Assembly: GCA_017464085.1 (NCBI GenBank) | Contig: JAFUEE010000104.1 | Span: 16,226 to 80,225 of the forward strand | DNA length: 64,000 bases | Direction: 5' to 3' | DNA from: Pseudomonadota bacterium | GTDB taxonomy: Bacteria; Myxococcota_A; Bradymonadia; UBA4248 | In this document: positions 1 through 64,000 of the stretch, piece after piece | Position numbering within the stretch: position 1 is the first letter of the stretch | Layout: each line of letters opens with the position of its first letter | Notes under the pieces: generated by a model | The model's database searches: none | The model's input: only the letters and a program-made list of their open reading frames with translations | What the model was told of the DNA's origin: nothing | Translations under genes and position numbers: made by a program

Positions 1-203
1 GTTTTCCCTTTGGTGTGATCATATTCATAAAAGCGCCTTTTGATTTTGATCTTGAAATACAAAACGCTGCAAGCCCGCGATGTTCATGGTCATTCTAAGA
101 AATATAGGCCATGCCTGGGAGGCTTGAACGCTGTGATGATCGCGATGCCATCACAAAATCATCAAATTATAATGATTTTGTATTCCTGACAATCGGTAAC
201 AAA

Positions 204-252
204 AAAGCCCGCTGTCTTCGCATATCAAATGTGGGAGAGCGGGCTTTTGGTG
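204..252 (-). terminator. Putative intrinsic terminator: hairpin GCCCGCT...AGCGGGC flanked by A-run and T-run, downstream of the LysM multidomain gene
   Basis: Inverted repeat gcccgct/agcgggc with A6 upstream and T4 downstream on the + strand, i.e. a T-run follows the hairpin on the minus strand, immediately 3' of the gene ending at 273. Confidence 0.45.
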
Positions 253-272
253 TGGTTATTTACGGCTTGGCA

Positions 273-3191
273 TTACCAGTTGCTCTGTAGGAAGCTGACA
301 ATATTTTTGTATGTAGAAACAGAATAATGCAGGCCGTCAGAGGTCTCGAAGCCGTTGTCTTTCATATAGCTGTAGAGATCGATGACACGCGCGCCTTCGA
401 CGCTGGCGATCTTGTTGTTGAAGTCGACAATCTGTGATTCGGTGACTTTATAACCTTTTTCTTTTGCTTTTGCTTCGTTGATGGGGCCGACATTGACGAT
501 GGTGAGCGAGATGCCGGAATTCATGAGGTCAGTGTATTTTTTGATATAGCTTTCGGCATTGCCGAGGTCGTTGACGCCAAGCAGGATGACATAACTGGTG
601 AGACCAGATTGTTTGGCCTGCGGGAGAGCGTTATTGACTAGCCAGGAATAGCCTTTTCCGACTTCGGCGATGATCTGTCCGGCGGAGAGTCCGCCAAAAG
701 CCTGGAGGCCGACGGTACGGCTGTCGCCGATGACGACGAGTTTGCTTGGATCGGTCGCTGGTTTTTCTTCAGAATTCTGAGCGGGCGCTTCGTTTGCCTG
801 AGCCTGAGCGGGTTCTGCAGAGGCGACAGTGCTTGTGGCTGCCGCAGCGGGTGTGGCGTTGACATCTTCAAAAGTGGCCGCGAGTGCGCCGACACGTTTC
901 AGATTGCTCCGTTCATTGGTGAGCGCCCAGTTGCGCCAGCCCTGCTGGAGGTTGGAAGCGGAGCCTTCTGTATCGGAGAACATGGCGCGGCCCATGCCTG
1001 AATATTTGAACGCATCGCCATAAGCTTTTGGGGCATCGTCGATGGCCGCTTCGAATTCCTTGCGTCTGAGGGAATCCCAGCCGCCGTACATGCCGCAGAT
1101 ATCTTTGTAGTAGAGTTTGAGCCTGGAGACCAGCGTCGTGTAAGCTGCAGATGAATAATTGTCGCCCCAGATGCGAGCGGCTTCCTGTTTGATCCATGTT
1201 TCAGGCATGAGAGCGTCAAACATGTCAGTCGCTTGACCTTGACCATCATAGTATCTGGCATACGAATTTTCTGTGGCGTGTCCGGCGGTTTCATGACCAT
1301 AGACGCGAGCTTCGTCGCCTAGGGATTCGGCCATGGATTTGGCAAAGTTTTCTTCGCCTTTTGCAGTGTTGCATGCATAGAGCTGAACACGGACATCGCC
1401 GCGCAGGGAGCCGCGAATCTCATTGACAAAAGCGTCCACGCTTTGAGAGCCCAGGCTTCCGCGCGGGAAGTTCAGAGAATCCTGCGAGCCGTGATAATAG
1501 AGGCTGAGGTTTTTGATCTTGAGGTGTTCTGGTTCCGCTTCGGCTGATTCGGGTTTGGATTGCGCATATCTGTCGTGCAGGTTTTTATAGACGGTGTTTG
1601 TGAGATTTTTGGCGGCATCAGAAGAGTTCGCCATCATGGCGCTGCCCAGGCTCAGCGCGGTATCGACGGTTTTCGTGGATTTGGCGACACCAGTCGCGAG
1701 GTTGGCAAACTCACGGTTGTTGTTGTTATTATTGTACCCAGCATTGCCGTAGCTGTCTTTTTGTGTGCCGCCATAGAGGGATACCGTGATGCCATTGGGA
1801 TGTGCTTTCTGGATTTCGTTGACTGTATTGTCAGATGTCTCGACATAGCCGGAGGCTTTGGGCTTGTTGTCTGCGACAGGTTCCGGATCGTTTGCGAGCG
1901 AGTTCCCGGCAGGTTCGTTTCCAGCAACGGCAGGTTCATTTCCAGCAGGTTCATTTCCAGCAGGTGTTTCGACTGGAGCCGAGATAAGGGGGGATATTGC
2001 AGGCGCAGCGGGTTCTTGCTGGACTGGCTGTTCAGTTTTGGGTTTGGCAGTGATATTGCCATAGGTTTGGAAGTAAATCTTCGCGACGCCGCCGCGCAAT
2101 CTGCCCATGGCTTCCATGTTGTCCGGCTTTTCAAAATTGACGCACCATTTGTAGGCGGCGTCATATGCGCCCTGCTCGGTGTTTGGCGCGTTTTTCATGG
2201 CATTGAGCACGCCGGTATAGCCTTCAGAGAGCTCGCTTGCCAGGAATTCGAGCTGGCCGGGAATGGAGTTGAGGTCATAGCCGTGAGTCTCGCAGAAATC
2301 GATGAGATTTTGCATTCTGTTGTCGTGCCACTGGCAGAGGCCGTAACTCGTGCCGTTGTCGCCGACGCATGTCGTATCGAAGTTGGATTCGCTCTGGATG
2401 TTGGCCAGAACGCCGCAAGCGCCTGCATTGCTCATGCCGAGGTTTGAGACGATATATGAGAAGATCGAATTCTTGTTTGCAAATACCGCTCTTGGCTTGT
2501 CCAGATCGATATCCGCTCTCCGGTTTGTAATGAGGTCGTCGATTTCGACGGAGTAGATGGATCTGGCAAACTGATAAGGATTGTTCGAATTTGAATAGAA
2601 GTAATTGATGAGATCCTGATTGGTTGTAAAGTCGGGATGTTCTTCCAGGAGTTGCTCAAGCGGGCTCTTCGTGGGCAGGTCGAGTTCGCCTTCAGGGGCG
2701 TTTGATTGCGCGGGCGCGTTTGCTGGGGCGTTGTTTGATTGCGCGGGCGCTTCAGCCGGGGCGTTGTTTGCCTGAGCCGGCGCTTCAGCCGGGGCGTTGT
2801 TTGCCTGAGCTGGCGCTTCAGCCGGGGCGTTGTTTGCCTGAGCCGGCGCTTGCACGGGGGCATCTGCGGTCGCATTGTTGGCCTGGGCGGAATCGTTGAG
2901 TCTGGGGATGTTGAGCATGTCACCCGGATGGATGACAGATTTCGGGGTCATGCCGTTGTATTCGGCGAGGAACTTGTAACCGCCTGGGACGTTGAACTTT
3001 TCGGCGATGGCCCAGAAGCTGTCGCCTGTTTTTACCTTATAGACCTCTGCAGTGACGTACTGCGGGGCATTTTGGGTCATCTGTTCGTCTTTTGCTGAAG
3101 CTTTTGAGGCATTTGCAGAAGCCTGCTGCGCGCCCTGATTGGACACATCCGCTTCGGCTGCTCGCTGGGTCTTGACTGATACGGCTGGCAT
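273..3191 (-). CDS. Multidomain peptidoglycan-targeting protein: N-terminal LysM, 11-aa tandem repeats, phage-tail-type lysozyme-like domain, unknown central region, C-terminal SGNH/GDSL hydrolase; no signal peptide
   Basis: Long ORF with a GGAGG RBS 5 nt before the ATG at 3191, so the protein starts MPAVSV. A LysM-like segment (YKVKTGDSFWAIAEKF...HPGDMLNIP) is followed by NNAPAEAPAQA repeats. The motif ANIQSESNFD...GLCQW resembles the phage tail lysozyme family. The C-terminus has a GDS block (VVIGDSRT), GVNDL, and a DGLHYS-like SGNH signature. Confidence 0.75.
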   Translation of the reverse strand: MPAVSVKTQRAAEADVSNQGAQQASANASKASAKDEQMTQNAPQYVTAEVYKVKTGDSFWAIAEKFNVPGGYKFLAEYNGMTPKSVIHPGDMLNIPRLNDSAQANNATADAPVQAPAQANNAPAEAPAQANNAPAEAPAQANNAPAEAPAQSNNAPANAPAQSNAPEGELDLPTKSPLEQLLEEHPDFTTNQDLINYFYSNSNNPYQFARSIYSVEIDDLITNRRADIDLDKPRAVFANKNSIFSYIVSNLGMSNAGACGVLANIQSESNFDTTCVGDNGTSYGLCQWHDNRMQNLIDFCETHGYDLNSIPGQLEFLASELSEGYTGVLNAMKNAPNTEQGAYDAAYKWCVNFEKPDNMEAMGRLRGGVAKIYFQTYGNITAKPKTEQPVQQEPAAPAISPLISAPVETPAGNEPAGNEPAVAGNEPAGNSLANDPEPVADNKPKASGYVETSDNTVNEIQKAHPNGITVSLYGGTQKDSYGNAGYNNNNNNREFANLATGVAKSTKTVDTALSLGSAMMANSSDAAKNLTNTVYKNLHDRYAQSKPESAEAEPEHLKIKNLSLYYHGSQDSLNFPRGSLGSQSVDAFVNEIRGSLRGDVRVQLYACNTAKGEENFAKSMAESLGDEARVYGHETAGHATENSYARYYDGQGQATDMFDALMPETWIKQEAARIWGDNYSSAAYTTLVSRLKLYYKDICGMYGGWDSLRRKEFEAAIDDAPKAYGDAFKYSGMGRAMFSDTEGSASNLQQGWRNWALTNERSNLKRVGALAATFEDVNATPAAAATSTVASAEPAQAQANEAPAQNSEEKPATDPSKLVVIGDSRTVGLQAFGGLSAGQIIAEVGKGYSWLVNNALPQAKQSGLTSYVILLGVNDLGNAESYIKKYTDLMNSGISLTIVNVGPINEAKAKEKGYKVTESQIVDFNNKIASVEGARVIDLYSYMKDNGFETSDGLHYSVSTYKNIVSFLQSNW
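2701..2865 (-). repeat. In-frame 33-bp coding tandem repeat, about 5 copies, encoding NNAPAEAPAQA
   Basis: Direct repeats of gcgcttcagccggggcgttgtttgcctgagccg are visible in the sequence; the translation gives repeated NNAPAEAPAQA units. Confidence 0.85.
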
Positions 3192-3515
3192 AAAATCCTC
3201 CAAGGTTAAAGTTTAATCGAATCACTGTAAGCGCTACCATTATTTATTATACACAGAATGCGATTTGATGACCAAATAATTTTCATGAATGTCCTGAATT
3301 TATCGTGCGCTCTCTGCGATTAAAGATTTTGTTCTGAGCGCGAATTTTTGGGAGGGGGAAGACTCCCCCTGCGCGGCTATTTCTGCGAAATACGCCGCTA
3401 CCCCCTCGTCGAATCGCAAAGCGCCTTTTCACAATGTTGTGCGGTCAATTTTGTGATTTGCCATCTAATGCTATAAGAGACTTGCCAGGTGAACTTGTGT
3501 GAGAGGGAGGTGAAG
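3192..3515. promoter_or_regulatory. Divergent intergenic promoter region between the LysM-lysozyme gene (-) and the nucleotidyltransferase gene (+); contains REP-like element A1
   Basis: 324-bp non-coding gap between divergently oriented genes. It contains AT-richer stretches (ttgtgatttgccatctaatgctataag) upstream of the + gene. Confidence 0.35.
3352..3410 (+). repeat. REP-like palindromic element, subfamily A copy A1 (GGGGGAAGACTCCCCC-TGCGCGGC-TAT-hairpin-ATA-CGCCGC-TACCCCCTCG)
   Basis: Near-identical copies lie at 9051..9107 (inverted), 22851..22911, 50107..50162 and 4522..4608. The internal hairpin is tatttctgcgaaata. Confidence 0.8.
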
Positions 3516-4520
3516 ATGGCAAAGACAGGCGGTATTTTATTGTGCGCAGGTTTCGGGTCGCGTCTTGCGCCGCTGACGGAGGTCGTGCCCAAGCCGGCGA
3601 TCCCGTTCTGCGGCGTGCCGATGGCGCATTATGCGCGCGCGGCGCTGGAGCGGGCGGGCGTGGCTGAGATGGGGATGAACGTGCATCATCTGCCGGAGCG
3701 CATGATCGAGGCGATGGATGGCGGCCGCTGGATGGATCGCGCGCGGGAAATGCACATATCCCGAGAGGAAGGCGGTATATTGGGCACGGGCGGCGGTGCT
3801 GCAAGGCTCGCAGGGATGATGCCGGACTGCGACCGTTTTGTGATCTATCACGGGGACGTGCTCTGCGGCGCGGACATTTCTGAGGCGCTTGAATCACATA
3901 TTGCGTCGGGCGCGAAAGTGTCGCTCGTCGTGCTTCCGCGTCCGGAAGCGGTCAGGGAGAACGTCAGGCAGTCGCTCGGCATGATCGGCGTCGTGGATCA
4001 TGAGATCGTCTGTATCCGGGACTGGTATAAAAATGACTGTATCATCGAGTTTTCCCCGCGCTGTTTTAGCGGGATACATATTGTGGAGCGCGGCGTGCTG
4101 GAGGCGATCGCGGATCGGGGCAGCGTCTGTCTGGTGACCGAGGTTTACCGGGAGATGCTTGACCGGGGGGAGGCAATCCACGCCTGCGAGCCGTCCGGTG
4201 CTGTATATTTTGCGGATGTGGGAACGCCGGCAACTTATCTGTCGGCACAGCGCGCGTGCCTGAGAAGCCGTGAATATGGCGACGGTCCGGGGCTGCCTGT
4301 CTTGTGCGAAGGAAAGACGCTGTATGACCGCGGGGACCCGAGCGTATCATTCGGCGCGGTGAATATCGGCGATCAAGTCAGGATAGAGGGCAATGTATGC
4401 CTCAACCCGGGGGCGTCAGTTTCAGGCGATGTGTCCTTGCAGGATGAGATGGTGTGCGCGGAAGGCGGCATCAAGCCGGACGGCGCCTGGATATGCGGTG
4501 GAGCGGCACGTGCGCGATGA
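3516..4520 (+). CDS. Sugar-1-phosphate nucleotidyltransferase (NTP-transferase domain plus C-terminal left-handed beta-helix)
   Basis: RBS GGGAGG 5 nt upstream of ATG 3516. The N-terminal motif GGILLCAGFGSRLAPLT is a variant of G-x-G-x-R-L. The C-terminus has hexapeptide-like repeats (VRIEGNVCLNPGASVSGDVSL). Confidence 0.8.
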   Translation: MAKTGGILLCAGFGSRLAPLTEVVPKPAIPFCGVPMAHYARAALERAGVAEMGMNVHHLPERMIEAMDGGRWMDRAREMHISREEGGILGTGGGAARLAGMMPDCDRFVIYHGDVLCGADISEALESHIASGAKVSLVVLPRPEAVRENVRQSLGMIGVVDHEIVCIRDWYKNDCIIEFSPRCFSGIHIVERGVLEAIADRGSVCLVTEVYREMLDRGEAIHACEPSGAVYFADVGTPATYLSAQRACLRSREYGDGPGLPVLCEGKTLYDRGDPSVSFGAVNIGDQVRIEGNVCLNPGASVSGDVSLQDEMVCAEGGIKPDGAWICGGAARAR

Positions 4521-4521
4521 G

Positions 4522-4608
4522 CGCGGCGTATTTGCAACGCCAAATAGCCGCGCGGGGGTAGCGGCGTATTTGCAACGCCAAATAGCCGCGCAGGGGGCGT
4601 TGCCCCCT
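4522..4608 (-). repeat. REP-like element subfamily A, about 1.5 tandem copies (A2), abutting the stop codon of the nucleotidyltransferase gene
   Basis: gcggcgtatttgcaacgccaaatagccgcgc occurs twice, followed by gggggcgttgccccc; it lies between convergent genes. Confidence 0.75.
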
Positions 4609-4652
4609 GAAACAAAAACAGCTTGTAGTGTCTGCGAGTCGCCGACTGGGTG

Positions 4653-5495
4653 TTATTTTTCGAGTGCTTCTTCGAGCATGCTGACGAGCGATTCGACATC
4701 GAAGGTGCTCTGAATTTTGTGGCCGTTGAGGAAGAAGGTCGGCGTGGATTCGACGCCGTTCGTGAGGCCTTCCTTTTTGGCATCGACGACTGAGGCGCGC
4801 ACGGCGGCATCGCGCATGAGCGCGTCGAATTTTTGAGGGTCGGCGCCGATGCTTGCGGCCCATTCGTTCATTCTTTCGAGGGAGAAATCGTCAAAATTCT
4901 CGTAGGACTTGAGGAGGTAGGGCCACGCGAGGCCGAGTTTTGCAGCGGCTTCGACGGCGATGGCGGCCTGGCTTGAATTTTCGTGTGATTTGATCGGGAA
5001 GAGCCGGAGATTGACGGCAATCTTGTCTTTGAACGATGAGTTTTCGAGCGCGTGAATGAGCTTAGGGACGTGTTTCGAGCAGTAAGGGCAGCGTCCGCAT
5101 AGATAGACGGAGAGGACGACTTTTGCATTTGGATTTCCCCAGACGTGTTCGGGAGAAAGGGAGATTTTTGCGGGCGGCAGGATGGAGGCCATGACGAGTG
5201 CGCGCTGATCCAGCGCGTGCTTGATTTCTTCGGTTGTTTTTCCGGATTTAGCGAGCCTGCATGTTTCGTCCGCGAGGCGGCTCGCGAGTTTGCAGGGCTT
5301 TGCGGCCTGGAGGCATTTTTCGATTGTGTCGTCGCAGCAGTCATAGGGGTAGGCGGAGCGCATGACGCTCTGTGCCGTCGCTTTGGCATCTCCCGCGAGG
5401 GCATCGCATGCGGCAGTCTGGGCGACTGCTTGCGCGGAGAAGAGCATTGAGGCGGCGATTATCAAAGAGTTCAGGGATTTCATAGGCTTCACCAT
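4653..5495 (-). CDS. DsbA-family thiol:disulfide oxidoreductase (thioredoxin fold, CPYC active site) with signal peptide and a Cys-rich N-terminal extension
   Basis: N-terminus MKSLNSLIIAASMLFSAQAVA is signal-like. The CxxC motif sits within VYLCGRCPYCSKHVPKL. The C-terminus TPTFFLNGHKI is typical of DsbA-like proteins. An alternative start is at 5483. Confidence 0.75.
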   Translation of the reverse strand: MVKPMKSLNSLIIAASMLFSAQAVAQTAACDALAGDAKATAQSVMRSAYPYDCCDDTIEKCLQAAKPCKLASRLADETCRLAKSGKTTEEIKHALDQRALVMASILPPAKISLSPEHVWGNPNAKVVLSVYLCGRCPYCSKHVPKLIHALENSSFKDKIAVNLRLFPIKSHENSSQAAIAVEAAAKLGLAWPYLLKSYENFDDFSLERMNEWAASIGADPQKFDALMRDAAVRASVVDAKKEGLTNGVESTPTFFLNGHKIQSTFDVESLVSMLEEALEK

Positions 5496-5558
5496 CTGTG
5501 TCGGGGTATTGCCCGGAAAGTCAGGGCGATCAGATATTTAGCGAATCAGCGTGAAAAA

Positions 5559-8015
5559 TCAATTCTGGAGACAGGAAGAGGAGCGCTGCATGTCTTCGTC
5601 CTGCTGAATGATGTCGCGGATGCGGTCTGAGGCGCTCTGTCCGTCGAAGTCCCAAGGGAGTTCGTAGAAGGTGTCGGGTTTGCTGGCGGGATCATAGAAG
5701 TCGAGGTCGCCGGTCCATCGGACGGAGATCATGCCTCTGTAATCGTCGTAAGCGTAGTCAGGCGCGGTGCTCCAGCGTCTGCTGGCCTTGAACTGTGCGC
5801 CGACGCGGACGCCTGCCCAGGCAGGTGACCAGATCTGGAATGCGCCACGCGCAGTCGTGTCGCGCCGGAGGTCGCCGGATGTGAAATAATTCTGTGATTT
5901 TCCGTAATCGTCGTAGGATGCGGCGCCGCTGAGACGAAAAAGGATGTCGCGTTTGGGGATGCGGTAGTCGAGCGCGAGGCTGATGTTCGCGCCGTTGAGG
6001 TCGTACATGTCGCCGACGGAGAACCAGTGCCGGTAGGAAGCGCCCCAGGTGAGCGAGAGCCCTGCATAAAGGCTGTGCCTGCCGCCTGCGCCGATGTCGA
6101 GCTCATCCCTTGTGCGCACGCGTTGCCGAAAGGTCCTGTGGCCGTATCCGGCGAAGATATAGAGCCATTTGTGGATTTCCAGGTCAGCTTCGAGCCTGTG
6201 GCTTGTATAGAACATCAGGGGGCCGTTGTCGTATTTGTCATTTCCGAAGATGTAGAGCATTTCGGGGCGGTAGTAGGCGCCGAACTTGACTGGATCGAGC
6301 TGGAGGACGGTCCCGAGCCGCATAGATGTGTCGAGATAGCTGGAATCGGCGGCGTCTTTAGAGGTGAGCAGCTGTCCGGTGATCTGTCCTTCGAGGACAA
6401 TGCGCGCGAAAGCGGGGCTCCATGGATCGAGCCCGATGCGGAGATCGCCGTCCAGGAAGGGGCTTCCGAGAGATTTGTTCGTGAGCCTGGGATCGCTTGG
6501 GGAGCCGCTGAGCGCATTGGATGCATAGCCGCCGTCGATTTCGGCTTTCCAGGTAAAATTTGGGTCAGCGGAGAGGCCGTTGATCGAGCGCAGTGATTTG
6601 AGCGCCTGTTTGTCAGCGCGTGAAAGCTCGGGGGAAGCGTAGGCATTCTGGAGATGCCCGAGCGCGCTGTCTTTGTCGCTGCGCGCCATGTCGTTGAATG
6701 CGCGGACGAGCTCATGTTTGGCGGAATCTTTTGGCTGTTCGCACTGTGCGCCGTCGAGGATTCTGTCGGCTTCTTCGGGCATGGCCATCTGGATATAGGT
6801 CCATGCAGCCCATGCGCGCGTTTCGCAGTCTTGAGGATTCTGAGTGAGGAGCGCATTGAACGTTCTGAGCGCCCATGGATAGTTTTGCGCGCGCGCGTAT
6901 GCGATGCCGAGGGCGCGTTCGATTTCCGGGGAGCCGTCGCGGTTTTCCTTGAGGAGATCGACCGCGTCGCGCTGGAGGTCTGGGGAGTTCCAGAGCATCT
7001 GTGCTTCTTCGAGGGTCTGTAATCGTGCGGCCTCGAGCGCTTCAGGATCAGCGAGATTGAGCGAAGCGTCGGTCATGGTGTCGGTATCGCCATTGAGTTC
7101 CCATGCGAGCAGGATTTCGGAGCCGTCAAATATTCGGTCCTGCGGTGAGGCGTCCGTCTCAGGGAGGTTCTGGGACACGGGGACTTCCTCGATGAATTCG
7201 CCATCGCTGCAGCATCTGAAGCCGAGCGTGAGCGGCGTCCAGTTCATCGGGATATAGGTGCACTTGTGGTTGCCTTTGGTATCCGCGCAGTTGAACGCGC
7301 CGCCGCGGACTGTCATGCCGCTTCCGTTTGCGGTGTGTTCCCAGATGTTGCCGCTCAGGTCATAGACATCCCATGCGTTGACGCAGTCTTTGAAAGAGCC
7401 TGTGGGCATGAGGTGGAAGCCGTATCTGCCGTAAGTTTCGATGCCGTTGCAGGTCTGCGGATCATATTCATTTCCGTAAACATAGTCATAATTCTGTTCT
7501 CCGCGGCATGCATATTCCCATTCGGAGGGGGCGCATAGGCGTTTTCCAGCGGCATTGCAAGCGGCTTCAGCCGCGCTGTTGTTGTCTCCGATGTTCCAGG
7601 GCATGACGTTCGGGCGTGAGGTGGCGACGGAGCTGTCTGAGCCTGCGGAAGTCTCGGTCGCATCGGGCCGTGAGGCTTCATATTTGTCGATGCAGTAGGT
7701 GTCAGAGATTGCGGCCATGTCGTCCGGGCATGTGAAGACTTTGACGGGCGGTTTGGGATCTGGATTCGGATCAGGGTCGGGGTTCGGATCCGGTTCGGGT
7801 TTCGGATTGGGGTCGATGGTGCAGATGTGCGCCTGGCAGATGAAGTTTTTGCCGCAGTCTTGATCGATGATGCACCTGTACTGGCATTCGCCGAGTTCAT
7901 CGCAGAACATGGGGCTGATGCAGTCCTCATCGCGGTAACATCTCTGTTCGGGGCTGCAGGAAGCGAGCGTGGCAGCGCATAGTGTCAGGCTTATCAGATA
8001 GGGTGTCTTTGACAT
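5559..8015 (-). CDS. Lipoprotein with Cys-rich knot, PDPNPDP linker, FGE-sulfatase (SUMF1-like) domain, TPR-like helical region and a beta-strand-rich C-terminal domain
   Basis: Lipobox LASCS after a signal peptide. FGE hallmark segments are GNEYDPQTCNG, VYDLSGNIWEHT and RGGAFNC. The C-terminal 350 aa are rich in alternating aromatic, Gly, Arg and Asp residues, typical of a beta-barrel or beta-sandwich. Confidence 0.8.
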   Translation of the reverse strand: MSKTPYLISLTLCAATLASCSPEQRCYRDEDCISPMFCDELGECQYRCIIDQDCGKNFICQAHICTIDPNPKPEPDPNPDPDPNPDPKPPVKVFTCPDDMAAISDTYCIDKYEASRPDATETSAGSDSSVATSRPNVMPWNIGDNNSAAEAACNAAGKRLCAPSEWEYACRGEQNYDYVYGNEYDPQTCNGIETYGRYGFHLMPTGSFKDCVNAWDVYDLSGNIWEHTANGSGMTVRGGAFNCADTKGNHKCTYIPMNWTPLTLGFRCCSDGEFIEEVPVSQNLPETDASPQDRIFDGSEILLAWELNGDTDTMTDASLNLADPEALEAARLQTLEEAQMLWNSPDLQRDAVDLLKENRDGSPEIERALGIAYARAQNYPWALRTFNALLTQNPQDCETRAWAAWTYIQMAMPEEADRILDGAQCEQPKDSAKHELVRAFNDMARSDKDSALGHLQNAYASPELSRADKQALKSLRSINGLSADPNFTWKAEIDGGYASNALSGSPSDPRLTNKSLGSPFLDGDLRIGLDPWSPAFARIVLEGQITGQLLTSKDAADSSYLDTSMRLGTVLQLDPVKFGAYYRPEMLYIFGNDKYDNGPLMFYTSHRLEADLEIHKWLYIFAGYGHRTFRQRVRTRDELDIGAGGRHSLYAGLSLTWGASYRHWFSVGDMYDLNGANISLALDYRIPKRDILFRLSGAASYDDYGKSQNYFTSGDLRRDTTARGAFQIWSPAWAGVRVGAQFKASRRWSTAPDYAYDDYRGMISVRWTGDLDFYDPASKPDTFYELPWDFDGQSASDRIRDIIQQDEDMQRSSSCLQN

Positions 8016-8066
8016 GATTTCAACTGTTTTGGGGCGTATGTGATGCGAATTTTGGGGGAGAATAAA

Positions 8067-8903
8067 TCAGGCGTTCTGCACGGCCTGGATAAGCCTTGGC
8101 AGGAGCGGTTCAAATTTGACGCCGTACCAGTGCGCGTCATCGCCCTGAGTATGCTCGATGCATGCGACGGTGTAATCTGCGGCGATTTTGGCCGCATCGA
8201 ATGCGGACTTGCCTTGGAGGAGGGCGCCGACGAATGCGGATGCGTAGACATCGCCTGTGCCATGGCAGCCTTTGGCGATTTTGCGGTGTTCGTAATAGGA
8301 TGACTCCCCGTTTCCGACGACGACAACGCCTGTTTTGTCAGGGGCATAGCCGACGCCTGTGAGGATGACGTTTTTGGCGCCGCTTTTGAGGAGCGCTTTT
8401 GCCAGCGCGTCAATATAGTCGCGGTCGTAGTGCTCGCGGTATTCGATGCCGGTGAGGAAGCATGCCTCGGTGATGTTGGGGAGGATGAAATCCGCAGAGG
8501 AAGCGAGTTTTTTCATGGCCTCGACATAGGCGGTATCGAAAGCGGGGTATAGCTTGCCGTAATCGGCCATGGCGGGATCGACGATGACGGGGGCGTCTTT
8601 TTTGAGGAGTGTCCGTATGATGTCGAGCACGAGGTCGATCTGATGCGTGCTGCCGAGATAGCCGGTATAGATGGCGTCAAAGGTGATTTTTTCTTTGAGC
8701 CAGTGTGCGGCGATTGCGGGGATGTCATCCGTGAGGTCCCGGCATGTGAAGCCGGAAAATCCCGCAGTATGCGTGGACAGGACAGCGGAGGGGAGGATGG
8801 CAGTCTCGAGCCCGCAGGCGGACAGGATGGGGAGTGCGACAGTGAGCGAGCACTGTCCGACGCATGAGATATCTTGGATTGTCAGTATTTTGGCGTAGGG
8901 CAT
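8067..8903 (-). CDS. pdxK: Pyridoxal/pyridoxamine kinase (ribokinase superfamily)
   Basis: Motifs VDPAMAD and GTGD are present and the overall length is 278 aa. An RBS AGGAA lies 7 nt before ATG 8903. Confidence 0.85.
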   Translation of the reverse strand: MPYAKILTIQDISCVGQCSLTVALPILSACGLETAILPSAVLSTHTAGFSGFTCRDLTDDIPAIAAHWLKEKITFDAIYTGYLGSTHQIDLVLDIIRTLLKKDAPVIVDPAMADYGKLYPAFDTAYVEAMKKLASSADFILPNITEACFLTGIEYREHYDRDYIDALAKALLKSGAKNVILTGVGYAPDKTGVVVVGNGESSYYEHRKIAKGCHGTGDVYASAFVGALLQGKSAFDAAKIAADYTVACIEHTQGDDAHWYGVKFEPLLPRLIQAVQNA

Positions 8904-9314
8904 AGCGAAATTCCTGGAATTTTAATGATATGCATAGCTCTGAAAGCGTATCCAGAGCAGACCGGTTTTATTCCAAACAGGTATATGATTCAAGCATTCG
9001 CGCGCGGCATCCTGGACTATTGTGTGAGGTTTTATGAAATATGAAACGTCGAGGGGGTAGCGGCGTATTTCGCAGAAATAGCCGCGCAGGGGGAGTCTTC
9101 CCCCCCCATACAAAAAAGAAAAGTTATCAAGCGTAACCCGTGAAGGGCCGGCCGGAGCGAGTTTAAGTCCGTGAGATAAGGCGCTTGTGCGTGCAAGAAA
9201 ACTGAATGTTGTGAGTCGGTATGGGGCAATAAAAAATTGTTCGCTCTTGAATTATGATGGTTTGCGAGTAAAAGGGTGAGACGGAGTGCTGTTTATGGGC
9301 TGTCAGGAGGTGTT
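8904..9314. promoter_or_regulatory. Divergent promoter region between pdxK (-) and the Cys-rich lipoprotein gene (+); contains REP-like element A3
   Basis: 411-bp non-coding gap with AT-rich segments (ttgaattatgatggtttgcgagtaaaag). An AGGAGG RBS sits at 9305..9310. Confidence 0.35.
9051..9107 (-). repeat. REP-like element subfamily A copy A3 (reverse orientation)
   Basis: gagggggtagcggcgtatttcgcagaaatagccgcgcagggggagtcttccccc is the exact reverse complement of the A1 core. Confidence 0.85.
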
Positions 9315-12300
9315 ATGCGACGGTTGGGATTATGTCTTGCGTGTTGTTTGGTCTTGAATGCCTGTTCGGAAGCGGAGCTGACATGCGCGGATAATACCCG
9401 TAAATGTACGGATGACCATCAAGGAATCCTTCGTTGCGTGGGCGGTGCCTGGGAATGGGCGGAGATGTGCTATAATGACACCGTGTGCGATGACAACAAG
9501 TTTATCTGTGTCCAGGATCCGGATGCGTGCGTGGAAGGGGCGCGCAGATGTTCGAACGACCTGCGGAGGGTGGAAGTCTGCATGGGTGGCAGCTGGGCTC
9601 AGGAACGTGAGTGTTCCGGGACTGAATATTGCGATTCGAACCAGCTCGCGTGCATCACGCCTACGAGCGCTCCGGCTTGTGTCCCGGGAAGTTTTCAGTG
9701 TGTCAACAATGTGATCATGCGCTGCGAGGGCATGGGATGGTCACAGTTTCAGACATGCGCATCGCCTCTGAGGTGCGATGCAGCGAGCGGGACTTGCGTG
9801 AGGGATCAGGAATGCTCTCCGGGTACGAAAAAATGCGATGAGGATCTGAGCCGCACGCTGGTGTGCGCGGATGGCTTCTGGACGCTCGGTCAGTCGTGCG
9901 ATGGCGGGCAATGCGACCAGGCGACGATCGAATGCGCCGTGGGATGTACAGAAGGGGATAAAAAGTGCAGCCCGGGGAAAGACAGCGTGCTCAAGTGCAG
10001 CGGCAATCAGTGGATTTCTGAACAGGCATGCGGCGCTTCGGCATATTGCAATGACCAGAAAGCAGCCTGCGTGGATTTGCCGGTCTGTGTCGAGCACTCG
10101 GCATCCTGCGACCTGAGCGGCGGAAGCGTGAAGGAATGCATCGATGGCAAGTGGCAGACGACGCCATGCACGTCAGGCAGGACGTGCGTGAACGGCAAAT
10201 GCATCGCGACCCTGACGAATGTATGCACGCTCGGGGTCACGGAATGCAAGGACAACAATATCGTCCGATGCGTCGGGGGCATCCCGGAGACGTCGTCGTG
10301 CGGCGATCAGGTCTGCATGGTCAGGGGCGGCAAAGCCGTATGTGAATCACATGTGTGCGATGACGGGGATTCGGCATGTGTATCCGCGACCAGGAAAAAG
10401 ACATGCGAGCAGAACGAATGGCGCGAGATTTCGTGCGGGAGCGGCTACCAGTGTGATGCCGGAAATGGGGAATGTGTCCTGACCGTGTGTACGGAAGGTG
10501 CGATGCGCTGTTCGAACAACGCTGCCGAGAAATGCGTCAATAATGCCTGGCAGGTCGTCAAGGCGTGCGGCTCGGACAACTGCGAGGTCAAGGGCGGGGT
10601 GGCGTCGTGCCAGACAGTCTCTTCGTGCCAGGCGGGGGCTAAGAAATGCAATGGCAATGTCGTGGAGACTTGTTCCGGCAATAAATACACGCAGAGCCAG
10701 GTGTGTGACAGCGCCACGCAGATCTGCAGCGCTTCGGGGACGAACGCTTCGTGTGTGGCGCGTGTCTGTACGGAAGGCGCGTACAAATGCGAAGGTTCGG
10801 CGCTGAAATTCTGCAAGGACAATGTGTGGGTGACCTCGCAGACGTGCTCGGGGGACAAGCCTCTGTGCGATGCGTCCAAGTCGGCCTGCGTGGCCAGGGT
10901 GTGCGAAGAAGGCGCGTTGAAGTGCAGCGGGACGGGCAAGAGCCTGATGGTCTGCAAGGGCAATGCCTGGAAGACGCAGACGGAGTGCTACAAGTCGGGC
11001 AGCACCTGTGTGGTCCGCGCCGGCAAGGCCGCCTGTGAGGCAAAGGTGTGCACGGATGGCGTGACCTGCACGGGCAATACGCTCCGAGTCTGCAGCGGCA
11101 ATGCCTATATCGTCGAGAATGCATGCCTGAACACGGAGACCTGCAGCGTGGAAAGCGCGTCCTGTGAAGCCAATCCCGAATGCGCGTCCGGGGAATATAA
11201 GTGCGAGGGCTCGACACTGTATATGTGCTCTCCGGCGCGTCAGTGGCAGTCGAAGAATACATGCGTGAGCCCGGAAATCTGCGACGCGTCGTCCAAAAAA
11301 TGCGTCGATACGTCGGTGTGCTCGGCCGGAAGCTATTACTGTGACGGCCAGGTGCTCAAAAAGTGTTCGGGCGGCCAGTGGGCGACCGAAGAGACTTGCG
11401 ATATCACATATAGTTGTAATGCGGACAAGAAGGCATGCGTCCTCAAGCCTGTCTGTACGGATGGCGAATACTCGTGCAATGGCAAGACGCCGAGGACTTG
11501 CCAGGGGGGCCAGTGGAAAGACGGCAATCCGTGTTCGGCATCGCAGACATGCAGCGCGTCGCTCAAAAAATGTGTCGAATGCGATGAAAATGATTTCCAG
11601 TGCAGCGGCCAGACGCTTCAGAAATGCGTCTCCGGTGCCTGGGTCACTCATGAAAATTGCTCGTCCGGGCAGACATGCAATGCCAATCTGGAGATGTGTG
11701 TCGAGTGCAGCGGTGACATCAGCCAGTGCAGCGGCCAGACACTGCTGTCGTGCGTGGATTACCACTGGAAGACCGAAAAGGAGTGCGACAATGCCAGTTA
11801 TTGCGATGCATCTCAGAAGAAATGCATCAAGAAAGACGTGTGCACAAATGGCGAATATGCATGCGTGAACAACAGCCTCAATATCTGTACCAATGGCCAG
11901 TGGCAGGAAAAAGAGTCATGCACGGCGGAGATGAATTGTGATGCAAACGCAAGGAAATGCGTGCTCAAGCCCGTCTGCATGCAAGGGGAGGCTGTGTGTG
12001 ACGGCAACAGCCTGAAGACATGTGATGCATCGGGGCAGTGGGCGGTCAATGACTGCGGCATGGATGCGCTCTGCGTGACCGCGAATGCGTCGGCGCAGTG
12101 TGTGTCCAAGATGACGCTGCCCACGTGGTGCAACACGCAGCATGTCAGGGATGACCGCGACCAGGGGTATGGGCGCGTGCTTCTGCCAGACGGCGTCAAG
12201 CCCGAAGATATTTCCGCGCATTTCGTGTGCGGCGATGTGCAGCATCCGGTCAGTTCCTGGACATACGGCAGTGCGGCTGTATATAACAAGGATTGCGATG

Positions 12301-12959
12301 ACTGCGGCAACAACATCGAGTTCATGAGTTATTCGGTGTCGGCGCCTGCGGGCACATATCGCTGCGCGTTTACGTTCGATTTTGGGCCTCAGACCATCGC
12401 CTGCCCGGCGAACAATGATGGGAATGATGCGATTGCGCCGATCGTCTTGAGCGATTCGACACAGCTGACATCCGCTCAGACGAAGGAGATTACAGTCCTT
12501 GCGCCGTCAGAAGATGCGCCGACATGGTGTTATTTCAAGCATTTTGATGAGCCTGGCCAGAATGGATTCCAGGGCACCTGGCGGGCATACGGCAGGATTC
12601 TTCCGCCTGGCCTTGCGACGCCTGCGCAGATCACAGCCCGTCTGATCTGTGGAGCTTCCGATGTGCCTGCAGCGAACTGGACCGTCATGCGCGAAGCGGA
12701 GCAGAATTTGTTCTGCCCTGGTAATGGCTATGAGGCTTGTGGCGCTAACAATCTGGAGTATATGAGCGCGCCTCTGATCGACAATGCGCATATTTTGGAG
12801 CCTGGCAGTTACAGCTGCGCGTTCCGCTTTGATGTTGGCGGCAAGTCTTATGTCTGCTCGACTTATCGCGATGCCTCGAATACAGGCGGGCAGCCGGTTT
12901 TGCTTGTGCCGGGGAAAATTCTCACAAGTGCGGAATCTTGGGGGATCACTGTTCAGTAA
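9315..12959 (+). CDS. Cysteine-rich repeat lipoprotein: about 20 tandem 40-45-aa six-Cys modules followed by a duplicated ~150-aa C-terminal domain
   Basis: AGGAGG RBS lies 4 nt before ATG 9315. Signal and lipobox are LVLNACS. A module of the form C-x-EG-x-x-KC-x-G-x-x-L-x-x-C-x-x-x-x-W-x6-C-x6-C-x5-6-C repeats throughout. The C-terminus has two copies of a domain beginning PTWC. Confidence 0.8.
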   Translation: MRRLGLCLACCLVLNACSEAELTCADNTRKCTDDHQGILRCVGGAWEWAEMCYNDTVCDDNKFICVQDPDACVEGARRCSNDLRRVEVCMGGSWAQERECSGTEYCDSNQLACITPTSAPACVPGSFQCVNNVIMRCEGMGWSQFQTCASPLRCDAASGTCVRDQECSPGTKKCDEDLSRTLVCADGFWTLGQSCDGGQCDQATIECAVGCTEGDKKCSPGKDSVLKCSGNQWISEQACGASAYCNDQKAACVDLPVCVEHSASCDLSGGSVKECIDGKWQTTPCTSGRTCVNGKCIATLTNVCTLGVTECKDNNIVRCVGGIPETSSCGDQVCMVRGGKAVCESHVCDDGDSACVSATRKKTCEQNEWREISCGSGYQCDAGNGECVLTVCTEGAMRCSNNAAEKCVNNAWQVVKACGSDNCEVKGGVASCQTVSSCQAGAKKCNGNVVETCSGNKYTQSQVCDSATQICSASGTNASCVARVCTEGAYKCEGSALKFCKDNVWVTSQTCSGDKPLCDASKSACVARVCEEGALKCSGTGKSLMVCKGNAWKTQTECYKSGSTCVVRAGKAACEAKVCTDGVTCTGNTLRVCSGNAYIVENACLNTETCSVESASCEANPECASGEYKCEGSTLYMCSPARQWQSKNTCVSPEICDASSKKCVDTSVCSAGSYYCDGQVLKKCSGGQWATEETCDITYSCNADKKACVLKPVCTDGEYSCNGKTPRTCQGGQWKDGNPCSASQTCSASLKKCVECDENDFQCSGQTLQKCVSGAWVTHENCSSGQTCNANLEMCVECSGDISQCSGQTLLSCVDYHWKTEKECDNASYCDASQKKCIKKDVCTNGEYACVNNSLNICTNGQWQEKESCTAEMNCDANARKCVLKPVCMQGEAVCDGNSLKTCDASGQWAVNDCGMDALCVTANASAQCVSKMTLPTWCNTQHVRDDRDQGYGRVLLPDGVKPEDISAHFVCGDVQHPVSSWTYGSAAVYNKDCDDCGNNIEFMSYSVSAPAGTYRCAFTFDFGPQTIACPANNDGNDAIAPIVLSDSTQLTSAQTKEITVLAPSEDAPTWCYFKHFDEPGQNGFQGTWRAYGRILPPGLATPAQITARLICGASDVPAANWTVMREAEQNLFCPGNGYEACGANNLEYMSAPLIDNAHILEPGSYSCAFRFDVGGKSYVCSTYRDASNTGGQPVLLVPGKILTSAESWGITVQ

Positions 12960-12963
12960 TTTT

Positions 12964-13042
12964 CCATGCCTTGCGCTTTCGGCGCTACGGCATGGCTCGC
13001 CTGCTATCGCCTTTGGCGATACGCGGCGCTTGTTTTTTTGAT
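12964..13042 (+). terminator. Hairpin cluster and T-run 3' of the Cys-rich lipoprotein gene; includes REP-like hairpin C1 tatcgcctttggcgata
   Basis: ccatgcc...ggcatgg inverted repeat encloses gcgctttcggcgc. This is followed by tatcgcctttggcgata and then cttgttttttt. Confidence 0.45.
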
Positions 13043-13107
13043 GCCGATGCATCTGCTGTCGGCTCAGTTCGATGGCCTCATAGGCCGCTTTTTTGTGGGA
13101 TATAACG

Positions 13108-13788
13108 ATGATCGATATGCCGACTTCCAAAGATGTTCTGATCGCGCCGAGCCTGCTCTCTGCGGATTTTGCTTTTCTCGGTGACGAGGTCCGGAAACTC
13201 AAGGATGCAGGTGCGGACTGGCTTCATTTTGATGTGATGGACGGCCGGTTCGTGCCGAATCTTTCGGTCGGTGTGCCTGTGCTCAAGAGCCTCCGGCGCG
13301 TGACAGACCTGCCGATTGACGTTCACCTGATGATTGTGGAGCCGGACAGCCTTCTCGGGGCGTTTGCAAAAGCCGGTGCGGATACGCTGACAGTCCAGGC
13401 GGAAGCCTGCACTCACTTGCATCGGACGCTTCAGAACATTCATAATCTCGGATGTCGTGCAGGTGTCAGCCTCAATCCTCATACGCCTGTGGATTGCCTG
13501 GCGTATGTCATGGAGCTCGTCGACTTCGTGCTCGTCATGACTGTCAATCCGGGTTTTGGCGGGCAGTCCTATATCGATGCTTGCACGGGAAAGATCGCGG
13601 AGATACGGCGTCGATGGCCGGATGTCTGCATCGAGGTGGATGGCGGCATCAAAGCGGATACAGTCGGCAAGGCGTCCTGCGCTGGCGCGAATGTCTTTGT
13701 ATCCGGTTCCGGCGTGTTTTCGCAGCCCGATTATGGCGCGGCAGTGAAGGAATTGCGCCAGCTGGCACTGCGCGCGCGTGCGCAATGA
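13108..13788 (+). CDS. rpe: Ribulose-phosphate 3-epimerase
   Basis: The segments PSLLSADF, HFDVMDGRFVPN and VDGGI are classic Rpe motifs. The start is chosen at the first ATG (MIDMPTS). Confidence 0.9.
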   Translation: MIDMPTSKDVLIAPSLLSADFAFLGDEVRKLKDAGADWLHFDVMDGRFVPNLSVGVPVLKSLRRVTDLPIDVHLMIVEPDSLLGAFAKAGADTLTVQAEACTHLHRTLQNIHNLGCRAGVSLNPHTPVDCLAYVMELVDFVLVMTVNPGFGGQSYIDACTGKIAEIRRRWPDVCIEVDGGIKADTVGKASCAGANVFVSGSGVFSQPDYGAAVKELRQLALRARAQ

Positions 13789-13927
13789 CAGGTAGACTGG
13801 ATGCATGTCGTTCTGGCGGCGATGATTGGCGCTTGACGATTTTGTACAGTCTGTATAGTAATTAAGTTGCTATTTTTAAGAACTGAATCATCCTGATGAG
13901 GATGAATAAGTAATTGAAGGCTGTAAA

Positions 13928-16246
13928 GTGGCACTGGATAAAGAGAAAATTTTAGCGTCTGCCCAGAAGTACGAGGACAAGTCACAGTATGAGAAGGCGA
14001 TCAGGGAATACCAGAAGATCATCGAGATCGAGCCTAAGAACGAGCGTGTCCTTTTAAATACCGCGTCCTGCTATGACAATTTGGGAAAACGTCAGGAAGC
14101 AGCGCGCTATTATTCCAGAGCCGCCGGTTGCTATCGGACAAAAGGGGCGTATCAGAAAGCGGTAGCGGTGTTCAAGCAGGCGCAGAAATGCCTTCCTGAT
14201 GATGACGTGATCGCGATGGATATGGCCGAGCTCTATACGGCATTAGGCCTTCAGCACGAAGCCATCGGACAGCTTGAGAAATGTCTCGCGCGCAGTGAGC
14301 GGGCAAACGATCGACGGGCCGTGACAAAGATCCTGCAGACGATGGTCAAGGCCGACAGCGAGAATATCCAGACGCGCACGCGCTATGCTCAGGTCATACT
14401 TGAGGATGGTGATGTCGAGGGGGCAACGAGGCAGTACACGCTGGCGCTTGCGCAGCTGCTCAGTAAAGAGCGCTATGTCGATTATATTCAGACATCGCGG
14501 GAATATCTGAAAATCGTTCCCAATGATGCCGATGTGCTTCAGGAGCTCGGAAAAATTTATATCCGTATGGAGCGCTATAATGATGCGCTTGCGCTTCTTT
14601 CCCCGATTCGTTCCGAGGAACGCTCCCCGCAGATACGCGAGCTGTTTATCAATTGCTATATCAAGCTGCACAGGACGACGGATGCTGGGGAAGAGCTCAA
14701 GGCGCTTGCGCGTCAATATGAGGCGGAGGGCGGTCGTTCGGATCTCATTGAGGATGCTTGGCAGCGTGCGCGGAAGCTTCTCCCGAATGATCCTGAAGTT
14801 TCTGAATTTTTTGGTGACGAGCCCCCGTTGCTCTCAGACAGTGCGCTCAACATCGTCAGTCCGGGCATTGAGACAGACCGGACGAATGGTGGTGATTCTC
14901 TGTCGCAGGTGGAGCGCATGCTCGCACAGAAATTCAGCCATTCCATGGAAGCCTATCGTCAGGGAAGGATAAGCGAAGCCAAAACGCTATGCCTGCAGAT
15001 TATCGATTCTGACGAGCAATATATGCCAGCTTTGCAGCTGCTCTCGCAGATCTGTGAAAATGACGGGGATAACCTGACGCTGGCTCAAATTGAGCGCAAA
15101 CTTGCGAAGGCTGTCTTTGATTCAGATCCGGATGCAGCGGTGCGTCATGTCCTCAAAGCGGAAAAATGTACGCCCGGAGCTTGGGAAAATTTCAATCTTT
15201 TGCTCGTCTTTGGATTAGAACCGTCTCGATATGGCCTGAAGGCGCCGAACAGTTTTACGGCGTCTTCTTCCGCAAGGATTGCTGTTTCTCCAGCCCCGAG
15301 CCCGGTGCCTGCCAAACGCCCTGGGCCGCCTCCGCTTCCCGGAAAGCGTACGAAGCCTGCAGTTGATATCTCTCTGGTGGAACGCGCGTTTCAAAATCAG
15401 TCAGCCGGGGAGCGCTATGGTGACGGCTCGAATGCGCCGCATGTCGATGGCAACGAAATCACGCGAAACCCTGCTCTGGATTATATTCCGGAAGACGTTG
15501 AGGATGCGTTTGATGATGCTTTCGACGATTTGCTCAAAACCCCGACGGAACCTGTTCAGGCGGTGTATAGTGAGATGCCTGAATGGATGAATGCATCCAA
15601 TAGCGTTGCTCAGAGAGACGGCGCTCATGAGGATACGTCTCTGAATGAGGCCATTCAGAGACGTGCAGCTCAGACGGCTGTTTCTGGACCTCAGAGCGGT
15701 ATTCCGCTTTCGAAGCCAGGAATCCCGCTTTCGCCTCGCGCACAAGGCATTCCGCTTGCTCAGCGTCCGCAGGCTGTTCCGCTTACGCAGCGCTCGCAGT
15801 CCGGCATTCCGCTCACGCAGCGCTCGCAGCCCGGCATTCCGCTCACGCAGCGCTCGCAGCCCGGCATTCCGCTCACGCAGCGCTCGCAGCCCGGCATTCC
15901 GCTCACGCAGCGCTCGCAGCCCGGCATTCCGCTTGCACAGCGCCCGCAGGCTGTTCCGCTCACGCAGCGCTCGCAGCCCGGCATTCCGCTCACGCAGCGC
16001 TCGCAGCCCGGCATTCCGCTTGCCCAGCCTGCGCCTCCGGTCGCTGAGCCGGCGCCAACTGTCCCTTTGATGGAGGCTGTGGGGATTCCTGATTCTGAAC
16101 GCCATCGGGTTACGGAGGCGATACAGGAAATAGATTTTTATGCTTCTCTGATGCTGATGGATGATGCGCATAATTTGTTGCAGAAATTGATCGACGAATT
16201 TGGGGATGTCGATATCATTCATGAAGCAAAGCTCCGTCTAGGGTGA
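13928..16246 (+). CDS. TPR-repeat protein with a C-terminal Pro/Gln-rich tandem decapeptide array (GIPLTQRSQP xN)
   Basis: GTG start with GAAGG 7 nt upstream. The N-terminal 400 aa have TPR-like periodicity (YEKAIREYQKIIEIEPKNERVLLNTASCYDNLGKRQEA). The C-terminus has an in-frame 30-bp repeat array. Confidence 0.75.
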   Translation: MALDKEKILASAQKYEDKSQYEKAIREYQKIIEIEPKNERVLLNTASCYDNLGKRQEAARYYSRAAGCYRTKGAYQKAVAVFKQAQKCLPDDDVIAMDMAELYTALGLQHEAIGQLEKCLARSERANDRRAVTKILQTMVKADSENIQTRTRYAQVILEDGDVEGATRQYTLALAQLLSKERYVDYIQTSREYLKIVPNDADVLQELGKIYIRMERYNDALALLSPIRSEERSPQIRELFINCYIKLHRTTDAGEELKALARQYEAEGGRSDLIEDAWQRARKLLPNDPEVSEFFGDEPPLLSDSALNIVSPGIETDRTNGGDSLSQVERMLAQKFSHSMEAYRQGRISEAKTLCLQIIDSDEQYMPALQLLSQICENDGDNLTLAQIERKLAKAVFDSDPDAAVRHVLKAEKCTPGAWENFNLLLVFGLEPSRYGLKAPNSFTASSSARIAVSPAPSPVPAKRPGPPPLPGKRTKPAVDISLVERAFQNQSAGERYGDGSNAPHVDGNEITRNPALDYIPEDVEDAFDDAFDDLLKTPTEPVQAVYSEMPEWMNASNSVAQRDGAHEDTSLNEAIQRRAAQTAVSGPQSGIPLSKPGIPLSPRAQGIPLAQRPQAVPLTQRSQSGIPLTQRSQPGIPLTQRSQPGIPLTQRSQPGIPLTQRSQPGIPLAQRPQAVPLTQRSQPGIPLTQRSQPGIPLAQPAPPVAEPAPTVPLMEAVGIPDSERHRVTEAIQEIDFYASLMLMDDAHNLLQKLIDEFGDVDIIHEAKLRLG
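15772..16020 (+). repeat. In-frame 30-bp coding tandem repeat, about 8 copies, encoding QRSQPGIPLT
   Basis: ccggcattccgctcacgcagcgctcgcagc is repeated with minor variants. Confidence 0.85.
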
Positions 16247-16265
16247 GTATCATTGAGCTCTTTAT

Positions 16266-16293
16266 AGCCCGGCTGAAAAGCCGGGCTTTTTTG
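16266..16293 (+). terminator. Canonical rho-independent terminator (GCCCGGC tgaaaa GCCGGGC TTTTTT)
   Basis: Perfect 7-bp GC stem, 6-nt loop and T6 run, 20 nt after the TPR gene stop. Confidence 0.8.
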
Positions 16294-16366
16294 TTCTTTT
16301 AGAGAGGCGCGCTCGCTGCCAATAAGAGCTGCAATGGGGGGCATTGCATTTGGGAAGCATAAAAAA

Positions 16367-16526
16367 GCGCCGCGTATCGGCAGAAAGCCGAAAGCGGCGT
16401 TGCGCAGGCGTATGGCGGCAGCCATAGCCGCGCCTGTGAAAATAAGCGCGCCGCGTATCGGCAGAAAGCCGAGAGCGGCGTTGCGCAGGCGTATGGCGAC
16501 AGCCATAGCTGCGCTTGCAAAAGAAT
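16367..16526. repeat. Intergenic 80-bp direct repeat, 2 copies, each containing REP-like hairpins (gcgtatcgg...; tatggcggcagccata)
   Basis: gcgccgcgtatcggcagaaagccga[a/g]agcggcgttgcgcaggcgtatggcg[g/a]cagccatagc[c/t]gcgc is repeated head-to-tail between convergent genes. The ORFs on both strands here are repeat artefacts. Confidence 0.8.
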
Positions 16527-16588
16527 AAAAAAAGGGCGGCTGAGTGCCGCCCTGTGCGTTAATTGGCTTTAGAGAGCTCTATACGGGC

Positions 16589-19500
16589 TCATTCTCCGCC
16601 AGGCTTCTGCTCCTCAGGCTTCTGCTCCTCAGGCTTCTGCTCCTCAGGTTTCTGATCATCTTTCTTATCATCATTGTTTTGGGCTTTGTCGATGCCATAG
16701 ACCTTGATGTTGTCGAGACGCATCATCTTATAGCCTTCGTCGGTGGCGTTCGTGTCTTCAATGCCCTTGTCGTTGACGATGATCGGCCAGATGTTGTTCT
16801 CTGCGACGGGATCGAGTGTGAGTTTGAGCCATTCGCCTTCCTTGGTGGCGTTCTTCTTATCGTTGATCACGATGGTGCGACCGTCGCCAAAGACGCTCAG
16901 TTCGATCTTGGTGATTTCGAATGCGTCGGTCTTTGTTGTCAGTGAGAAATGACATTTGTCTTTGCCGCCGACTGCGAGATCTGTGCCGAGCGCGCCTACG
17001 ACGCCGTCTTCGCCGGCGACGATCTTGAGCTTGGCGCTCTCGCAGCTGAAAACAAATTTGGCCGCAGCAGCATTCTTGGAGTCAGTGTCTGGCTTGATGT
17101 CAGCCTTGTCGATTGGTGAAGATTTCTTGGTATCCTTATTCCAATACTGATCGAATGTGCTCCAGGATGCGAGCAGTTCGGGGAGCGAGGTGGGCGTAGG
17201 CGCGGGTTTGTCGGTTTCATCCGTGCAGCCCTTGAGCTCTTTGTTCATCAGGCAGACGGGCGAATCGCATTTGCCTTTGCATGCAGTTTTGACCTGGGCT
17301 TCGAAGCATTTTGCGCTATCTTCGTCACTCAGCGGGGCTGACTGATCTACTGGCTTTTCGCAAATATTCACATCCCAGCTTTCGACGGCGGAGCCACCGG
17401 AGCAGACGACGATCGTGTCGTTGTCTTGGCAAGCTTTGTCTTTGCAATGCGTCAGGCATTCCTCGTTGGTCACGCCGTAGCCATTGTTGATGATTTCGGA
17501 GTTGAGGTCACACGTAGGATCGCCGCATGTCGTAAAGGCTTCGCAGTTTTTTTTGCATTCATTGTTGGCAGAAAGGATGATCTGCGTGGCTGTGGCGCCG
17601 GCGTATTCGGTATTGAATTTGCCTTCTTCTGTGCAGACAACGACGCCAGCCCCCTGGCAGCCTGTTTTGTCGCAACGGTTGTTTTTGGCCCAGCTTGAAG
17701 GATCGCTGAACGAACCGCCCAGACATGCCTGGTTAGTGTGATCTTTGATCTGCGCTCCTTCCTTGGCCTCTTTGAGGACCTTTCGGCAAACGCTGTTTTT
17801 GGCCTTGAATTCATCGAGTGATTTGCCGCCACTCAGTTCCATCGTCGGCTTGTCGTTTTCATCTTTATAAGCGATCCATGCGCCGCCGATGGTGTCTTCA
17901 GGTTTTTTGCCGTCGGCCTTGGTCTCTCCGAGAGAACCGGTGCCTGTCCAGCTGCCTTTGACGATCTGCTGCGCGACACAGCCAATGCCTGCGGCCGGGG
18001 CAACGCAGAGCTTGCCGCGCTGGAATTCGCCAGTGCCATCAAGCGTCAGGTTGAGAGACGCATATTTGCTGACTGCGAAGGAAACGGTCTGGCCGGAAAG
18101 CCAATTCAGGCTCAGCTCGCAGAACGTGGAGAGATCGACACTGCCAAGAAGCGGCAACGAGATATTGCCGAGCTTGGAGCAGTCGAGAATATTGGCAAAA
18201 CTGAGGTTGCCGCTGTCGTCGATTGCGCCGATGAATTTGCCGATGACCTGATAGATGAACTCCCCATAAGTGAGATTGAGCGAGAACTTGGTGATCGCAA
18301 GCTGATCGATGCCGTTCGTGAGCTTGGCTTCGGTCCATTTGCCTTCGACGATATTGCCCGGAAGCTCGAGTTTCTTGTCGCCGGTAAACGGAATAAGGGC
18401 ACCGTTATATTTGGCACTGCCTTTAAACTTGCCGGAGTTGCCGTCTTTCTCGAGGGTGAGGTCGCCAGTGAGTGTCAGGTACTGAACGCTGTCGAACACT
18501 TTGCAGAGCTGTTCGGCGATGGCATCCGCGCTGAGGTATTTGTCGAGCAAGGATTTGATGCCCTTTCTGGCCAGCGGCGCGATCTTTTTGCCGATGCTGT
18601 TGATGTGCGTGTAATAATAGAACTTGGCACAGGTGCAGTCGCACTTCGTGTAAAGCTTTTTAAGGCAATCTTTGTCTTCTTTGCCTTTATCATCGAAACA
18701 ATCTTTGTATTTCTGGCCGGAGTTGATCTCGCAGATGCTTTCAAGTTTCGAGACATTGCTGCCATCGGACGGCATACATTTGTTTTTCTTCTGGGAATTT
18801 TCGACACATTTAGTTGTATTGGTATTGTCGCCATCAAAGAAAACATAAGTATCGAGCTCCTCCATGACTTTTTTGGCCGGATCGGCATCGAGGAATTCCT
18901 CGTATTTCGTCATGATCTTGTCGATGCTCTCTTTGACTTTTGAGCCGTCTTTCATCAGAGGCCCGAGGTCGAAGAGGGATTCGGTCTTGTAGCTTTCAGC
19001 AAAGCTGAGCGGGATTTCGGAGAGAAGCACTTTGACATCCATGCGGCGAACTGGCGCGCATTTGCACTTGCCGTCTTTGTCTTTCTGGCTGTTCTTGCAT
19101 GTCGTCAGTCGTTCCGAGTCGTCGCAGGTATTCGGCGTCGTCGGAGAGCCGAAGCGGTTCATGGCGCTGCAGCCGAACACGAGCGGGGAACTGCCGGAAT
19201 CACCAACGGCAAACACGATGTACTTGTCTTTGTGGTTATCGAGGATCAGCTCTTTGGGATAATATTTATTATCGCCTGCTTCTGTCACTTTTTCGAGATC
19301 GCAGATATGGAGCGAATCTTGGGGCTCTGCTTTCAGGCAGTTTGTTTTTCGCGAAGATTCGTTTGCGACGAGGAAGTTCTCGCTGCAGCTGTGATCATCG
19401 GAGGACAGGATGTAATAGCTGACGCCGTTGTAAGCGAGTTTCTGCACGTTCGTGCCGTCGGCTTCGAGCTTGATATGGTTGATTTCCGTGACAGAGGGCG

Positions 19501-22500
19501 TAGGCGGCATATCCTTGACGACAATCTGAATCGTCTCAGGGATCATATTGCCCTCATCGTTGTGGATATTCGGGTACATGACGCTGAGATTGTACGTCGT
19601 CTGCTTCGATCCGGATTTGAAAATGATCGTGGCGATGCCGTTTCTGTCGGTCGGTGATGTCTCGGCATTGAGGGAAGCATCCGCGCCGTCATTGCCTTTG
19701 AGTTTCCAGATGAGCTTGTCGCGGACAGGCGTAATTTCATTGCCATTCTTCCAGACGATCTTGGCTTGGTAATTGATCGTTTCGCCAAGTCCCACGTTTT
19801 CCTGAGGGGAGAGGAAGATAAGGCTCAGGCAGCCCTGTTTGCCTTGCGGACCGGAGGTGTTGAACGCTTCTTTGCAGCATGCCTCCGCAGAATTCTCATC
19901 ACAGTTCTTGAATGTGTTGTCGGAGCATGTGGCGCTGCAAGCGCTTCCCTGATGATATTTGGGGTTGGTGCTGTAACCGTTTACAGTATCGAGGTACTCT
20001 CCGGCGCAGCTCTTGTAGGTTTTGTCGTTCGCATTGCAGGTTTCTGCTTTGCTGCTCGTGGTGCAGGGCTCGACGCATTTTTCCCCATCGAGCTTGGTGC
20101 AGCAGAAATCGCCGTTTTCATTTGTCGTATCGCCATCTGGCAGGTCGACATCGTTGGGGTTGACGCCCGGTATTGTGCCGGTATTGTTCGTGATGGTGAT
20201 CGTGAAGATGAACGGAATGGGTTTCTTTGTCTCTTCATCGATATAATTGGGATGGAAGACACTGACATAATAGAGCGAATTATATCCGGTGCCCGTATAG
20301 AAATAATTGCTTGCAACGCCCTTGGAGTTTGTCACGATCATCGTGTCGTTGAGCGTGGCATTGTTGTTGACGGACTTGCCGCGTGAAATTTTCCAATAAG
20401 TTTTGGTGTCGGCAACGAGCGTCTTGTACTGGTTGTCTTTGATGACTTTGACCTTGAGGTCAAGCGTCTTGACGACCGGTGCGCTGAGGATTTGCTCGAA
20501 CGCGCTGACGTCGTCGGGGAGGACGAGCTTGACATTGCCGAGGTTCGGATCGTAATTCGGCATGCCTCCGGGCGGGATGAGCGCGTCATCTTTATTGGCC
20601 TTGTCGCCTTCGGCAGTAGGCACGCTGAAAGAATTGTTCACAGCGATGACGATCGTGGCTGCTTTTGCATCCTTGTTGACCAGCGTGATCATGTAGGTCG
20701 CATCATAAGCGGTGCCCGCCCAGAACGTGAACTTGGTGTCTTTATTGGCATCGCTGCTCGTGCTGAAGGTGATCTCCGTGTCGGTGTTGCCTTCGGCATC
20801 AAAGGCGCCGTTATTGGAGGGCAGGGAGCCTTTCGTCAGCTTGGCTGTGACATCGAGCGCCTTGAGCTTGCTCGTATCGTTTTTTGAAACGGCGCGCACA
20901 AAAATATCCTGTGTCGTGCTGATGCCGATCGAGAGCTTCTTGCAGGAGCCGTATTCATCCTTTTTGTCATATTTGCATCTGAAGATATAGTCACTGCCGC
21001 AAACTTCATAAAGGCAGGGATCCGGGGCGACATCGGAAGTGCCGTCGCCATCCACGTCAAAGCCGCCGTTATAGAATTCGCTCGAGCAGGAACATTCTCC
21101 GTCCTTCATGGCATCGCATTCGGCTTCCGACACTTTGTTGCCATTCTTGTCCTTGCATGTGACGACTTCGTTGATGACGACATGGATATCATCCGCAATG
21201 CCGTCGCCGTCCACATCCGCCTGAACTTTCTTGCCGTCGCAGGTTTTCAGATCCCACGTGCCGTTGTCGTTTTTCTCAAGCTTGCAGTGGAAGGCGGCAT
21301 TGGGGTCGCAGTCTTTGCCGCTCTGATTTTTGGCAGCATCAGACGTAAAGTCACCGCAGGCTTCGATGATCGATTTGACTGGTTCCGAGTCTTTGTCGAT
21401 CGGTTCGGGGAACATGCTGGCGAGAATCTGCGCGGCATTGCCGCCGTTGATCGTCTCTTTGCCTGTCTCCGAATCAGTCACGACGACATCGGGATCGGTG
21501 AGATCGACTGGGATCTTGATATCATCATTGATGATCACGGCCGGATCGCCCGGCTCTCCGAGCGTGTCGGGAAGCGCGAAGGTGTCGATCTGGTAGGTCA
21601 GGGGGTTGGCGACCTTATGGAAGAAATTGAGGAAATAACGGGCATTGTAAGCCATGCTCGTGTTGATTTCAACCCAGAATTCGCCATTTGCATTGGGATG
21701 GCCGCATGCCACGGCCTTGCCGGTCGCGCTGTCGCCATCCGCTTTATAAGGCTTCTGTCCGGAGGCGTTCTTTTCGCTGACTTCATCGTTGTCAAAGTAG
21801 GATGTGACAAAGCCTGTGTTCGTCGTTGTCGTTTCGACAAAGCTGAAACAGATGGTTTCCTTGGTAAGGTCGCAGGCTGTTTTGGCGTCGTCACCCGTTT
21901 CAGCGCCTGATGCGGCGCATTTGCCATCCAGGCGCACGCCGAGTTTTTTGCTGAAATCGGCATAGAGCTGCTGGTCAAGGCTGTCGAGGTTGACCAGGGC
22001 GGCTTCCGTCATCTTTGTCTCTGCATCGTTAATCTCGCTTGGCACGGTCAGGTCATTTTCGACATCTTTTGTGCCGAGCGTGCAGTCGCTCATTTTGGGA
22101 ATCGTCCGGACATTGATCTCTGCAGAAGCTGGATCGCTGGCATCCGCTGCCCAGAAGTTCAGATAATACATCGGGTTCTTTGAGCTGTACATCGAACCTG
22201 TCTGTACGCGTACAGTGAACGAGCCCTTCTGAACGCCTTTGGGCTTGGAAATGACGGCCATCGAGTCTGTCGGCGGAAACTCCTCTGCATCATAGAGGTC
22301 GCCGGAATCGACGATCAGGCTGCCGTTTGCGCCAGGGGCGCGCTCAAGCGTGATGACGAAGCGAGGCTCTTTCGAGGCGCCCGTCAGCATGCCGTCAAAA
22401 CTGACCTTGAACTCGACCATCTCGTTGATGTGGGCCGTTTCGGACTCGGGAGCGACGGAAAGCTCAAGTTCTTCAAAAACTCCGGAAGGGCCAAGCTCGG

Positions 22501-22711
22501 CCTTGCCCGGCTTGGATTTGGGATTGCTCGACAAGCCATCGCTTTCTACACCGAAAACAAAGGCGTCATTAGTGTCTTTTGGCGCATAACTCGCCCCGTT
22601 GGCGTCGATCGATTCGCCGCGTCTGGAATGTATCTCCTCTGAGTTCGCACATCCAAACAGGGTTGCAAACCATAGGAATAACAATCCTTTGGTGAGTGTT
22701 GATCTTTTCAT
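16589..22711 (-). CDS. Giant cell-surface lipoprotein (~2040 aa) with Cys-rich regions, thrombospondin-type-3-like Ca-binding motifs and a KPEEQ-repeat C-terminal tail
   Basis: AGGAGA RBS 6 nt before ATG 22711. Signal and lipobox are LFGCANS. DVDGDGIADD and DVDGDGTSDV are Ca-binding loops. A 15-bp repeat lies at the 3' end. Confidence 0.85.
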   Translation of the reverse strand: MKRSTLTKGLLFLWFATLFGCANSEEIHSRRGESIDANGASYAPKDTNDAFVFGVESDGLSSNPKSKPGKAELGPSGVFEELELSVAPESETAHINEMVEFKVSFDGMLTGASKEPRFVITLERAPGANGSLIVDSGDLYDAEEFPPTDSMAVISKPKGVQKGSFTVRVQTGSMYSSKNPMYYLNFWAADASDPASAEINVRTIPKMSDCTLGTKDVENDLTVPSEINDAETKMTEAALVNLDSLDQQLYADFSKKLGVRLDGKCAASGAETGDDAKTACDLTKETICFSFVETTTTNTGFVTSYFDNDEVSEKNASGQKPYKADGDSATGKAVACGHPNANGEFWVEINTSMAYNARYFLNFFHKVANPLTYQIDTFALPDTLGEPGDPAVIINDDIKIPVDLTDPDVVVTDSETGKETINGGNAAQILASMFPEPIDKDSEPVKSIIEACGDFTSDAAKNQSGKDCDPNAAFHCKLEKNDNGTWDLKTCDGKKVQADVDGDGIADDIHVVINEVVTCKDKNGNKVSEAECDAMKDGECSCSSEFYNGGFDVDGDGTSDVAPDPCLYEVCGSDYIFRCKYDKKDEYGSCKKLSIGISTTQDIFVRAVSKNDTSKLKALDVTAKLTKGSLPSNNGAFDAEGNTDTEITFSTSSDANKDTKFTFWAGTAYDATYMITLVNKDAKAATIVIAVNNSFSVPTAEGDKANKDDALIPPGGMPNYDPNLGNVKLVLPDDVSAFEQILSAPVVKTLDLKVKVIKDNQYKTLVADTKTYWKISRGKSVNNNATLNDTMIVTNSKGVASNYFYTGTGYNSLYYVSVFHPNYIDEETKKPIPFIFTITITNNTGTIPGVNPNDVDLPDGDTTNENGDFCCTKLDGEKCVEPCTTSSKAETCNANDKTYKSCAGEYLDTVNGYSTNPKYHQGSACSATCSDNTFKNCDENSAEACCKEAFNTSGPQGKQGCLSLIFLSPQENVGLGETINYQAKIVWKNGNEITPVRDKLIWKLKGNDGADASLNAETSPTDRNGIATIIFKSGSKQTTYNLSVMYPNIHNDEGNMIPETIQIVVKDMPPTPSVTEINHIKLEADGTNVQKLAYNGVSYYILSSDDHSCSENFLVANESSRKTNCLKAEPQDSLHICDLEKVTEAGDNKYYPKELILDNHKDKYIVFAVGDSGSSPLVFGCSAMNRFGSPTTPNTCDDSERLTTCKNSQKDKDGKCKCAPVRRMDVKVLLSEIPLSFAESYKTESLFDLGPLMKDGSKVKESIDKIMTKYEEFLDADPAKKVMEELDTYVFFDGDNTNTTKCVENSQKKNKCMPSDGSNVSKLESICEINSGQKYKDCFDDKGKEDKDCLKKLYTKCDCTCAKFYYYTHINSIGKKIAPLARKGIKSLLDKYLSADAIAEQLCKVFDSVQYLTLTGDLTLEKDGNSGKFKGSAKYNGALIPFTGDKKLELPGNIVEGKWTEAKLTNGIDQLAITKFSLNLTYGEFIYQVIGKFIGAIDDSGNLSFANILDCSKLGNISLPLLGSVDLSTFCELSLNWLSGQTVSFAVSKYASLNLTLDGTGEFQRGKLCVAPAAGIGCVAQQIVKGSWTGTGSLGETKADGKKPEDTIGGAWIAYKDENDKPTMELSGGKSLDEFKAKNSVCRKVLKEAKEGAQIKDHTNQACLGGSFSDPSSWAKNNRCDKTGCQGAGVVVCTEEGKFNTEYAGATATQIILSANNECKKNCEAFTTCGDPTCDLNSEIINNGYGVTNEECLTHCKDKACQDNDTIVVCSGGSAVESWDVNICEKPVDQSAPLSDEDSAKCFEAQVKTACKGKCDSPVCLMNKELKGCTDETDKPAPTPTSLPELLASWSTFDQYWNKDTKKSSPIDKADIKPDTDSKNAAAAKFVFSCESAKLKIVAGEDGVVGALGTDLAVGGKDKCHFSLTTKTDAFEITKIELSVFGDGRTIVINDKKNATKEGEWLKLTLDPVAENNIWPIIVNDKGIEDTNATDEGYKMMRLDNIKVYGIDKAQNNDDKKDDQKPEEQKPEEQKPEEQKPGGE
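16592..16650 (-). repeat. 15-bp in-frame tandem repeat x4 (KPEEQ) at the 3' end of the giant lipoprotein gene
   Basis: caggcttctgctcct is repeated 4 times. Confidence 0.8.
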
Positions 22712-22850
22712 ATAGCCTCTCCTTGCACTCGTGTTAAAAAAGGCAAAAAACAAGTCAGATTCTACGATTTTTGCGCTTTTCTGGCAAGTGAGTTACTATA
22801 TTTTGTTTACATGTATTTCAAGCCTGAGAGAATTTTGGCTTTTTTGTGGA

Positions 22851-22911
22851 GGGGGAAGACTCCCCCTGCGCGGCTATTCCTTGCCGGGGCAAGGAATACG
22901 CCGCTACCCCC
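22851..22911 (+). repeat. REP-like element subfamily A copy A4 (variant inner hairpin tattccttgccggggcaaggaata)
   Basis: It shares the gggggaagactccccctgcgcggc...tacgccgctaccccc frame with A1 and A5. The inner stem-loop is replaced by a longer perfect palindrome. Confidence 0.8.
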
Positions 22912-22936
22912 ACTCGAATCGGATGCGCGTCGTCGG

Positions 22937-24136
22937 CTAATATGAGACTGGATCCTCGATGCGATACAGTCGCTTCATGACCTCATTAAAATAGTCCGGA
23001 AGATAATGCGCCCACACCTTGATCGCACATTCGTCGAGATGTGCGCTTGGAAATGATGCAAACGCAAAGATATACTGTACGAGGTACTCGATGTTGCGTG
23101 CCAGATGACCTGTGTATTCCTCCTTGGAGCGCTGGTTCGTGATGCGCGTCTCATGCATGGAATCACCGATTTCCGATTCCAGCAGGTCTCCGAATGACGA
23201 GTATATGATTTCCAGATAGACATCCTGTTCGCCTGTATAGACGAAGTTTTCAAATTCTTTCTGAATGTCGCCGTACCAGAGCCCGCGAGCGCGCATGGCC
23301 TTGACAAGTTTTGGATCGATGGGGTCCCGGACGAGGAGCTCTTTGTTGGGGCGCGCCCGTATGACCAGATTGGTGGCGTTGTAGTTTTTTTTGTGATGCG
23401 GCTCGATTTCGAAAATATCGGACCGCGTCCTGCTTTCGATGAAATCGTAGAGCTTGTTTTCCTGACCGGGTTCGATGATGACTTTGAGCCCGACGACATC
23501 GTTGATCGGCGGGGCAGTGATTCTGGGGAAATTCACGCCGTCCCTGAGGTCATCGACGATGCGCTGCTCTGCGCGTTCAAATTCGTGGATCATTTCCGTC
23601 TCGCTCGTCAGCAGCTGAGACCTCTGGATGCCGAATTGCTTCGCGCGCATGTCGGCATAATCTTCCGCGCGTTTCTTGATGGCGTTGAAAATCATGTCCA
23701 CGATGCGACGTGATGCTTTTTCAGCGAGACGGCGGGCGCGTTTGACGCGTTGTGAGCCGATGAGCCTGTGCTGAGCGCCTTCGCCGGCAAAATACAGTTT
23801 CGCGTGGATCGGGGTCTCAATATAGTAGAGCTCTCGATTTTTGAGATAATTCTGCACGAGCTCGTCGATGTGCTCGTTATGGTAATGCGGATAGCTCACG
23901 AGCGCATCTTTGAGCTCCGCCTTGGTCTTGATCGAGACCTCGGTCGTCGTCTGCCCTGCAAGTTCTGTGAACAGCTGACGCGACCACAAGCTCAGATAGC
24001 GGCTCGCGTAGATGTTGTTGAAATGGATGAGCTTCGTCACATGCTCGGGATCATCCGGGTTGACACGGTTATGAAGCCATCGCCAGAAAAGATCCTCGAG
24101 TTCATTCCGATGGATATAGCCGCCAATCGTTATCAT
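22937..24136 (-). CDS. Hypothetical cytoplasmic protein; weak resemblance to the RelA/SpoT (alarmone synthetase) nucleotidyltransferase motifs
   Basis: AAGGAAG RBS 6 nt before ATG 24136. There is no signal peptide. The segments SQRVKRARRLAEK and DVVGLKVII resemble the R-x-K-x3-S-x3-K and D-x2-G-x-R-x2 motifs of the RSH synthetase domain, but the spacing is atypical. Confidence 0.55.
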   Translation of the reverse strand: MITIGGYIHRNELEDLFWRWLHNRVNPDDPEHVTKLIHFNNIYASRYLSLWSRQLFTELAGQTTTEVSIKTKAELKDALVSYPHYHNEHIDELVQNYLKNRELYYIETPIHAKLYFAGEGAQHRLIGSQRVKRARRLAEKASRRIVDMIFNAIKKRAEDYADMRAKQFGIQRSQLLTSETEMIHEFERAEQRIVDDLRDGVNFPRITAPPINDVVGLKVIIEPGQENKLYDFIESRTRSDIFEIEPHHKKNYNATNLVIRARPNKELLVRDPIDPKLVKAMRARGLWYGDIQKEFENFVYTGEQDVYLEIIYSSFGDLLESEIGDSMHETRITNQRSKEEYTGHLARNIEYLVQYIFAFASFPSAHLDECAIKVWAHYLPDYFNEVMKRLYRIEDPVSY

Positions 24137-24426
24137 ATTGCACTTCCTTGATGAGCGAGTCACGCCAGGCTTCTGCTGACTTGAAACACTCTATAATAAA
24201 TTGGGGCGTTTGACCAGTAAACTGACGCGCATACCATGTGTAAGGTATCTGAATTGTCTCGCTCTGAATGATAATACAGGGGAGATATTTCAGGATAACT
24301 TGAAAATGACTTGATTTGTTCGAGTGATTTGTTAATTGATGCAAAGATATTTGGGTTAATTCTTTCGGTCTGCTTTGGCGGATCTGTCCTGTTCTGCGAG
24401 TGCAGAGTTTTTTATATGGAGGAGAA

Positions 24427-27400
24427 ATGAGACATTCCAGACAATTCAGCGTGCTTGCGCTGTGTGCCATGGCCGCTCTCGGATTTGGCGTGACATCATG
24501 CGATGATGAGGCCGCGTCCGTGACCAGGAGCAAGCTCAATGAGACGTGTAGCCAGGACAAGCCCTGCGAAGAAGGGCTCGTTTGCGGTGACGAAGGCAAA
24601 TGTGTCGAAGAGGCTGGCCAGGAACCCGAGGATAAGGCCGGGCTCGGGGAGGATTGTGGCGAGGAAAAAGCCTGCGAAGAAGGGCTCGTTTGCGGCGATG
24701 AGGGCAAGTGCGTCAACAAAAATGACCAGCCTGCCGAGCCGGATCCCGGCAATATCAATACTGATCCCTGCAAGACAGCCAATTGCCCGGATGGCACGGC
24801 TTGTCTGGATGGCCGGTGCTATGACGAGGCATGCATCACCAATGGCAGTCTCAAGACTTGCGATGGCGGACAGATGTGCGTCAAAGGGGAATGTGTCGAT
24901 GATGGCTGCCAGGACAAGACATGCGATGAAGGTGAAATCTGCTCCAAGGGTATCTGCGAGGATGCGCTGTGCTTGCAAGGTGCGATTATCTGCAATGAAG
25001 GTTCGACTTGTGTCAAAGGCAATTGCATTGACAATGCCTGCCTGAGCAAAACTTGTGATACCGGGCTCACCTGCGTCAAAGGGGATTGTGTCTTTCCGGC
25101 TTGTGTCGGAAAAGAGGCATGCACGGGCGGCAAGGTCTGCAATGCATCCGGGGAGTGCGTGTATGAAGTCTCCCCTGAGCTTTTGGTACAGGCGGATGAC
25201 AAAGAAACGGACGAATATGGCGATACTGCATCAGTCAGCCTTTCGCTCAATCACCCGCCTGTTGCAGATGTGACGCTCGAATGCGAGATCGCCTCTGAAA
25301 GCCCGGTTCCAGAGGCTGAGGTCAACTGCAGCGGCATCCTGTTTAATGCTGCCAACTATAGCGAGCCCCAGGGCGTTACGGTTATCGGGCTTGCAGACAA
25401 CAAGATTGATTCTGATCAGAAATTTAAGCTCACGATGACCACGCGGTCTGAAGATCCAGACTTTAACGGGCTTGTCCAGAGCCTTGATATGGTCAACAAA
25501 AACGTCGACACAGTCGGTGTAAAGCTCAGCGATACCAATCTTCTGACGACTGAAAATGGCGGTACGGCTGTGTTCAGCGTCTCTCTGATCACCAAGCCGG
25601 CTGCGGATGTGACAATCACCATCGCGTCGAGCAATCCTCAATATGGGATAATCGATGGCGCGGAAGAGAATGTCCTCACGGTGACATTTACCCCGGAAGA
25701 CTGGGAAACTCCGAAAGAGATCACGATCAAAGGCGTCGATGACGATGCGCCTAACGGCGATGAAGGTCATAACTATCAGATCACGTTTACCGTCGCTTCT
25801 GAAGATGTCGATTACAACGGGATCGAGGTCAAGCCGATTTCAGTGGTCAACCTCGACAACGATGTCCACGATGTCTTTTTTGACAAGAATGCGATTGAGA
25901 CGCTTGAAGGCGGTGCCCCTGTCAGCGTCACGGCGCGCTTGGGGCTGGAGCCTGTGGGACAGGTCAAGATCGGCCTCAAAGTCATGAACGGCGAAAACGA
26001 AGCCGAGATTGCAGGCGAAAAAGAAATCGTTATCGACAAGTCCAATTACAAGGAAGGCGTTGCGTTTTCAGTTCAAGGTCTCGTGGACAACAAGATTGAC
26101 GGCGATAAGGATTATCAGGTCAGGGTTCGCATCAATTCAAACGATGACGATGCATACGAGGGCTTGGATGACAAGTTCATACCGGGCAAGAATATCGACA
26201 CGGACAAGGCGGATCTGCGGCTGAGCTATACGAGCACGCTTGTCACTGAGGCCGGTTCGACGATTGATATCGGAGTGTCTCTGATGTCTATCCCGACGGC
26301 CCCTGTGACTGTCCGCGTGAAGTCGACCAATGACGATGAGATGCGGGTCTCTCCGTCTGAATTTGAGTTCACGGCTGAGAATTGGAATGTGCCGCAGACG
26401 GTGACCGTGACCGGCCAGGACGATGTCATTGATGACGGCGATCAGATTTCTCAGGCGGTCTTCAGCATCTTTACGGATGATAAGGATTATGCTGCGCTCG
26501 AAGATATCAACCTCGATATCACGACGCAGGATAACGATACGGCCGAGATTGTTGTGGTTTCAGCAGGTCGCGACATTCGCGAAGATTCGCGGGAGACTGT
26601 CGAATTCAAAGTCGTCCTCGGCGCACAGCCTCAGGATGGAAAGGTCATTGTCCGTGCGACTTCGAGCGATGAGTCGGAACTCAAGCTTCTCGGCAATGAT
26701 ACAGTTTCATTCGACAAAGATAACTGGAATACGCCTCAGTCCTTTGTGCTCCAGGTGCAGGATGATAACTATGCCGATGGCACGCAGGTCGTTCATGTCG
26801 ATCTCGAGAGCGCATCTTCCGATACGCTTTTCAACGGCCTTCATGCGCAGACTGAAAATTATAACATTCTTGACAACGAATCCGCGAGCGTCACGCTGAC
26901 GGCAGCCAAAACGCTGTTCAAGCCGGGCGATCAGTACACCACACCCGTGACAGTCGCGCTGAGCGCGCCGCCTATGGAAGATGTCACGGTTACAATCAAT
27001 ACGACGAATGCGACGACGGCCTCTCTCGACAAGACATCGCTCGTCTTTACGACATCGAACTGGAATACGCCGCAGACGATCAATATGACAAACAAAGACC
27101 CGCAGGCGGCTTCAGCCGCGAAGACGATCGAGACGCTCTCGGCGGTCACAACCGGCAAAGGGTCATATAACAATCTGAAGAGCAATGAAGTCAAGCTGAC
27201 GATGTATGCCTTCATCAGCAAGGAATTTTCGTACACGGGGAATGTCCAGCAGATCGACCTCCTGCCCGGCAACTATCGCCTCCAGGTCTGGGGCGCACGC
27301 GGTGGCAATGATACCTATGCTGGTGCGAATGGCGGTTATGCCGTTGGCGTGTATAAGAAAAACGACAAGAAGCCGCTCTATGTGTATGTAGGCGGTCAGG

Positions 27401-27924
27401 GTTCTGCGTGTGCGACGAATGCAGGCGGCGGCTGGAATGGCGGCGGCAATGCAGGCGCGATCGGGTGTTCTGGAGGTGGCGGTGGCGCGACGGATATCCG
27501 TACTGTCGGCGGCGCTTGGAATCTGGCGGCATCGCTTGATTCGAGAATCATTGTCGCCGGCGGCGGCGGCGGTGGCGGCAATACGACTTCGACATGTGTC
27601 GGCGGTGTCGGTGGCGGCACGAATGGTGGCGGCAGCGGCGTTGAAAAGCAGCAGGGCAAAGGCGGCACGCAGACGGCTGGCTATGCCAAAGGCCAAGGCG
27701 GGCATCCCGCTCAGGATGGCGGCGGCGGCGGCGGCGGCTACTGGGGCGGCTACGGCAGTGCGGGCTATGACGACGGCGGTGGCGGTGGTTCCGGCTATGT
27801 GTCGCCGATCCTCACGAGCGCATCGACGACTGCGGGCAATGCTGCGTTCCCGAACACGGCAGGTTCTGGCAATGAAACCGGCCACGCGACCAGCGGCTAT
27901 GCCAAAATCACGCTGATCGACTGA
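24427..27924 (+). CDS. Secreted lipoprotein: Cys-rich EGF-like N-terminal modules, about 7 Calx-beta-like ~105-aa repeats, and a C-terminal glycine-rich (ALK/LTK-type Gly_rich-like) domain
   Basis: Signal and lipobox are GFGVTSC. The motif CEEGLVCGDEGKCV repeats. Each repeated domain ends with a V-x-G-x-DD...DGD...Y-x-G signature. The C-terminus has GGGGGGN and GGGGGGGY runs between conserved blocks (YRLQVWGARGG...YVYVGGQG). Confidence 0.8.
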   Translation: MRHSRQFSVLALCAMAALGFGVTSCDDEAASVTRSKLNETCSQDKPCEEGLVCGDEGKCVEEAGQEPEDKAGLGEDCGEEKACEEGLVCGDEGKCVNKNDQPAEPDPGNINTDPCKTANCPDGTACLDGRCYDEACITNGSLKTCDGGQMCVKGECVDDGCQDKTCDEGEICSKGICEDALCLQGAIICNEGSTCVKGNCIDNACLSKTCDTGLTCVKGDCVFPACVGKEACTGGKVCNASGECVYEVSPELLVQADDKETDEYGDTASVSLSLNHPPVADVTLECEIASESPVPEAEVNCSGILFNAANYSEPQGVTVIGLADNKIDSDQKFKLTMTTRSEDPDFNGLVQSLDMVNKNVDTVGVKLSDTNLLTTENGGTAVFSVSLITKPAADVTITIASSNPQYGIIDGAEENVLTVTFTPEDWETPKEITIKGVDDDAPNGDEGHNYQITFTVASEDVDYNGIEVKPISVVNLDNDVHDVFFDKNAIETLEGGAPVSVTARLGLEPVGQVKIGLKVMNGENEAEIAGEKEIVIDKSNYKEGVAFSVQGLVDNKIDGDKDYQVRVRINSNDDDAYEGLDDKFIPGKNIDTDKADLRLSYTSTLVTEAGSTIDIGVSLMSIPTAPVTVRVKSTNDDEMRVSPSEFEFTAENWNVPQTVTVTGQDDVIDDGDQISQAVFSIFTDDKDYAALEDINLDITTQDNDTAEIVVVSAGRDIREDSRETVEFKVVLGAQPQDGKVIVRATSSDESELKLLGNDTVSFDKDNWNTPQSFVLQVQDDNYADGTQVVHVDLESASSDTLFNGLHAQTENYNILDNESASVTLTAAKTLFKPGDQYTTPVTVALSAPPMEDVTVTINTTNATTASLDKTSLVFTTSNWNTPQTINMTNKDPQAASAAKTIETLSAVTTGKGSYNNLKSNEVKLTMYAFISKEFSYTGNVQQIDLLPGNYRLQVWGARGGNDTYAGANGGYAVGVYKKNDKKPLYVYVGGQGSACATNAGGGWNGGGNAGAIGCSGGGGGATDIRTVGGAWNLAASLDSRIIVAGGGGGGGNTTSTCVGGVGGGTNGGGSGVEKQQGKGGTQTAGYAKGQGGHPAQDGGGGGGGYWGGYGSAGYDDGGGGGSGYVSPILTSASTTAGNAAFPNTAGSGNETGHATSGYAKITLID

Positions 27925-27939
27925 TAGGTTTGTATTTCC

Positions 27940-27960
27940 GGCGCGCGCAGCGCGCCTTTC
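27940..27960 (+). terminator. Putative intrinsic terminator GGCGCGC gca GCGCGCC TTTC
   Basis: 7-bp GC stem with a short T-rich tail, 16 nt after the stop at 27924. Confidence 0.45.
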
Positions 27961-28156
27961 TGGCCGCTATCCCTCAGGGATATGCGGCTTTTTGCATTTT
28001 GCTGAATCTGTCATATCGGTCATGGTGTGGACAATGCGTATCAGATGTGGCAAAAGGGCCGGGGCGTATGGAGTGAAACGAAATAGCCACGGCGCGCGGG
28101 CGCATGACCGCGTGCGGTCAAAGCCGGCGCATAAAATTTAAAAAAATGAGATAGAG

Positions 28157-28804
28157 ATGAAGAAAAAAAAGCAGGTCGGACAGTGGTGGATAAAAGGTGC
28201 GTTGCTCATCGGCATCTGTCTGAATGGAATGCCGGCATGTTCAAATGTCAAGCCGGCTGTGAGCGCTCAGGACGATGCCGCGTTGCAGATGATGGTCGTG
28301 GACAGGTCGCATTTTGAGGTTTCCCATAAGAAACCGTGTTCGCATACGCGCATGTGTCCGGCGCCGCTCGTCTGCGAGAACGGCATGTGTGAGATTCCGC
28401 CTTCGATTACCGGGCGTGCGGATGAGCGGACGCCGCAGGTCTCTTTTGAGACGGATAAAGGGAAGTTCAAGATCTGGCTCGAAGTCGTCGATGATGATTA
28501 CACGATGCAGCGCGGGATGATGATGCGTCGCGGTTGTCAGCCTGGATGGGGCATGCTTTTTGTTTATCCGTCGGAGGGCATGCGTTCATTTTGGATGCAC
28601 AATACGTATATGTCGCTGGACATGGTGTTTATCCGGAGAGACGGTTCTGTCTCCAATGTCATAGAAAATGCCGAGCCGCTCAACGATGTGCCGAGGTACG
28701 AATCGACAGACCGGGTGATGTTCGTGATCGAGCTTCCGGGGGGGAGTGCGGCTGAATATGGCATCAGATCTGGCTCTCGGTTCGATATGTCCGATTTCAG
28801 GTAA
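28157..28804 (+). CDS. DUF192 (COG1430) family protein with signal peptide
   Basis: GMLFVYPSEGMRSFWMHNTYMSLDMVFIRRDGSV matches the conserved DUF192 core (GLM...FWM.NT...LD..F.D..G). Confidence 0.7.
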   Translation: MKKKKQVGQWWIKGALLIGICLNGMPACSNVKPAVSAQDDAALQMMVVDRSHFEVSHKKPCSHTRMCPAPLVCENGMCEIPPSITGRADERTPQVSFETDKGKFKIWLEVVDDDYTMQRGMMMRRGCQPGWGMLFVYPSEGMRSFWMHNTYMSLDMVFIRRDGSVSNVIENAEPLNDVPRYESTDRVMFVIELPGGSAAEYGIRSGSRFDMSDFR

Positions 28805-28922
28805 AGCGTCGGTTCTGCTTTTTTATTAGAATGAATGGAATTTTGTGTGTAAAATTATTATGACATGGCCTGTGAGAGCGGGCTGATTTCTTGTGTCGTG
28901 TGATACAGAATAGGTAAGGATA

Positions 28923-29594
28923 ATGGCTGGTAACCTGACATCTTCACTCGAAGATTATCTTGAGACGATTTATCTGCTTCAGGAAGGCAGGAATCAGGAT
29001 GCGCGCGTGCGCGATATTGCAGCGGCGCGCTCAGTGAAGGCATCATCCGTTTCGCCTGCGCTCAAGCGGCTTTCAGAAATGGGATATCTCAAGTATGAAC
29101 AGCGTGAGTTGATCCGTCTGACGGACTCGGGGCTTGTCGCGGCGCGGCGCGTCTATGCGCGGCATGTGCTGCTGTTTCAGTTTTTCCACGATATTTTGGG
29201 CATGCCAGAGGAAAAGGCGCGCGAGGAGGCTTGCGGACTGGAGCATGCGCTTTCGGACGAGGGCATGGATCGTTTCGTGAGATTTTTTGAGTCCCTGACG
29301 ATGTGCCAGCATGCGAAGGCTTGCGCCGATGTGCCTGAGAATTGTCAGAACTGCACCAGGCATGGCGGCAATCATGTGCATTTTTCGGAAGTCAGGGACG
29401 GAGAAACGGCAGTTGTCTGTCAGATTCAGGCGGACGGGGAGGCGCGGCAGACCATACTTGAAATGGGGATATTGCCAAATGTTTCGCTGCACAGGCGCTT
29501 TTCAACGGAAAGCCATGTGTTTGTCGCGATCGGTCAGCATGAACTTGTGCTGACCAAGGAACAGTGCGCGGCTATTTTGGTGATTCGGAACTGA
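28923..29594 (+). CDS. DtxR/MntR-family metal-dependent transcriptional regulator with C-terminal FeoA/SH3-like domain
   Basis: AAGGA RBS. The N-terminus LEDYLETIYLL...ARVRDIAAARSVKASSVSPALKRL is a winged HTH. The C-terminus VVCQIQADGEARQTILEMGILPNVSL is FeoA-like. An unusual Cys cluster (CQHAKACADVPENCQNCTRH) sits in the metal-binding region. Confidence 0.85.
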   Translation: MAGNLTSSLEDYLETIYLLQEGRNQDARVRDIAAARSVKASSVSPALKRLSEMGYLKYEQRELIRLTDSGLVAARRVYARHVLLFQFFHDILGMPEEKAREEACGLEHALSDEGMDRFVRFFESLTMCQHAKACADVPENCQNCTRHGGNHVHFSEVRDGETAVVCQIQADGEARQTILEMGILPNVSLHRRFSTESHVFVAIGQHELVLTKEQCAAILVIRN

Positions 29595-29764
29595 GCGCTG
29601 CGTCTGCCGGGGAGCTGTTTCGGGGCATGGGGGGCTGTAAACTCCAGAAGGCTTGCGGCATTTTCATGGAATGAGCAGAGGGCGGCCACTTGCTTTGTGC
29701 CAAGCGGCATCTCTGATGGCTGCTTCCCAGAGGCGCCTCATTTTGTCTTTTTTTTAGAGAGGGG

Positions 29765-29792
29765 CGCTTTCTTTTGGTACAAAAGAAAGCGT
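29765..29792. terminator. Bidirectional terminator: perfect 12-bp palindrome CGCTTTCTTTTG gtac CAAAAGAAAGCG flanked by T-runs on both strands
   Basis: Lies between convergent genes (DtxR + and PPC lipoprotein -). It is preceded by T8 and followed by TTTCCC. Confidence 0.6.
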
Positions 29793-29811
29793 TTCCCGGA
29801 GGGCTGGAAGC

Positions 29812-31668
29812 TCAGAAGCTGTCTTCGTCATCGGCTGGAACTGCCGGTTTTTTAGGTTGTTGAGGCGGCGTCTGTGCAGCCTTGATCAGATCGTCGAGAC
29901 CGATCTCATCGCTGTTCTGCGGCGTATTTTGCGTTTTCTGTTGTTCTGTGGCAGAAGGCGCGGCAGGCGCGAGATCTGGCTGAGCAGGCGCAGGCATTTG
30001 CGCGTCTTGTTCAGAATCGGCCTGCGCAGCTTCGGTCTGGACGGTGTTCATCGCGGATTCGTTGGGGGTGAATGAGGCTTTGAGGCGATAGGGCTTGAGG
30101 CAGTTGTCGCCGGCGCCAGAGATGAGGAGCGTGTATGTGCCGTTTGGCGCGTCAAACGCGAGATGTATCGGTTTTGAGAGCTGAGTCGAGCGCGTCTGTG
30201 AGATCTCAAAGCCATCCTGGTCCTGAAGTTTGAGCTGAAGCTCGGCGATATAGCCCGCATCTATGTCGATGTTGAGCGTTCCGACTGGGCCTTGCACATG
30301 TGGGAAACTGGGCAGCGCGATCTTGTAGACATCGATGTCACCAGCGGGGAAGATGTGTCCCGCGAGCTCATGGTCGAGCTCAAGGTGCGTGGCCTGCGCG
30401 GGCGACTGGTTCGGCTCGGTCTCGATACTGAGCGCATCTTCGAGATCGGTGGAAAGCTTATAGGCAAGCGGCCATGCGGTGCTGGCTGTTCCTGGCAGGA
30501 CTTTGAGGAGCAGCGAGCCGTTCTGTGGGGGGGCATCGCAGACGGTCGTGTCCTGAGCGAGAGAGTCCTTCCGGATGCTGCCGTCTTCGGCAATGAGCAC
30601 GAGCTTTGCCTGGCCTTGCTGCGGGCCGACGAGGCGCGCGCGGCCGATCTTGCCTTCGGGCACCATCACGCGGAAGATATCGACATCGGCGTCATCGAGC
30701 AGGGAGAATTCGAGGGATTGAATGTCGCCTTGAAGGATCTGCGCTTTCTCGATGGTGTTGTTCGGTTCGATTTCGTCCGGCATTTTATCGAGCGGGGTTA
30801 CGGTAAAGGTGTATTTCTGCGGTTCCTGGATGTTTTCGAGGCTCTTGATGCGGACGTAGTAATCCTCTTTTTCGGGGATGAGCAGGTCGGAACGGATGTT
30901 CTGCGCGGTCCGGCTGATCTGCGACCAGATGGCTTTGCCCTGGTATTCGATGGCGACTTCGACCGCCGTCTGCGGAAGTTCGAAGGCAAATGAGGCGGGC
31001 GAAGTGAGATGTATCCTGAACAGGTCGATATCGCCTGTGGGGAACAGCGAGCCGTTCACGACTGAGGGGGGATAGGGCGAATTACCTTTTTGGAGATAGA
31101 CGATATCGGGAGATCCGGTTCCGCCGGCGGTTTTCTCGTCGTTGGGTTCCATTTCGAGGTATTCGCCGTATTCAGGGGAGAGCCTTGCGACGGAGACTTT
31201 GTAGCTTGCGTTTTGCTCAGGCGAAAGTCGTCCGCGCACGGTCAGGTAAATCCCCTGCGGGGAGAGCATGATGTTCGGCAGGAGCTCGGGGGCTGCCGGA
31301 CCGGCCGTGTCGTATGAGCGGCTGTCCTTGTCAGTGCCGTTCACGGAAAGGTCCGCGAGGATGTCGAAATCGCTTTCGGGCGTGACCGTGATATCCGCGA
31401 TCGTGCCATTTTTTGCCTGAATCCTGTAGACGTCGACATCATCTCCGGTGAGCGTTCCGGACCATTGCATCGTGTCTCCTGTCATGGCGACAGCGGATGC
31501 CTGAAGCGCCGAATTGTTCGGCTCGATATCCAGGCCGTCCTGTACAGTTTCCTGAATCGACGGCGGCGCCATGTTTTTGAGGCCGGATGGCTTGGGTTCG
31601 TCTTTTTTGGAGCTGCAGCCGGCCGCGAGCAGGGCGGCAGCGATCAAGATAACATTCCGGATGCGCAT
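29812..31668 (-). CDS. Lipoprotein with four pre-peptidase C-terminal (PPC)-like repeats and an acidic low-complexity C-terminus
   Basis: GGAGA RBS 5 nt before ATG 31668. Lipobox LAAGCSS. Four occurrences of E-[PM]-N-[ND]...G-D-[IV]-D-[VLI]-[YF]-[RK]-[IV] (EPNNS...DDVDVYRI, EPNDE...GDIDLFRI, EPNNT...DVDIFRV, EPNQS...GDIDVYKI). Confidence 0.8.
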   Translation of the reverse strand: MRIRNVILIAAALLAAGCSSKKDEPKPSGLKNMAPPSIQETVQDGLDIEPNNSALQASAVAMTGDTMQWSGTLTGDDVDVYRIQAKNGTIADITVTPESDFDILADLSVNGTDKDSRSYDTAGPAAPELLPNIMLSPQGIYLTVRGRLSPEQNASYKVSVARLSPEYGEYLEMEPNDEKTAGGTGSPDIVYLQKGNSPYPPSVVNGSLFPTGDIDLFRIHLTSPASFAFELPQTAVEVAIEYQGKAIWSQISRTAQNIRSDLLIPEKEDYYVRIKSLENIQEPQKYTFTVTPLDKMPDEIEPNNTIEKAQILQGDIQSLEFSLLDDADVDIFRVMVPEGKIGRARLVGPQQGQAKLVLIAEDGSIRKDSLAQDTTVCDAPPQNGSLLLKVLPGTASTAWPLAYKLSTDLEDALSIETEPNQSPAQATHLELDHELAGHIFPAGDIDVYKIALPSFPHVQGPVGTLNIDIDAGYIAELQLKLQDQDGFEISQTRSTQLSKPIHLAFDAPNGTYTLLISGAGDNCLKPYRLKASFTPNESAMNTVQTEAAQADSEQDAQMPAPAQPDLAPAAPSATEQQKTQNTPQNSDEIGLDDLIKAAQTPPQQPKKPAVPADDEDSF

Positions 31669-31726
31669 CAGATTCTCCAAAAACAAGCAAAGCGCCCGAA
31701 GGCGCCCTGCTGAGAAGTTTTATGAT

Positions 31727-32239
31727 TTATTTCGCCTTATAGCGTTTGACGAGTTCGGAGGTGATATCGAAAGACTGGTTGTAGAACACGATGCCGCCTT
31801 CGGTGCGCTCGATGATCATGTCGAGCTTGCGTTCCTTGGCGATATCGGTCGCGATGGTCGTCATCTTTTTCTGGACTTCGCCGAGGAGCTTCTTCTGGAG
31901 CTCGAGCATTTCCTGCTCATAAGTCTGCATTTCTTTCTGAAGCTCGAGCATCATCTGCTGATATTGCTGCGCTTTTTCCTGAAGTTTTTCCTGGCTCAGG
32001 ACGGACGCGCTTTCTTTGATCTCCTGCTGGAAGGCCATGATTTTCTTTTCGGAGGCCTTGAGCTTGGTTTCGCGTGTCTCTTTTTCGGACTTGAGTTTTT
32101 TGAGGACGCCGTTTGTTTCGGTCTGTTCGATCGCGCCCATCATATCGACGATGCCGACGGCGATGTCAGCCATGGCGTTTGCCGCAAATCCGAAAGTGAG
32201 GCCACAAGCGAGCAGTGAGGAAAGCAGCCATTTTTTCAT
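31727..32239 (-). CDS. OmpH/Skp-family periplasmic chaperone
   Basis: Signal peptide MKKWLLSSLLACGLTFGFAANA is followed by coiled-coil-rich sequence with a KLK/ELQ pattern. Size and composition are typical of Skp. Confidence 0.75.
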   Translation of the reverse strand: MKKWLLSSLLACGLTFGFAANAMADIAVGIVDMMGAIEQTETNGVLKKLKSEKETRETKLKASEKKIMAFQQEIKESASVLSQEKLQEKAQQYQQMMLELQKEMQTYEQEMLELQKKLLGEVQKKMTTIATDIAKERKLDMIIERTEGGIVFYNQSFDITSELVKRYKAK

Positions 32240-32439
32240 ATTCATATCTCCTGGAATGAAATGGTTCCTGGTACGCCGTGTGAGGTGTACGATAAAGTCG
32301 CGCATCAATAAGGGTTAGTTGCAGAAAAATCAAGTATTCTCCGCATCTCATTGCTTAAAATGGGGGTGAGGGCCGTTTTATTTCAAAAAATTTTTGAGTG
32401 TAATTGCCGAGCTTGTGCGCGAATCATTTTTTGTGGAGG

Positions 32440-32548
32440 ATTGCCGCTTTCGCCTTTGGCGATACGCGGCATGATTGGCGCGTCCTATCGGCCTGCGGCC
32501 AATACGTCCGCGCAGCGGATTTCGTCGCGTATCGCAGATAGCGGCGAA
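32440..32548. repeat. Cluster of REP-like hairpins, subfamily C (tcgcctttggcga; tatcggcctgcggccaata; tatcgcagata)
   Basis: Three successive TAT-stem-loop-ATA hairpins bracketed by GCGGC-like flanks. They lie between the esterase (-) 3' end and the skp start. Confidence 0.7.
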
Positions 32549-32647
32549 ACAAACGCGCCGTATGCCGCAGGCATAGGCGCGTCCATGTTAAAGGGTTGCG
32601 GGCGTTCATCCGTTCGGCAAGGCTTGCCGGGCGAGGCGCCTGTTTGT

Positions 32648-33379
32648 CTATACGACAAAATCGAGGAAATAGGGGAGCTGCACTCTCCACCAGTTCCAGT
32701 CGTGATTGACATCGGTGCCCCAGAAATCGCACCAAGCGGGGATAGCTTTGGCCTTGAAGATGCGGTCGAGTTCGCCGGTGTCGTGGATCATCTCGTCTTC
32801 CCATGCGCCGCGCCCGCAGCAAGCGATGATCTGGCTATTGCGGTATCTGTCGATGAACCACGGATCGTTGCAGTTGGGGAGATAGAGCAGGGGGGAGTTG
32901 AAGTAGACGTTGTCGTCGCAATAGTCGCCGACGAAATAGGAGAGCTGGTAGCAGCCGCTCAGAGCGATGACGGCGTTGAACACGTCGGGATGGCGCAGGA
33001 AAAAGTTCATGGCGTGGTATCCGCCGAGGGAGCAGCCGGTCGCGAGGATATCGCCGCGCCCGCTGATATTGTAGATGAACGGCGCGACTTCCTGGATGAT
33101 GTAAGCATCGTAATCGTTGTGTCGTCTGGCGCGTTCGGCGGGATGCACGCTGGTGTTGAGCCAGGATTCGTTGTCCGCGCTGCCGACGGTGAAGAGGATG
33201 ATGCGCCCGTCTTCGATGAAGCGCTCGACGGCGCCGACCATTCCGAAATCCTCGAACTCGTAGAAAGATCCGCCGGAGGAGGGGAAGACGAGGACAGGTT
33301 TTCCGGCATGTCCGTACACATAGAGCTCCATGTCTTTGCCGAGCGAAGGGCTGAACCAGCGGTGATATTCTTTTTTCAT
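32648..33379 (-). CDS. Esterase-family hydrolase (putative esterase / esterase D-like alpha/beta hydrolase)
   Basis: Nucleophile elbow GCSLGG. The length and the N-terminal HRWFSPSLGKDMELYVY are typical of the PF00756-type esterase family. An AAGGA RBS is present. Confidence 0.75.
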   Translation of the reverse strand: MKKEYHRWFSPSLGKDMELYVYGHAGKPVLVFPSSGGSFYEFEDFGMVGAVERFIEDGRIILFTVGSADNESWLNTSVHPAERARRHNDYDAYIIQEVAPFIYNISGRGDILATGCSLGGYHAMNFFLRHPDVFNAVIALSGCYQLSYFVGDYCDDNVYFNSPLLYLPNCNDPWFIDRYRNSQIIACCGRGAWEDEMIHDTGELDRIFKAKAIPAWCDFWGTDVNHDWNWWRVQLPYFLDFVV

Positions 33380-33400
33380 GTGAAATCCTTTGTAGGCAAA

Positions 33401-33426
33401 TAAAAACCGGCCTTTGCAAGGCCGGT
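33401..33426 (-). terminator. Intrinsic terminator for the giant TPR gene (CCGGCCTT tgc AAGGCCGG plus T-run on the minus strand)
   Basis: 8-bp stem. The minus strand reads the hairpin followed by TTTTTAT, 25 nt after the stop at 33451. Confidence 0.6.
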
Positions 33427-33450
33427 CTGTATGTTGGATGTCAGAAAGGG

Positions 33451-36400
33451 TTATGCGATGTGTTCGGAGAACGTGCTGGAGACGTAGTAAGCGAGAACGC
33501 TTCTCAGCACGTATGAGACTTCAAATGCCTTGCTGATTTCGTCGATGGTCTTGACATTGCGCTGTTCGGTGATGCGGTCATCGATGCGCGTCTCGGCTCT
33601 CCAGACGGTTCTCATATCGGCAACGATATAGGAAGCGAGGATGTCGCTCGAGAGGAGCATGTCGCGCGTGAAGGTTTCGGCGCATTCGCGGAGCTTGTCG
33701 GCGTCGTAGACAGAGATCTGCGCGCTGAGGTTCTTGAGGTCTTCCTCGGTGAGCGCGGCCTTGATTTTGCTGACGAGAGCCTGAGTCTCCTGCGTGACGG
33801 GGATGACATCTGCAGCGGCGAGGACGGCTTTTGGAAGGATGTCGCGGATTTCAGCGGGAGCAGAAGCGAGGATGCGGACATCCGGGTGGGCGAGTCCGAG
33901 GCCTTTGGCAAGCCAGAACTGAAGCTCGTTGCCGGCAGCTTTCTGGAAGATTTCGGTGCGTATGCAGACGATGAGCGGATCGGCGCTGACGATGACGATG
34001 GCTTCAGGAAGCTCGGAAGAGCGCCAGAGGGCGATGTTTTCGAGTCCGAGGCCGGCGCGCATCTGATGGAAGATCTTCCCGTTGGGCGTGAACTCAGTGA
34101 CTTCGGTTGCACCAGTCGTGACCTGTTCGAGCGATGTGGGTCCGAGCGGCCCGAGTTTCAGGCTGACGGCCTGGAGCGCATCGAGGATGGCGAACTGTTC
34201 GTCGGAGAGGACAGGGAGCGCCTTGGCGATCGAATCGAGTGAGATGGACTCAGTCTTTTCGAACTTGTTCTTGAGATCGTTGAGGGTTTCCTTTGTCTGA
34301 GCGTCGAGCTGTAGCAACGCGCGCAGCGGCGACATGATTGCCCATGCCTGGAGCTCTCGTCCTGCCTGGAGATGTGACTGCGCGAGTTTGAGCGCGTAGT
34401 TGTAGCAGCCCGAGCAATAGGTGATTGCTTTTTCCATCAGCATGCGAGTTTTTTCTTCGTCATCCTGCGGCATCGCGAGCAATTTCTCGATAATCTCTGC
34501 TGAAGGCGCTGTTTCGAGGAGGCGGTAGAGGATCGAGGATGCCTTCTTTGGTTCGTTGAGCTGTTTGGAATAGAGATCCGCGAGTCGGACGAGGATGGCA
34601 TTTTCCTGATCTTTTGGGAGATCGCTCTCGAGGCGACCGTCGAGGAGTTCAGCGAGCTGTTTCCATTCCTGAGTGGCGACGAGCATTCTTTCGAGGCCGT
34701 CGAACGCGCGCGAGAGGCCGGGCTGATAGGAGAGGGCCATATCGTAAGCTTCCGTTGCGCTTTCCGTGGAGATTGACTCGGAGAGTTCGCCGCGTGTGCA
34801 CCAGAGGCTTGCGAGGACGGCAGGATCGACAGTTGTCTTTGTGAGCGTATCGACGAGCTCGAGAGCTTCCTGATAGCGGCCGGCGCGTTTGTAGACTTCG
34901 AGGCTGCGTTCGACGAGGTCAACATTGGATGCGCCGTTGTTGAGAGCGCCTTCATAGTAGATGCCGGCTTCATCGGCATCATTGAAGCAGTCGCTCCAGA
35001 TTTTGCCCATGTCGTAGTAGGTGTTTCCTCTGCGTTTGGTCTGATCCGGCGTGACGAGGAGGCTCTGCTGCAGGCTTGCGAGAGCGAGCAGGGGCTGATT
35101 CAGTTCGGCGTAGCTCTTTGCGATTGCCATGAGTGCATCGTAGTGGAGCGGCGCGATCTTGATTGTTTCGCGAAGGTCGTCGAGAGCATGTGCGTAATCC
35201 TTGCGGTTGTTGGAGAGCAGGCCGCGTTTGAACAGGACTTCGCTCTTAGTCTCTTTATCCAGAGCATTGTTTGTCTTGAGAATCGTGTCGTAAATGCCGT
35301 AAGCCTTGTCGAGGTTTCCGCAATCCTGTTCGAAATCGCCGATAGCCATTGCCACAGGGGCGAAGCTCGGAGCGATCGCATAGGCTCTGCGGAGCAGAGT
35401 TTCGGATTTTGCGTCGTTGCCGCATGCCTGAGCGACCTGAGCGACATCGAACATCAGCTTGGCGATCTTCGGCGCCTGATCGGGCGTCGGGAGCGTGGTG
35501 CGCTCGACTGCGCCGAAAGCGCCGAGGGAGGCTTCATAAGCCTCTTTGAGGTTGTTGCATTTTTCCTCGATAGAAGCGAGCCTCTGCCAGGCTTCGATAT
35601 TGTCGTGATCGACAGCGATGGCTTTCCATGCCCAGATGCGGGCGGCATCATTGGAATCTGCCTTGCAGGAGAGCTCGACGAGTTTCTTGGAACGGTCTGA
35701 CCATGAGAGCTCGCGTTCATTCTCGAGCGGGAGCAGGGCGCTTGTCGAGCGCCAGTTTTTGAGGCGGCGCCCAAGACTTCTGAGGCTGTCTGAGGCTTCG
35801 ACGTTGTTGGCATCGAGGATGCGGGCATTTCTGTAGAATGTTCCGACCTGTGCGGTGCGGTCTTTGTCGTCGCAGACTTCAGCCATGTGGCAGTAGAAGA
35901 TGGCGCCCCAGACCGGATCGACGAGTTTCAGGACGCTTTCGAGCGCATTGAGATAAAGGTCGATGTCGCCTTTTTTGAGCGCCATGCTTGCGAGCCCGAA
36001 GTAGGCATTCTTTTCGGGCGTGCCGGTCTTGTTGATGTTGCGGTATGTCTCGATGGCGGCATCTGTCTGGTCGAGTGCAAGCGCCTGAATGCGAGCGAGT
36101 TCGAAGAGATGGGTTTTGTTGACCGATTTGCTGTTGGGATTTCCGGCCAGCTCACGGATGGTGTCGGCGTATTTGTTCCAATCGCCTGCAGCTCTCAGGC
36201 TTGCGCAATAGCGGTCGATGATTTCGTCGTTATCCGGTTCGAGTTTCTGGAGTTTTTCAACAATCCTGGCGCTCAGCGCGGCATCGTGCAGTTTTTCATC
36301 GACGATTTCGAGTGCAGCATTGTAGATGTCGGAGGCTTCCAGCTCGTCATCATCCACGATGCTGTCAGCGCGTTCGAGCATGATCTGTACAAGATTTGGC

Positions 36401-39400
36401 CAGAGCTTGAGCGCTGTGTAGGCATCTTTGAGCGGCGCATAGCCGATGCCGCAGGCACCTGTCTCTTTGTAGAGTTTTTCGAGTGTTTCGCATGCAGCAT
36501 CAGGCTGTGAGAGCTGATCGCGCTGCAGGCCGGCGATCTGGAGCAGTATTTCCGGACGCTTGTCTTCGCTGGAGAGCTTGAGTTCGAGCTTGAGACGTCT
36601 GAGTTCGACCTCAGGGCCGATATCGGCATCCGTGAGGGCAGCCAGGCCGTTGCGTGCATCCTCGTTTGTCTCGTCGATCTGCAGGATTTCTGCATAGCCG
36701 TCGAAAGCGCTTTCGAGGTCAGAGAGATGATTGTTGGAGATGTCGACGACGCGAAGCCAGAGGGCGATTTTCTGTTCGGGCGTGCAGCCGCCGGCAGAGA
36801 TGCGCTGCTGGATTTCCGAGCGGAGCTGAGCCCATTCTTCGCGTGCTTCGTGCCAGGCGATGAGTGATTCGAGTGATTCGATGCAGCTTGGCTCGATGTG
36901 AAGGATAGTGCGTTCGACATCGACACTGCGCTCGAGGTCGTTTAATGGCCCTTTGTAGAAGTCAGCGAGTTTTCTGTAGAGCGAGAGGCTTGTATCGATT
37001 TCTCCGGATGCGTGCGCTCTGGAGGCAGCGAGCCTGAGCGTCTGAGCATATCTGCCTGCGAGTCTGGGATCTTCCGACCATGCGGCGAGTTTTTCGAGCG
37101 AATCGAGATTTGAGGGTTCAGCAGTGAGCACTGAAGCGTGGAGGGCGAAAGCGCCTGCGATGCTGCCGAGTTTTGTCTCGTAGATGTCTGCGACTGCGGT
37201 CAGTGATGTGGAATCTGCAGAGAATGCGCGTTTTGCGCTTTCGAGCATCGTCACGCAGAGCGGAGCATTTTCGGGGATGTCGGTCTCGGCGATGAGTTTG
37301 GCTTCGAGTTCTGCGGATGGCATGAGGCGATAGCCGATGAAGAGCTCTGTAAGCGCTTCATAGCCGTGTGCGAGAACATTTTTCTGGATGTTGAAGCATT
37401 TGTCGGCGATTTCGGCGCGAAGCGACTTGTCTTCCGTGGCATCCCAGATTTCGCCATAGATGCCGAGGAGCTGTTCGCTGAGGCCTTTTTCGAGCGCGAG
37501 GCGTTCGATATTCTCGAGAAGCTCGGCATTGGCGGGATCCATCGCGAGCAGGCGCTGATATTCTTCGAGTGCGCGAGCGGGATCGTCAAGGCGTGTGAGG
37601 AGGATATCGATGCGTTTCTGAATCGCGGAGCGGCGAATTTCGGGGGCGAACTGAGCGGAAGTCAGGCAGCCGAGGACAGCGACGACTTCTTCCCAGCGGT
37701 TTGTCTGCGGCGCGAGTTTTTCGAGTTCTTCCGCGAGCGCGACGGCTTTCTGGTCATCGAGCGCTGAAGCGAACAGGATTGTGAACGCGAGCGTGTAGTC
37801 GCTGAAGTCTTCGGTATGGATGCGCGCGATGTCGCTCAGGAGCCTGTCACGTTCTTCGACGGTATCAGCTTCGAAAGCGCGGCGTGTCCATGCGGCGCAC
37901 AAATCCTTGCTGTGGTTCTGTGAGCGGCAGAGCGAGACGAAGTCGTTCTCGATGGAGTGGTCTCCGAGCTGCAGGATTCTGCGCATGAGCTGGATGCGTT
38001 GCACGACGTTTGTCTTGGGGATGAAGCGCAGCGTCTGCTTGAGGACATTGCAGCGCTTGTCTGTGTCATCGGTGAGCGTGGCTGCGATTTCGAGCGCAGC
38101 GATGACGATGCCGCGTTCGGATTCGTTGCAGAGCGATTCGAGCGCCGAGAGCGCTGTTTCGTTCGTCGGATCCCAGCAGAGGACGCGGAGATAGGCAGAT
38201 ACTGCCTGTGCGTGAGGCGCGCAGTCAACACTGGCGTCGGCGATACGCATTGCAAGCGATATGCGCTCATCGCGGTTTTCGATTGTGCGGAGCGCCTGTT
38301 CCCAGGCTCCGATCATTTCTGATTCGCGGTGGAGCTTTTCGAGCACTTCGGAGAGGTTTTCAAGGGCGTTGCGATTATCTGGGTCGCAGTCGAGGACGAT
38401 TTCCCAAGCGGCAGCGGTATGCGCAGAGGCCGGGCTGTGCTGCATGAGGTATTTGCCCTTGCTTTCCGCGAGCGGGAGGACATTTTCGGGATCTGCGACG
38501 CGGATCTGCTGTGTCAGGCTGCTGTCGAGCGATTCGAAGTCGCCCTGTTTTGCGTAAACGCGGGAGAGCTCTTCGCTGACATCTGGGTCGCGTGGATCGA
38601 TGGCTTGGACTTTTTTCCAGCAGTCTTCTGCGCGTTCATAATTTTCGAGCTTGTCGAGGTAGAGCGTGCCGAGTTTTGAGAGCAGCTCGCGGCGTGCGGC
38701 CGGACGGCTCGTGAGCGCGAGCAGTGCTTCCATTGAGGTGGCAACGCCCTGATCATCGTCAAGCGCCTCATAGAGGGAGATAATCTTCTTGTGCGTGTCG
38801 ACATCGCTGTTGTCGAGCTCGACGAGTTTCTTGAGCAGCGAGATGGCGACTTCATTGTCGAAGAGCCGTGTTTCGGCGACATCAGCAGCTTTTCTGTAAT
38901 TGTCGATGGCGGCAGCAGTATTATCGGCGCTCAGTGCGGCTTCTGCGCGTTCTTTGTAGAAATTGCAGAGCTGGTCATTGAGGTCGCCCTGGAGGAAGTA
39001 CTGTTCTTTGGCGTGGAGTGCATCTCTGTCGTTGGGGAGCTCGAGAAGGATGGCGTCATAGGCTTCGACCGCGAGTTCATATTCGCCTTTGTTCCAGAGG
39101 ACTTCCGCCGCAGCGCGATGGATGTCGAGTTCGACTTTCTTGTCGAGGCCGGGCATGCGGCTGAGCTTAGCGAGTTTGTCGACGTCCCCATTGAGGCGGC
39201 AGACGCTGATTTCCTGGAGGAGAAGAAGCGGATCGTTCGGTCTGTCTTTGAGGAGGACTTTGAGCGTTTCGGAAGCGCGTTCCGCATCGCTGAGGCCGGA
39301 GATGTAGATCTCGATGACTTCGCGCAGGCCCAGTCTCTGGATATGTCCCCAGTCGGCGCATTTCGTGCGGATGAATTCGGCAAGTTTCTGCCAGCAGGCA

Positions 39401-41028
39401 TGTTCGCGATATGCGGCCATCAGCGAGCTCTGGACTTCGTCGCTGTGTTCCCCGAGATTCCAGAGGTGTTCCCAGTCGCGGATGACGAGTTTCGAGTCGG
39501 AGAGTTCTTGTTCTGCGATATCGACCGCTTTCTGGGTGTAGAGCAGGCGGTCTTCGCTTTCCCAGATGGCATCGACGACCTTGCTGTACATGTCGTGAAT
39601 GGCGCGGAAATCACCGGTAGCGCGCAGCGCGTTGTCCATATAGGTGAGTGCGCTTTCGTTTGAGGGGTCTTCGCGGAGGAGCTGCGCGAATGTTTCCCGT
39701 TCTTTTTCTTTGTTGTCGAGCTTGTCGCCATAGATGCCTGCCATTTCCTTAAGGATGGAGCTTCTGACTTCAGGCAGGTCGGCCCAGGGGGCATACTGGA
39801 GGACGTTCTGCATCATCTGGACGAGTTCGTTCCAGCTTTGCGTGCGGAGGAGGGATCGGGATTCCCTTCTATATGCAGCATTATCCCTGAGGCTTGCTTC
39901 GTTTCTGAGTTCGGGCGGTATTGGCTTGATGACGAATGCCGGGCCTTTTTCAGCGGGTGCATCCTCTGGAAGGCTGTCTTCGTCTTCGTATTCAGGCTCG
40001 GGTTCGGGGATGACTGCGGGCGCCTGTACTGGAGGCGTTGTCAGGAGCAGCGGCTCGGCATTTTCCGAGGGCGGGATATCGTCGATAGAGACTGCATCAT
40101 CGATTTCATCCTTGTCTTTTGCTGTTTCTGGCTGTTCATCGATGACGGGGTCAGGTGTTTCTGGCTGTTCATCGATGACGGGTTCAGGCGTTTCTGCATC
40201 TTCTTCTGCTTTTTCGAGTTCCGGTTCGATGGCAGGTTCAGGTTCGTGCTGAGCTTCGATGTCTTCATGGTTTTCAGCGACGGGTTCAGGAGCAGCGGTG
40301 TGTTCCTCGACGGGTTCAGGCTGATCGGGTGCTTCGTCAAGAGCTTCTGGCTGAGCGGTGTGTTCCTCGACGGGTTCAGGCTGAGCGGCTGTTTCGTCAA
40401 GAGCTTCTGGCGCTTGCGTCTCTCCATGGGCATCTTCGACGGCGGGCTGAGGCTCGCTGGGCAGCGGCATATCGATATCCGGAGCCGAAGGCTCGGCGAT
40501 CGGAGCTTCAGGTTCTGCGGCTGTTTCGACAAGTGGCTGAACGATTTCTGGCGCGACATCGGCTTTGGGCATCTCGCTGGCCGGAACATGTGCCGCACGG
40601 ATAGCCGGCATGCCATGAATCGGGGCACGTCCGGCCGGCGCGCCATGAATTGCAGGGGCGGCAGGGGCGGCAGGCGCGGCAGGCGCGGCTGCATCGGCGC
40701 CAGAGTGGATGGGCGGGCGGACGGACGGTCTTGGCGGCATGGCACCTGGGCGTTGTCCTCTCGCGGCGTTTACAGTGGGGGCTCTCCCGGGGGCAGGCGC
40801 AGGCGCTGCCGGGGCTGCCGGGGCGGGCGTTGCAGGCGCTGCGGGCGCGTTGCCTCGAGCTACAGCCTGCATGCCAGTCTGGGAAAATCTGCCCTGATTG
40901 ATATTGGCGCGGCCCGGTGTGATGGCTGGAAAACGGCCCGAAGGGGGACGCGGATTGCCACGGTCCGGCATTCCCGGTCGATGGTTATCGTTTACGCCGT
41001 TGTTCTGAGGGTCTCTTTCGTCCGTCAT
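33451..41028 (-). CDS. Giant (2525 aa) TPR/helical-repeat protein with a Pro/Ala-rich and acidic low-complexity N-terminal ~400 aa
   Basis: AGGAGA RBS 6 nt before ATG 41028. The N-terminus is rich in PAAPA and PEPVEEHTA repeats. About 2100 aa of TPR-like periodic helical sequence follow (recurring A-x-x-x-Y-x-x-A-L/ALxxDP patterns). No signal peptide. Confidence 0.85.
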   Translation of the reverse strand: MTDERDPQNNGVNDNHRPGMPDRGNPRPPSGRFPAITPGRANINQGRFSQTGMQAVARGNAPAAPATPAPAAPAAPAPAPGRAPTVNAARGQRPGAMPPRPSVRPPIHSGADAAAPAAPAAPAAPAIHGAPAGRAPIHGMPAIRAAHVPASEMPKADVAPEIVQPLVETAAEPEAPIAEPSAPDIDMPLPSEPQPAVEDAHGETQAPEALDETAAQPEPVEEHTAQPEALDEAPDQPEPVEEHTAAPEPVAENHEDIEAQHEPEPAIEPELEKAEEDAETPEPVIDEQPETPDPVIDEQPETAKDKDEIDDAVSIDDIPPSENAEPLLLTTPPVQAPAVIPEPEPEYEDEDSLPEDAPAEKGPAFVIKPIPPELRNEASLRDNAAYRRESRSLLRTQSWNELVQMMQNVLQYAPWADLPEVRSSILKEMAGIYGDKLDNKEKERETFAQLLREDPSNESALTYMDNALRATGDFRAIHDMYSKVVDAIWESEDRLLYTQKAVDIAEQELSDSKLVIRDWEHLWNLGEHSDEVQSSLMAAYREHACWQKLAEFIRTKCADWGHIQRLGLREVIEIYISGLSDAERASETLKVLLKDRPNDPLLLLQEISVCRLNGDVDKLAKLSRMPGLDKKVELDIHRAAAEVLWNKGEYELAVEAYDAILLELPNDRDALHAKEQYFLQGDLNDQLCNFYKERAEAALSADNTAAAIDNYRKAADVAETRLFDNEVAISLLKKLVELDNSDVDTHKKIISLYEALDDDQGVATSMEALLALTSRPAARRELLSKLGTLYLDKLENYERAEDCWKKVQAIDPRDPDVSEELSRVYAKQGDFESLDSSLTQQIRVADPENVLPLAESKGKYLMQHSPASAHTAAAWEIVLDCDPDNRNALENLSEVLEKLHRESEMIGAWEQALRTIENRDERISLAMRIADASVDCAPHAQAVSAYLRVLCWDPTNETALSALESLCNESERGIVIAALEIAATLTDDTDKRCNVLKQTLRFIPKTNVVQRIQLMRRILQLGDHSIENDFVSLCRSQNHSKDLCAAWTRRAFEADTVEERDRLLSDIARIHTEDFSDYTLAFTILFASALDDQKAVALAEELEKLAPQTNRWEEVVAVLGCLTSAQFAPEIRRSAIQKRIDILLTRLDDPARALEEYQRLLAMDPANAELLENIERLALEKGLSEQLLGIYGEIWDATEDKSLRAEIADKCFNIQKNVLAHGYEALTELFIGYRLMPSAELEAKLIAETDIPENAPLCVTMLESAKRAFSADSTSLTAVADIYETKLGSIAGAFALHASVLTAEPSNLDSLEKLAAWSEDPRLAGRYAQTLRLAASRAHASGEIDTSLSLYRKLADFYKGPLNDLERSVDVERTILHIEPSCIESLESLIAWHEAREEWAQLRSEIQQRISAGGCTPEQKIALWLRVVDISNNHLSDLESAFDGYAEILQIDETNEDARNGLAALTDADIGPEVELRRLKLELKLSSEDKRPEILLQIAGLQRDQLSQPDAACETLEKLYKETGACGIGYAPLKDAYTALKLWPNLVQIMLERADSIVDDDELEASDIYNAALEIVDEKLHDAALSARIVEKLQKLEPDNDEIIDRYCASLRAAGDWNKYADTIRELAGNPNSKSVNKTHLFELARIQALALDQTDAAIETYRNINKTGTPEKNAYFGLASMALKKGDIDLYLNALESVLKLVDPVWGAIFYCHMAEVCDDKDRTAQVGTFYRNARILDANNVEASDSLRSLGRRLKNWRSTSALLPLENERELSWSDRSKKLVELSCKADSNDAARIWAWKAIAVDHDNIEAWQRLASIEEKCNNLKEAYEASLGAFGAVERTTLPTPDQAPKIAKLMFDVAQVAQACGNDAKSETLLRRAYAIAPSFAPVAMAIGDFEQDCGNLDKAYGIYDTILKTNNALDKETKSEVLFKRGLLSNNRKDYAHALDDLRETIKIAPLHYDALMAIAKSYAELNQPLLALASLQQSLLVTPDQTKRRGNTYYDMGKIWSDCFNDADEAGIYYEGALNNGASNVDLVERSLEVYKRAGRYQEALELVDTLTKTTVDPAVLASLWCTRGELSESISTESATEAYDMALSYQPGLSRAFDGLERMLVATQEWKQLAELLDGRLESDLPKDQENAILVRLADLYSKQLNEPKKASSILYRLLETAPSAEIIEKLLAMPQDDEEKTRMLMEKAITYCSGCYNYALKLAQSHLQAGRELQAWAIMSPLRALLQLDAQTKETLNDLKNKFEKTESISLDSIAKALPVLSDEQFAILDALQAVSLKLGPLGPTSLEQVTTGATEVTEFTPNGKIFHQMRAGLGLENIALWRSSELPEAIVIVSADPLIVCIRTEIFQKAAGNELQFWLAKGLGLAHPDVRILASAPAEIRDILPKAVLAAADVIPVTQETQALVSKIKAALTEEDLKNLSAQISVYDADKLRECAETFTRDMLLSSDILASYIVADMRTVWRAETRIDDRITEQRNVKTIDEISKAFEVSYVLRSVLAYYVSSTFSEHIA
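40100..40400 (-). repeat. In-frame coding tandem repeats (39-bp x2 and ~60-bp x2) encoding acidic PETPDPVIDEQ / EALDEAPDQPEPVEEHTAQP units
   Basis: tttctggctgttcatcgatgacgggktcaggygtttctg is duplicated. cgacgggttcaggctgakcgg...caagagcttctggc is duplicated. Confidence 0.75.
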
Positions 41029-41592
41029 TTCTGCTCTCCTGAGAATAGAATTGAATGAGGCCGTTTAGGGCCAAAAGAAAGACGGCGTATTGTATTACTT
41101 TTTTACAGTTTGCTCAATTGATTTAAGGATAATGCGCGATATTGGCTGATTTTTGGGCATGGGATATTTCCCAAGGCTGTGCGGCCGGCGTATCGCTTTG
41201 CGATAGCCGGCCGTTGCGTCGCGTGCCGAAGGCAGCGACGCGCCAGAAATGCGAATTTTTGTGATTACGATGTCCAGCGGGAGAGTGGAAACTCATGCGG
41301 AAATTTGATCATTGTGAAGTGATGCTTTGTGGACGGCGCGGATGGCAGCGAAAAAAGAGTGGCCGTGGTTCGCGGTTTGGGCTTGATTTTTGTGAAGGCG
41401 TGATAATTTTCGTGCGCCGCCATCCGTATGATGTTGCGGATGATGCTTTTTATGAGACGAAAAACTGATAATCTGTTATGAATAATAGTTCGGACAGACA
41501 TTGGCGCTGAGCCGGTTCTGGCTGCCAACAACGATACTGGATATTTGCGCCGACGGCGCGCCAATATTCACCCGTGCATACAGGAGACAATC
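41029..41592. promoter_or_regulatory. 564-bp divergent promoter region between the two TPR genes; contains REP-like palindrome C3
   Basis: Long non-coding gap with AT-rich core (tgatgctttttatgagacgaaaaactgataatctgttatgaataatag). The only ORF here (99 aa) is low-complexity and unsupported. Confidence 0.4.
41181..41244. repeat. REP-like element subfamily C copy C3 (GCGGCCGGCGTATCGCTTTGCGATAGCCGGCC plus second hairpin)
   Basis: 28-mer nearly identical to copy C4 at 51468. A second imperfect hairpin is cgtcgcgtgccgaaggcagcgacg. Confidence 0.75.
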
Positions 41593-43503
41593 ATGGGATT
41601 TTTTGACAAGCTTCTTGGACGTGATTCCGCGTGGTACCTCGAACGATCAGACAAGAGCGTGGAAGACGGCAATTTTGGCGATGCGATGCATAATATCCGC
41701 AAAGCCCGCGAGCTCGTGCAGACTGACAAGGAACGTGAGGATGTCGATGCGAAAGAGTCGGCGCTCAAGACGCGTATCTATAAAAATGCCTATGAGCAGG
41801 CGAAAAAGTATCTGAAGGGCGGCCAGAAAGAGGCGGCCCAGAATGCGATTGATCGCGCGGCTCGTTTCGTTCAGACGGATGAAGAGCGCGACGCGCTCAA
41901 TCAGCTTGTCGACGAGAGCCACGATCAGAAGGAGGGGGAGAAGATCGTCGAAGCCCGTGTCGAGGGGGAAGAAGCAGTGGATTCGCTCAATGCGGATGAC
42001 AAATGGAATCTGTATGTCCGCTCGCTTCCTTTTGCGAAGGCCCAGCGTTTTGACGAGCTCGGGGACGATTTCAAGAAAGCCTGGATTGCGCTTCAGGAGG
42101 GCAATTTTGACGAGGCCGTCAGCGGCATGAAGGAAGTCTATCAGGCGCATCCAGAAGATGCGCTCGTGATGTGTGAATATGGCCGTGCGCATTTTGGAAA
42201 GGGTAATTTTGGAGAGGCCGACGAGCTTCTCGAAAAGTCGGACAGCAAGGAGGCCTCGATCGACACGAAACTGCTCCGCGTGGAGGTTTTGTGGGCGATG
42301 AAGCGGTATGCGGATGCCGAGACAGTCCTTCAGGCGGCGCATGATATGGATCCGGAGAATATCCAGGTTCTCGCGCGCATCGCGCAGCACGGGCTGATTT
42401 CTAAGGATTATGAATCGGGCATCGCGGCAGTTGAGGCATTGCTCGATTCGATACCTAACGATATTTCAGTGCAGCGCCTTGCTGGCCGGCTGTATATGGA
42501 AAGCGGGGACGAGGAGAGGGCGCTCGAGTGCTATGAGACCGTCAACCGTCTGTACTGGCAGGTGAATCCCCAGACGAAAAAGATTACATTTGATCAGAAT
42601 TCAGCAGCCGCGGCAGCATCGATCTACTTCAAGCGCGGTGAGCGTCTTGAGCGCGCCGTGGAGCTTCTTGAGGCGATTCGCGCGAATTCGGAAGGGGAGA
42701 CGCATATCGCGATCTGCGAGCAGCTTGCGGCTGTTTATGACAAGATGGGGAAAAAGAGCAAATGCGACGAGGTCCTCTCGGAATCCCTTCGCTTTATGGA
42801 CGATCTTCTCGACCGTGTGCGCGGTCCTGAACGCGCGATGCTTCAGCTTCAGTATTCCGAGACGTGCGACCGTCTTGGGGACAAGGAAAAAGAAACGGAG
42901 ATGCTGGAAGCTGCGCGCAAGTTTTTCGTGGCCGATGCGGAAAAAGGGCAGGTCGTCGCTGAATTTTATGTCGATCTGATTGACAAGAAGCTGTCCGGGA
43001 CGCCGTTCCCGAAATCCTCAGAGATGCAGGAGCGGATGATTGAGTTTGCAAGGGCCAAAGGGCTAGAGGTCCGCGCGCGCAATGCAGGCAGCCAGGCGGC
43101 GTCATCCGGGGAGGTCGTTTCTCATGCAGCGGGGCAGTCTGTTTCGGGGACTGATGGACACGAGATGACAGAAGAAGAAAAAACGGCATATCGCCAGGAA
43201 ATCGCGCGGGCAGAAGACCTGATCAAGCGCATGGCAGCAGCGGGCGGTTCGTCCTCCAGATCGATCGTGGCTCAGCCGGCACAGTCGGAGGCTTCCGAGA
43301 GCGAAGATGCCGGTGCTGAGGCTGAGGACAGCGAGGCGTCATCCTCTGTCATCTCCGGAGAGCCGGGGAGCGCAGCGCCTTCGTCAGCATCTGATGATCC
43401 GAACGATATCCTCAGGCGCATGGCAGCAATGGCCGGCAGTGCCTCTACGACGCTTGTGTATGGCAGCGGGGAGGATGATTCCGAGGGGGATGAGGAGGCT
43501 TGA
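41593..43503 (+). CDS. TPR-repeat protein (636 aa) with acidic Ser/Glu-rich C-terminus
   Basis: AGGAGA RBS 5 nt before ATG 41593. TPR-like helical repeats run throughout. The C-terminus is SEASESEDAGAEAEDSEASSS. Confidence 0.75.
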   Translation: MGFFDKLLGRDSAWYLERSDKSVEDGNFGDAMHNIRKARELVQTDKEREDVDAKESALKTRIYKNAYEQAKKYLKGGQKEAAQNAIDRAARFVQTDEERDALNQLVDESHDQKEGEKIVEARVEGEEAVDSLNADDKWNLYVRSLPFAKAQRFDELGDDFKKAWIALQEGNFDEAVSGMKEVYQAHPEDALVMCEYGRAHFGKGNFGEADELLEKSDSKEASIDTKLLRVEVLWAMKRYADAETVLQAAHDMDPENIQVLARIAQHGLISKDYESGIAAVEALLDSIPNDISVQRLAGRLYMESGDEERALECYETVNRLYWQVNPQTKKITFDQNSAAAAASIYFKRGERLERAVELLEAIRANSEGETHIAICEQLAAVYDKMGKKSKCDEVLSESLRFMDDLLDRVRGPERAMLQLQYSETCDRLGDKEKETEMLEAARKFFVADAEKGQVVAEFYVDLIDKKLSGTPFPKSSEMQERMIEFARAKGLEVRARNAGSQAASSGEVVSHAAGQSVSGTDGHEMTEEEKTAYRQEIARAEDLIKRMAAAGGSSSRSIVAQPAQSEASESEDAGAEAEDSEASSSVISGEPGSAAPSSASDDPNDILRRMAAMAGSASTTLVYGSGEDDSEGDEEA

Positions 43504-43505
43504 CC

Positions 43506-44807
43506 ATGAGTGCGATGGATTATGCCGGTCGGCGTGAACGCCTTGCCAAAGCGCTGCTTCCGAAGTCTGCAGCTATTTTGATGAATCCAGAACCGGCGCA
43601 CAAGACGGGTGACCAGGATTATGCCTATCGCGCTGATTCCAACATGCTCTATTTCAGCGGGATGGACGAGCCAGGTGCTGTCGCTGTGATATTGAGCGCG
43701 GATCAGCAGAAGCGCATGGTTATGTTCGTGCTTCCGCGTGATCCGGAGCGCGAGCGCTGGGTTGGGCCGCGCTATGGCTGCGAGGGCGCAGTGTCCCGGT
43801 TTGGTGCGGATGAGGCGTTCGATATCGCGACGCTGAAGGACAAGCTCAAGGAGCTTCTGTTCTCTCTCGACAATGTCTACTTTGATTTTTCGCAGTCAGC
43901 TTCGCTTTCGCCGTTGCTTTTCAGCGTCGTGGAGATGCTGCGGCATCGCGGGCGCCATGCTTCGGAAGGCCCCAGGTCATTCGTCGATCTCCGAGATATT
44001 GCTGGGGAGATGCGCCGCATCAAAGATGCGGCCGAGATCGAGGCGATGAAGCGTGCAGCAGCTGTGAGCGTGGAAGGGTTTAAGGATGTCTGCAGGATGC
44101 TCAGGCCCGGTATAGGCGAATGGGAAGTCGAAGCGACGCTTCAGCACGGTTTTCGCGCGCGCGGTGCAATCGGAGAGAGCTTCGGCTCGATCTGCGCAGG
44201 CGGCGCGCATGCGACGACGTTGCACTATGAAGCCAATCGCGACAGGCTTGCGGATGGTGACCTGATACTGATCGATGCTGGTGCTGAGGTCGATTATTAT
44301 GCCGGCGATATTTCACGCACCTATCCTGTGAACGGCCGCTTTACGGAAGCGCAGCGGGAAATCTATGAGCTCGTGCTCAAGGCTCAGAAAGAAGGAATCA
44401 AGATGTGCGTTGTCGGCAACCACATGAAGAGCCCGCATGAACGTGTGCGGGAAGTGTTTGCGGAAGGGCTTCACGCGCTCGGCATCATTGCTGAGCCGCC
44501 GAAGGAGATCTTGGAAAAGAATCTGGACTTTGCATACTATTTCCACGGCACCAGCCATTATCTCGGCATGGATACGCATGATGTGGGCATTGCCTACGGC
44601 CGTGGCGATGATGCGCCGGCTATGCTGCAGCCCGGGGTGGTGATCACCGTCGAGCCGGGGCTTTATTTTACGGTGGATGATGTGCGCGTGCCTGAAAAAT
44701 ATCGTGGCATTGGTGTCCGCATTGAGGATGACGTGCTCATTACGGAAAATGGGCCAGTGGTGCTCACGGCTGATCTTCCCAAAGAAATCGCGGATATCGA
44801 AAAATAA
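43506..44807 (+). CDS. pepP: Xaa-Pro aminopeptidase (aminopeptidase P, M24B)
   Basis: GAGGAGG RBS 7 nt upstream. The stop of the upstream TPR gene abuts the start (operonic). M24 metal-ligand context: DLILIDAGAEVDYYAGDISRT, HGTSHYLGMDTHD, VITVEPGLY. Confidence 0.9.
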   Translation: MSAMDYAGRRERLAKALLPKSAAILMNPEPAHKTGDQDYAYRADSNMLYFSGMDEPGAVAVILSADQQKRMVMFVLPRDPERERWVGPRYGCEGAVSRFGADEAFDIATLKDKLKELLFSLDNVYFDFSQSASLSPLLFSVVEMLRHRGRHASEGPRSFVDLRDIAGEMRRIKDAAEIEAMKRAAAVSVEGFKDVCRMLRPGIGEWEVEATLQHGFRARGAIGESFGSICAGGAHATTLHYEANRDRLADGDLILIDAGAEVDYYAGDISRTYPVNGRFTEAQREIYELVLKAQKEGIKMCVVGNHMKSPHERVREVFAEGLHALGIIAEPPKEILEKNLDFAYYFHGTSHYLGMDTHDVGIAYGRGDDAPAMLQPGVVITVEPGLYFTVDDVRVPEKYRGIGVRIEDDVLITENGPVVLTADLPKEIADIEK

Positions 44808-44808
44808 T

Positions 44809-44836
44809 AAAAAGGCGCCGAAAGGCGCTTTTTTAT
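44809..44836. terminator. Bidirectional intrinsic terminator (A-run GGCGCC gaaa GGCGC T-run) shared by convergent pepP and the 362-aa gene
   Basis: aaaaaggcgccgaaaggcgctttttt. Confidence 0.7.
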
Positions 44837-44845
44837 TGACTGAAG

Positions 44846-45934
44846 CTATCCGACATAATGAAAGATATAGACTCCGAGGTTTTGCTTCTGAGCCTGGCGC
44901 AGGATTGAGAGGAAGGCGCCGAAAGCGTTCAGGTCGTGGTATTCGAGCCTGGATGCTCGATGGAGCTGTTTTGTGATCGCATTGCCGTCTGCAAGCGTGT
45001 CGTAGGCTGCCTGATAGGCTTTGTCGAAGCGGAATCTCTGGCGGAATTCTTTGGTGAGCGCTTCGGGCAATTTTTCATTTGGCGCGAATGCGCATAGAAA
45101 CTCGTCGTAAAACTTGTGATGCTGTGAGAAGAGCAGATCCCTGAACAGAGCGTCTTTGAGCGCGCCCTCTGCAACGTCAGCGAGCAGTGATGTGCTCGCT
45201 TCATTTGCAAGCGCGAAGTCATGGCTGACTTGGATATCCGAATCGCTGGCCATGTGCTGGAGGCGGAAAATCCGTTCTGAATTGAAACCGATGTAGGGAA
45301 AACTGATGCCGTAAGCAAAGTCGTAGAGATCTTTTGCAGGCAGTGTCTCACGGACAAGTGGCGTGTGTATGTCGAGGTTTGGGTTGAGGACAGAGCGTAT
45401 GCCGTTCAGAAATTCAGTCTGTTTGAATGATCTTGCCTGCGGAAGGGGCGGCTGGGAATCGGGCAGAAGAAGATCGAAGATGGCGTTGGATTCGCGAATG
45501 AGCGTGAGAAAAGCCTGTGTGCGCCAGTAGTCGCAGAGGGCTGAGTTTTCGAGCATTTCCCACGATTTTGTGTTCGGGCTCCGGATGCTTTCGAGGTAGT
45601 AGAGATAGCGCTGGCAGATATCATCAATTTTTCTGTAACCGTCGTAGGCATCCCGCATGGCGATCGAGGTCACGATGCTTTCGATGAGCTGCCGCAAGGG
45701 TTCATCATCTCTGCGGTGGTCGAAACTGATGAAAGCCGGGCGCAGCAGTTCTTCAAACAGGTGGATACGAATTGTCCCGACAACGGTTCGCATCTGCATG
45801 TGCTGTGGTTGCACAGTGATGGCCGGAGGCTGTGACGGCGCGTCTTGTTTTGGGGGCACGGGGACTTTGGAAGACGAAGAAGATTTCGACGCTTTTGGCT
45901 GTAATCCTTTGGTTTTATTGGAATTTTTTGCCAT
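44846..45934 (-). CDS. Hypothetical protein (362 aa) with Ser/Lys/Pro-rich N-terminus; no recognisable domain
   Basis: Long ORF with ATG start. There is no signal peptide and no recognisable motifs. Confidence 0.55.
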   Translation of the reverse strand: MAKNSNKTKGLQPKASKSSSSSKVPVPPKQDAPSQPPAITVQPQHMQMRTVVGTIRIHLFEELLRPAFISFDHRRDDEPLRQLIESIVTSIAMRDAYDGYRKIDDICQRYLYYLESIRSPNTKSWEMLENSALCDYWRTQAFLTLIRESNAIFDLLLPDSQPPLPQARSFKQTEFLNGIRSVLNPNLDIHTPLVRETLPAKDLYDFAYGISFPYIGFNSERIFRLQHMASDSDIQVSHDFALANEASTSLLADVAEGALKDALFRDLLFSQHHKFYDEFLCAFAPNEKLPEALTKEFRQRFRFDKAYQAAYDTLADGNAITKQLHRASRLEYHDLNAFGAFLSILRQAQKQNLGVYIFHYVG

Positions 45935-46170
45935 ATATAGTCCCGGTTATGAAAAGGCCATTTGGGGCTGAAAGATTGGATATTTGTACGGTTTTTCAGA
46001 TGTTTGCACAGCCTGGCTGCGCTTGTACAGCATGTTTGTCACACACATGCGCTTACCGGAATTTTCTTCTGTGATCAAAGCAAGCGCATGGTTTCGACAA
46101 TAGTCTGTGCAGAGCTTCGGGCATGCATCAGAAATGCCCGGCCATGTCATGAACACGGTCGGGCATTGTA

Positions 46171-47031
46171 TCAGTCGAGCCTCATGTTGTCGATAAGCCT
46201 GACGGCACCGACTTTGACCGCGAGCAGCATGATTGCGTGTTCGGGGACGGTATCCGTAAAGATATCGAGTGAATCCGGATCAGCGATGGAGATATACTGG
46301 ATTGCCGTATCCTTTTGTGCCTGAATGATGTCCTGCGCGGCCTGAGTGAGCTCGCGGACCGATCTGGCGCCATTTTGGAAGCGTTCGCGTGCGGCTTTGA
46401 GTCCCTGTGACAGCGAAAGCGCCTGTTTCCTCTGATCTGGCGTGAGCCTGACATTGCGCGAACTCATCGCGAGACCGTCAGCTTCCCTGACGAGCGGCAT
46501 GCCGATGATCTTGGTGGGGCAGCCGAGATCCTGAGCCATTCGTCTGAGGATCGTGAGCTGCTGGTAGTCTTTTTCGCCAAAGAAAGCATAGTCGGCGCGG
46601 CTGAGCCAGAGAAGCTTCGTGACGACAGTGGCGACCCCCCGGAAGTGGCCAGGGCGTGTGGCGCCGCAAAGTATATTGCCCATTTTGCTGACTTCGACCC
46701 ATGTGGAGTCCTGGCCGTTCGGATAGAGCGTTTCCACAGTCGGGATGAACAGCACGTCAGCGCCGCAGGACTGGCATTTTTCGAGATCTGCCTGCTCGTC
46801 ACGCGGATAGGTCGCATAATCTTCGGTGGGGCCGAACTGCGTCGGATTGACGAAATCACTGACAATGACGACATCGGCTTTCTGGCGCGCGGCGCGGATC
46901 AGGGAGAGATGGCCTTCATGAAGGTATCCCATGGTGGGAACAAGGCCGATGGTTTTGCCAGATTTCTGGGCTTGGTGCGCGAATTCTGAGAGTTTCTGGG
47001 CATCTCGGATGATTTGTGTCTGTACAGTCAT
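46171..47031 (-). CDS. panC: Pantoate--beta-alanine ligase (pantothenate synthetase)
   Basis: GLVPTMGYLHEGHLSLI (HxGH motif). GAGGAGG RBS 8 nt upstream of ATG 47031. The longer 375-aa ORF is an upstream read-through artefact. Confidence 0.9.
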   Translation of the reverse strand: MTVQTQIIRDAQKLSEFAHQAQKSGKTIGLVPTMGYLHEGHLSLIRAARQKADVVIVSDFVNPTQFGPTEDYATYPRDEQADLEKCQSCGADVLFIPTVETLYPNGQDSTWVEVSKMGNILCGATRPGHFRGVATVVTKLLWLSRADYAFFGEKDYQQLTILRRMAQDLGCPTKIIGMPLVREADGLAMSSRNVRLTPDQRKQALSLSQGLKAARERFQNGARSVRELTQAAQDIIQAQKDTAIQYISIADPDSLDIFTDTVPEHAIMLLAVKVGAVRLIDNMRLD

Positions 47032-47045
47032 GGTGTCGGCCCTCC

Positions 47046-47843
47046 TCAGTGATAGGATTCTTTGTCGCTCGGATAGGTGCCGTCTTTGACGCATGAGACG
47101 TATGATTTGAAGGCATCGATGACCATATCTCCGAGATTTCCGAACTGACGGACGAATTTTGCTTTTTTGCCGAGAGAAAGCCCGAGCATATCTTGTAGGA
47201 CGAGGACTTGGCCAGCCGTGTCCGGACCGGCGCCGATGCCGATGACGGGAACAGAGAGGGCTTTCTGGACTCTCTCGGCGAGGGATCTGGGCACGCATTC
47301 GAGGACGATCGAAAATGCGCCGGCTTTTTCGAGTGCCAAAGCGTCATTGAAGAGCGTTTCCGCATCTTTGTCGGCTTTTCCCTGGACGTGGTAGCCAGAG
47401 AGCGTATTGACAGACTGCGGTGTCAGGCCGAGATGCCCCATGACGGGGACGCCGGCATCTACGAGTCTTTTGACAAGCGGAACACATCGCATGCCGCCTT
47501 CAAGCTTGACGGCATGGCAGCCGGATTCTTTGAGAATGCGAATGCCCGCGCGAACGCCGTCATCGTCAGATGCCTGATAGCTTCCGAAAGGCATGTCGGT
47601 GACAACGAAAGGGGTGGTGCATCCGCGCATGACGCACTGCGCGTGGTAAATCACGTCATCAAGCGTGACCGCGAGCGTGCTGCCGCGCCCCTGCATGACG
47701 TTGCCAAGGCTGTCGCCGATGAGGATCATGTCGATGCCTGCCGCTTCGACAAGTCGCGCGAACGTTGCATCATACGTGGTGATCATGGTGATTTTTTCGC
47801 CAGATTCTTTTTTTCTATACAGATCAGCAATGGTGAGTGACAT
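47046..47843 (-). CDS. panB: 3-methyl-2-oxobutanoate hydroxymethyltransferase (ketopantoate hydroxymethyltransferase)
   Basis: ITMITTYDATFARLVEAAGIDMILIGDSLGNVMQG. GGGAG RBS. The gene sits immediately upstream of panC (operon). Confidence 0.9.
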   Translation of the reverse strand: MSLTIADLYRKKESGEKITMITTYDATFARLVEAAGIDMILIGDSLGNVMQGRGSTLAVTLDDVIYHAQCVMRGCTTPFVVTDMPFGSYQASDDDGVRAGIRILKESGCHAVKLEGGMRCVPLVKRLVDAGVPVMGHLGLTPQSVNTLSGYHVQGKADKDAETLFNDALALEKAGAFSIVLECVPRSLAERVQKALSVPVIGIGAGPDTAGQVLVLQDMLGLSLGKKAKFVRQFGNLGDMVIDAFKSYVSCVKDGTYPSDKESYH

Positions 47844-47918
47844 GAACAAAACTCCCTATTTTATAAGAAAAGCCCTCTGAATCGCATTGTCTTCGGCGAT
47901 GCAGAGGGCGAGATAGGC

Positions 47919-48524
47919 TCATGACTTGAGGTTAAGCAGATGGCCGCTTCGCTGCTGTTTGGTGCGCAGATAGCGGTCATTGAATTCATTTGGTTCGATG
48001 ATGATGGGTTCTCTTCCGGAGACGACGATATTGTAGGAGCGCAGGCCGTCGATTTTTCGCGGGTTGTTCGTATAGAGATCGATCGATTTGACGCCGAGGG
48101 CGCGGATCATGGCGGCAGCGACATCATAGGAGCGGAGGTCGTCGTCAAAACCGAGATGGATGTTTGCATCGACGGTATCAAGCCCCTGTTCCTGGAGATG
48201 GTATGCGGCAATCTTGTTCGCGAGTCCGATGCCTCGCCCTTCTTGGCGCATATAGAGGATAAGCGCCTTCGGAAGTTGCGCGAAATGGCGCTGGGCCGCT
48301 TCGAGCTGCTGGCGGCAGTCGCATCTCAGGGAGTGGAAGACATCGCCCGTCAGGCATTCGGAATGCAGCCGGGTAGGGACATTTTCCTGATCACGAAGAT
48401 CGCCGCGAACAATCGCGACATCGTCGATACGCTCTGCGCCTCGGCTGAATGCCACAATCGTAAACGAGCCGAACTGCGTGGGGAGTTCGGCCTGTGCAAA
48501 TATTTCAAGCGATATTTCGCCCAT
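47919..48524 (-). CDS. ribA: GTP cyclohydrolase II
   Basis: RLHSECLTGDVFHSLRCDCRQQL is the zinc/GTP-binding signature. The gene is ~200 aa and standalone, with no DHBP synthase domain. AAGGA RBS. Confidence 0.9.
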   Translation of the reverse strand: MGEISLEIFAQAELPTQFGSFTIVAFSRGAERIDDVAIVRGDLRDQENVPTRLHSECLTGDVFHSLRCDCRQQLEAAQRHFAQLPKALILYMRQEGRGIGLANKIAAYHLQEQGLDTVDANIHLGFDDDLRSYDVAAAMIRALGVKSIDLYTNNPRKIDGLRSYNIVVSGREPIIIEPNEFNDRYLRTKQQRSGHLLNLKS

Positions 48525-48628
48525 TTTGTAATCCTTTGGTAAAGATGCAGAGATAAGTAAAGATACTTACCGGGGGCGAAACTTCTAACGACTTTTCTGG
48601 TTTTATCAAGTATTTTTGCGCAAAAGGC

Positions 48629-50002
48629 TCAATAAACGCTGTCTGGGTCGATGGGCGGATTTTCAAACAGGGTGTATTGCCCGAGCCATTTGAGCTCAAC
48701 GGTCCCCGTCTTTCCGCTTCTCTGCTTGGCGATGATGATTTCCGAGATGCCGGGTTTCTGTGACTGTTTGTTGTAATAGTCGTCTCTATAGATGAAGTTG
48801 ATGACGTCGGCGTCCTGCTCGATGGCGCCGGATTCACGGAGGTCCTGGAGCATCGGTCGTTTGTCGTTTCTTGCTTCGACGCCTCGGTTGAGCTGTGCGA
48901 GCGCGATGATCGGGAGCTTGAGCTCTTTGGAAAGCCCTTTCAGCGAGCGGCTGATTTCAGAAATCTCCTGCTCACGAGAGGGCGTGTAAGTGCTTCCGGT
49001 CATGAGTTGAAGGTAGTCGATGACGATCAGGCCGAGATCATGTTCTGTTTTGAGCCTGCGCGCTTTGGCAGCGAGTTTTGTGATCGAGATGGCCGGCGTT
49101 TCGTCGACAAAAATCGGCGCGTGCATGAGTTCCTCCATGCTTCGTACAAGCCGTGCCCATTCCTGATCTGTCATTTTTCCGGTGCGTATGGATTCTCCGG
49201 TGACCCTTGCGCGCGAGGAGAGCAGTCGGTTGCCGAGCTCTTCCTTTGTCATTTCAAGTGAGAAGAAGGCAGATGGGACGCGCTTGTCGACAGCCGCATT
49301 GGCGAGGAAATTGAGTGCCAGAGCCGTTTTGCCCATAGCGGGGCGTGCGGCGAGAATGGTCAGCGTGCCGGGCTTGAACCCGGCTGTCATCGCATCGTAA
49401 TCTCTGAAGCCGGAGCTGACGCCGGGCAGCTGGTCTTTGTTTTCGTGCAGAGTCTCGAGCAGCTGGAACGTCGACTCCATGACTTCTTTTGCGGTGTAGT
49501 AGGAGCGGTTTGCGTCGGCGATCGTGAGCTGAAAGACTTTCTGGTTGAGGTCGTTGATGAAATCAGTGACGGAATCCATCGGGAGCTGGGCTTGAACACG
49601 GGCTTTGTCCGAGATCTGTATGACTGTTCTGAGCAGCGCGGTATCCTTGATGAGCCTTGCGTATCTGATCACGTTCTGTGCAGAAGGCAGGCGCTGGACA
49701 AGATTTGTTAGGTAGCCGATGCCGCCTGCGTCGTCGAGTAGCTTCAGGTTTTGCAGCTGCCCGTACAGCGTCGCAAGATCGACAGGCTTGTTTGCCTCAT
49801 GCAGTGTCTTGATGGCGATGAAAATCTGTCGGTTGAGCTCGTTGTAGAAGTCATCCGGTGTGATTGTTTCGTTGACGGTGTCGATGGTCGAGCTGTCGAG
49901 CAGCATGCTGCCGAGTACGGAAAGCTCCGCCTCGGAATTTTGGGGGATTTTGAGGGCGTTGTCTGGCTTGTTTTCAGGTTTCTGGGGTCTTTGGGATGGC
50001 AT
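48629..50002 (-). CDS. dnaB: Replicative DNA helicase DnaB
   Basis: The N-terminal primase-interaction region has EAELSVLGSMLLD. Walker A AARPAMGKTALALNF. DnaB C-terminal motifs are present. The start is taken at the internal ATG 50002; the 569-aa ORF extension is non-coding read-through. Confidence 0.9.
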   Translation of the reverse strand: MPSQRPQKPENKPDNALKIPQNSEAELSVLGSMLLDSSTIDTVNETITPDDFYNELNRQIFIAIKTLHEANKPVDLATLYGQLQNLKLLDDAGGIGYLTNLVQRLPSAQNVIRYARLIKDTALLRTVIQISDKARVQAQLPMDSVTDFINDLNQKVFQLTIADANRSYYTAKEVMESTFQLLETLHENKDQLPGVSSGFRDYDAMTAGFKPGTLTILAARPAMGKTALALNFLANAAVDKRVPSAFFSLEMTKEELGNRLLSSRARVTGESIRTGKMTDQEWARLVRSMEELMHAPIFVDETPAISITKLAAKARRLKTEHDLGLIVIDYLQLMTGSTYTPSREQEISEISRSLKGLSKELKLPIIALAQLNRGVEARNDKRPMLQDLRESGAIEQDADVINFIYRDDYYNKQSQKPGISEIIIAKQRSGKTGTVELKWLGQYTLFENPPIDPDSVY

Positions 50003-50106
50003 AATCGAGACCTGTATGCATGGTATTTCAATGCTGCTTGTGGGCAAATGGGGATGCCCAGGGAGTGAGGGTCTGTATCGAGGGCGTTTGAGGACGCTGG
50101 GCATTT

Positions 50107-50162
50107 TGGCTTGGGTGGGGGAAGACTCCCCCTTCGCGGCTATTTGCTTTGCAAATACGCCG
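50107..50162 (+). repeat. REP-like element subfamily A copy A5 (inner hairpin tatttgctttgcaaata)
   Basis: gggggaagactcccccttcgcggctatttgctttgcaaatacgccgctaccccctcg lies between dnaB and the M20 amidohydrolase gene. Confidence 0.8.
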
Positions 50163-50249
50163 CTACCCCCTCGATTTTGTAGTGATTTGCGGGGCGTATA
50201 ACAAGCTTCTGTGGTTGTGGCAAGCCGGAAGTGGGAGTTGCCGTGAGCC

Positions 50250-51386
50250 TCAGGTCTTGTCAAGTGCGCGCAGGAGCATGTCCATGGCTTCGACTGCCGG
50301 CAGAAGGGCTTCTTCGTCGAGGAAGAAGTCCTCTGCATGCGAGGGCGGGATGGCGTCTCTGTCTTTCGGGCGTATTCCCATCATGGCAAAGAAGGACGGG
50401 ATTCTTTCTGAAAAATAGGAAAAGTCTTCGCTAGCGAGGTTCATTTTGACCTCGATGCCGACATCTTTCCAGCAATTTCGGGCGATTGTCGTGAGATCGT
50501 GGTCATTGATGACGGGGAGGGCGCCGTAAAATCGCTCGACGGTTGTATGTGTGCCGAACTGCAGGTCTATGGCTGCCGCGCAGTTCCTGATGAGATCGGC
50601 CATCTGGTCAAGATTTTTGCGCGAGGGGGCGCGTATGATGCCTTCGAGGTCGGCGCTCGGGGCGATGACGTTGAAGGCATGCCCGGCAGTGAGCTGGCAG
50701 AACGATATGACTTCCATGTCGATTTTCCGCTGTCTTGCCTTTGCGAGATAGACGGCCTGCACGAGCGCGGCTGCCGCGAGCATGGCGTCGTGCCCGCGTT
50801 CTGGATATGCGGCGTGGCTGGCATCGCCTTGGATGTGAATGACGAAGCGTCCGCTCGCGGCCCATAAACAGCCGTCACAGATGCCCATGAGGCCGGTCTG
50901 GAGCGTGGGGTCTGTGTGGAGCGCGACCATTCGCGAGATGTTGAATGTTTCGAGGAAACCTGTCTGGCACATAGCGTCTGCGCCTGTCGGCTTTTCGCCG
51001 GGCGCGCCTTCTTCGTTGGGCTGGAAGACGAAGGCGACGGTGTGCGAGAGTGGGGCGCTTGCGATCTTTTCTGCCACGCCGAGCGCGACGGTCATGTGGC
51101 CGTCATGGCCGCAGGCGTGCATGCAGCCGTTCGTGGACGCGAAAGGCAGGCCTGTCTTTTCCGAGATCGGGAGCGCGTCCATGTCTGCGCGGTAACCGAT
51201 GGCTGGCAGTTCCGGATCTTTGCCTTTTGCGAGCGCGACGATGCCGGTCTCCGCAATGCCTCGATGGACTTCAAGGCCGAGTGCGCAGAGGTGTTCCGCG
51301 AGGAAATCCGATGTCCAGTGTTCCTGAAAACCGAGTTCTGGATGCTGGTGGAGCGTTCGTCGGATGTGAACGAGTTTTTCTTTCAT
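50250..51386 (-). CDS. M20D-family amidohydrolase (N-acyl-L-amino acid amidohydrolase / hippuricase-like)
   Basis: HQHPELGFQE...ACGHDGHMTVALGVAE and the overall architecture match M20D. The start is the internal ATG 51386 (MKEKLVHIRR). Confidence 0.85.
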   Translation of the reverse strand: MKEKLVHIRRTLHQHPELGFQEHWTSDFLAEHLCALGLEVHRGIAETGIVALAKGKDPELPAIGYRADMDALPISEKTGLPFASTNGCMHACGHDGHMTVALGVAEKIASAPLSHTVAFVFQPNEEGAPGEKPTGADAMCQTGFLETFNISRMVALHTDPTLQTGLMGICDGCLWAASGRFVIHIQGDASHAAYPERGHDAMLAAAALVQAVYLAKARQRKIDMEVISFCQLTAGHAFNVIAPSADLEGIIRAPSRKNLDQMADLIRNCAAAIDLQFGTHTTVERFYGALPVINDHDLTTIARNCWKDVGIEVKMNLASEDFSYFSERIPSFFAMMGIRPKDRDAIPPSHAEDFFLDEEALLPAVEAMDMLLRALDKT

Positions 51387-51693
51387 AGATGTGCCATTTG
51401 TTGTAACTAGGCGGAATGCACGGATTGCATTTCGGAGAAGGATCTGGAGGGTCGAAACGGTGTGGCGGCGGCGTATCGCTTGCGATAGCCGGCGCGGCGA
51501 AGCCGTATCGCCGTCAGGCGATAGGCGAGTCAAAATAGATGGAATAATTCCGATTGGGCAAATGTTTTAACGACAGAAATTCTGATATGCCATATAGGGG
51601 TATATTAGAAGACATGTAGTTATTTTTCTTGCATCGTAGGTCTGTTTGAGTAAAAATGCCCAGGGGGACTAGAGCATAGGAGGCATTATTTTT
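51387..51693. promoter_or_regulatory. Upstream region of the RND efflux operon containing REP-like palindrome C4 (candidate operator)
   Basis: 307-bp gap. A GTATCGCTTGCGATAG inverted repeat lies at ~51473..51488. An AT-rich promoter-like stretch is at 51540..51690. An AGGAGG RBS is at 51678. Confidence 0.4.
51465..51526. repeat. REP-like element subfamily C copy C4 (GGCGGCGTATCGCTTGCGATAGCCGGCG plus second hairpin tatcgccgtcaggcgata)
   Basis: Near-identical to copy C3 at 41181. Confidence 0.75.
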
Positions 51694-52983
51694 ATGCGAA
51701 ATACGAAAATATTGAAGGCAGGCATCCTCTTGGCGCTTTCGCTGGGACTTTTTATGTCCGGATGCCAAAAAGAAGAAGAGTCGTCCGGCGCAATGAGCGA
51801 GACTGTGCTCGATGTTGCGGTTGAGACGACGACAGTGACGACGACGAGCTTTACGCGCAAGCGCGCTTATGTGGGCAATGTGTCTGCGGCCAAGCAGGTG
51901 AAGGTGATTCCGCTTGCGACAGAGCGCATTCTTGAGTTTCCGTGGGAAAATGGTGATTTTGTCGAGAAAGATGCCGTGATCGCGCTGATCAGGAATGAGG
52001 TCAACAAAAAGGGCCTTGAGGCGTTCAACGCGCAGATTCGCAGCGTGGATGCGCAGCTGAAGGCGGCGCAACGCGAGCTCGCGCGTGTGAAGAGCATGTA
52101 TGAGTCGAACATCGTGAGCCGCCAGCAGTATGACCAGGCTAGCGATGGCGTGACGACGCTTCAGGCGACGAAACAGCAGCTGCTTGCGACACAGGAACAG
52201 ACGAAGCTGAGCTTGAACTATGCAAAGGTGATTGCGCCGATATCGGGCGTGATCAGCAACAAGAGCGCGGAAGTGGGCGATATCGCTTCATCGGCGATGC
52301 CGCTTTGCATCCTCAATGACATGGAGACGCTCAAGGTGACGCTCAACGTGAACGAAGAGGATACGCCCTATCTTAAGCTTGGCAAAGAAGTCAGCCTCCG
52401 CTTTGACGCGTATCCCGGGCAGGAATTCACGGCGCACATCACGCGCATCATGCCGTATGTGAATGCTTCCTCGCGCACGAACACGGTCGAGGCTGAGTTT
52501 AAGAATGAGCGCGTGGCATCTACGAATCAGTATAAATTCAAGCCAGGCATGTATTCACGCGCGGAACTGAGCCTTGAGACGACGAACGATGCGATCGTGA
52601 TCCCGCCCAAGGCTGCGATTTTGGATCCCGAGCTTTTGGCGCAGCAGAAGCTGGGACAGACGCTCCGCAGGGTCTATGTCCTTCAGCCCGACATGACGGC
52701 AAAGGCCGTCGATATCGAAGTCGGCGAATATAGCGGGAATGTGCTTGAGGTCTTGAAAGGCCTGAAAAATGGCGACAAGCTGATTGTTCGCGGCCAGCAT
52801 GCGCTCAAAGACGGCGACAGGGTCCACGAGGTCAATTCTGGAAATACGGCGGTGGCCAATGTTCAGCCTTCGGCTGCTGAGCCTGTTCCGGCACCGGCGG
52901 CGGAGAATATTCCGGCACCTCAGGATACACCGGCAGCTGCGGCAGTCGTGGAACCGGCGAAGGCTCCTGTTGAGGGTTCGTGA
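51694..52983 (+). CDS. RND efflux membrane fusion protein (periplasmic adaptor, HlyD/AcrA family), lipoprotein
   Basis: AGGAGG RBS. Lipobox LFMSGCQ. Coiled-coil hairpin region (QLKAAQRELARVKSMYES...). Barrel-sandwich and beta-barrel segments. Confidence 0.85.
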   Translation: MRNTKILKAGILLALSLGLFMSGCQKEEESSGAMSETVLDVAVETTTVTTTSFTRKRAYVGNVSAAKQVKVIPLATERILEFPWENGDFVEKDAVIALIRNEVNKKGLEAFNAQIRSVDAQLKAAQRELARVKSMYESNIVSRQQYDQASDGVTTLQATKQQLLATQEQTKLSLNYAKVIAPISGVISNKSAEVGDIASSAMPLCILNDMETLKVTLNVNEEDTPYLKLGKEVSLRFDAYPGQEFTAHITRIMPYVNASSRTNTVEAEFKNERVASTNQYKFKPGMYSRAELSLETTNDAIVIPPKAAILDPELLAQQKLGQTLRRVYVLQPDMTAKAVDIEVGEYSGNVLEVLKGLKNGDKLIVRGQHALKDGDRVHEVNSGNTAVANVQPSAAEPVPAPAAENIPAPQDTPAAAAVVEPAKAPVEGS

Positions 52984-53203
52984 GATCACGTCCGGGCGCA
53001 GCAGGCCCTTTGACTGACTCGGGGCAGTCCATCAAAGGGTGGGCAGACCCGAGGGCCGAGGCATTCAGATGAGGCGCGCAGAAATTGAGTTTGCGCGCCT
53101 TTTTAGATTTTTGCGCAAGCCGGGCGCGGTGTTCCTTCCGTATTAATATTGAATAAGTGCGCTTGTCTGTGGACGGTGCGCTTTAATCCATATAGAGGCC
53201 ATA

Positions 53204-56200
53204 ATGAGTATACCTGGGTATTCCGTAAAGAACCGCGTCACGATGACGATGTTGTTCATCTTCGTCATCCTGCTCGGTATTTTGTCGTTTAACAGGCTCC
53301 AGCTTGATCTGTATCCGGATATGGATATTCCTTATATCATTGCGATGACGACATACGTCGGAGCCAGCCCTGCCGATATCGAGACGCTGATCTCTCGCCC
53401 GATTGAGGAGACGGCCGTTTCCGTGACCGGCGTTAAAAATGTCATGTCGACCTCCAAGCAGAACGTCAGCATGGTCACGCTGGAGTTCGACTGGGGCTAT
53501 GATATGAAACAGGCCGAGATCGATACCCGAAACAAGCTCGACCTGGTGAAAGGCACCCTGCCGGATGCAGTGGATGCCGTGTACGTCATCGCGATGGACC
53601 CGTCGATGCAGCCGATCGTCATGTTCAACCTGACGGGCGATCTGCCGGCATCGGAAATCCGTCATATCGCTGATAAGCGCATCAAGCCAAGGCTTGAGCG
53701 CGTCGAAGGCATCTCTTCGGTAGATATCGGCGGCGGGGAGCTTCGCCAGATTCATGTCCGCCTCAACCCGCAGAAACTTGAGGCTTATAACATCTCTGCG
53801 ACGGCTGTTTATGGCGTGATCGCGGCGGAGAACTCGCAGTCCGTCGGCGGCTATATCGAGGCGTCCGGGCGCGACCTGAGCATCCAGACGGCTGGCAAGT
53901 TCAAGTCCGTCGAGGAAATCGGGGAAGCGCTGATCAGCGCCGGTGCGGATGAAAAGGGCAATATGATCCCGATCCGTCTGCGCGATGTCGCGGAGATCGA
54001 AGATTCAGTCGAAGAGTCACGGCGCTTTACAGAATCGAACGGCAAGACATCCGTGCTGATGCTTGTCAGCAAGCAGTCCGGCGCGAATACGGTCGATGCC
54101 GCGAACGGCGTGCTCGAGGCGCTGCCCGTGATCATGAAGGATGAGCCTGAACTGGATTATAAGCTCATCAACAACCAGGCGGAGTTCATCCAGAAATCGA
54201 TTTCAAACCTCGAAGAGACATGTGTGCTCGCGGTCGTGATCGTGTTCTTCGTGCTGTTGGCATTCTTCCGCAGTGTCACGACATCGCTGATCGTTGCGAC
54301 GGCAATCCCAGTTTCTTTGCTCGGCACATTCGCGTTCATGGCGGGCCTTGGCATGACGCTCAACGTCATTTCGCTCGCCGGTCTTTCTCTGGCAGTCGGT
54401 ATGCTCGTCGACAACGCGATCGTCACGCTCGAAAATATCTTCAGGCATCACGAAGAGGGCGACACGGCATTCCAGTCGTGCGTTCGCGGTGCGCGCGAGA
54501 TCATGATGGCCATCACGGCCTCGACGCTGACGACGATTGCCGTGTTCTTGCCCATCCTGTTCGTGCCGGGAATCGCGGGCATGATGTTCCGCGACATGTC
54601 CCTGACAATCTGCGGCGCGCTCGTCATCTCCCTGCTCGTGGCAGTGACGTTCGTCCCGATGCTCGCTTATTACATGCTCAGCAGCCCCAGATTTGCCAAA
54701 TCTGTGCAGAAAAATTCCAAACAGGAAGTCGATAATCTTGAGGAACTCGATGAAGCAGAAGCAGGCACCTTCATGAACCGCCTCCGCAAGGGATACGAGA
54801 ATTTCCTTCGCTCTGCAATCAGGCATCGCTGGGGTGTCCTGGTATTTGTCGTAGGGCTGTTTGCCGTTTCGTGCTGGGGATTTACAAAAATCCCGATGGA
54901 ATTCATGCCCAACTCGGACGACTCCTTCATGTCCGTGAAGATTCAGACCGAAATGGGGACGGACGCGCGTTCGACGTATGAAGTCGCCAAGGATGTCGCC
55001 AAGATTATCGAGCAGGTCGTTCCTGCCGATGAGCGCAAGATGATCAGCATCGACTCCGGTGCATCAGACTCCGGTATGAGCTCAATTTTCTCGAACGGCG
55101 TCAACTCTGCGACGATCCGCGTCAAGCTCGTCGATCCGAAATTCCGCGATCGCGGCGTCAATGAGATCATGGACAAGACGCGTGCGGCGCTCAAAGACGT
55201 GCCCGGTCTGACCTATCAGGTCGCAGGCCGTGGCGGCCCTGGCGGCGGCAATGGCGGCGATATTGATATCGAAGTCTATCTCGATGATATCCAGGTCACG
55301 CGAGAAATCACTAACCGAATCAAGCGCTATGCGCTCACCCGTCCGGATATCGCCGAAGTCAAGCTCTCTGTCGATGAGCAGAAACCGCAGATCCAGATCG
55401 ACTATGACCGCGAAAAGATGTCCGAGCTCGGCCTGACGACAAATACCGTCTCGACGCTTGTGACTATCTTCTTCCGCGGGCTTGAAGCCAGCCAGTACCT
55501 CGAAGACGGCGATGAATATGATATCGTCGTGCGCTATGACCGCTCCTTCCGCAATGATATTCACGAAGTCGAGAATATGCCGATTCAGACGCAGTCCGGC
55601 GGTGTTGTCCCCCTGAGCACGGTCGCGCATGTCTATGAAAACCTCGCTCCGACGCAGATTGACCGCAAAAATCAGCAGCGATATCAGAAAGTCAGCCTGA
55701 CGCTCGCGAACACTTATGTGGATGAGAATGGCAAGGTTCAGAAGAAAGACCTCAAAAAGACGATCGATGAGATGGAAGCCTATCTGCACGAGCAGATGGA
55801 AATCGACAAGAACAAGCCGGATGGGGAGAAGATTGAGTGGTTCTACAGCATTTCCGGTACGGCCGAGAACTTTATGGACTCCTTCAAATATCTGATTGTC
55901 GCGCTCGGCATCTCGATTATTCTGGTCTTCATGGTCATGGCCTCGCAGTTTGAGAGCTATCGCGAGCCGTTCATCGTGCTCTTTACGATCCCGCTTGCAG
56001 TCATCGGCGTCGTCGGTATCTTTGCGATTACTGGGCGTACCATCGATATGGCAGGCCTGATCGGTCTGATCATGCTGGCCGGCATCGTCGTCAACAACGG
56101 TATCGTTTTGGTCGATGCGGCTAACCAGAACCGCGACCGGGGCATGGACAAGGTCACGGCAGTCGTCAACGCTGGCCGCACGCGTATGCGCCCGGTCTTG

Positions 56201-56524
56201 ATGACGGCGCTCACGACGATCCTTTCGATGATCCCGCTCGCGGCGCAGATCGGCGAAGGTTCCGAAATCTGGTCCGGCATGGGCACGTCCGTCATCGGCG
56301 GCTTGACGCTCTCGACCTTCTTCACGCTCTTCTTCGTGCCCGTGATGTACACGTTCCTCGCTTCGAAGAACCGCGAGATCCAGGAATTTGAAGTTGAAGA
56401 TGACCGCTCTCTGGCTGAGATTCATCAGGCTGAGGCCAGAGCACGTCAGAAAGCCGAAGCTGAAAAAGCTGCTGAGGCGCAGGAACTGGCTGACAGCAGA
56501 AAACCGGTTGGAGACAATGCTTAA
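53204..56524 (+). CDS. RND efflux transporter permease (AcrB/HAE1-type, 12 TMS)
   Basis: Length 1106 aa. Characteristic N-terminus MTMLFIFVILLGILSFNRLQLDLYPDMDIPYI. Conserved TMS4 region AVGMLVDNAIV. Duplicated internal architecture. Confidence 0.9.
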   Translation: MSIPGYSVKNRVTMTMLFIFVILLGILSFNRLQLDLYPDMDIPYIIAMTTYVGASPADIETLISRPIEETAVSVTGVKNVMSTSKQNVSMVTLEFDWGYDMKQAEIDTRNKLDLVKGTLPDAVDAVYVIAMDPSMQPIVMFNLTGDLPASEIRHIADKRIKPRLERVEGISSVDIGGGELRQIHVRLNPQKLEAYNISATAVYGVIAAENSQSVGGYIEASGRDLSIQTAGKFKSVEEIGEALISAGADEKGNMIPIRLRDVAEIEDSVEESRRFTESNGKTSVLMLVSKQSGANTVDAANGVLEALPVIMKDEPELDYKLINNQAEFIQKSISNLEETCVLAVVIVFFVLLAFFRSVTTSLIVATAIPVSLLGTFAFMAGLGMTLNVISLAGLSLAVGMLVDNAIVTLENIFRHHEEGDTAFQSCVRGAREIMMAITASTLTTIAVFLPILFVPGIAGMMFRDMSLTICGALVISLLVAVTFVPMLAYYMLSSPRFAKSVQKNSKQEVDNLEELDEAEAGTFMNRLRKGYENFLRSAIRHRWGVLVFVVGLFAVSCWGFTKIPMEFMPNSDDSFMSVKIQTEMGTDARSTYEVAKDVAKIIEQVVPADERKMISIDSGASDSGMSSIFSNGVNSATIRVKLVDPKFRDRGVNEIMDKTRAALKDVPGLTYQVAGRGGPGGGNGGDIDIEVYLDDIQVTREITNRIKRYALTRPDIAEVKLSVDEQKPQIQIDYDREKMSELGLTTNTVSTLVTIFFRGLEASQYLEDGDEYDIVVRYDRSFRNDIHEVENMPIQTQSGGVVPLSTVAHVYENLAPTQIDRKNQQRYQKVSLTLANTYVDENGKVQKKDLKKTIDEMEAYLHEQMEIDKNKPDGEKIEWFYSISGTAENFMDSFKYLIVALGISIILVFMVMASQFESYREPFIVLFTIPLAVIGVVGIFAITGRTIDMAGLIGLIMLAGIVVNNGIVLVDAANQNRDRGMDKVTAVVNAGRTRMRPVLMTALTTILSMIPLAAQIGEGSEIWSGMGTSVIGGLTLSTFFTLFFVPVMYTFLASKNREIQEFEVEDDRSLAEIHQAEARARQKAEAEKAAEAQELADSRKPVGDNA

Positions 56525-56619
56525 TTAAATGCGTTCCGGCATGAAATAGAAGCCAGATGACTTTGCGTTCCATGCCGGAGAAGCTTATTGACCTTCGAGC
56601 TCAATGGAGTTCAAGATAT

Positions 56620-58344
56620 ATGAATATCAGACATAAGAAGCTTTTGATCGGTTCTGTGGTGCTGGCCGCAGGCATGGCAGCCACGACGTCTTATGCTCAG
56701 GATGCAGCGCCTGGTGCTTCGGGAACCAAAGAACTGACATGGCAGGATATCAACGCCAATGATTCCAGGGATTTTTATGATCCATCGGTCATTGATCCGA
56801 GCGTAGGCGCTCAGACGGATAAGAATGCTCAGGCTGCGCGCAGCACGCTTGAGGCGACGCACGATGCCGATCTTCCGGAGCGTCCGCATGTCCAGCAGGG
56901 ATTGCCCGGGGAGAATTTTTTGGCGGCTCAGGTCGAGCAGATTTCCGAGCTCAGCGAGATCAAGCCGGGGCCGGCAATGACGCTCAAAGAAGCACTGCTG
57001 ATGGCCGATGAAAAGAACATCGACCTTGCGAGCGCGCGCGTACAGCTCGATACGGCGCGTGCTCAGCTCAAGCAGGCGTGGGCGATGCTCTTGCCGAACA
57101 TCTCCGCCTCTCTCTCGTGGGCGCATCTCGGCACGCCGGTTGATGGCACGGCTTCGACGCGTTCCGCCGTCTCGAGCGTCGGACAGACGTTTTCCAAAAT
57201 CGGGGAGCAGATGGGCGGCTCGACAGATCCGACAGCAGCCCTGATGTCCGGCGCGATCAAGCAGCTCGGCGATGGCATGGTCACCGCTTCCGAGCAGATC
57301 CCGAGCGCGATGGTTCAGGATTCGCTCGCTTTTGGCGTCACTGTCGGTCTCTCGATCGTCAATGTCGCCGGATGGTTCCAGCTCCGCATGCTCGATGAAG
57401 CGACCAGCATCACCGAACTCGGCATCGAGAATGGACGTCAGCAGCTCCTCGCAGGCGTTGCACAGGCTTATATGGCGGCTTTGCTCTGCGGGGAAGTCGT
57501 CAAGGTCCAGCGCGTCCAGCTCAAATCCGCACTCGATCAGCTCTCGCTGGCTCAGGGCCGCTATGATCGCGGCGCCGATGTCAAGCTCTCCGTCATTCAG
57601 GCTCAGTTTGCCGTCGAAAAACAGCGCCAGTCCTTGATTGATGCCATCTGGTCTTATGAAACGGCTCGCGATGCGCTCGCGAATCTCCTCAATACGGACG
57701 GCCTGCCCGTGCCTCAGCCCACGCATCTCAAAGGCGTCGGCATCACGAGTGATGAAGAGCTCGAAAATGAAGCACTCGCGGCCAACAGGACACTTAAAAT
57801 CAACCGCATGACTCAGGATGTCAACCGCCTCAACCTCAACGCGGCCATTGCCGGCTTCTTCCCGACTGTTTCAGGCTTCTGGAAATATGATTACACCTGG
57901 AGCGATGTCTGGATGAACGGCAAGAATGACTGGTCTGGGTCCGGCTCCTGGACGATGGGCGTCTCGATTTCCATCCCTCTTTTCGATTATTCAAAATTCG
58001 GTGTGCTCGACGAGCGGAAAGCGTCGATGCTTTCTACCGATCTCGCAATCCAGTCTACCGAAAATTCGACGCGCATGGCCGTTCGCAAAGCCAAACGCGA
58101 ATATTATTCGGCACTGTTCAGCGTCGATAATGCCAAGCGCCAGGTCGAGCTCGCGCGCGAAGCCCTCCAGCTCAATGAAGCGGCTTACAAAAACGGCGCA
58201 TCGACTTTCATCGATGTCAGCAATGCGCGCAACAATGTCGCATCCGCTTCGATCGCATACATCACATCCGGCATTCAGTCCGAGCTCTCTCTGATCTCCC
58301 TGATCTCGACACTCGGACGCGATATCATGGAAGTCGTGTACTAG
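56620..58344 (+). CDS. Outer membrane efflux protein (TolC-like OMF) of the RND system
   Basis: Signal peptide MNIRHKKLLIGSVVLAAGMAATTSYA. Two repeated OEP halves (LKEALLMADEKNIDLASAR...; RQVELAREALQLNEAAYKNGASTFIDVSNAR). Confidence 0.85.
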   Translation: MNIRHKKLLIGSVVLAAGMAATTSYAQDAAPGASGTKELTWQDINANDSRDFYDPSVIDPSVGAQTDKNAQAARSTLEATHDADLPERPHVQQGLPGENFLAAQVEQISELSEIKPGPAMTLKEALLMADEKNIDLASARVQLDTARAQLKQAWAMLLPNISASLSWAHLGTPVDGTASTRSAVSSVGQTFSKIGEQMGGSTDPTAALMSGAIKQLGDGMVTASEQIPSAMVQDSLAFGVTVGLSIVNVAGWFQLRMLDEATSITELGIENGRQQLLAGVAQAYMAALLCGEVVKVQRVQLKSALDQLSLAQGRYDRGADVKLSVIQAQFAVEKQRQSLIDAIWSYETARDALANLLNTDGLPVPQPTHLKGVGITSDEELENEALAANRTLKINRMTQDVNRLNLNAAIAGFFPTVSGFWKYDYTWSDVWMNGKNDWSGSGSWTMGVSISIPLFDYSKFGVLDERKASMLSTDLAIQSTENSTRMAVRKAKREYYSALFSVDNAKRQVELAREALQLNEAAYKNGASTFIDVSNARNNVASASIAYITSGIQSELSLISLISTLGRDIMEVVY

Positions 58345-58402
58345 AAGAGCCTTCAATCAGGCTTGAAGCGCTGCAGTCCGATGGGCTGTGGCGCTTTTTT
58401 TT

Positions 58403-58476
58403 GCGCGCCGCTATCCGCGTGAACGCGGATACGCGCCGCCTTTCGGCCTATTGCCGCTTTGCGGCAATACGGCGCG
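58403..58476. repeat. REP-like element subfamily B copy B1: two hairpins tatccgcgtgaacgcggata and tattgccgctttgcggcaata
   Basis: Near-identical to copy B2 at 62209..62278. It lies 3' of the GLUG lipoprotein gene. Confidence 0.85.
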
Positions 58477-58657
58477 TTATTTCATATCAACTGCGGGAAG
58501 CAATCGCACGATGCGACAAATCAGCACTGCGGGAAGCAATCGCGCGCAACGAAAGATGATGCAGGATGGCTTGAGGCAGTCGCGTCAGGAAATGCTCAGA
58601 CGCAGAGCTGCGGCAGCGCATCGGCGCATGTTTTGCCGCAGGCTTCGCGAGAACTGG

Positions 58658-61600
58658 TCAGTGGCAGTTGTTCGGGGTGATGCCAGGCATCGGCAGGGTA
58701 TAGGTGCCATAACCAGGAATAGAGCAAGTCTTTGACAGCCAGTTGCCATTGGAACAGTTGGCTTTGAGCGCATTGAGCATCGCCGTGCCATTGGTCGTGG
58801 GCGTGTTGTTGCTCAGTGTGAATAGCGAAGACGTGCTTGTGTAGTTCTTATCTGTGGCCGTTTGATATGTCTGATTATAGACGAAGTTGGGGGCAGTTTG
58901 ACTGAACGTTTGTGAGCCGTAGCAGACAGCAGCAGTATTTTGCGAGTTCGTAAAGACAGAGGCTATCCAGTTGCAGTTGAGGGTTGAACCAGACGAATGG
59001 GAAGCGTCGGAGGTGCCGACCAAGCCGCTCTTTGTGTCACCCGACAGGCGTGCTACAGCAAAGCTGTTCTGGATGGATATTGACTGCGTGTTTGTAGCGA
59101 TATAGCCGACGAGACCCCCGGCAGGATAGCCCGATATGTTCCCGAAGGCGCCAGATTTGATTATGGATGTGCCGGTTTTTTGTTCACCGATGAGACCGCC
59201 GGATGCGCCCCCGCAGGTGATATTGCTGTTATAATAGGACGCCTGGATGCTTCCGCCTGTGAATGAGCCTGCCAGACCGCCGCAAGTGCCCATCGCTGAG
59301 AGGATACATGTGGCATAGGAACGCGTAATTACTAAGCCACTGCTTATGCCGATGAGACCGCCATAATAGTTTCTTGATGCACCGTTCACATTGCCTGAGG
59401 CGTGTGAATCGCTGATGGAGCCGCCTCCACCCTGACCGATGAGGCCGCCGGCGATTCCGCTTGCAGCTACTGTTTTGCTGGATGCGCTGCTGTTCGTGAC
59501 GCTTGTTCCTGACAGCATCCCGATGATGCCGCCTGATATCTGCGCAGTAGCCGTAACGGATGCGCTTGAGGTGACGTTTGAAACGCTTCCGTTCTCTATC
59601 ATGCCGATCATGCCGCCGACTTTGTTTTTCCCAGAAACTGTGCCGCTGACGGTGATGTTGGAAAATTCTGCATGAGTGGCCTTTCCTGCCAGACCGCCGA
59701 CAGTATCGTAACTGGATGAAATGCTGACTGAGAGTTTCAGGTCTTGGAATTTCGCCTTGTTTGAGCTTTCGGCCTTGATTAATCCAAAGATACCGCAATA
59801 CTCGGCATTGCATTTCAGTGTGCCCGATAGCGTTTTGTCATTGCCGAGAATTGTTCCCGAAAAAGGATGAGCGCCTGTACCTGTGCCGACCCAGCTATTC
59901 TGGGTGCCGAGATCGATGTTGCGCGTCAGCGCAAAGGTGGCGTTATCATTGTCGGAAGGCCAGTTTTTGCCTTCATTGATCGCATTGCGGAAGCTCAAAA
60001 AATCTTCGGCCGAAGAGATGCATGCGGCTTTGACATTGTTGATTGTCGTATATCCGCCCGGGCATTTGCATGTCTTATTCTGGCAAGTTTCGCCATGAGC
60101 GCAGGCATTGCCGTGGCTGCCGCAGTGGCTATCGCTGTCTGGTTCGCAGGTGTTGTTGTAGAGATGATAGCTGGCTTTGCACGCAGTGGCTCTGCATTGC
60201 TTGTCTGTGCACGTGCCGTTTGCCCATCCGGTGATGAGCGCCGCGCAGGCGTTGTCATGACTGCCGCAGTTGGCCTGGGAGTCCGGTTCGCAGGTGTTGT
60301 TATATAGATGTGCGCTGGCGTTGCATGAATTAATCTTGCATTGGCCAGATGAATCACAGGTGCTGCTCGAAACATTGGAAAGCGCGCTGCAGTCTGTGCA
60401 CGAGATGCCGCAGTGATTTGTTTCATTAATGCACTGGTTGTTGTATAGGCAGCTGTTGTTGCAGGTCGATTTGACACAAGTGCCGGCTTGGCAGAACTCA
60501 TCCTTTGCTGCGCATGTGTGACCGCAGCTGCCGCAATTGTTCGAGTCTGTATTAAAATTGGATGTGGGGATACAGTTCGGAAGGTCGGGCGTGCCGCAAT
60601 TGGTATATCCAGCTTCGCACTGGAATTGGCATTTGCCCTTCAAACATGTGTTGGAGGTCGCATGGCTTTGCGGATGGTTGGCGCAGACATAGCCGCATGA
60701 GCCGCAGTTCTGAGCATCTGCGGCATACAGGTTCACGCACGCATTTGCGCAGAGCGTTTCCGATGAGTTTGGGCAGGAAGTCTGTATGCATTGACCGTTC
60801 AGGCAATTCTGACCTGAGGCACATGTCTTATAATTCTGGCACTGGGCATCTGCGCCGCAGAAGGTGTTGTCCGATTGCGGGTCGATGCAGACTGCGGTGT
60901 AAGAGTCGCGCATGCATCGGATCATGCTGGAATCGCAGTCATCTTTGCATTCCCCGTTCGAGCAGAGTTGCCCAGGCGCGCATGGAGATGGCGGATCGCC
61001 GCATGCGGATGGCGAATCCTGTTCGCAGGTTTTGCCGGACAGGTGATATCCCGCAGCGCACGACAGAGGTACGCAGGTCATGTCCGTGCAGGTGCCAAAC
61101 GCCCAGCCTTGAATGATATTTTTGCACTGGAGATTATGTTCGCCGCAATTGTCGATGCTGTCCGGTTCGCATTGATTTTGATAGAGGTGCTGCCCTGCGT
61201 CGCATTCGGTGCGGGGCACACATTTGCCGTCTTTGATTTCATAGATGCTTTCGCATTTCGTGACCACGCATTCGGTCTTGAAGCATTCGTTTTCGCGGCA
61301 TACGCCGCCGGAACATTCGGAATCGCTCTGGCATTCCTTATGGCTGTTGACCAGCTCGCATCCGCCGGAAATCCATCCCGCGCGTTCGGTGCAGATGTTG
61401 CCGTGGCTGCCGCAGTTGTTCAGGTCATCGGGTTCGCATTGACCGTTATAGTAGTGCATGCCGATGTCGCAGCCGATCCTTGCCTCGCATTTGCCATTGA
61501 AGAGGTCGTATCCTTTGGCGCTGTCGCAGGCTGTTGCGGAGCACAGGCTGTTGCGGCATTCCCCGTCAATCCAGCCGCTGATCATATTCTGGCAAACGTT

Positions 61601-62128
61601 GCCGTGGCTGCCGCAGTTATAGATGTCGTCTTCTTCGCAGATGCCTTTGTATAGATGCTGGTCAGGGCTACATTCTGTCAGTGCATTGCATTTTCCTGCA
61701 TTGACCGTGTACCCTTCTTGGCAGCTGTCTGCATGACATTTGCCAGACCGGCATGAGCCTGTTTCCCAGCCCGGGATTTCGTGCGCGCAGCTGTAATCAT
61801 GTTGTCCGCAGTTTTCAAGATCGTCCGGCTCGCAGTGCCCGTTGTAGATATGTTCGTCCTGTTCGCATTGGATGGCAGTGCAGTAAAATAGGCCACTGTC
61901 GTCTTGCGCGCAAACCGGCACATCAGACGGGCACATGCCTGTACTGAAGTTTTTCTCGTAATTTTGGCTGTCGCAAGATTCGGCTGTGCAATCTTGAGAC
62001 TTGATATAGCTGAGTTTGCCGGCCTGGTCTTTGGGCGGGCATGGGTCGCCATAGCGCTCGATATCGTCCAGGGCGCAGCTGTTGAGGATAACTATGCTCG
62101 ATATATAAAACAGAATTCTTTTATGCAT
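58658..62128 (-). CDS. Lipoprotein with N-terminal Cys-rich ~48-aa repeats (HxYNGxCEPDDxxNCGSHGNxC...) and C-terminal GLUG-motif repeat domain
   Basis: GGAG RBS. Signal and lipobox are ILNSCALDD. At least 6 Cys-rich modules. The C-terminal 450 aa carry repeated GG[LIM][IAV]G motifs (VGGLAGKA, GGMIGMI, GGIIGML, GGLIGQG, GGLIGIS, GGLAGSF, GGLIGEQ, GGLVGYI) typical of the GLUG motif family. Confidence 0.8.
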   Translation of the reverse strand: MHKRILFYISSIVILNSCALDDIERYGDPCPPKDQAGKLSYIKSQDCTAESCDSQNYEKNFSTGMCPSDVPVCAQDDSGLFYCTAIQCEQDEHIYNGHCEPDDLENCGQHDYSCAHEIPGWETGSCRSGKCHADSCQEGYTVNAGKCNALTECSPDQHLYKGICEEDDIYNCGSHGNVCQNMISGWIDGECRNSLCSATACDSAKGYDLFNGKCEARIGCDIGMHYYNGQCEPDDLNNCGSHGNICTERAGWISGGCELVNSHKECQSDSECSGGVCRENECFKTECVVTKCESIYEIKDGKCVPRTECDAGQHLYQNQCEPDSIDNCGEHNLQCKNIIQGWAFGTCTDMTCVPLSCAAGYHLSGKTCEQDSPSACGDPPSPCAPGQLCSNGECKDDCDSSMIRCMRDSYTAVCIDPQSDNTFCGADAQCQNYKTCASGQNCLNGQCIQTSCPNSSETLCANACVNLYAADAQNCGSCGYVCANHPQSHATSNTCLKGKCQFQCEAGYTNCGTPDLPNCIPTSNFNTDSNNCGSCGHTCAAKDEFCQAGTCVKSTCNNSCLYNNQCINETNHCGISCTDCSALSNVSSSTCDSSGQCKINSCNASAHLYNNTCEPDSQANCGSHDNACAALITGWANGTCTDKQCRATACKASYHLYNNTCEPDSDSHCGSHGNACAHGETCQNKTCKCPGGYTTINNVKAACISSAEDFLSFRNAINEGKNWPSDNDNATFALTRNIDLGTQNSWVGTGTGAHPFSGTILGNDKTLSGTLKCNAEYCGIFGLIKAESSNKAKFQDLKLSVSISSSYDTVGGLAGKATHAEFSNITVSGTVSGKNKVGGMIGMIENGSVSNVTSSASVTATAQISGGIIGMLSGTSVTNSSASSKTVAASGIAGGLIGQGGGGSISDSHASGNVNGASRNYYGGLIGISSGLVITRSYATCILSAMGTCGGLAGSFTGGSIQASYYNSNITCGGASGGLIGEQKTGTSIIKSGAFGNISGYPAGGLVGYIATNTQSISIQNSFAVARLSGDTKSGLVGTSDASHSSGSTLNCNWIASVFTNSQNTAAVCYGSQTFSQTAPNFVYNQTYQTATDKNYTSTSSLFTLSNNTPTTNGTAMLNALKANCSNGNWLSKTCSIPGYGTYTLPMPGITPNNCH

Positions 62129-62208
62129 ACAAAACTCCGATAAGCCCCCCCGAATGGCGGAGAATAGTCAGCTTTTGTGTTCATATCAATGGGAAAACAG
62201 GCGCTTGG

Positions 62209-62278
62209 CGCGCCGCTATCCGCGTGAACGCGGATACGCGCCGCCTTTCGGCCTATTGCCGATTTGCGGCAATACGGC
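62209..62278. repeat. REP-like element subfamily B copy B2
   Basis: cgccgctatccgcgtgaacgcggatacgcgccgcctttcggcctattgccgatttgcggcaatacggc lies 3' of the partial paralogue gene. Confidence 0.85.
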
Positions 62279-62498
62279 CTTCATGAAGGAGTCCGATGAG
62301 GAGTGCTAAATCGCATGTCCTCATCAGATTGCTGTTATTGGTACATGATAAGGCTTGGTGCTATGATCAAAAAATGCTTCTATGTGCCTTCAAGTGTCTA
62401 GATGCGCAGAGTATTGAGCAGTCAGGCGGAAAAGCATGAGAATACCAAAATGGCAAAAAATCCCCGGAACTCCCGGGGATTCTGATCATTACTATGGG

Positions 62499-64000
62499 TC
62501 AGTGACAGTTGGCAGGGCTGAGATCTGGTGGGATTGATAGGGTATAAGTGGCCGGGCCTGCCAGACCGTTGCTGAGCGTGCAGGACTGTGCTGTCCATTT
62601 GCTGGAGCATTCGTTCTTGAGTACATTCAGGATATGTGAGCCTTCCCACATGAGTGTGTGGTTAGAGAGAGGGCTTATGTTTGCATACTCTCTGTTGGTG
62701 GCTGAGGAATACGTTGCCTCGTAAACAAAATTTGGTCCGTTTTGCTTGAATGTTTTTTCACCATTGAGCACGGCACCTTTGGCGTTAGATTGCCCTTTAA
62801 AGACAGCGCCGATCCAGTTGCAATCCAGAATAGATGCGCCATCGGCCGGCGCGTTGGAGCTGCCAATCATGCCGCCTGTGGTGGTTCCAGTCAGATCGAC
62901 TGCTGTAATGTTGTTCTGAAGCTTCAGTGTTTTGGCTTCTTTGTCGACAGTGCCGATCAGGCCGCCAGATGTGCTGCCTGAGACAATCCCGAATGCGCCG
63001 GAATTATAGATTGTCGTTTCTGAATAGGCTCTGCCAACGAGGCCTCCGTTAGAACCGCTGCCGTCGACAGTGCCGTCATGATAGGAAGACTTGATGGTAA
63101 CTCTTGATGTAGAACCTGCGATGCCACCGCTTGCACTGTCTGAGCCAACCAAGCCTGTCGAATAACAATTGGTTATTGAGCCTTCTGATGCAAAGCCGGA
63201 AATTCCACCTGCTTGGAAGCCTGTAATTGTTCCTGTAGAGTATGAGTTTGTGATGCTTACACCGTTAGAACTTTTTCCCGCAATTCCGCCTGCCTGGCTT
63301 CCGTTGGCTGTCACAGCTCCTGAGGTGTTGCAGTGTGTAATATTGGTACCTTGAACTTCTCCGACAATGCCGCCAGCGCTTTGGTCAGATGCGGTAACAC
63401 TGCTACTGGATGAGCATGTATCTATCTCTCCTGGTGCAAAATATCCAACAATGCCGCCGACATAGGATTTGCCATTGATTACGCCTGTCGATGTGAGATT
63501 ATGGAGATTGGTATAAGTTGCATGACCGATAATTCCACCGACATAATTACTGCTGGAATTGACTGTAACCGTACTGCGTATCCCTAGGATATTTGTAGAT
63601 GATGTATCTTTTCCTGCTGCATAACCGAAGATACCGCATTTGTCACTACTGCAATTGAGAGAGCCAGAGATTGTCGCGTTGCTGAGACCGTAGAAATTTC
63701 CAATAAATGGATTGCTGCTTGTACCGACGCCTATCCAGTTGTTTTGAGTTCCTAGGCTGATACTTCGCGTGAGCGCATAAGATTTATTTGTATTGTCGGA
63801 TGGCCAGGTTTTGCCGCTATTGATTGCATTTCGGAAGCTCAAAAAATCTTCGACAGAAGAGATGCATGCGGCTTTGCCGCCATTGACTGTCGTATATCCG
63901 CCCGGGCATTTGCATGTCTTATTCTGGCAAGTTTCGCCATTTTGGCATTTATTTCCATGGCTGCCGCAGTTTGTGCTGCTGTCGAGTTCGCAGGCATAGC
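62499..64000 (-). CDS. Tandem paralogue of the Cys-rich/GLUG lipoprotein, 5'-truncated by the window edge
   Basis: Minus-strand translation is open from 62499 to the window end. The last ~160 nt are near-identical at DNA level to 59995..60160 (CKCPGGYTT...ACISS.EDFLSFRNAIN). The C-terminus has GLUG-type GG[IL]xG repeats. The annotated 447-aa ORF starts at a TTG that is an internal Leu. Confidence 0.75.
   Translation of the reverse strand, partial: YACELDSSTNCGSHGNKCQNGETCQNKTCKCPGGYTTVNGGKAACISSVEDFLSFRNAINSGKTWPSDNTNKSYALTRSISLGTQNNWIGVGTSSNPFIGNFYGLSNATISGSLNCSSDKCGIFGYAAGKDTSSTNILGIRSTVTVNSSSNYVGGIIGHATYTNLHNLTSTGVINGKSYVGGIVGYFAPGEIDTCSSSSSVTASDQSAGGIVGEVQGTNITHCNTSGAVTANGSQAGGIAGKSSNGVSITNSYSTGTITGFQAGGISGFASEGSITNCYSTGLVGSDSASGGIAGSTSRVTIKSSYHDGTVDGSGSNGGLVGRAYSETTIYNSGAFGIVSGSTSGGLIGTVDKEAKTLKLQNNITAVDLTGTTTGGMIGSSNAPADGASILDCNWIGAVFKGQSNAKGAVLNGEKTFKQNGPNFVYEATYSSATNREYANISPLSNHTLMWEGSHILNVLKNECSSKWTAQSCTLSNGLAGPATYTLSIPPDLSPANCH

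Follow-up and report, generated by a model that had tools for sequence, protein, structure and literature searches.

A predicted clan CD cysteine-peptidase domain in a candidate wall-degrading effector of gut Myxococcota

Results

A previously unrecognised domain, predicted from its structural model to be a cysteine peptidase, was found in the centre of a 972-aa protein encoded in the window (the whole stretch of 64,000 nucleotides analysed here), where it is accompanied by peptidoglycan (PG)-binding, lysozyme and SGNH hydrolase modules. As phage-tail-like injection machines carry relatives of this domain as cargo, the 972-aa protein is probably a weapon against the walls of other bacteria.

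The gene (273..3191; minus strand, as all the features described below) is a single real open reading frame of 972 codons plus stop, running from an ATG at 3191 to a stop codon at 273-275, and its product is identical to NCBI MBQ9243124.1. Direct reading of the sequence revealed a Shine-Dalgarno sequence (GGAGG, 3197..3201) 5 nt 5' of the ATG, and a consensus scan detected a promoter-like site about 55 nt 5' of the ATG (3246..3274; TGGTCA, 17-nt spacer, TATAAT), which is defined by its consensus match alone (10/12 positions). In-frame stops were found 5' of an alternative TTG start of this frame. The host organism, a gut Myxococcota bacterium, is a diderm and encodes an RND/OEP efflux system.

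No Sec, Tat or lipoprotein signal was detected on the 972-aa protein, the maximum Kyte-Doolittle value (11-residue window) within its first 70 aa being 0.48, and no TM-like segment was found across its entire length. The absence of an N-terminal signal peptide that had been claimed in the initial annotation was thus borne out, and ORF, domain and signal analysis confirmed its description of a leaderless 972-aa protein that combines LysM, lysozyme and SGNH modules.

The N terminus is formed by a polar leader (residues 1-48; 3048..3191) that closes with an invariant Q-M-T-Q box and is conserved throughout the family, also in members without LysM. This leader is hydrophilic, with 38% S/T/N/Q in its first 45 residues and no hydrophobic core; residues 1-35 give a Kyte-Doolittle sum of -21.9, the net charge of the leader is zero, and its first eight residues include no aromatics. 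The cargo of eCIS particles carries a hydrophilic, disordered N-terminal signal of 20-50 aa, and its loading requires Pvc15 (PMC9054023, PMC11297309). When the leader was compared with the descriptors of this signal taken from PMC11297309, the resemblance was compositional only, as eCIS signals have early aromatic residues that the leader lacks. We infer that the leader is a candidate signal for non-Sec export or loading. A six-frame scan of the window and of loci L001-L005 for QMTQ-type motifs located them solely on family genes, with no second type of cargo bearing the leader, and when the 48-aa leader alignment was used in a word-indexed protein search, no match emerged at E<=10, an uninformative result given so short a query and a database of 5.8e9 sequences.

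The leader is followed by a PG-binding LysM module (residues 51-96; 2904..3041; Pfam PF01476, E 9e-10, 38.8 bits against a gathering cut-off of 20.9), which was found in four of the seven close homologues, and then by linker 1 (2700..2851), a 33-bp tandem repeat in 4.6 copies (TRF score 206-219) that encodes APAQANNAPAE and whose copy number varies among homologues. A Phage_lysozyme2 domain occupies residues 239-375 (2067..2477; PF18013, E 3e-28, 99.1 bits against a cut-off of 28.2) and holds the sequence SYGLCQWH, with its GLCQW motif. It is preceded by an N-terminal extension (residues 170-238; 2478..2684; LPTxSPLEQLL...YSVEIDDL), which is kept in all the lysozyme-carrying family members, including that of L004, and matches no database entry. 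The best solved relative of the lysozyme module is the N-terminal domain of phi29 gp13 (PDB 3csr/3csq), whose Glu45 aligns with the putative catalytic Glu268 (2388-2390), invariant in the family, and the nearest relatives of the module are found in gut Firmicutes. Linker 2 (1907..1965) consists of short 15/21-bp repeats, detected by TRF, which encode (A)GNEP units.

At the C terminus lies a compact SGNH hydrolase (residues 817-972; 276..743), with Ser824 (720-722), Asn874, Asp952 and His955. Its match to Lipase_GDSL_2 (PF13472, residues 821-961) remained below the gathering cut-off (E 5e-4, 21 bits against 32.9), and the best result of a PDB profile search was only E ~0.1; the assignment was based on blocks I (GDS), III (GxND) and V (DxxH) and on the SGNH fold, in which the Ser-Asp-His set is intact. 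Among compact structures, the closest matches comprise the catalytic domain of the O-acetyltransferase OatA as well as esterases. No significant sequence similarity was observed with the catalytic domains of the Ape1 esterase, OatA or PatB, and generic esterases (acetyl-xylan and sialate O-acetyl esterases) scored equal to PG O-acetyl enzymes. A role as PG O-acetyl esterase is therefore predicted only as plausible. All three modules listed in the initial annotation were recovered, LysM and the phage-type lysozyme above their Pfam cut-offs and SGNH by blocks and fold.

The central region of about 300 aa, which had been left unassigned in that annotation, proved instead to be a folded and highly conserved domain of about 340 aa. 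It spans residues 440-790 (822..1874), including a helical C-terminal extension, and its high-confidence model corresponds to a clan CD (caspase/CPD/DUF4347-like) cysteine-peptidase fold. As in clan CD, the model presents a caspase-like alpha-beta fold in which a His-Gly pair and then a Cys stand at the C-terminal ends of beta-strands: H567-G568 follows the strand 120-130 and C607 the strand 157-166 (domain numbering). The His567-Gly motif is kept in 152 of 153 sequences and Cys607 in all 159, a near-invariant pair encoded at 1491-1493 (His567) and 1371-1373 (Cys607), and two further residues were mapped, His633 (1293-1295) and Asn642 (1266-1268).

No Pfam model covers the central domain. Its score with DUF4347 (PF14252) was 19.6 bits, below the gathering cut-off of 24.6, and DUF4347 matched at E<=1e-3 in just 5 of 85 distant homologues. 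PDB profile searches returned nothing better than E 0.05, and these matches, ClpS and ETS domains among them, were dismissed as due to chance. The closest structure to the model is the T6SS cargo Tce1, a DUF4347 protein, which gave no match at E<=10 in the same profile searches. The domain can thus be described as DUF4347-like in its predicted action and in its nearest structural neighbour, and as a non-member by sequence.

Tce1 (PA0256) and Tce2 of Pseudomonas aeruginosa are carried by the Hcp3 tube of the H3-T6SS (PDB 9qpe; PMC13323088), and neither a substrate nor toxicity has been demonstrated for Tce1 (PMC13323088). Both share with the central domain a clan CD/CPD-like alpha-beta fold with a His...Cys pair, and with the 972-aa protein the lack of a secretion leader and of an adjacent immunity gene, the Tce proteins being cargo of a contractile machine. 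In contrast, the central domain is only 15% identical to Tce1 and twice its length, having additional elements at its N terminus, a large helical extension at its C terminus and the invariant His633 and Asn642. Moreover, Tce1 is a stand-alone cargo of 190-310 aa linked to Hcp, whereas the central domain is embedded in a multi-enzyme protein of 972 aa and its linkage is to eCIS genes.

When homologues of the central domain were sought, an exhaustive search of representatives was the productive one, and a word-indexed profile search added only three proteins. The domain is carried by about 210 representative clusters, nearly all of them leaderless, and 152 of 156 superfamily representatives have no hydrophobic core. 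It is mostly the C-terminal module of proteins of 400-650 aa. The Pfam families that co-occur in the 85 distant homologues are eCIS_core (15), PG_binding_1 (15), SH3_3 (6), SH3_4 (3) and LysM (2), and a further catalytic domain was seen only twice. From these architectures, the domain appears to be a warhead by itself, being widely the lone candidate catalytic module.

In the gut-Myxococcota family, every member keeps the leader and the central domain, and the surrounding wall hydrolases are swapped, the exchanged modules being the lysozyme, a VgrG3-type muramidase, NlpC/P60, a SleB-type Hydrolase_2, an M15 peptidase and SGNH. The central domain is the conserved core that defines the family, and LysM and SGNH are optional, exchangeable accessories. 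The full-length family is confined to Myxococcota MAGs from animal gut, and a literature search on gut Myxococcota yielded nothing specific.

The locus in the window is chromosomal and syntenic, with housekeeping neighbours. A phage origin was rejected, as no phage genes were found in the 64 kb and neither 50,697 phage genomes nor IMG/VR contain the central domain. Neither contractile-system genes (eCIS or T6SS) nor genes for an Afp15-type ATPase or DUF4157 were detected in the window or in the closest syntenic loci, L001, L002, L082 and L084-L086, and eCIS_core/DUF4157 was absent from the 972-aa protein (Pfam) and from the family loci (tblastn). PAAR, VgrG, MIX, Rhs and adaptors (DUF4123, DUF1795, DUF2169) were likewise absent from the protein and the window. 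No immunity gene was found in the window or the syntenic loci, nor adjacent to the gene in the window, L082 or the P0007 contig, and no holin-like gene adjoins the 972-aa gene. In L005 and L086, an ORF of about 1000 aa, with no Pfam or PDB match, is conserved 3' of the family gene.

In three family loci (L004, L087 and L088), an Afp15/Pvc15-type ATPase is encoded directly upstream of the family gene and in the same direction, with tblastn E-values down to 1e-140 and, in L087, a 10-nt overlap between both genes. A PDB search with this ATPase returned only generic Cdc48/p97-type AAA+ proteins and no solved eCIS ATPase homologue, and the 8-21 kb visible in these loci showed no gene for a sheath, tube, terminator or tape measure.

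Among five distant metagenome loci, four (L090, L092, L093 and L094) contain the central-domain homologue among eCIS genes. In L090, the homologue is surrounded by an Afp15-type ATPase, eCIS_core, Pvc16_N and a sheath gene; in L093, eCIS_core is fused to the homologue, together with a CIS tape measure and a second toxin of the eCIS_core-nuclease type; and in L092 and L094, an Afp15-type ATPase is located near the homologue. A gene encoding an SLT domain is also present beside the homologue within the eCIS operon of L090.

The proposal of contractile export made in the initial annotation was thus upheld in part. Homologues fused to eCIS_core or placed in eCIS operons, the Tce1 fold and the ATPase in three loci speak for it, whereas no such gene is present in the window or in the syntenic loci.

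Discussion

The 972-aa protein is proposed to be a modular effector, made in the cytoplasm without a secretion signal, that destroys the PG of other bacteria and combines eCIS-type loading with the cutting of wall peptides; on the evidence above, we give this reading an even chance. An Afp15/Pvc15-type AAA+ unfoldase would recognise the leader, and a phage-tail-like contractile particle (an eCIS or related machine), whose genes would lie in another part of the genome, would take up the protein as cargo or accompany its export. Once at the target wall, LysM would anchor the protein, the SGNH module would strip the O-acetyl groups that block lysozymes, the lysozyme would then cleave the glycan, and the central cysteine peptidase would cleave the peptide part of the wall, be it the stem peptide, a cross-link or a wall-bound protein. 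We infer the export route, because no injection-system, ATPase or immunity gene lies at the protein's own locus. No immunity gene would be needed, because the protein would never reach the periplasm of its producer via Sec. The earlier reading of the modules as a tool-kit for attack on cell walls held up in this respect.

Modular antibacterial effectors that degrade the wall are known, and the present set of modules is a new variant of them. The phage protein gp13, in work by Xiang and colleagues from 2008, is said to unite glycan-cutting and peptide-cutting in one polypeptide to drill through a thick wall, and the same design principle, with a predicted peptide-cutting activity, is found in the single 972-aa chain. 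However, gp13 is a virion component that joins a lysozyme to an M23 metallopeptidase, whereas the 972-aa protein joins its lysozyme to a clan CD-like domain, SGNH and LysM and is the product of a chromosomal, non-prophage gene.

[quoted passage not shown] 2021, PMC8213781; see also Danov et al. 2024, PMC11297309). Distant homologues of the central domain fill this C-terminal toxin slot behind eCIS_core. Such toxins resemble the 972-aa protein and its family in having a hydrophilic N terminus without Sec signal and often no immunity gene, and an Afp15/Pvc15-type ATPase adjoins three of the family genes. They differ from the 972-aa protein in that the latter lacks DUF4157, has no eCIS gene within 64 kb, bears its own QMTQ-type leader and carries several wall hydrolases in one chain.

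An alternative function for the central domain, in place of an attack on the wall, is the processing of its own chain, as known from the CPD in MARTX and TcdA/TcdB toxins. After delivery, it would cut the low-complexity linkers, or the leader at QMTQ, and thereby free the lysozyme and the esterase as separate enzymes. The assignment of Tce1 and Tce2 as CPD-like (PMC13323088), the position of the domain between enzyme modules with long repetitive linkers on both sides, and the invariant QMTQ box that closes the leader are all consistent with this function. However, most superfamily members contain no other candidate catalytic module, the domain being placed behind a wall-binding module or eCIS_core, so that there would be nothing to free, and no conserved cleavage motif was found in the linkers; we regard self-processing as unlikely.

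The protein could also be an autolysin of its producer, opening the cell from inside to release eCIS particles or other contents, or acting in fratricide or programmed lysis; it would reach the wall by a holin-like route or through membrane damage. Holin-dependent lysis typically employs wall hydrolases without a leader, and the SLT-domain gene in L090 and the absence of an immunity gene from the window and the syntenic loci would fit. Particles of eCIS are freed by lysis of the producer, and Geller et al. suggest that some eCIS toxins may aid this lysis (PMC8213781). Against such a role, the gene is adjoined by housekeeping genes and by no holin-like gene, and the conserved polar leader, paired with an AAA+ unfoldase in three loci, suggests that the protein is actively loaded, not passively released. 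In addition, the polymorphic swapping of modules would be typical of weapons under diversifying selection, and the nearest relatives of the lysozyme module are in gut Firmicutes. Autolysis is thus improbable.

Delivery on the VgrG/PAAR spike of a T6SS, instead of as eCIS cargo, is suggested by the likeness to the H3-T6SS cargo Tce1, by one family member with a T6SS_VgrG3-like_C muramidase module and by one distant homologue with a Tlde1 domain, and some Myxococcota possess T6SSs. Nevertheless, no PAAR, VgrG, MIX, Rhs, adaptor or immunity gene is present in or beside the gene, 972 aa is far beyond the size of the Hcp lumen, and all the genomic linkage found is of the eCIS type (eCIS_core, CIS_TMP, Pvc16_N and Afp15-type ATPase), which makes this route very unlikely. 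Finally, a housekeeping wall-remodelling hydrolase or a prophage remnant, with the missing signal as an annotation or start-site artefact, could be imagined from the chromosomal, syntenic locus with housekeeping neighbours and from PHROG matches of the lysozyme module to tape-measure and endolysin families, but it is hardly credible given the start defined by Shine-Dalgarno sequence, promoter-like site and upstream stops and the polar N terminus conserved in all homologues.

The reading as an injected wall-degrading effector can tentatively be extended further, at a lower probability. The central domain would then represent a new class of wall-directed clan CD peptidases or amidases and a widespread antibacterial warhead of eCIS, and the leader and an orphan Afp15-type unfoldase would load multi-enzyme, wall-drilling cargo against thick-walled gut Firmicutes. 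If this were true, a substrate class would be defined for the Tce1/DUF4347-like fold for the first time, and action on the wall would explain why cytoplasmic expression of Tce1 does no harm. No substrate was given when Tce1 was published in 2026, and the wall-binding fusions suggest a search for one in the periplasm or cell wall and not in the cytoplasm.

To our knowledge, the cargo of antibacterial eCIS particles is largely unknown, and we know of no eCIS payload that attacks PG by several activities in one chain. Its repeated fusion to eCIS_core or wall-binding modules makes the central domain a good candidate for an enzymatic warhead of a new kind. The conserved leader with its Afp15-type ATPase could serve as a compact, transferable loading tag. 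The family is restricted to uncultured gut Myxococcota, and if its members serve to attack Gram-positive bacteria of the gut, they would offer a lead for the predator-prey biology of the gut and for modular lysins.

Gene structure and recognized modules

The protein is encoded by a single reading frame of 972 codons on the minus strand (273-3191), with its ATG at 3191 preceded by a GGAGG (3197-3201) and a promoter-like site, TGGTCA-17-TATAAT (3274-3246); an alternative TTG start has in-frame stops just upstream. The product is identical to NCBI entry MBQ9243124.1, from a MAG labelled Proteobacteria/Pseudomonadota, and annotated as 'LysM peptidoglycan-binding domain-containing protein' and nothing more. 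No hydrophobic core was found in residues 1-70 (maximum Kyte-Doolittle value of 0.48 over an 11-residue span) and no TM-like segment anywhere in the protein, which agrees with the single leaderless ORF of the initial annotation. The proposed modules were also recovered: LysM (residues 51-96, E 9e-10) and Phage_lysozyme2 (residues 239-375, E 3e-28, with SYGLCQWH inside) by Pfam, and the SGNH module as a sub-threshold match to Lipase_GDSL_2 (residues 821-961, E 5e-4, 21 bits against a cut-off of 32.9). Structural matches to the SGNH module include acetyl-xylan and sialate O-acetyl esterases, and its assignment as a putative peptidoglycan O-acetyl esterase is reasonable.

Among solved proteins, the lysozyme module is closest in sequence to the N-terminal lysozyme domain of gp13, the tail-tip enzyme of phi29 (E 1.7e-3). 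Glu45 of gp13, reported to be its catalytic residue (Xiang et al. 2008), aligns with Glu268 of the 'QSES' motif, invariant in the family. Outside the Myxococcota family, the nearest relatives of this module (window 2067-2477; 40-53% identity) all belong to gut Firmicutes (loci L006-L081; Lachnospiraceae, Oscillospiraceae, Marvinbryantia and Faecousia), in which it is fused with CHAP, NlpC/P60, SH3 or FN3 domains. This distribution suggests that the module was acquired horizontally within the gut niche.

The DNA behind both low-complexity inter-domain linkers consists of tandem repeats that are perfect or nearly so, a 33-bp unit in 4.6 copies encoding APAQANNAPAE in linker 1 (window 2700-2851) and 15/21-bp units encoding GNEP in linker 2 (window 1907-1965). 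Because repeat copy number varies among homologues, linker length probably changes by slippage.

A constant leader and central domain with exchanged enzymes

Seven full-length homologues (46-100% identity) were found, all in MAGs from animal guts that bear the labels Myxococcota, Myxococcales or 'Proteobacteria'. When aligned, four of the seven have LysM and five the SGNH tail; all keep the first ~45 residues, which contain an invariant Q-M-T-Q box, and residues ~448-775. Diverged members retain this leader and central domain with the enzymes exchanged. The order is PG_binding_1, NlpC/P60, Phage_lysozyme2, central domain and a C-terminal extension in locus L004; PG_binding_1, T6SS_VgrG3-like_C muramidase, LysM, central domain and Peptidase_M15_4 in L005 and L086; and leader, central domain, LysM, PG_binding_1 and Peptidase_M15_4 in protein P0023. 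By eye, two apparent LysM repeats precede a C-terminal central domain in L087, and a SleB-type 'LYAEARGE' motif is present in L088, whose match spans the same part of the query as that of L087 with equal identity. The architecture is polymorphic: modules are swapped, and two parts stay constant, the leader and the central domain.

L005 and L086, both of the VgrG3C/M15 sub-branch, share a conserved ORF of ~1000 aa (L005:12747-15746, L086:11674-14685; 60% identity) with no Pfam or PDB sequence match. In L086 it follows the family gene directly, and in L005 a few kb separate the two. The gene that immediately precedes the L005 member (399-3872) by eye resembles a large type IIG/BREX PglX-like N6-adenine methyltransferase with an NPPY motif.

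The central domain is predicted to adopt a clan CD fold

The ~300-aa central region had initially been left unassigned, and indeed no Pfam or NCBIfam model spans it, the only matches being sub-threshold (DUF4347, E 8e-4; Peptidase_C13, E 0.03); it is nevertheless the conserved core of the family, with a predicted clan CD fold. PDB sequence searches with the domain revealed no relatives. When 1.84 billion representative proteins were searched exhaustively with a profile, 210 matched at E<=1e-3, 81 of them at E<=1e-10, and among the central-domain matches Cys607 (159/159), His567 (152/153), Gly568 (152/153), His633 (154/156) and Asn642 (151/159) are conserved. In a confident AlphaFold2 model from an alignment of 23 sequences (pLDDT 92.7, pTM 0.90), His567 and Cys607 each lie at the C-terminal end of a beta-strand. 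The domain is thus a new sequence family with a predicted cysteine-peptidase fold of clan CD. Its nearest relative is Tce1 (DUF4347); N-terminal elements and a helical extension at the C-terminus make the domain larger, and it carries additional invariant His and Asn residues. Tce1 and Tce2, cargo of the Hcp3 tube of the H3-T6SS, have a His/Cys pair and are putative cysteine proteases; the yeast toxicity of Tce2 requires its Cys, and Tce1 was not toxic in either E. coli or yeast (PMC13323088).

The position of the domain and the linkers would also fit a CPD-type protease that cuts its own chain and so frees the enzymes on either side, but many homologues carry a single warhead and the match to Tce1 is much stronger than that to CPDs, making this role doubtful.

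Association of homologues with extracellular contractile injection systems

The central domain is typically C-terminal in proteins of 400-650 aa, and a Sec-type hydrophobic core is missing in 152 of 156 representatives. Pfam partners among 85 distant homologues were eCIS_core/DUF4157 (15), PG_binding_1 (15), SH3_3 (6), SH3_4 (3) and LysM (2), a second catalytic domain being detected only twice, with one match each to Tlde1 and Hydrolase_2. Two long members are eCIS_core fusions too, and 12 members have an N-terminal LQRxxGN motif. In the documented layout of eCIS-associated toxins, DUF4157 is N-terminal and the toxin C-terminal (PMC8213781). From the frequent wall-binding fusions without another enzyme, we infer that the central domain may itself be a warhead against the cell envelope.

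Genes linked to eCIS were found at four of five distant metagenome loci (L090, L092, L093 and L094). L090 encodes a WHD-AAA ATPase, an SLT protein, the homologue, an eCIS_core protein, a Pvc16_N terminator and a tail sheath; L093, a CIS tape-measure protein, an eCIS_core-homologue fusion, an eCIS_core-nuclease toxin and an AAA ATPase; in L092 and L094 a WHD-AAA ATPase adjoins the homologue. The SLT lytic-transglycosylase-domain protein (L090:7969-9477) is directly upstream of the homologue, so that in this operon a glycan-cutting enzyme and the central domain are paired as separate genes.

Of 41 neighbours of family genes scanned with Pfam, three proteins matched AAA and two its WHD variant. 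With ATPases from eCIS loci as tblastn queries, an Afp15/Pvc15-type ATPase, a classic-clade AAA+ unfoldase, was located directly before the family gene, in the same orientation, in L004 (5573-7933, family gene at 8231), L087 (7-1620, overlapping the family gene start at 1611) and L088, with E-values down to 1e-140 and 39% identity over 722 residues. The 8-21 kb visible at these loci yielded no gene for a sheath, terminator, tape measure or eCIS_core. In PVC, Pvc15 is needed for N-terminal signal recognition and cargo loading, and eCIS signals are described as 20-50 hydrophilic, disordered residues that share no conserved sequence (PMC9054023, PMC11297309). In the family, leaders are hydrophilic (36-51% S/T/N/Q), with early aromatic residues missing. 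Given the upstream ATPase, the Pvc15 literature and this composition, the best-supported route would be cargo loading through the leader and the Afp15-type ATPase. An autolysin, releasing particles or acting in programmed lysis, would fit the lack of immunity genes and the SLT gene beside the L090 homologue, but would leave the conserved leader and paired unfoldase unexplained, and is unlikely.

The window locus and the delivery route

The window is ordinary diderm chromosome, with genes for an NTP-transferase, a DsbA-like protein, pyridoxal kinase, TPR giants, DnaB, PanC, RibA, M20 and M24 peptidases and an RND/OEP efflux pump. The locus of P0003, a related protein, is syntenic with it, indicating vertical maintenance of the gene in this lineage. 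Since the 64-kb window holds no contractile-system gene or Afp15-type ATPase, we infer the delivery route of its protein from relatives. The contractile export initially suggested gains indirect support from eCIS linkage in distant homologues and from the ATPases of L004, L087 and L088, but none from the window, and no small gene that could be the cognate immunity gene lies next to the window gene. Delivery by a T6SS, to which the Tce1 relationship and the VgrG3-type module could point, is improbable, as no T6SS marker is present in the protein or the window and the window protein is far too large for Hcp; a housekeeping or prophage origin is very unlikely.

Elsewhere in the window, three very large ORFs of 2054, 2525 and 1227 aa (16589-22753, minus; 33451-41028, minus; 9276-12959, plus) include two without any Pfam match and one with scattered TPR repeats only. 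At the C-terminus of a 1174-aa protein (24400-27924, plus) is an ALK/LTK glycine-rich domain (PF12810, E 6e-33), which is best known from animal receptor tyrosine kinases and therefore unusual in a bacterium. An 818-aa predicted lipoprotein (5559-8015, minus), with a Cys-rich N-terminal region, an FGE-sulfatase-like domain, TPR repeats and a beta-barrel-like C-terminal region, is kept beside the effector locus in the related loci L001 and L082. Two adjacent proteins (58658-62128 and 62499-63842, both minus) have GLUG motifs (PF07581). GC skew is positive in nearly all 2-kb bins and its cumulative value climbs steadily across the 64 kb; therefore, the window lies inside a single replichore arm.

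Significance of the family

Modular wall-degrading effectors and eCIS toxins are kinds already known. What is new is the recognition of an uncatalogued domain of predicted clan CD fold as a constant core around which a leaderless wall-hydrolase family of gut Myxococcota swaps its modules, the fusions of this domain, found repeatedly elsewhere, to eCIS_core and wall-binding domains, and the pairing with an orphan Afp15-type ATPase. Tentatively, the central domain may be a new wall-directed cysteine peptidase serving as an antibacterial eCIS warhead.

Follow-up and report, generated by a model that had tools for sequence, protein, structure and literature searches.

In the window, by which the whole 64-kb stretch of analysed DNA is meant, 13 intergenic regions together carry approximately 25 hairpin units, isolated between housekeeping genes, at a density of about one unit per 2.5 kb (Table 1). 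The first-pass annotation had described an intergenic family of REP/BIME-like palindromes at no fewer than 12 loci. The family is real, and the nine example strings as well as the GGGGGAAGACTCCCCC and TACCCCCTCG motifs are all present where they had been placed; the listing, however, was incomplete, in that the units at 27962, 28059 (degenerate), 32520, 32553, 41216 and 51502 were missed. The three subfamilies (A, B and C) proposed at that time exist, and subfamily B lies 3' of both GLUG-domain genes, as had been noted.

Table 1. Bulged-hairpin units of the window, with their positions, strands and distinguishing features
Feature	Position	Strand	Description
A-type composite	3352..3408	-	core bulged hairpin 3371-3400; inner TTCGCAGAA; GGGGGTAG head; 43.3 bits; z -4.0
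G5 hairpin of the 3352 A-type	3354-3369	-	GCAG-tagged; site between divergent genes
Simple unit	4521..4553	+	GCGCGGC-G-TAT-TTGCAACGCCAA-ATA-GCCGCGC; starts immediately past the stop codon of the NTP-transferase gene; 31.7 bits
A-type composite	4553..4608	+	core 4559-4591; inner hairpin identical to that of the neighbouring 4521 unit
Variant G5 hairpin of the 4553 A-type	4593-4607	+	GGGGGCGTTGCCCCC
A-type composite	9050..9106	+	core 9058-9087; inner TTCGCAGAA, as in the 3352 copy; G5 hairpin 9089-9106
Simple unit	12998..13030	-	inner CGCCAAAGGCG; T-run next on + strand; between convergent genes
Four-unit head-to-tail array	16367..16516	+	16367-16400, 16402-16435, 16448-16481, 16483-16516 (duplicated two-unit block); between canonical terminators 16266-16287(+) and 16553-16533(-)
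A-type composite	22849..22912	-	long perfect inner hairpin TCCTTGCCCCGGCAAGGA
Variant unit	27962..27990	-	A bulge (T on + strand); outer stem GCCGC/GCGGC; T-run follows on + strand
Degenerate unit	28059..28092	+	GGC-G-TAT...ATA-GCC frame retained; inner part unpaired; 15 bits
Four-unit cluster	32442..32582	mixed	
Cluster, first unit	32442-32472	-	broken middle pair
Cluster, second unit	32477-32513	-	internal loop within outer stem
Cluster, third unit	32520-32549	+	inner part minimal, CGCAG
Cluster, fourth unit	32553-32582	+	best model match of the window, 43.7 bits
Simple unit	41182..41213	+	CGGCCGGC-G-TAT-CGCTTTGCG-ATA-GCCGGCCG; between divergent genes; z -5.5
Variant unit	41216..41241	+	7-bp outer stem and bulged G; TGCC/GGCA replaces TAT/ATA; 21 bits
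A-type composite	50115..50172	-	inner TTGCAAAGCAA; G5 hairpin GAAG-tagged; z -6.0
Simple-unit pair, head-to-tail	51466..51530	+	51466-51494, 51502-51526; between divergent genes
Subfamily B doublet	58403..58476	-	head-to-tail, 58405-58439, 58445-58475; 3' of GLUG gene; starts directly past canonical terminator 58365-58397
Subfamily B doublet, second copy	62209..62280	-	62210-62244, 62250-62279; 3' of second GLUG gene

Each unit is an imperfect palindrome of 25-45 nt, which nested hairpins extend to about 75 nt. The lower stem (3-9 bp) is rich in GC and ends in an invariant C:G pair (the core C:G pair is present in 62 of 65 units). Above this pair the 5' arm bears a single extrahelical G, followed by T:A, A:T and T:A pairs that are nearly invariant, and then by an upper stem of free sequence, mostly capped by C:G and a 3-nt loop. 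The conserved part therefore comprises nine nucleotides, i.e., the flipped-out G, the C:G pair and the T:A/A:T/T:A pairs, with the consensus CGTAT...ATAG, while both stems vary freely. The earlier description of the closing pairs as always TAT...ATA is nearly right: the middle pair is broken at 16367 and 16448 (TAT..AAA / TAT..AGA) and at 32442 (TTT..ATA), and 41216 has TGCC..GGCA. The GCGGC/GCCGC outer stem, in contrast, is not a constant feature, only its final C:G being fixed. The single-nucleotide bulge flips with orientation as had been observed, the extra base being G on the 5' side of TAT, or C on the 3' side of ATA when read from the opposite strand; G (or its complement C) was found in 133 of 150 bulged strict matches in the related loci, and the A/T bulge at 27962 is an exception.

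The freedom of the stems is considerable. Among the 143 copies of the related loci there are 112 distinct inner sequences, and recurrence is limited to small sets (such as TGGCGAATGCCA, seen four times in a single MAG); the outer stems differ in nearly all simple units. Covariation extends fully through the two stems: of 13 pairs, nine are altered on both sides, and one-sided changes are absent. This bears out the view that compensatory changes alter the stems within a constant frame. When folded as single-stranded DNA, every copy tested was predicted to form the bulged hairpin, with Z-scores of -1.9 to -6.0, in agreement with the fold proposed earlier. The loops are mostly of 3 nt (GCA, AAC, GAA, TTT) and are closed by C:G in 75% of cases, a combination typical of DNA hairpins as opposed to RNA tetraloops.

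Some units are solitary, and others form head-to-tail arrays of two to four or are part of the composite A-type; adjacent units are often spaced by 1-11 nt. Orientation within arrays is almost always head-to-tail (16367, four units; 51466, 58403 and 62209, two each; 4521/4553), also in the related loci L014, L029, L044, L060 and L087, and mixed orientations are confined to the 32442 cluster. The A-type has the layout GGGG-GTAG-[unit]-G(T/C)AG-[GGGGG-loop-CCCCC]-C/A-rich tail, and is thus a tandem pair of GTAG-tagged hairpins. Its GTAG abuts the lower stem of the core and shares one base with the first pair; the tag before the G5 hairpin is GTAG (40/84), GCAG (34/84) or GAAG. Conservation around the A-types stops within about 10 nt upstream and 30 nt downstream. 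Such G(T/C)AG-tagged tandem hairpins are a hallmark of REPs. The simple units have no GTAG-like tag and no preferred tetranucleotide at the hairpin foot.

In a strict scan, a match had to be a hairpin closed by TAT..ATA, with four or more perfectly paired bp in the outer stem and a single-nucleotide bulge. There were 11 matches, compared with 0.33 per dinucleotide shuffle of the whole window and 0.04 when only intergenic DNA was shuffled. All 11 are intergenic, though intergenic DNA makes up only about 9-10% of the window, and TAT ranks first among all 64 closing triplets (11 matches versus six or fewer for any other). A separate scan for singly bulged hairpins demanded that the inner stem be perfect over 5 bp or more; ten of the 15 hairpins found have a G bulge with TAT or a C bulge with ATA, and an eleventh has a T bulge. 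A covariance model trained on 22 copies produced 27 matches in the window at E ≤ 1, corresponding to 22 distinct intergenic units and one weak coding match at 30961 that is without the motif. Rfam gave no match in the whole window at gathering scores or at E ≤ 1, and none in four related loci, and no match for the hairpin family was obtained in the literature.

The same model found 143 matches in 599 kb of related loci, and none in approximately 83 kb of unrelated REP-rich RAYT loci. In the related loci 21% of the units fall inside crude ORF calls, which span 87% of the DNA. Roughly half of the long intergenic regions contain a unit. A scan of a genome collection for the A-type pattern yielded, among the matches listed, more than 85 contigs from about 12 MAGs; the contigs listed all come from MAGs of uncultured gut bacteria, with the labels Myxococcota, Myxococcales or Proteobacteria. 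One viral contig also bears an A-type.

Unit occupancy differs between species at orthologous intergenic regions; for example, the 9050 A-type is missing from the orthologous region of L100. On a finer scale, strain L001 has a G>A change within the inner stem of the 22849 A-type. Together with the B doublet of about 70 nt, whose two copies differ by one substitution and have unrelated flanks, and a two-unit block of L029 that recurs (1873-1935 and 3674-3738), these occupancy differences point to mobility or turnover of the units. No pair of empty and filled sites with alignable flanks was recovered among the orthologous regions. In a species with about 74% protein identity, two orthologous intergenic sites flanking the NTP-transferase gene retain the A-type frame, its place and its orientation, with the inner hairpin wholly replaced and the flanking sequence scrambled. 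In two more distant relatives, R-oriented units lie upstream of the ortholog of this gene.

With respect to transcription, the simple units show no preference (10 F : 12 R), and units are equally found in divergent, convergent and tandem regions, many of them in divergent promoter regions. They are frequently positioned past strong canonical terminators; a terminator scan picks separate canonical sites (16266, 16553, 58365, 53071, 44828) and not the units. T-runs are seen only at 12998, 27962, and on the minus strand of 16367 and 16448. The units share with intrinsic (Rho-independent) terminators an intergenic location and GC-rich hairpins whose stem sequence is individual to each, but differ in that most are without a T-run, contain a fixed internal core and bulge, occur in either orientation, and adjoin, often from beyond, separate canonical terminators. 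The suggestion of the first-pass annotation that they act as terminators or RNA-processing sites is therefore disfavoured as a general role, because of the lack of orientation preference in simple units, the divergent sites, the positions past canonical terminators, the few T-runs and the triloops. The unit at 27962 may double as a terminator, since a T-run follows it on the + strand. The unbiased orientation (of simple units with respect to transcription, and of both types with respect to GC skew), the location beyond terminators, the DNA-type triloops and the absence of Rfam matches favour, instead, a REP-like element acting at the DNA level.

The family belongs to the REP class of repetitive extragenic palindromes and is restricted to one lineage of uncultured gut bacteria; it is an undescribed and unusually variable member of this known class, not a new kind of system. 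It has the stem-loop palindrome, the many dispersed copies and the extragenic location by which REPs are recognised. With the GTAG-tagged REP/BIME superfamily of E. coli, Pseudomonas and Stenotrophomonas (Di Nocera et al. 2013, PMC3733652) it shares short, GC-rich, imperfect extragenic palindromes in high copy number, G(T/C)AG at the hairpin foot (in the A-type only), a strand-defining irregularity of the stem, a variable and possibly self-complementary upper part, and intergenic clusters. It differs in that the simple units are untagged, the lower stem is also free so that only C:G, the bulged G and TAT/ATA are fixed, nearly each copy has its own stems, the arrays are head-to-tail, not inverted, and the window has one unit in about every 2.5 kb. 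The classical dimers of REP, BIME and REPIN have an inverted arrangement, the head-to-tail one being rare (PMC3733652); adjacent units here are not paired in inverted orientation at regular spacing. Neither is there a dominant master sequence with close neighbours, as in REPIN populations, the stem diversity far exceeding that pattern.

The units also resemble the REPIN-RAYT systems or REPtrons (Bertels and Rainey 2011; Ton-Hoang, Corneloup et al., PMC8266576) in the combination of tag, bulge and a non-specific structural upper half, in vertical persistence within one lineage, and in that one or more genomes of this lineage contain Y1 genes. In contrast to those systems, no inverted doublets and no RAYT gene flanked by inverted copies of the units were found, and a different type of REP flanks the single clear RAYT. 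The 64-kb window contains no RAYT or Y1 gene. The 85 related loci contain one clear RAYT gene (L014, MAG RGIG464; 67 bits against the NCBIfam REP_Tyr_transpos cut-off of 80) and one borderline Y1-like gene (L067), both in the same MAG. Three bulged-hairpin units lie directly 3' of the L014 RAYT stop codon, which could be coincidence, considering that about half of the long intergenic regions carry units. A different REP, with GTA(G/C)-GGGCGGGTC hairpins, occupies the 5' flank, and a 52%-identical homologue of this RAYT has the GGGCGGGTC-type REP on both sides; judged from this arrangement, the latter appears to be the likelier partner. The RAYT link proposed earlier is thus not established.

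The explanation that we consider best, at a probability of about 60%, is that the units are non-autonomous elements of DNA, and that an enzyme specific for the structure of the folded single strand copies or maintains them. Such an enzyme, most likely a RAYT (an HUH/Y1 REP-associated transposase) whose gene lies elsewhere in the genome, would recognise the extrahelical G with the four adjoining base pairs, plus the GTAG tag in the A-type, and the stems would need only to pair. In favour of this proposal are the abundance and extragenic location of the units, their restriction to one lineage, the invariant asymmetric core between free stems, the tagged hairpins of the A-type, the signs of a role at the DNA level, the signs of mobility or turnover, and the occurrence of RAYT genes in the lineage. 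It also fits the published RAYT biochemistry, in which E. coli TnpAREP depends on GTAG and on the bulge of the stem, whereas the upper REP half has only a structural role (PMC8266576). Copies with the core and the pairing would alone remain competent for copying, while the stems might diversify by compensatory change, by template-switch correction of quasipalindromes, or by replacement or nesting of apical hairpins, with the outcome that structure is conserved and sequence is free. Side effects on neighbouring genes, such as protection of mRNA 3' ends or occasional termination, are possible, though they would not be the reason for the existence of the family. Y1 transposition targeting the lagging strand might be expected to leave an orientation bias relative to GC skew; no bias is seen in the loci and the window together (A-type 40:30, simple units 28:30). 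The untagged simple units, the head-to-tail arrays, the wide diversity of the stems and the different REP beside the L014 RAYT likewise weigh against this explanation.

It is possible, though considerably less probable, that the units are no selfish copies but a structure-defined class of functional sites, similar in this respect to terminators, each kept by purifying selection in the host. A host protein would recognise the CG/TAT core with its bulged G, either in RNA or in extruded DNA, with a role in 3'-end protection or processing of mRNA, protein-dependent termination, or organisation of the nucleoid or of replication. Nine fixed nucleotides between two covarying stems are the pattern of functional structured sites. 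The A-types in co-directional gene pairs show a 29:9 bias towards one orientation and lie 25-80 nt from stop codons, and a few units (12998, 27962) precede T-runs. The frame retained at the two sites flanking the NTP-transferase gene, amid scrambled flanks, could likewise represent selection at the host level, as could the R-oriented units of the more distant relatives; to this extent the retained frame counts against copied elements. The balanced orientation of the simple units, their occurrence in all types of intergenic region and past canonical terminators, the shifts in occupancy between related species, and the triloop/C:G signature of DNA hairpins speak against such sites; moreover, the near-identical tandem duplications and the relocated doublet resemble copying rather than independent origin. 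A further view, to which we assign a low probability, is that the units are neither ordinary REPs nor cargo of a RAYT but a genome-wide class of sites in folded DNA (or RNA), in which almost nothing but the structure is specified: an extrahelical G beside C:G/T:A/A:T/T:A. They would be selected at hundreds to thousands of intergenic positions, read by a putative protein of this lineage, and able to accept nested apical hairpins. If true, attC-type structure recognition would have a counterpart on the chromosome.

Integron integrases recognise attC sites through their structure and extrahelical bases. The units are comparable in the precedence of structure over sequence, in the conserved basal box, in the extrahelical base that sets the strand, and in a variable terminal structure, which may be a 3-nt loop or as elaborate as nested, branched hairpins. 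That they are themselves folded-DNA recombination sites, for a tyrosine recombinase or another non-HUH structure-reading enzyme, is nevertheless very unlikely: the core is CGTAT...ATAG and not the GTTRRRY / RYYYAAC (R/L) box, and no transposase, integrase or recombinase gene was detected in the window with Pfam. In addition, the units are much shorter than attC sites and are scattered genome-wide in both orientations, often closely spaced and with no array of promoterless cassettes in one orientation between them. The least probable origin is as pieces of a larger mobile element, either the ends of a MITE or IS or remnants of a cassette encoding a DUF559 endonuclease. The A-types of L031 and L074 do lie inside a block of about 500 nt, with 88-100% identity outside a 45-nt duplication confined to L031, and this block contains a DUF559/Vsr-like ORF and G-rich hairpins; the viral contig also points in this direction. 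However, DUF559 occurs in just three of the 85 loci, the conservation of A-types ends at the short distances given above, and the copies in the window are isolated and without a transposase. They are most probably not fragments of a single larger mobile element, an outcome that the first-pass annotation had named as refuting.

REPs are among the commonest bacterial repeats, and the recognition needs of their partner enzymes and the persistence of the repeats are still debated. Because the conserved part of the present family is cut to nine nucleotides around one extrahelical base and the remainder is randomised, its hundreds of copies in several species together serve as a natural mutational scan of what recognition requires. 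The prediction is that the bulged G, C:G and TAT/ATA would be essential, and that the stems would require pairing only. The family adds an uncultured gut lineage, labelled Myxococcota, to the known range of REP-like elements; with no matches in unrelated DNA, it also provides a specific marker of sequence and structure for this lineage in metagenomes. The units may also account for breaks in assemblies, as two orthologous contigs terminate inside them.

A strict scan for a hairpin closed by TAT...ATA, with a single bulged base and an outer stem paired perfectly over at least 4 bp, yields 11 copies in the window. All of them are intergenic, with intergenic DNA making up 9-10% of the window. Shuffled sequence gives 0.33 copies per shuffle of the whole window and 0.04 per shuffle of its intergenic part. 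TAT ranks top among the 64 possible closing triplets, and the singly bulged hairpins of the window and of related DNA are mostly of the G-bulge/TAT form or its reverse complement. Chance and low complexity are ruled out by the shuffles and the 64-triplet control. The strings cited by the first-pass annotation, which had proposed this family of intergenic hairpins, were all found in place when checked in the sequence, and the proposal is borne out by a covariance model (R1, built from A1, an alignment of 22 gapless copies), which finds 22 intergenic units in the window and one weak coding match without the motif. Including three missed by R1, the window contains approximately 25 units in 13 intergenic regions, and each unit folds as single-stranded DNA into the predicted bulged hairpin.

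Only nine positions are fixed when all copies are oriented with the G bulge on the 5' arm (F; the opposite orientation is R). These are the C:G pair ending the lower stem (in 62 of 65 simple units, i.e. bulged hairpins outside the A-type composite described below), the extrahelical G, and the T:A, A:T and T:A pairs. Outside this core the pairing is kept and the sequence varies. In A1, both sides are changed in nine of the 13 pairs and no pair is changed on a single side, in agreement with the earlier suggestion that structure is kept under compensatory variation. The A1 cells are paired in 94% of cases, versus 25-44% after sliding the partner by 1-3 columns, although the sequences were chosen as well-paired, so that the diversity of pair types is informative rather than the percentage. 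Among the 143 copies collected from related loci, 112 different inner sequences are seen. The upper stem is 3-12 bp long, the loops are mostly of 3 nt (GCA, AAC, GAA, TTT, AAA), and a C:G pair closes the loop in 75%. Triloops of the C-GNA-G type are classic, very stable DNA mini-hairpins; functional RNAs favour GNRA or UNCG tetraloops. The 3-nt loops and their closing pair, because they resemble such mini-hairpins, are a hint of structure at the DNA level.

The simple units occur singly or in head-to-tail arrays with linkers of 1-11 nt. The composite A-type joins a bulged unit to a G5 hairpin, with the consensus ...AGA-GGGGG-TA-GCGGC-G-TAT-[variable]-ATA-GCCGC-G-YA-GGGGG-AGACTT-CCCCC-nCCCnAAAAA, and in other species is often preceded by a GCGGGG-loop-CCCCGC hairpin. 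The core stem is directly adjoined by GTAG and the G5 hairpin by GTAG, GCAG or GAAG, so that the A-type consists of two G(Y)AG-tagged palindromes in tandem. The five A-types of the window, which form an unbiased sample, agree at all 25 frame bases of the search pattern, and their inner hairpins are of four sequences and lengths. The two-hairpin doublet of approximately 70 nt (subfamily B) is present twice, as had been described, each time 3' of a GLUG gene and with unrelated flanks. Just downstream of one doublet lies an 18-nt direct repeat, ACTGCGGGAAGCAATCGC, in two copies 36 nt apart.

The A-type frame matches at least 85 contigs in a scan of species-representative genomes; among the matches listed, all are gut metagenome-assembled genomes (MAGs; cattle, buffalo, termite and others) labelled Myxococcota, Myxococcales or 'Proteobacteria bacterium'. 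In the 599 kb of these 85 loci (denoted by L numbers) R1 identifies 143 units, and in approximately 83 kb of unrelated RAYT-containing metagenome DNA it identifies none. The exact A-type frame was also found in a single viral contig (IMG/VR UViG_3300020112_001123, 43 kb), which may be a phage or prophage of the same bacterial lineage. The family is useful as a lineage marker. A known RNA family was rejected as its identity, no Rfam match to the window being obtained at gathering scores or at E ≤ 1, nor any in the four related loci searched; a full-text literature search for the repeat sequence returned no relevant match.

Among strains of the same species (L001-L006, 99.2-100% identity), which show too little variation overall, four substitutions fall in units, three of them in stems, and no unit is gained or lost. 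Comparing the 85 loci all against all for synteny yielded few pairs that could be used. The relative L096/L100 is fully syntenic, with an NTP-transferase 74% identical to that of the window, and in both intergenic regions flanking this gene it carries an A-type that matches the window in place and orientation. The frames are essentially identical to those of the window, the surrounding intergenic DNA is unalignable, and the inner hairpins are replaced by a long module, GCGCRCAGCC...GGCGAGYAC, seen repeatedly across many genomes, where its mismatches are conserved and one pair is compensatory; in L096 a further hairpin is nested in its loop. R-oriented elements also lie upstream of the NTP-transferase ortholog in more distant relatives: L042 has an A-type there, L099 two simple units. 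Just past the stop codon of this ortholog, L042 carries another unit, whose outer stem is AT-rich. L100 lacks the window A-type at 9050, and L076 lacks the window's cluster at 32442 and carries an A-type 3' of OmpH, a place unoccupied in the window. These presences and absences, kept frames and replaced inner hairpins between species show that occupancy turns over, that some sites persist long, and that change is much faster in the apical part than in the frame. The only contig found with a 93%-identical NTP-transferase (L098, 1175 nt) begins within the upstream A-type and breaks off within the downstream unit, which suggests that the repeats interrupt the assembly of these organisms from short reads.

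The window (64 kb, 55% GC) carries ordinary chromosomal genes (dnaB, panB, panC, ribA, an AcrB/OEP/HlyD efflux set, OmpH, TPR proteins) and several giant secreted proteins, with no transposase or integrase among its genes by Pfam. Near-identical contigs (99.2-100%) are found in metagenome assemblies only. The 2054-aa and 1227-aa ORFs have no Pfam match, and none is on record for the metagenome orthologue of the 2525-aa ORF; all three adjoin other large secreted-type proteins (ALK/LTK glycine-rich, GLUG, LysM and phage-tail-lysozyme domains). The plus-strand GC skew is strongly positive in every 8-kb block (0.05-0.17) and stays so in genes of either orientation (0.105 and 0.132); despite this, the minus strand, inferred to be the lagging one, carries approximately 63% of the coding bases. 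In L100 the same leader of approximately 90 nt (GTCCATAGGCGGCAC..GCCGCCTTGGGTATGTTCGGACTTGAAATCTGTATGTTTGCGAGTAAA) precedes each of two adjacent large genes, and only TTTGCGAGTAAA of it is kept in the window, upstream of the 1227-aa gene; it may be a shared 5' regulatory element.

Positions of selected features in the window and in related contigs
Feature	Sequence	Position	Detail
Very large ORF	window	16589-22753	2054 aa
Very large ORF	window	33451-41028	2525 aa
Very large ORF	window	9276-12959	1227 aa
Simple-unit array	window	16367	×4
Simple-unit array	window	51466	×2
Simple-unit array	window	32520/32553	
Direct repeat	window	58490-58543	
Kept part of leader	window	9250-9275	
Leader copies	L100	14400-14511, 17650-17769	
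RAYT locus and homologue	L014; L092	700-1120 and 1120-1635; 1000-2550	
Y1-like ORF and adjoining repeats	L067	1-993	232 aa; Pfam Y1_Tnp 23.3 bits vs cut-off 23; very AT-rich DNA
Tandem repeats	L067	1-300	spacing ~120 nt
A-type frame, viral contig	L131	2238-2275	
Shared DUF559 block	L031; L074	1-560; 4677-5160	

Units occupy four of six divergent, four of six convergent and five of approximately 15 co-directional intergenic regions of the window. The terminator option of the first-pass annotation is rejected as the general role: in convergent regions the units lie between or just past strong canonical terminators, which are separate from them, and most units have no T-run. An RNA-level element of fixed polarity is likewise ruled out for the simple units, which in co-directional regions are oriented 10 F to 12 R relative to transcription. 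The A-types in such regions are 9 F to 29 R, and a stop codon typically lies from a few to some tens of nt away from the G5 hairpin. This orientation bias, together with the persistence of positions between species, speaks for the main rival reading, a protein-binding hairpin selected by the host, which we nevertheless consider unlikely. A DNA-level, non-autonomous hairpin element, maintained by an enzyme that would read its structure, is favoured (probability roughly 0.6), because the short imperfect palindrome, the many dispersed copies and the extragenic location that define REPs are all found, as first proposed, and because the family looks like the recognition logic of E. coli TnpAREP taken to an extreme; that enzyme requires both tag and stem bulge, and the REP's upper half serves only as structure (PMC8266576). 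The A-type also shares its tag with GYAG-tagged REPs. In contrast, the inverted pairing and sequence homogeneity of BIMEs and REPINs are not seen. The family is a new type of the known REP class, of relevance to workers on REP/RAYT systems.

The enzyme would probably be a Y1 transposase, but this identity is much less certain than the element itself and is offered tentatively. A replication-strand bias, sought as a signature of Y1 transposition, is not seen relative to GC skew. As to the link to a RAYT suggested in the first-pass annotation, no RAYT is present in the window (tblastn with an E. coli RayT and then the L014 RAYT); one RAYT with units 3' is seen in a related locus, and the genes found there carry other flanking repeats. 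Among the 85 loci, tblastn gave one clear RAYT (L014; Pfam Y1_Tnp 36 bits, NCBIfam REP_Tyr_transpos 67 bits vs a cut-off of 80, JGI name RayT) and one borderline Y1-like ORF (L067), both in the MAG RGIG464, so that a RAYT in the window or near units is rejected as a general feature. Three F-oriented units lie directly 3' of the L014 gene, which is weak evidence for an association because a unit is present in about half of the long intergenic regions. On its 5' side are GTAC/TATA-GGGCGGGTC-TGA-GACCCGCCC hairpins, and a 52%-identical homologue from another organism has long GTAG-GGGCGGGTC...GACCCGCCC repeats on both flanks. From these flanks the GGGCGGGTC-type REP appears a likelier partner of the L014 RAYT than the CGTAT units, and a second, classical REP/RAYT pair is apparently present in the same lineage. 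A metagenome scan with the L014 RAYT gave relatives of at most 66% identity (at most 49% over most of the protein), all in other organisms and none with units.

Tandem repeats of approximately 30 nt ('TATATGGCTGGGCTTAGAGC') also precede the L014 gene. The L067 ORF is followed by tandem repeats of approximately 120 nt, each with the hairpin GGCCGTTCCATGGAACGGCC, and an A-type unit lies approximately 500 nt upstream of it. A DUF559 endonuclease was rejected as a partner of the units, as only three of the 85 loci carry it. Two of the species share a block of approximately 500 nt that is 88-100% identical, excluding a 45-nt duplication in L031 only, with neighbouring coding DNA only about 70-75% identical. 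Within the block are an A-type unit, G-rich hairpins (CCCCTCTCC-TTTTT-GGAGAGGGG, GGGGTGAGG) and a small ORF for a DUF559/Vsr-like endonuclease. In L074 the block, possibly a mobile DUF559 cassette, lies in frame within a 1667-aa ORF resembling a restriction-modification enzyme of type IIG/ISP.

Follow-up and report, generated by a model that had tools for sequence, protein, structure and literature searches.

A DsbA-like protein with a six-Cys N-terminal domain as a predicted core periplasmic disulfide catalyst of a lineage with giant Cys-rich lipoproteins

The minus-strand gene at 4653-5495 of the window, a 64,000-nt stretch of DNA in which the ORFs were re-derived and compared with the coordinates of an earlier sequence-only reading, encodes a DsbA-like protein. 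With a probability of about 0.55, this protein is a core, lineage-wide periplasmic disulfide catalyst rather than an accessory of an island. Since MauE proteins can take the place of DsbB, it is most likely the predicted MauE-pathway periplasmic oxidase of the lineage. MauE would re-oxidise the DsbA domain and pass the electrons to quinone, and the DsbA domain would then put disulfides into exported proteins generally. The clients may include an FGE/TPR-barrel partner and the numerous Cys-rich lipoproteins of these genomes. The giant Cys-rich proteins encoded nearby are conserved orthologues, and that they lie so near the DsbA gene reflects an arrangement at the genus level.

Anatomy of the DsbA-like protein and its family

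4653..5495, minus strand: DsbA-family periplasmic thiol-disulfide oxidoreductase, 280 aa with 9 Cys; Sec signal peptide at residues 1-26 (5418-5495)
5172..5417, minus strand: N-terminal six-Cys helical domain, residues 27-108, with a CcmH-like fold
4656..5171, minus strand: DsbA/BdbD-type catalytic domain, residues 109-280, with C133-x-R-C136-P-Y-C139 (5079-5099) and a cis-Pro loop

The protein matches the Pfam families Thioredoxin_4 (PF13462; 68.7 bits, cut-off 23.2) and DSBA (PF01323; 31.7 bits, cut-off 25.6). Profile matches in the PDB are confined to query positions ~108-278, and the catalytic domain has a thioredoxin fold with an inserted helical domain. The cis-Pro loop T251-P252-T253 is invariant in 20 sequences and conserved in at least 90% of 93 sequences. 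The Cys-rich N-terminal extension of ~80 aa, noticed in the sequence-only reading, is real and unusual. Its C30, C53, C54, C61 and C79 are invariant and its C68 occurs in at least 90% of sequences; across 93 homologues down to ~38% identity, these six Cys and the CxRCP[YF]C site are fully or almost fully conserved, and C136-P-Y-C139 of the active site is invariant. The six-Cys extension is restricted to this DsbA architecture, and its family comprises at least 120 sequence clusters. The domain holds no CXXC, and a CC-x6-C cluster takes the equivalent loop. The six Cys are most simply read as structural disulfides, with participation in a redox relay being possible.

The extension had been proposed as an adaptation to the neighbouring giants. 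However, the same Cys recur in the 93 homologues, including those of loci L006 and L008, where no Cys-rich giants lie nearby, and the family is far broader than that of the 2054-aa giant (251 matches vs. 34). Thus, the extension is not specific to these neighbours.

Cys-rich exported proteins of the window

9276..12959, plus strand: 20-module six-Cys lipoprotein, 1227 aa (first GTG) or 1214 aa (start as called), 136 Cys
16589..22753, minus strand: giant lipoprotein, 2054 aa (first start) or 2035-2040 aa (later starts), 72 Cys in clusters, lipobox LFGC
24400..27924, plus strand: GRD lipoprotein, 1174 aa (first start) or 1166 aa (a later start), 39 Cys
58658..62128, minus strand: GLUG-repeat lipoprotein (Pfam Glug), 103 Cys, with a Cys-rich N-terminal half of 700 aa
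62499-64000, minus strand: GLUG paralogue reaching past the window end; its upstream part also reads as Cys-rich in a frame check

The exported ORFs named in the sequence-only reading were all recovered at the coordinates given there, with lipoprotein or Sec signals and a Cys content far exceeding that found elsewhere in the window (for example, 136 in 1227 aa). Against a background of 1.19% Cys in the other 21 ORFs, the four largest Cys-rich ORFs have binomial tail probabilities of 5e-84, 3e-15, 2e-8 and 5e-55, and heavy disulfide formation in these exported proteins is plausible, as had been suggested. The host is a gut Myxococcota-like bacterium whose small, gut-associated genome abounds in Cys-rich lipoproteins overall.

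In the 1227-aa protein, 120 of the 136 Cys sit in exactly 20 tandem six-Cys modules of ~45 aa (9384-12113) with the pattern C-x2-G-x3-C-x6-9-C-x2-G-x-W-x5-C-x5-C-x5-7-C, followed by two C-terminal six-Cys domains of ~140 aa (12114-12956). The module is absent from all other window proteins. Syntenic orthologues share only 48-51% identity with it and differ in the numbers of copies and modules, with two copies in locus L009 and a 978-aa protein in L013.

The giant lipoprotein at 16589..22753 has near-full-length homologues of ~1640-2300 aa in 34 clusters. No known domain was found in it, and none of the 34 clusters carries a Pfam domain. The TSP3 calcium loops attributed to it come down to two DxDGDG motifs (residues 513 and 566), and Pfam TSP_3 does not match even at E<=10. 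Its orthologue in L013 is syntenic and 76% identical, the gene is tandemly duplicated in L014 and L015 and lies elsewhere there, and the distant orthologues occupy another conserved neighbourhood.

The GRD lipoprotein, 78% identical and syntenic in L013, combines four-Cys modules (24499-25158) with divergent repeats of a beta-sandwich-like kind and an ALK/LTK glycine-rich domain at its C-terminus (27250-27918; Pfam ALK_LTK_GRD, E=5.7e-33), with 34 of its 39 Cys within residues 22-253. The sole profile match of its Cys modules, earlier called EGF-like, is a sub-threshold one to DUF7107. The GLUG protein at 58658..62128, whose gene lies ~30 kb from the DsbA gene with housekeeping genes in between, matches the NCBIfam MXAN_6577-like Cys-rich model (NF041328) at 4e-11.

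The FGE/TPR-barrel lipoprotein upstream of the DsbA gene

8067..8903, minus strand: pyridoxal/HMP kinase (pdxK-like), housekeeping; Pfam Phos_pyr_kin
5559..8015, minus strand: FGE lipoprotein, 818 aa, 24 Cys, lipobox LASC
7821-7958, minus strand: Cys knot of the FGE lipoprotein, followed by a Pro-rich linker
7200-7733, minus strand: FGE-like domain
6582-7046, minus strand: TPR domain
5703-6557, minus strand: 14-strand beta-barrel, followed by a C-terminal tail carrying the conserved Cys815

The pdxK, FGE and DsbA genes are co-directional with gaps of 51 and 63 bp. No minus-strand terminator-like site was found between them, and one promoter-like site lies upstream of the run (8925-8954). The pdxK-like protein is 82-88% identical in L009 and L013, and the FGE lipoprotein is a conserved neighbour of the DsbA gene in six loci (L001, L003, L008, L009, L011 and L012).

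Nine more Cys (26-65) stand right behind the lipobox Cys20 of the FGE lipoprotein. The Pfam FGE-sulfatase match (48.8 bits) covers only profile positions 100-191 of 255, the best PDB match of the domain is the inactive paralogue pFGE (1y4j), and alignments to active FGEs end short of the catalytic region; a C243-x8-C252 pair is conserved. The AF2 model (pLDDT 83) has the TPR domain and 14 strands. Foldseek matched the barrel with BcsC, PelBC, OmpG and CymA, with TM-scores to BcsC, PelB and OmpG of just 0.3-0.38, and the 50 best PDB hits listed include no Slam structure. Cys397 and Cys425 of the TPR domain are invariant, Cys815 is nearly so, and a conserved helix behind the barrel terminates in SSSC. 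Relatives within the FGE family are often fused to MopE copper-binding domains (PF11617).

The redox cassette in relatives

In most relatives, the DsbA gene closes a cassette for an FGE-like lipoprotein, a TPR/14-strand outer-membrane barrel, a rhodanese-like membrane protein, MauE/DoxX and DsbA. The MauE and rhodanese genes lie directly upstream of the DsbA gene in L002, L003, L006, L008, L011 and L012. The relatives' MauE proteins score 81-92 bits in Pfam, and K28, E61 and an S-C-G-C-F motif are invariant in them, as seen in L002, L006, L008, L011 and L012. These features agree with those of the MauE proteins that experimentally replace DsbB; MauE, an analogue of DsbB linked to quinone, has CGC at its active site, and its active form has a CGC/CXC-F motif, a TM1 Lys and a TM2 Glu (bioRxiv 10.64898/2026.03.05.709764). 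In the rhodanese-like protein, the canonical active-site loop reads VYGDG without Cys, and the Cys of a VPCPE motif is invariant instead. The DoxX-type proteins weakly match the model of HvfX, which belongs to the maturation of a Cu-binding RiPP (a ribosomally made, modified peptide).

At the DsbA locus of the window's own clade there is neither a rhodanese nor a MauE gene. Searches with tblastn and Pfam found no MauE, rhodanese, DsbB or VKOR-like gene in the 64-kb window, where no tblastn match of the six rhodanese and MauE queries was below E 0.075, and none lies in the ~5 kb examined to its left on the same contig (140 kb in all). Thus, the proposed re-oxidant of this clade would have to be encoded elsewhere. 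In three of ~8 independent lineages (the window's clade, L007 and L011), very Cys-rich proteins are encoded no more than 10 kb from the cassette. The tight and deep conservation of the DsbA gene with the FGE-like and TPR-barrel genes suggests a job more specialised than general housekeeping, and further DsbA paralogues may be encoded elsewhere in the genome.

Gene order and alternative explanations

In the sequence-only reading, the extension adapts the DsbA-like protein as a dedicated oxidase to the neighbouring giants, and the 25 kb as a whole form an accessory surface-ome island. The DsbA gene is indeed physically close to the genes of four Cys-rich exported proteins, the Cys-module protein evolves fast with a variable copy number, as island surface proteins often do, and one three-gene indel (MBOAT, a 309-aa protein and Wzy_C) separates L013 from the window. 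However, the GC content is flat (0.51-0.58 throughout), the window holds no tRNA gene, and a Pfam scan of the 29 largest ORFs found no mobility gene. The pdxK, rpe and SgmX-like genes are interleaved with the giant Cys-rich lipoprotein genes on alternating strands, and neighbouring giants occupy at least four separate transcription units. Comparison with relatives, proposed as a way to delimit the island, showed the gene order of the window to be conserved, the first of two findings that the sequence-only reading had named together as refuting it: L009 keeps the genes for the LysM-lysozyme, NTP-transferase, DsbA, FGE, PdxK and Cys-module proteins, and L013, with the one three-gene insertion, keeps those for the GRD protein, a 399-aa protein, the giant, the SgmX-like protein, Rpe, the Cys-module protein, PdxK and FGE. 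The orthologous proteins of these two loci, housekeeping neighbours among them, are 75-96% identical to those of the window. In GCA_045599245.1 the giant orthologue and the DsbA gene are on different contigs, and the giants of distant relatives are located elsewhere. Synteny thus largely refutes the dedicated oxidase and its island, and together with the breadth of the extension family makes them very improbable.

Another explanation takes the five-part cassette as one specialised trans-envelope machine, in which MauE, the rhodanese-like protein and DsbA would serve the FGE-like lipoprotein and a barrel that could work as a translocon of the Slam or BcsC type, maturing or exporting one class of cargo, perhaps a glycan or the Cys-rich lipoproteins of the surface. 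Whether fused or split, the genes of the FGE-like protein and the TPR barrel accompany those of the trio down to ~41% DsbA identity, a TPR domain with a 14-strand barrel is a Slam-type architecture, the barrel protein has its invariant TPR Cys and nearly invariant tail Cys, and lipoproteins are numerous among the neighbours. However, SlipAM (PF04575) is touched by just three of 22 barrel family members and far below threshold (best E 0.048), the TM-scores are low, and family members also occur on their own, with no cassette, in L007 and at the P0060 locus, leaving this machine a tentative possibility. A reductive, isomerase or stress role is less probable still: the protein would act like ScsC in copper stress, or like a CcmG-CcmH relay, which holds CXXCH or other motifs in the reduced state, and the CcmH-like domain would be a second redox site. 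ScsC-type reductases and isomerases share the CPYC dipeptide and a CcmH-like domain is known from a reductive pathway, so that the oxidising direction of the core catalyst is a prediction. The N-domain places its CC-x6-C cluster where CcmH has LRCxxC; the MopE fusions and the HvfX-like matches also point this way. Against it, the adjacent membrane partner in relatives is MauE, an oxidase, not a reductant donor of the DsbD, ScsB or CcdA type, the N-domain has no CXXC, its CcmH match is below the Pfam threshold with an hhalign probability of 14.6%, and the loci retrieved showed neither cytochrome c maturation genes nor genes for copper resistance. Similarly unlikely, in our estimate, is the boldest combination, an undescribed oxidative-folding and export machine across the envelope of anaerobic gut Myxococcota-like bacteria. 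There, MauE would feed quinone, the CcmH-like/DsbA fusion would form a two-site disulfide relay aided by the atypical rhodanese-like membrane protein, and the FGE-like lipoprotein with its Slam-like barrel would pass oxidised Cys-rich giants to the cell surface.

Comparison with known systems

Compared with DsbA, BdbD, ScsC and Com1-type proteins (PF13462, PF01323), the predicted core catalyst has an extra invariant Cys three residues before its active site (CxRCPYC) and a rigidly packed 80-aa six-Cys N-domain that no solved DsbA-family structure matches by sequence. The N-domain shares the three-helix bundle fold of the CcmH periplasmic domain (PDB 2hl7, 2kw0; PF03918). However, it lacks the LRCxxC carried by CcmH (PMC3884852), has six Cys instead of two, and is fused to a DsbA domain, not membrane-anchored. 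Pfam CcmH matches four of 32 N-domain family members below the gathering score (best E 0.0038), and a profile search of the PDB with the N-domain did not retrieve CcmH; since the matches fall under the usual thresholds, homology to CcmH is weak by sequence.

The TPR-barrel protein shares an N-terminal TPR array and a C-terminal beta-barrel with Slam, BcsC, PelB and PgaA, and its 14 strands equal the count of Slam, OmpG and CymA. It differs in the fusion to a lipobox, Cys knot and FGE-like domain and in the post-barrel helix ending in SSSC, and it has no significant sequence match to the Slam, BcsC, PelB or PgaA families. The Cys-rich neighbours resemble the Myxococcota Cys-rich repeat lipoproteins (NF041328; DUF4215, PF13948, found in neighbours of the giant in L014) as large exported lipoproteins built of short disulfide-type modules, whereas the 45-aa module of the 1227-aa protein has no match in Pfam, NCBIfam or the PDB.

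In the MauE pathway, MauE works with MauD or DsbA (bioRxiv 10.64898/2026.03.05.709764). In relatives, the DsbA gene likewise directly follows a MauE/DoxX gene with CGC-F, a TM1 Lys and a TM2 Glu, whereas the window's DsbA locus is without MauE. The relatives' cassette adds a membrane-anchored rhodanese-like protein without the usual catalytic Cys, an FGE-like lipoprotein and a TPR-barrel, partners that the MauE preprint does not mention. Both this cassette and the DoxX-SseA-SodA system of Mycobacterium tuberculosis pair a DoxX-family membrane protein with a rhodanese-domain protein. The latter system is a membrane oxidoreductase complex for thiol redox homeostasis, in which SseA is the rhodanese. 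Here, however, the rhodanese-like loop is without Cys (VYGDG), the Cys is found in VPCPE, and the third partner is DsbA in place of the superoxide dismutase SodA.

Cys-rich exported proteins encoded in the window

All the Cys-rich ORFs named in the sequence-only reading were found in the window at the coordinates given there.

The DsbA-like gene and the Cys-rich ORFs of the window
4653-5495, minus strand: DsbA-like protein, 280 aa, 9 Cys
5559-8015, minus strand: FGE lipoprotein, 818 aa, 24 Cys, lipobox LASC
9276-12959, plus strand: six-Cys-module protein, 1227 aa, 136 Cys
16589-22753, minus strand: giant lipoprotein, 2054 aa, 72 Cys, lipobox LFGC
24400-27924, plus strand: ALK-GRD lipoprotein, 1174 aa, 39 Cys, 34 of the 39 within residues 22-253
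58658-62128, minus strand: GLUG protein, 103 Cys

The Cys enrichment of these ORFs is far beyond chance. Compared with the mean Cys content of the other 21 large ORFs of the window (1.19%), the four largest Cys-rich ORFs gave binomial tails of 5e-84, 3e-15, 2e-8 and 5e-55. Since all the named ORFs exist and are strongly enriched, the earlier observation stands except for minor labels: what was labelled "TSP3 loops" in the 2054-aa protein comes down to two DxDGDG motifs that find no support in Pfam, and the "EGF" label reflects a resemblance at the motif level only.

The 1227-aa protein contains exactly 20 tandem modules of ~45 aa, which start after the lipobox, follow the pattern C-x2-G-x3-C-x6-9-C-x2-G-x-W-x5-C-x5-C-x5-7-C and are succeeded by two six-Cys domains of ~140 aa each. 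Among the window proteins, the HMM of the module matched only the 1227-aa protein itself. Searches of Pfam (up to E<=10), NCBIfam and PDB sequences returned no match for the 1227-aa and 2054-aa proteins. When the 1174-aa and 2054-aa proteins were compared with themselves by BLAST, no internal repeat reached 1e-3; the putative beta-sandwich repeats in the 1174-aa protein come from visual inspection. The C-terminus of the 1174-aa lipoprotein (window 27250-27918, plus strand) is an ALK/LTK glycine-rich domain covering the whole profile length (PF12810, E=5.7e-33), the polyglycine-rich fold of the ectodomains of the human ALK and LTK receptors. Long antisense ORFs of up to 472 aa inside 9276-12959 (e.g. 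window 10347-11765, minus strand) are most likely artefacts of the repetitive codon composition of the six-Cys-module gene rather than genes. One four-Cys motif, C-x5-C-x5-C-x4-C, is present in the DUF192 lipoprotein (window 28157-28804, plus strand). It belongs to the type seen in the Cys knots of the FGE and 1174-aa proteins, which suggests that this short motif is widespread among the exported proteins of the organism.

The DsbA-like protein and its N-domain

Residues 115-275 of the DsbA-like protein match the Pfam families Thioredoxin_4 and DSBA, both over threshold. The AlphaFold2 model, built from a 93-sequence alignment, has a pLDDT of 95 and a pTM of 0.88, the N-terminal part included. 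The homologue search retrieved 251 proteins, and nearly all members of the best 120 clusters are 260-320 aa long with at least 85% query coverage. The active site C133-x-R-C136 and C139 are invariant in the 93-sequence alignment, and the cis-Pro loop TPT is kept in at least 90% of the sequences. The ~80-aa N-domain (residues 27-108) is conserved to a similar degree, with C30, C53, C54, C61 and C79 invariant and C68 present in at least 90%. The N-terminal extension had been suggested to adapt the enzyme to its Cys-rich substrates; because its Cys are invariant or nearly so across the 93 homologues, it is a family-defining trait and not a peculiarity of the genome. The six Cys of the N-domain probably have a structural role.

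Used by itself as the query against 1.8 billion representative proteins, the stretch of residues 27-108 yielded only 69 matches, essentially all of them within positions ~25-100 of proteins (or fragments of such proteins) that are ~280 aa long. The N-domain is not a mobile module. Pfam CcmH is the commonest family match of the N-domain sequences, yet it was hit by only 4 of 32 (best E 0.0038), and hhalign of the N-domain against two solved CcmH sequences gave a probability of 14.6% over 42 columns. Within the hhalign alignment, a G-K-[ST]-x-x-E-I helix is common to both, and the CC-x6-C cluster of the N-domain lies roughly at the position of the CcmH active site, although the N-domain has no CXXC motif. 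Because the sequence support is weak, the N-domain is called CcmH-like with respect to its fold only. A saposin-like fold was rejected, as the saposin C PDB profile matched at just E 0.17-0.3 over ~30 residues and the Cys spacing is unlike.

The closest genome matches to the DsbA-like protein are in two uncultured genomes, 'Proteobacteria bacterium RGIG7731' (75% identity; buffalo rectum) and 'Myxococcales bacterium UBA4248' (64%). The genus UBA4248 was recovered from pig faeces and has a ~3.1-Mb genome with 52% GC. One remoter member of the DsbA family carries the label Bradymonadales.

A conserved cassette around the DsbA gene

Two genes lie directly upstream of the DsbA gene in six loci of relatives, whose DsbA proteins are 64% (L002), 57% (L008), 45% (L011, Bradymonadales), 42% (L003 and L012) and 41% (L006) identical to that of the window. 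The first encodes a membrane-anchored rhodanese-like protein and the second a MauE/DoxX protein, each of ~160 aa. The TPR-barrel gene, and usually the gene of the FGE-like lipoprotein too, is located further upstream of this pair; the two genes are separate in some loci and joined into one in others, as they are in the window. Overlaps of a few bases are frequent between the cassette genes of the relatives. The deeply conserved neighbours of the DsbA gene are these cassette genes, not the giant proteins; the earlier view of an enzyme dedicated to its giant neighbours is not supported. In the window and in the loci of its closest relatives (L001, L009 and L010), the FGE gene adjoins the DsbA gene with a gap of 63-95 bp. 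No rhodanese-like or MauE gene was found in the 64-kb window by tblastn, or in the adjacent ~5 kb of the same 140-kb contig. Two other loci, L007 and P0060, contain family members without the cassette.

The MauE proteins of the relatives score 81-92 bits against Pfam MauE, with K28, E61 and S-C-G-C-F-A-S invariant. To our knowledge, none of the native thioredoxin-fold partners of MauE has been characterised so far. MauE was recently proposed as the second commonest bacterial DsbB-type enzyme: MauE from two phyla substitutes for DsbB in E. coli, its CXC motif is essential, and the Phe after the CXC, the TM1 Lys and the TM2 Glu are conserved near the predicted quinone site (bioRxiv 10.64898/2026.03.05.709764). 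With its distinctive, invariant extra domain and conserved envelope neighbours, the present DsbA subfamily is a concrete candidate partner, and MauE would be the protein that re-oxidizes it. The rhodanese-like proteins of the cassette differ from usual rhodaneses in having no Cys in the active-site loop, where V-Y-G-D-G is invariant instead; a V-P-C-P-E motif is invariant as well.

Residues ~95-272 of the FGE lipoprotein partially match the FGE-sulfatase profile (positions 100-191 of 255) and contain a conserved C243-x8-C252 pair; the top PDB match of the domain is pFGE, a catalytically inactive paralogue. Residues 290-818, modelled using 22 homologues (pLDDT 83), are predicted to form a TPR array followed by a 14-strand beta-barrel, with a short helix at the C-terminus whose end is a conserved SSSC. 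Foldseek matches of this part are BcsC, PelBC, OmpG, CymA and PgaA, all at low TM-scores (0.3-0.38), and Pfam SlipAM (Slam family) made a weak contact in 3 of the 22 homologues (E of at least 0.048). These parts make up a TPR-barrel translocon architecture, for which no particular family is assigned. The acidic helix beyond the predicted barrel (window 5559-5700, minus strand; also L003 ~3740-3803) ends in R-x-S-S-C-x-x-N, and its Cys is nearly invariant across the 22 homologues. In the TPR domain, C397 and C425 are invariant.

Gene order in the window and in relatives

Checks of GC, tRNA and mobility genes revealed no island signatures in the window, which has a uniform composition (GC of 0.51-0.58 per 2-kb windows) and zero tRNA genes. 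The left side of the window is matched in L009 (DsbA 75% identical), where LysM/lysozyme, NTP-transferase, DsbA, FGE and PdxK occur in the same order, followed by the six-Cys-module protein as two divergent tandem copies of 48% identity. The right side is matched in L013 by the lipoprotein with the ALK/LTK glycine-rich domain (78% identity), the 399-aa protein (96%), the giant lipoprotein (76%), the SgmX-like TPR protein (68%), rpe (89%), the six-Cys-module protein (51%, 978 aa), PdxK (88%) and FGE (78%). The gene order of L013 is that of the window save one three-gene insertion (5694-9475), which separates the 399-aa protein from the giant lipoprotein and corresponds to window ~22754-22936. 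It encodes an MBOAT acyltransferase, a 309-aa protein and a Wzy_C O-antigen-ligase-like protein, all glycan-related, and is the only indel seen. The idea of an accessory island is not supported; what looked like an island with its own enzyme is a stretch of conserved core synteny.

In the giant and DsbA region, the genes alternate between the strands and form at least four units, with pdxK and rpe interleaved. The remainder of the window carries housekeeping genes (DnaB, PanB/C, RibA, PepP and an RND pump), and the GLUG Cys-rich proteins are ~30 kb off. The 2054-aa giant has its orthologue in another conserved neighbourhood (Ham1, DUF1266, GT5 glycosyltransferase and BatD) in remoter genomes, where it is sometimes duplicated and has DUF4215 Cys-rich proteins alongside. 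In GCA_045599245.1, this orthologue and the DsbA gene are on separate contigs. The giant orthologues of that genome (L014 10001-21067) are in tandem, with 1957 aa and 1568 aa and 38% and 33% identity to the window protein; two DUF4215 Cys-rich lipoproteins, each of >1000 aa, come before them. Very Cys-rich proteins are found near the cassette locus in L007 and L011 and not in L006 and L008; these lineages simply encode many of them.

Of all genes in this region, the most conserved encodes a 408-aa protein (window 22937-24163, minus strand; 96% identical in L013) between two giant lipoproteins; it has no Pfam or NCBIfam family, with DUF7893 reached at E 0.006 only. In the 976-aa protein (window 273-3203, minus strand), LysM occurs together with a phage-tail-lysozyme domain (PF18013, 3e-28), tandem 'APAQANNAPAEAP' repeats and a weak match to GDSL lipase. 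The protein, which may be a secreted enzyme degrading the cell wall, is conserved beside the DsbA locus of both L009 and L010. The first 290 residues of the TPR protein (window 13928-16246, plus strand) match the N-terminus of SgmX, a type IV pilus protein (NF052243, 1.4e-29), and ~13 tandem 'QRSQPGIPLT' repeats are located close to its C-terminus. By eye, the largest ORF (window 33451-41028, minus strand; 2525 aa) looks rich in repeats and helices; its N-terminal region is long and Pro/Ala/Glu-rich, and a signal peptide is not obvious.

Discussion

The best-supported reading is that gene 4653-5495 is a core gene encoding the MauE-pathway periplasmic DsbA of this lineage. Its conserved functional neighbours would be MauE, the rhodanese-like protein and the FGE/TPR-barrel protein, and the gene would not owe its presence to the giant Cys-rich lipoproteins, which would be just some of many clients. 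The exported proteins of these animal-gut relatives of predatory Myxococcota are extraordinarily Cys-rich, one lipoprotein having up to 66 potential disulfides. This raises the question of what powers the formation of so many disulfides in an organism of a largely anoxic habitat.

The tightness of the cassette also leaves real room for a specialised function, in which its five proteins would form a trans-envelope machine. Some room exists for a reductive, isomerase or stress role of the DsbA, with which the CPYC site and the CcmH-like domain are consistent. In the preferred reading, a DsbA of the MauE pathway, the enzyme would act in the oxidase direction.

The profile libraries and literature searched yielded no description of a CcmH-like six-Cys domain fused to a DsbA domain, of the five-part cassette or of the 45-aa six-Cys module, and no literature was found that joins MauE, DoxX, DsbA and rhodanese, or a CcmH-like part and thioredoxin. 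The DsbA-family enzymes, MauE and the Cys-rich lipoproteins of Myxococcota are themselves of already known kinds.
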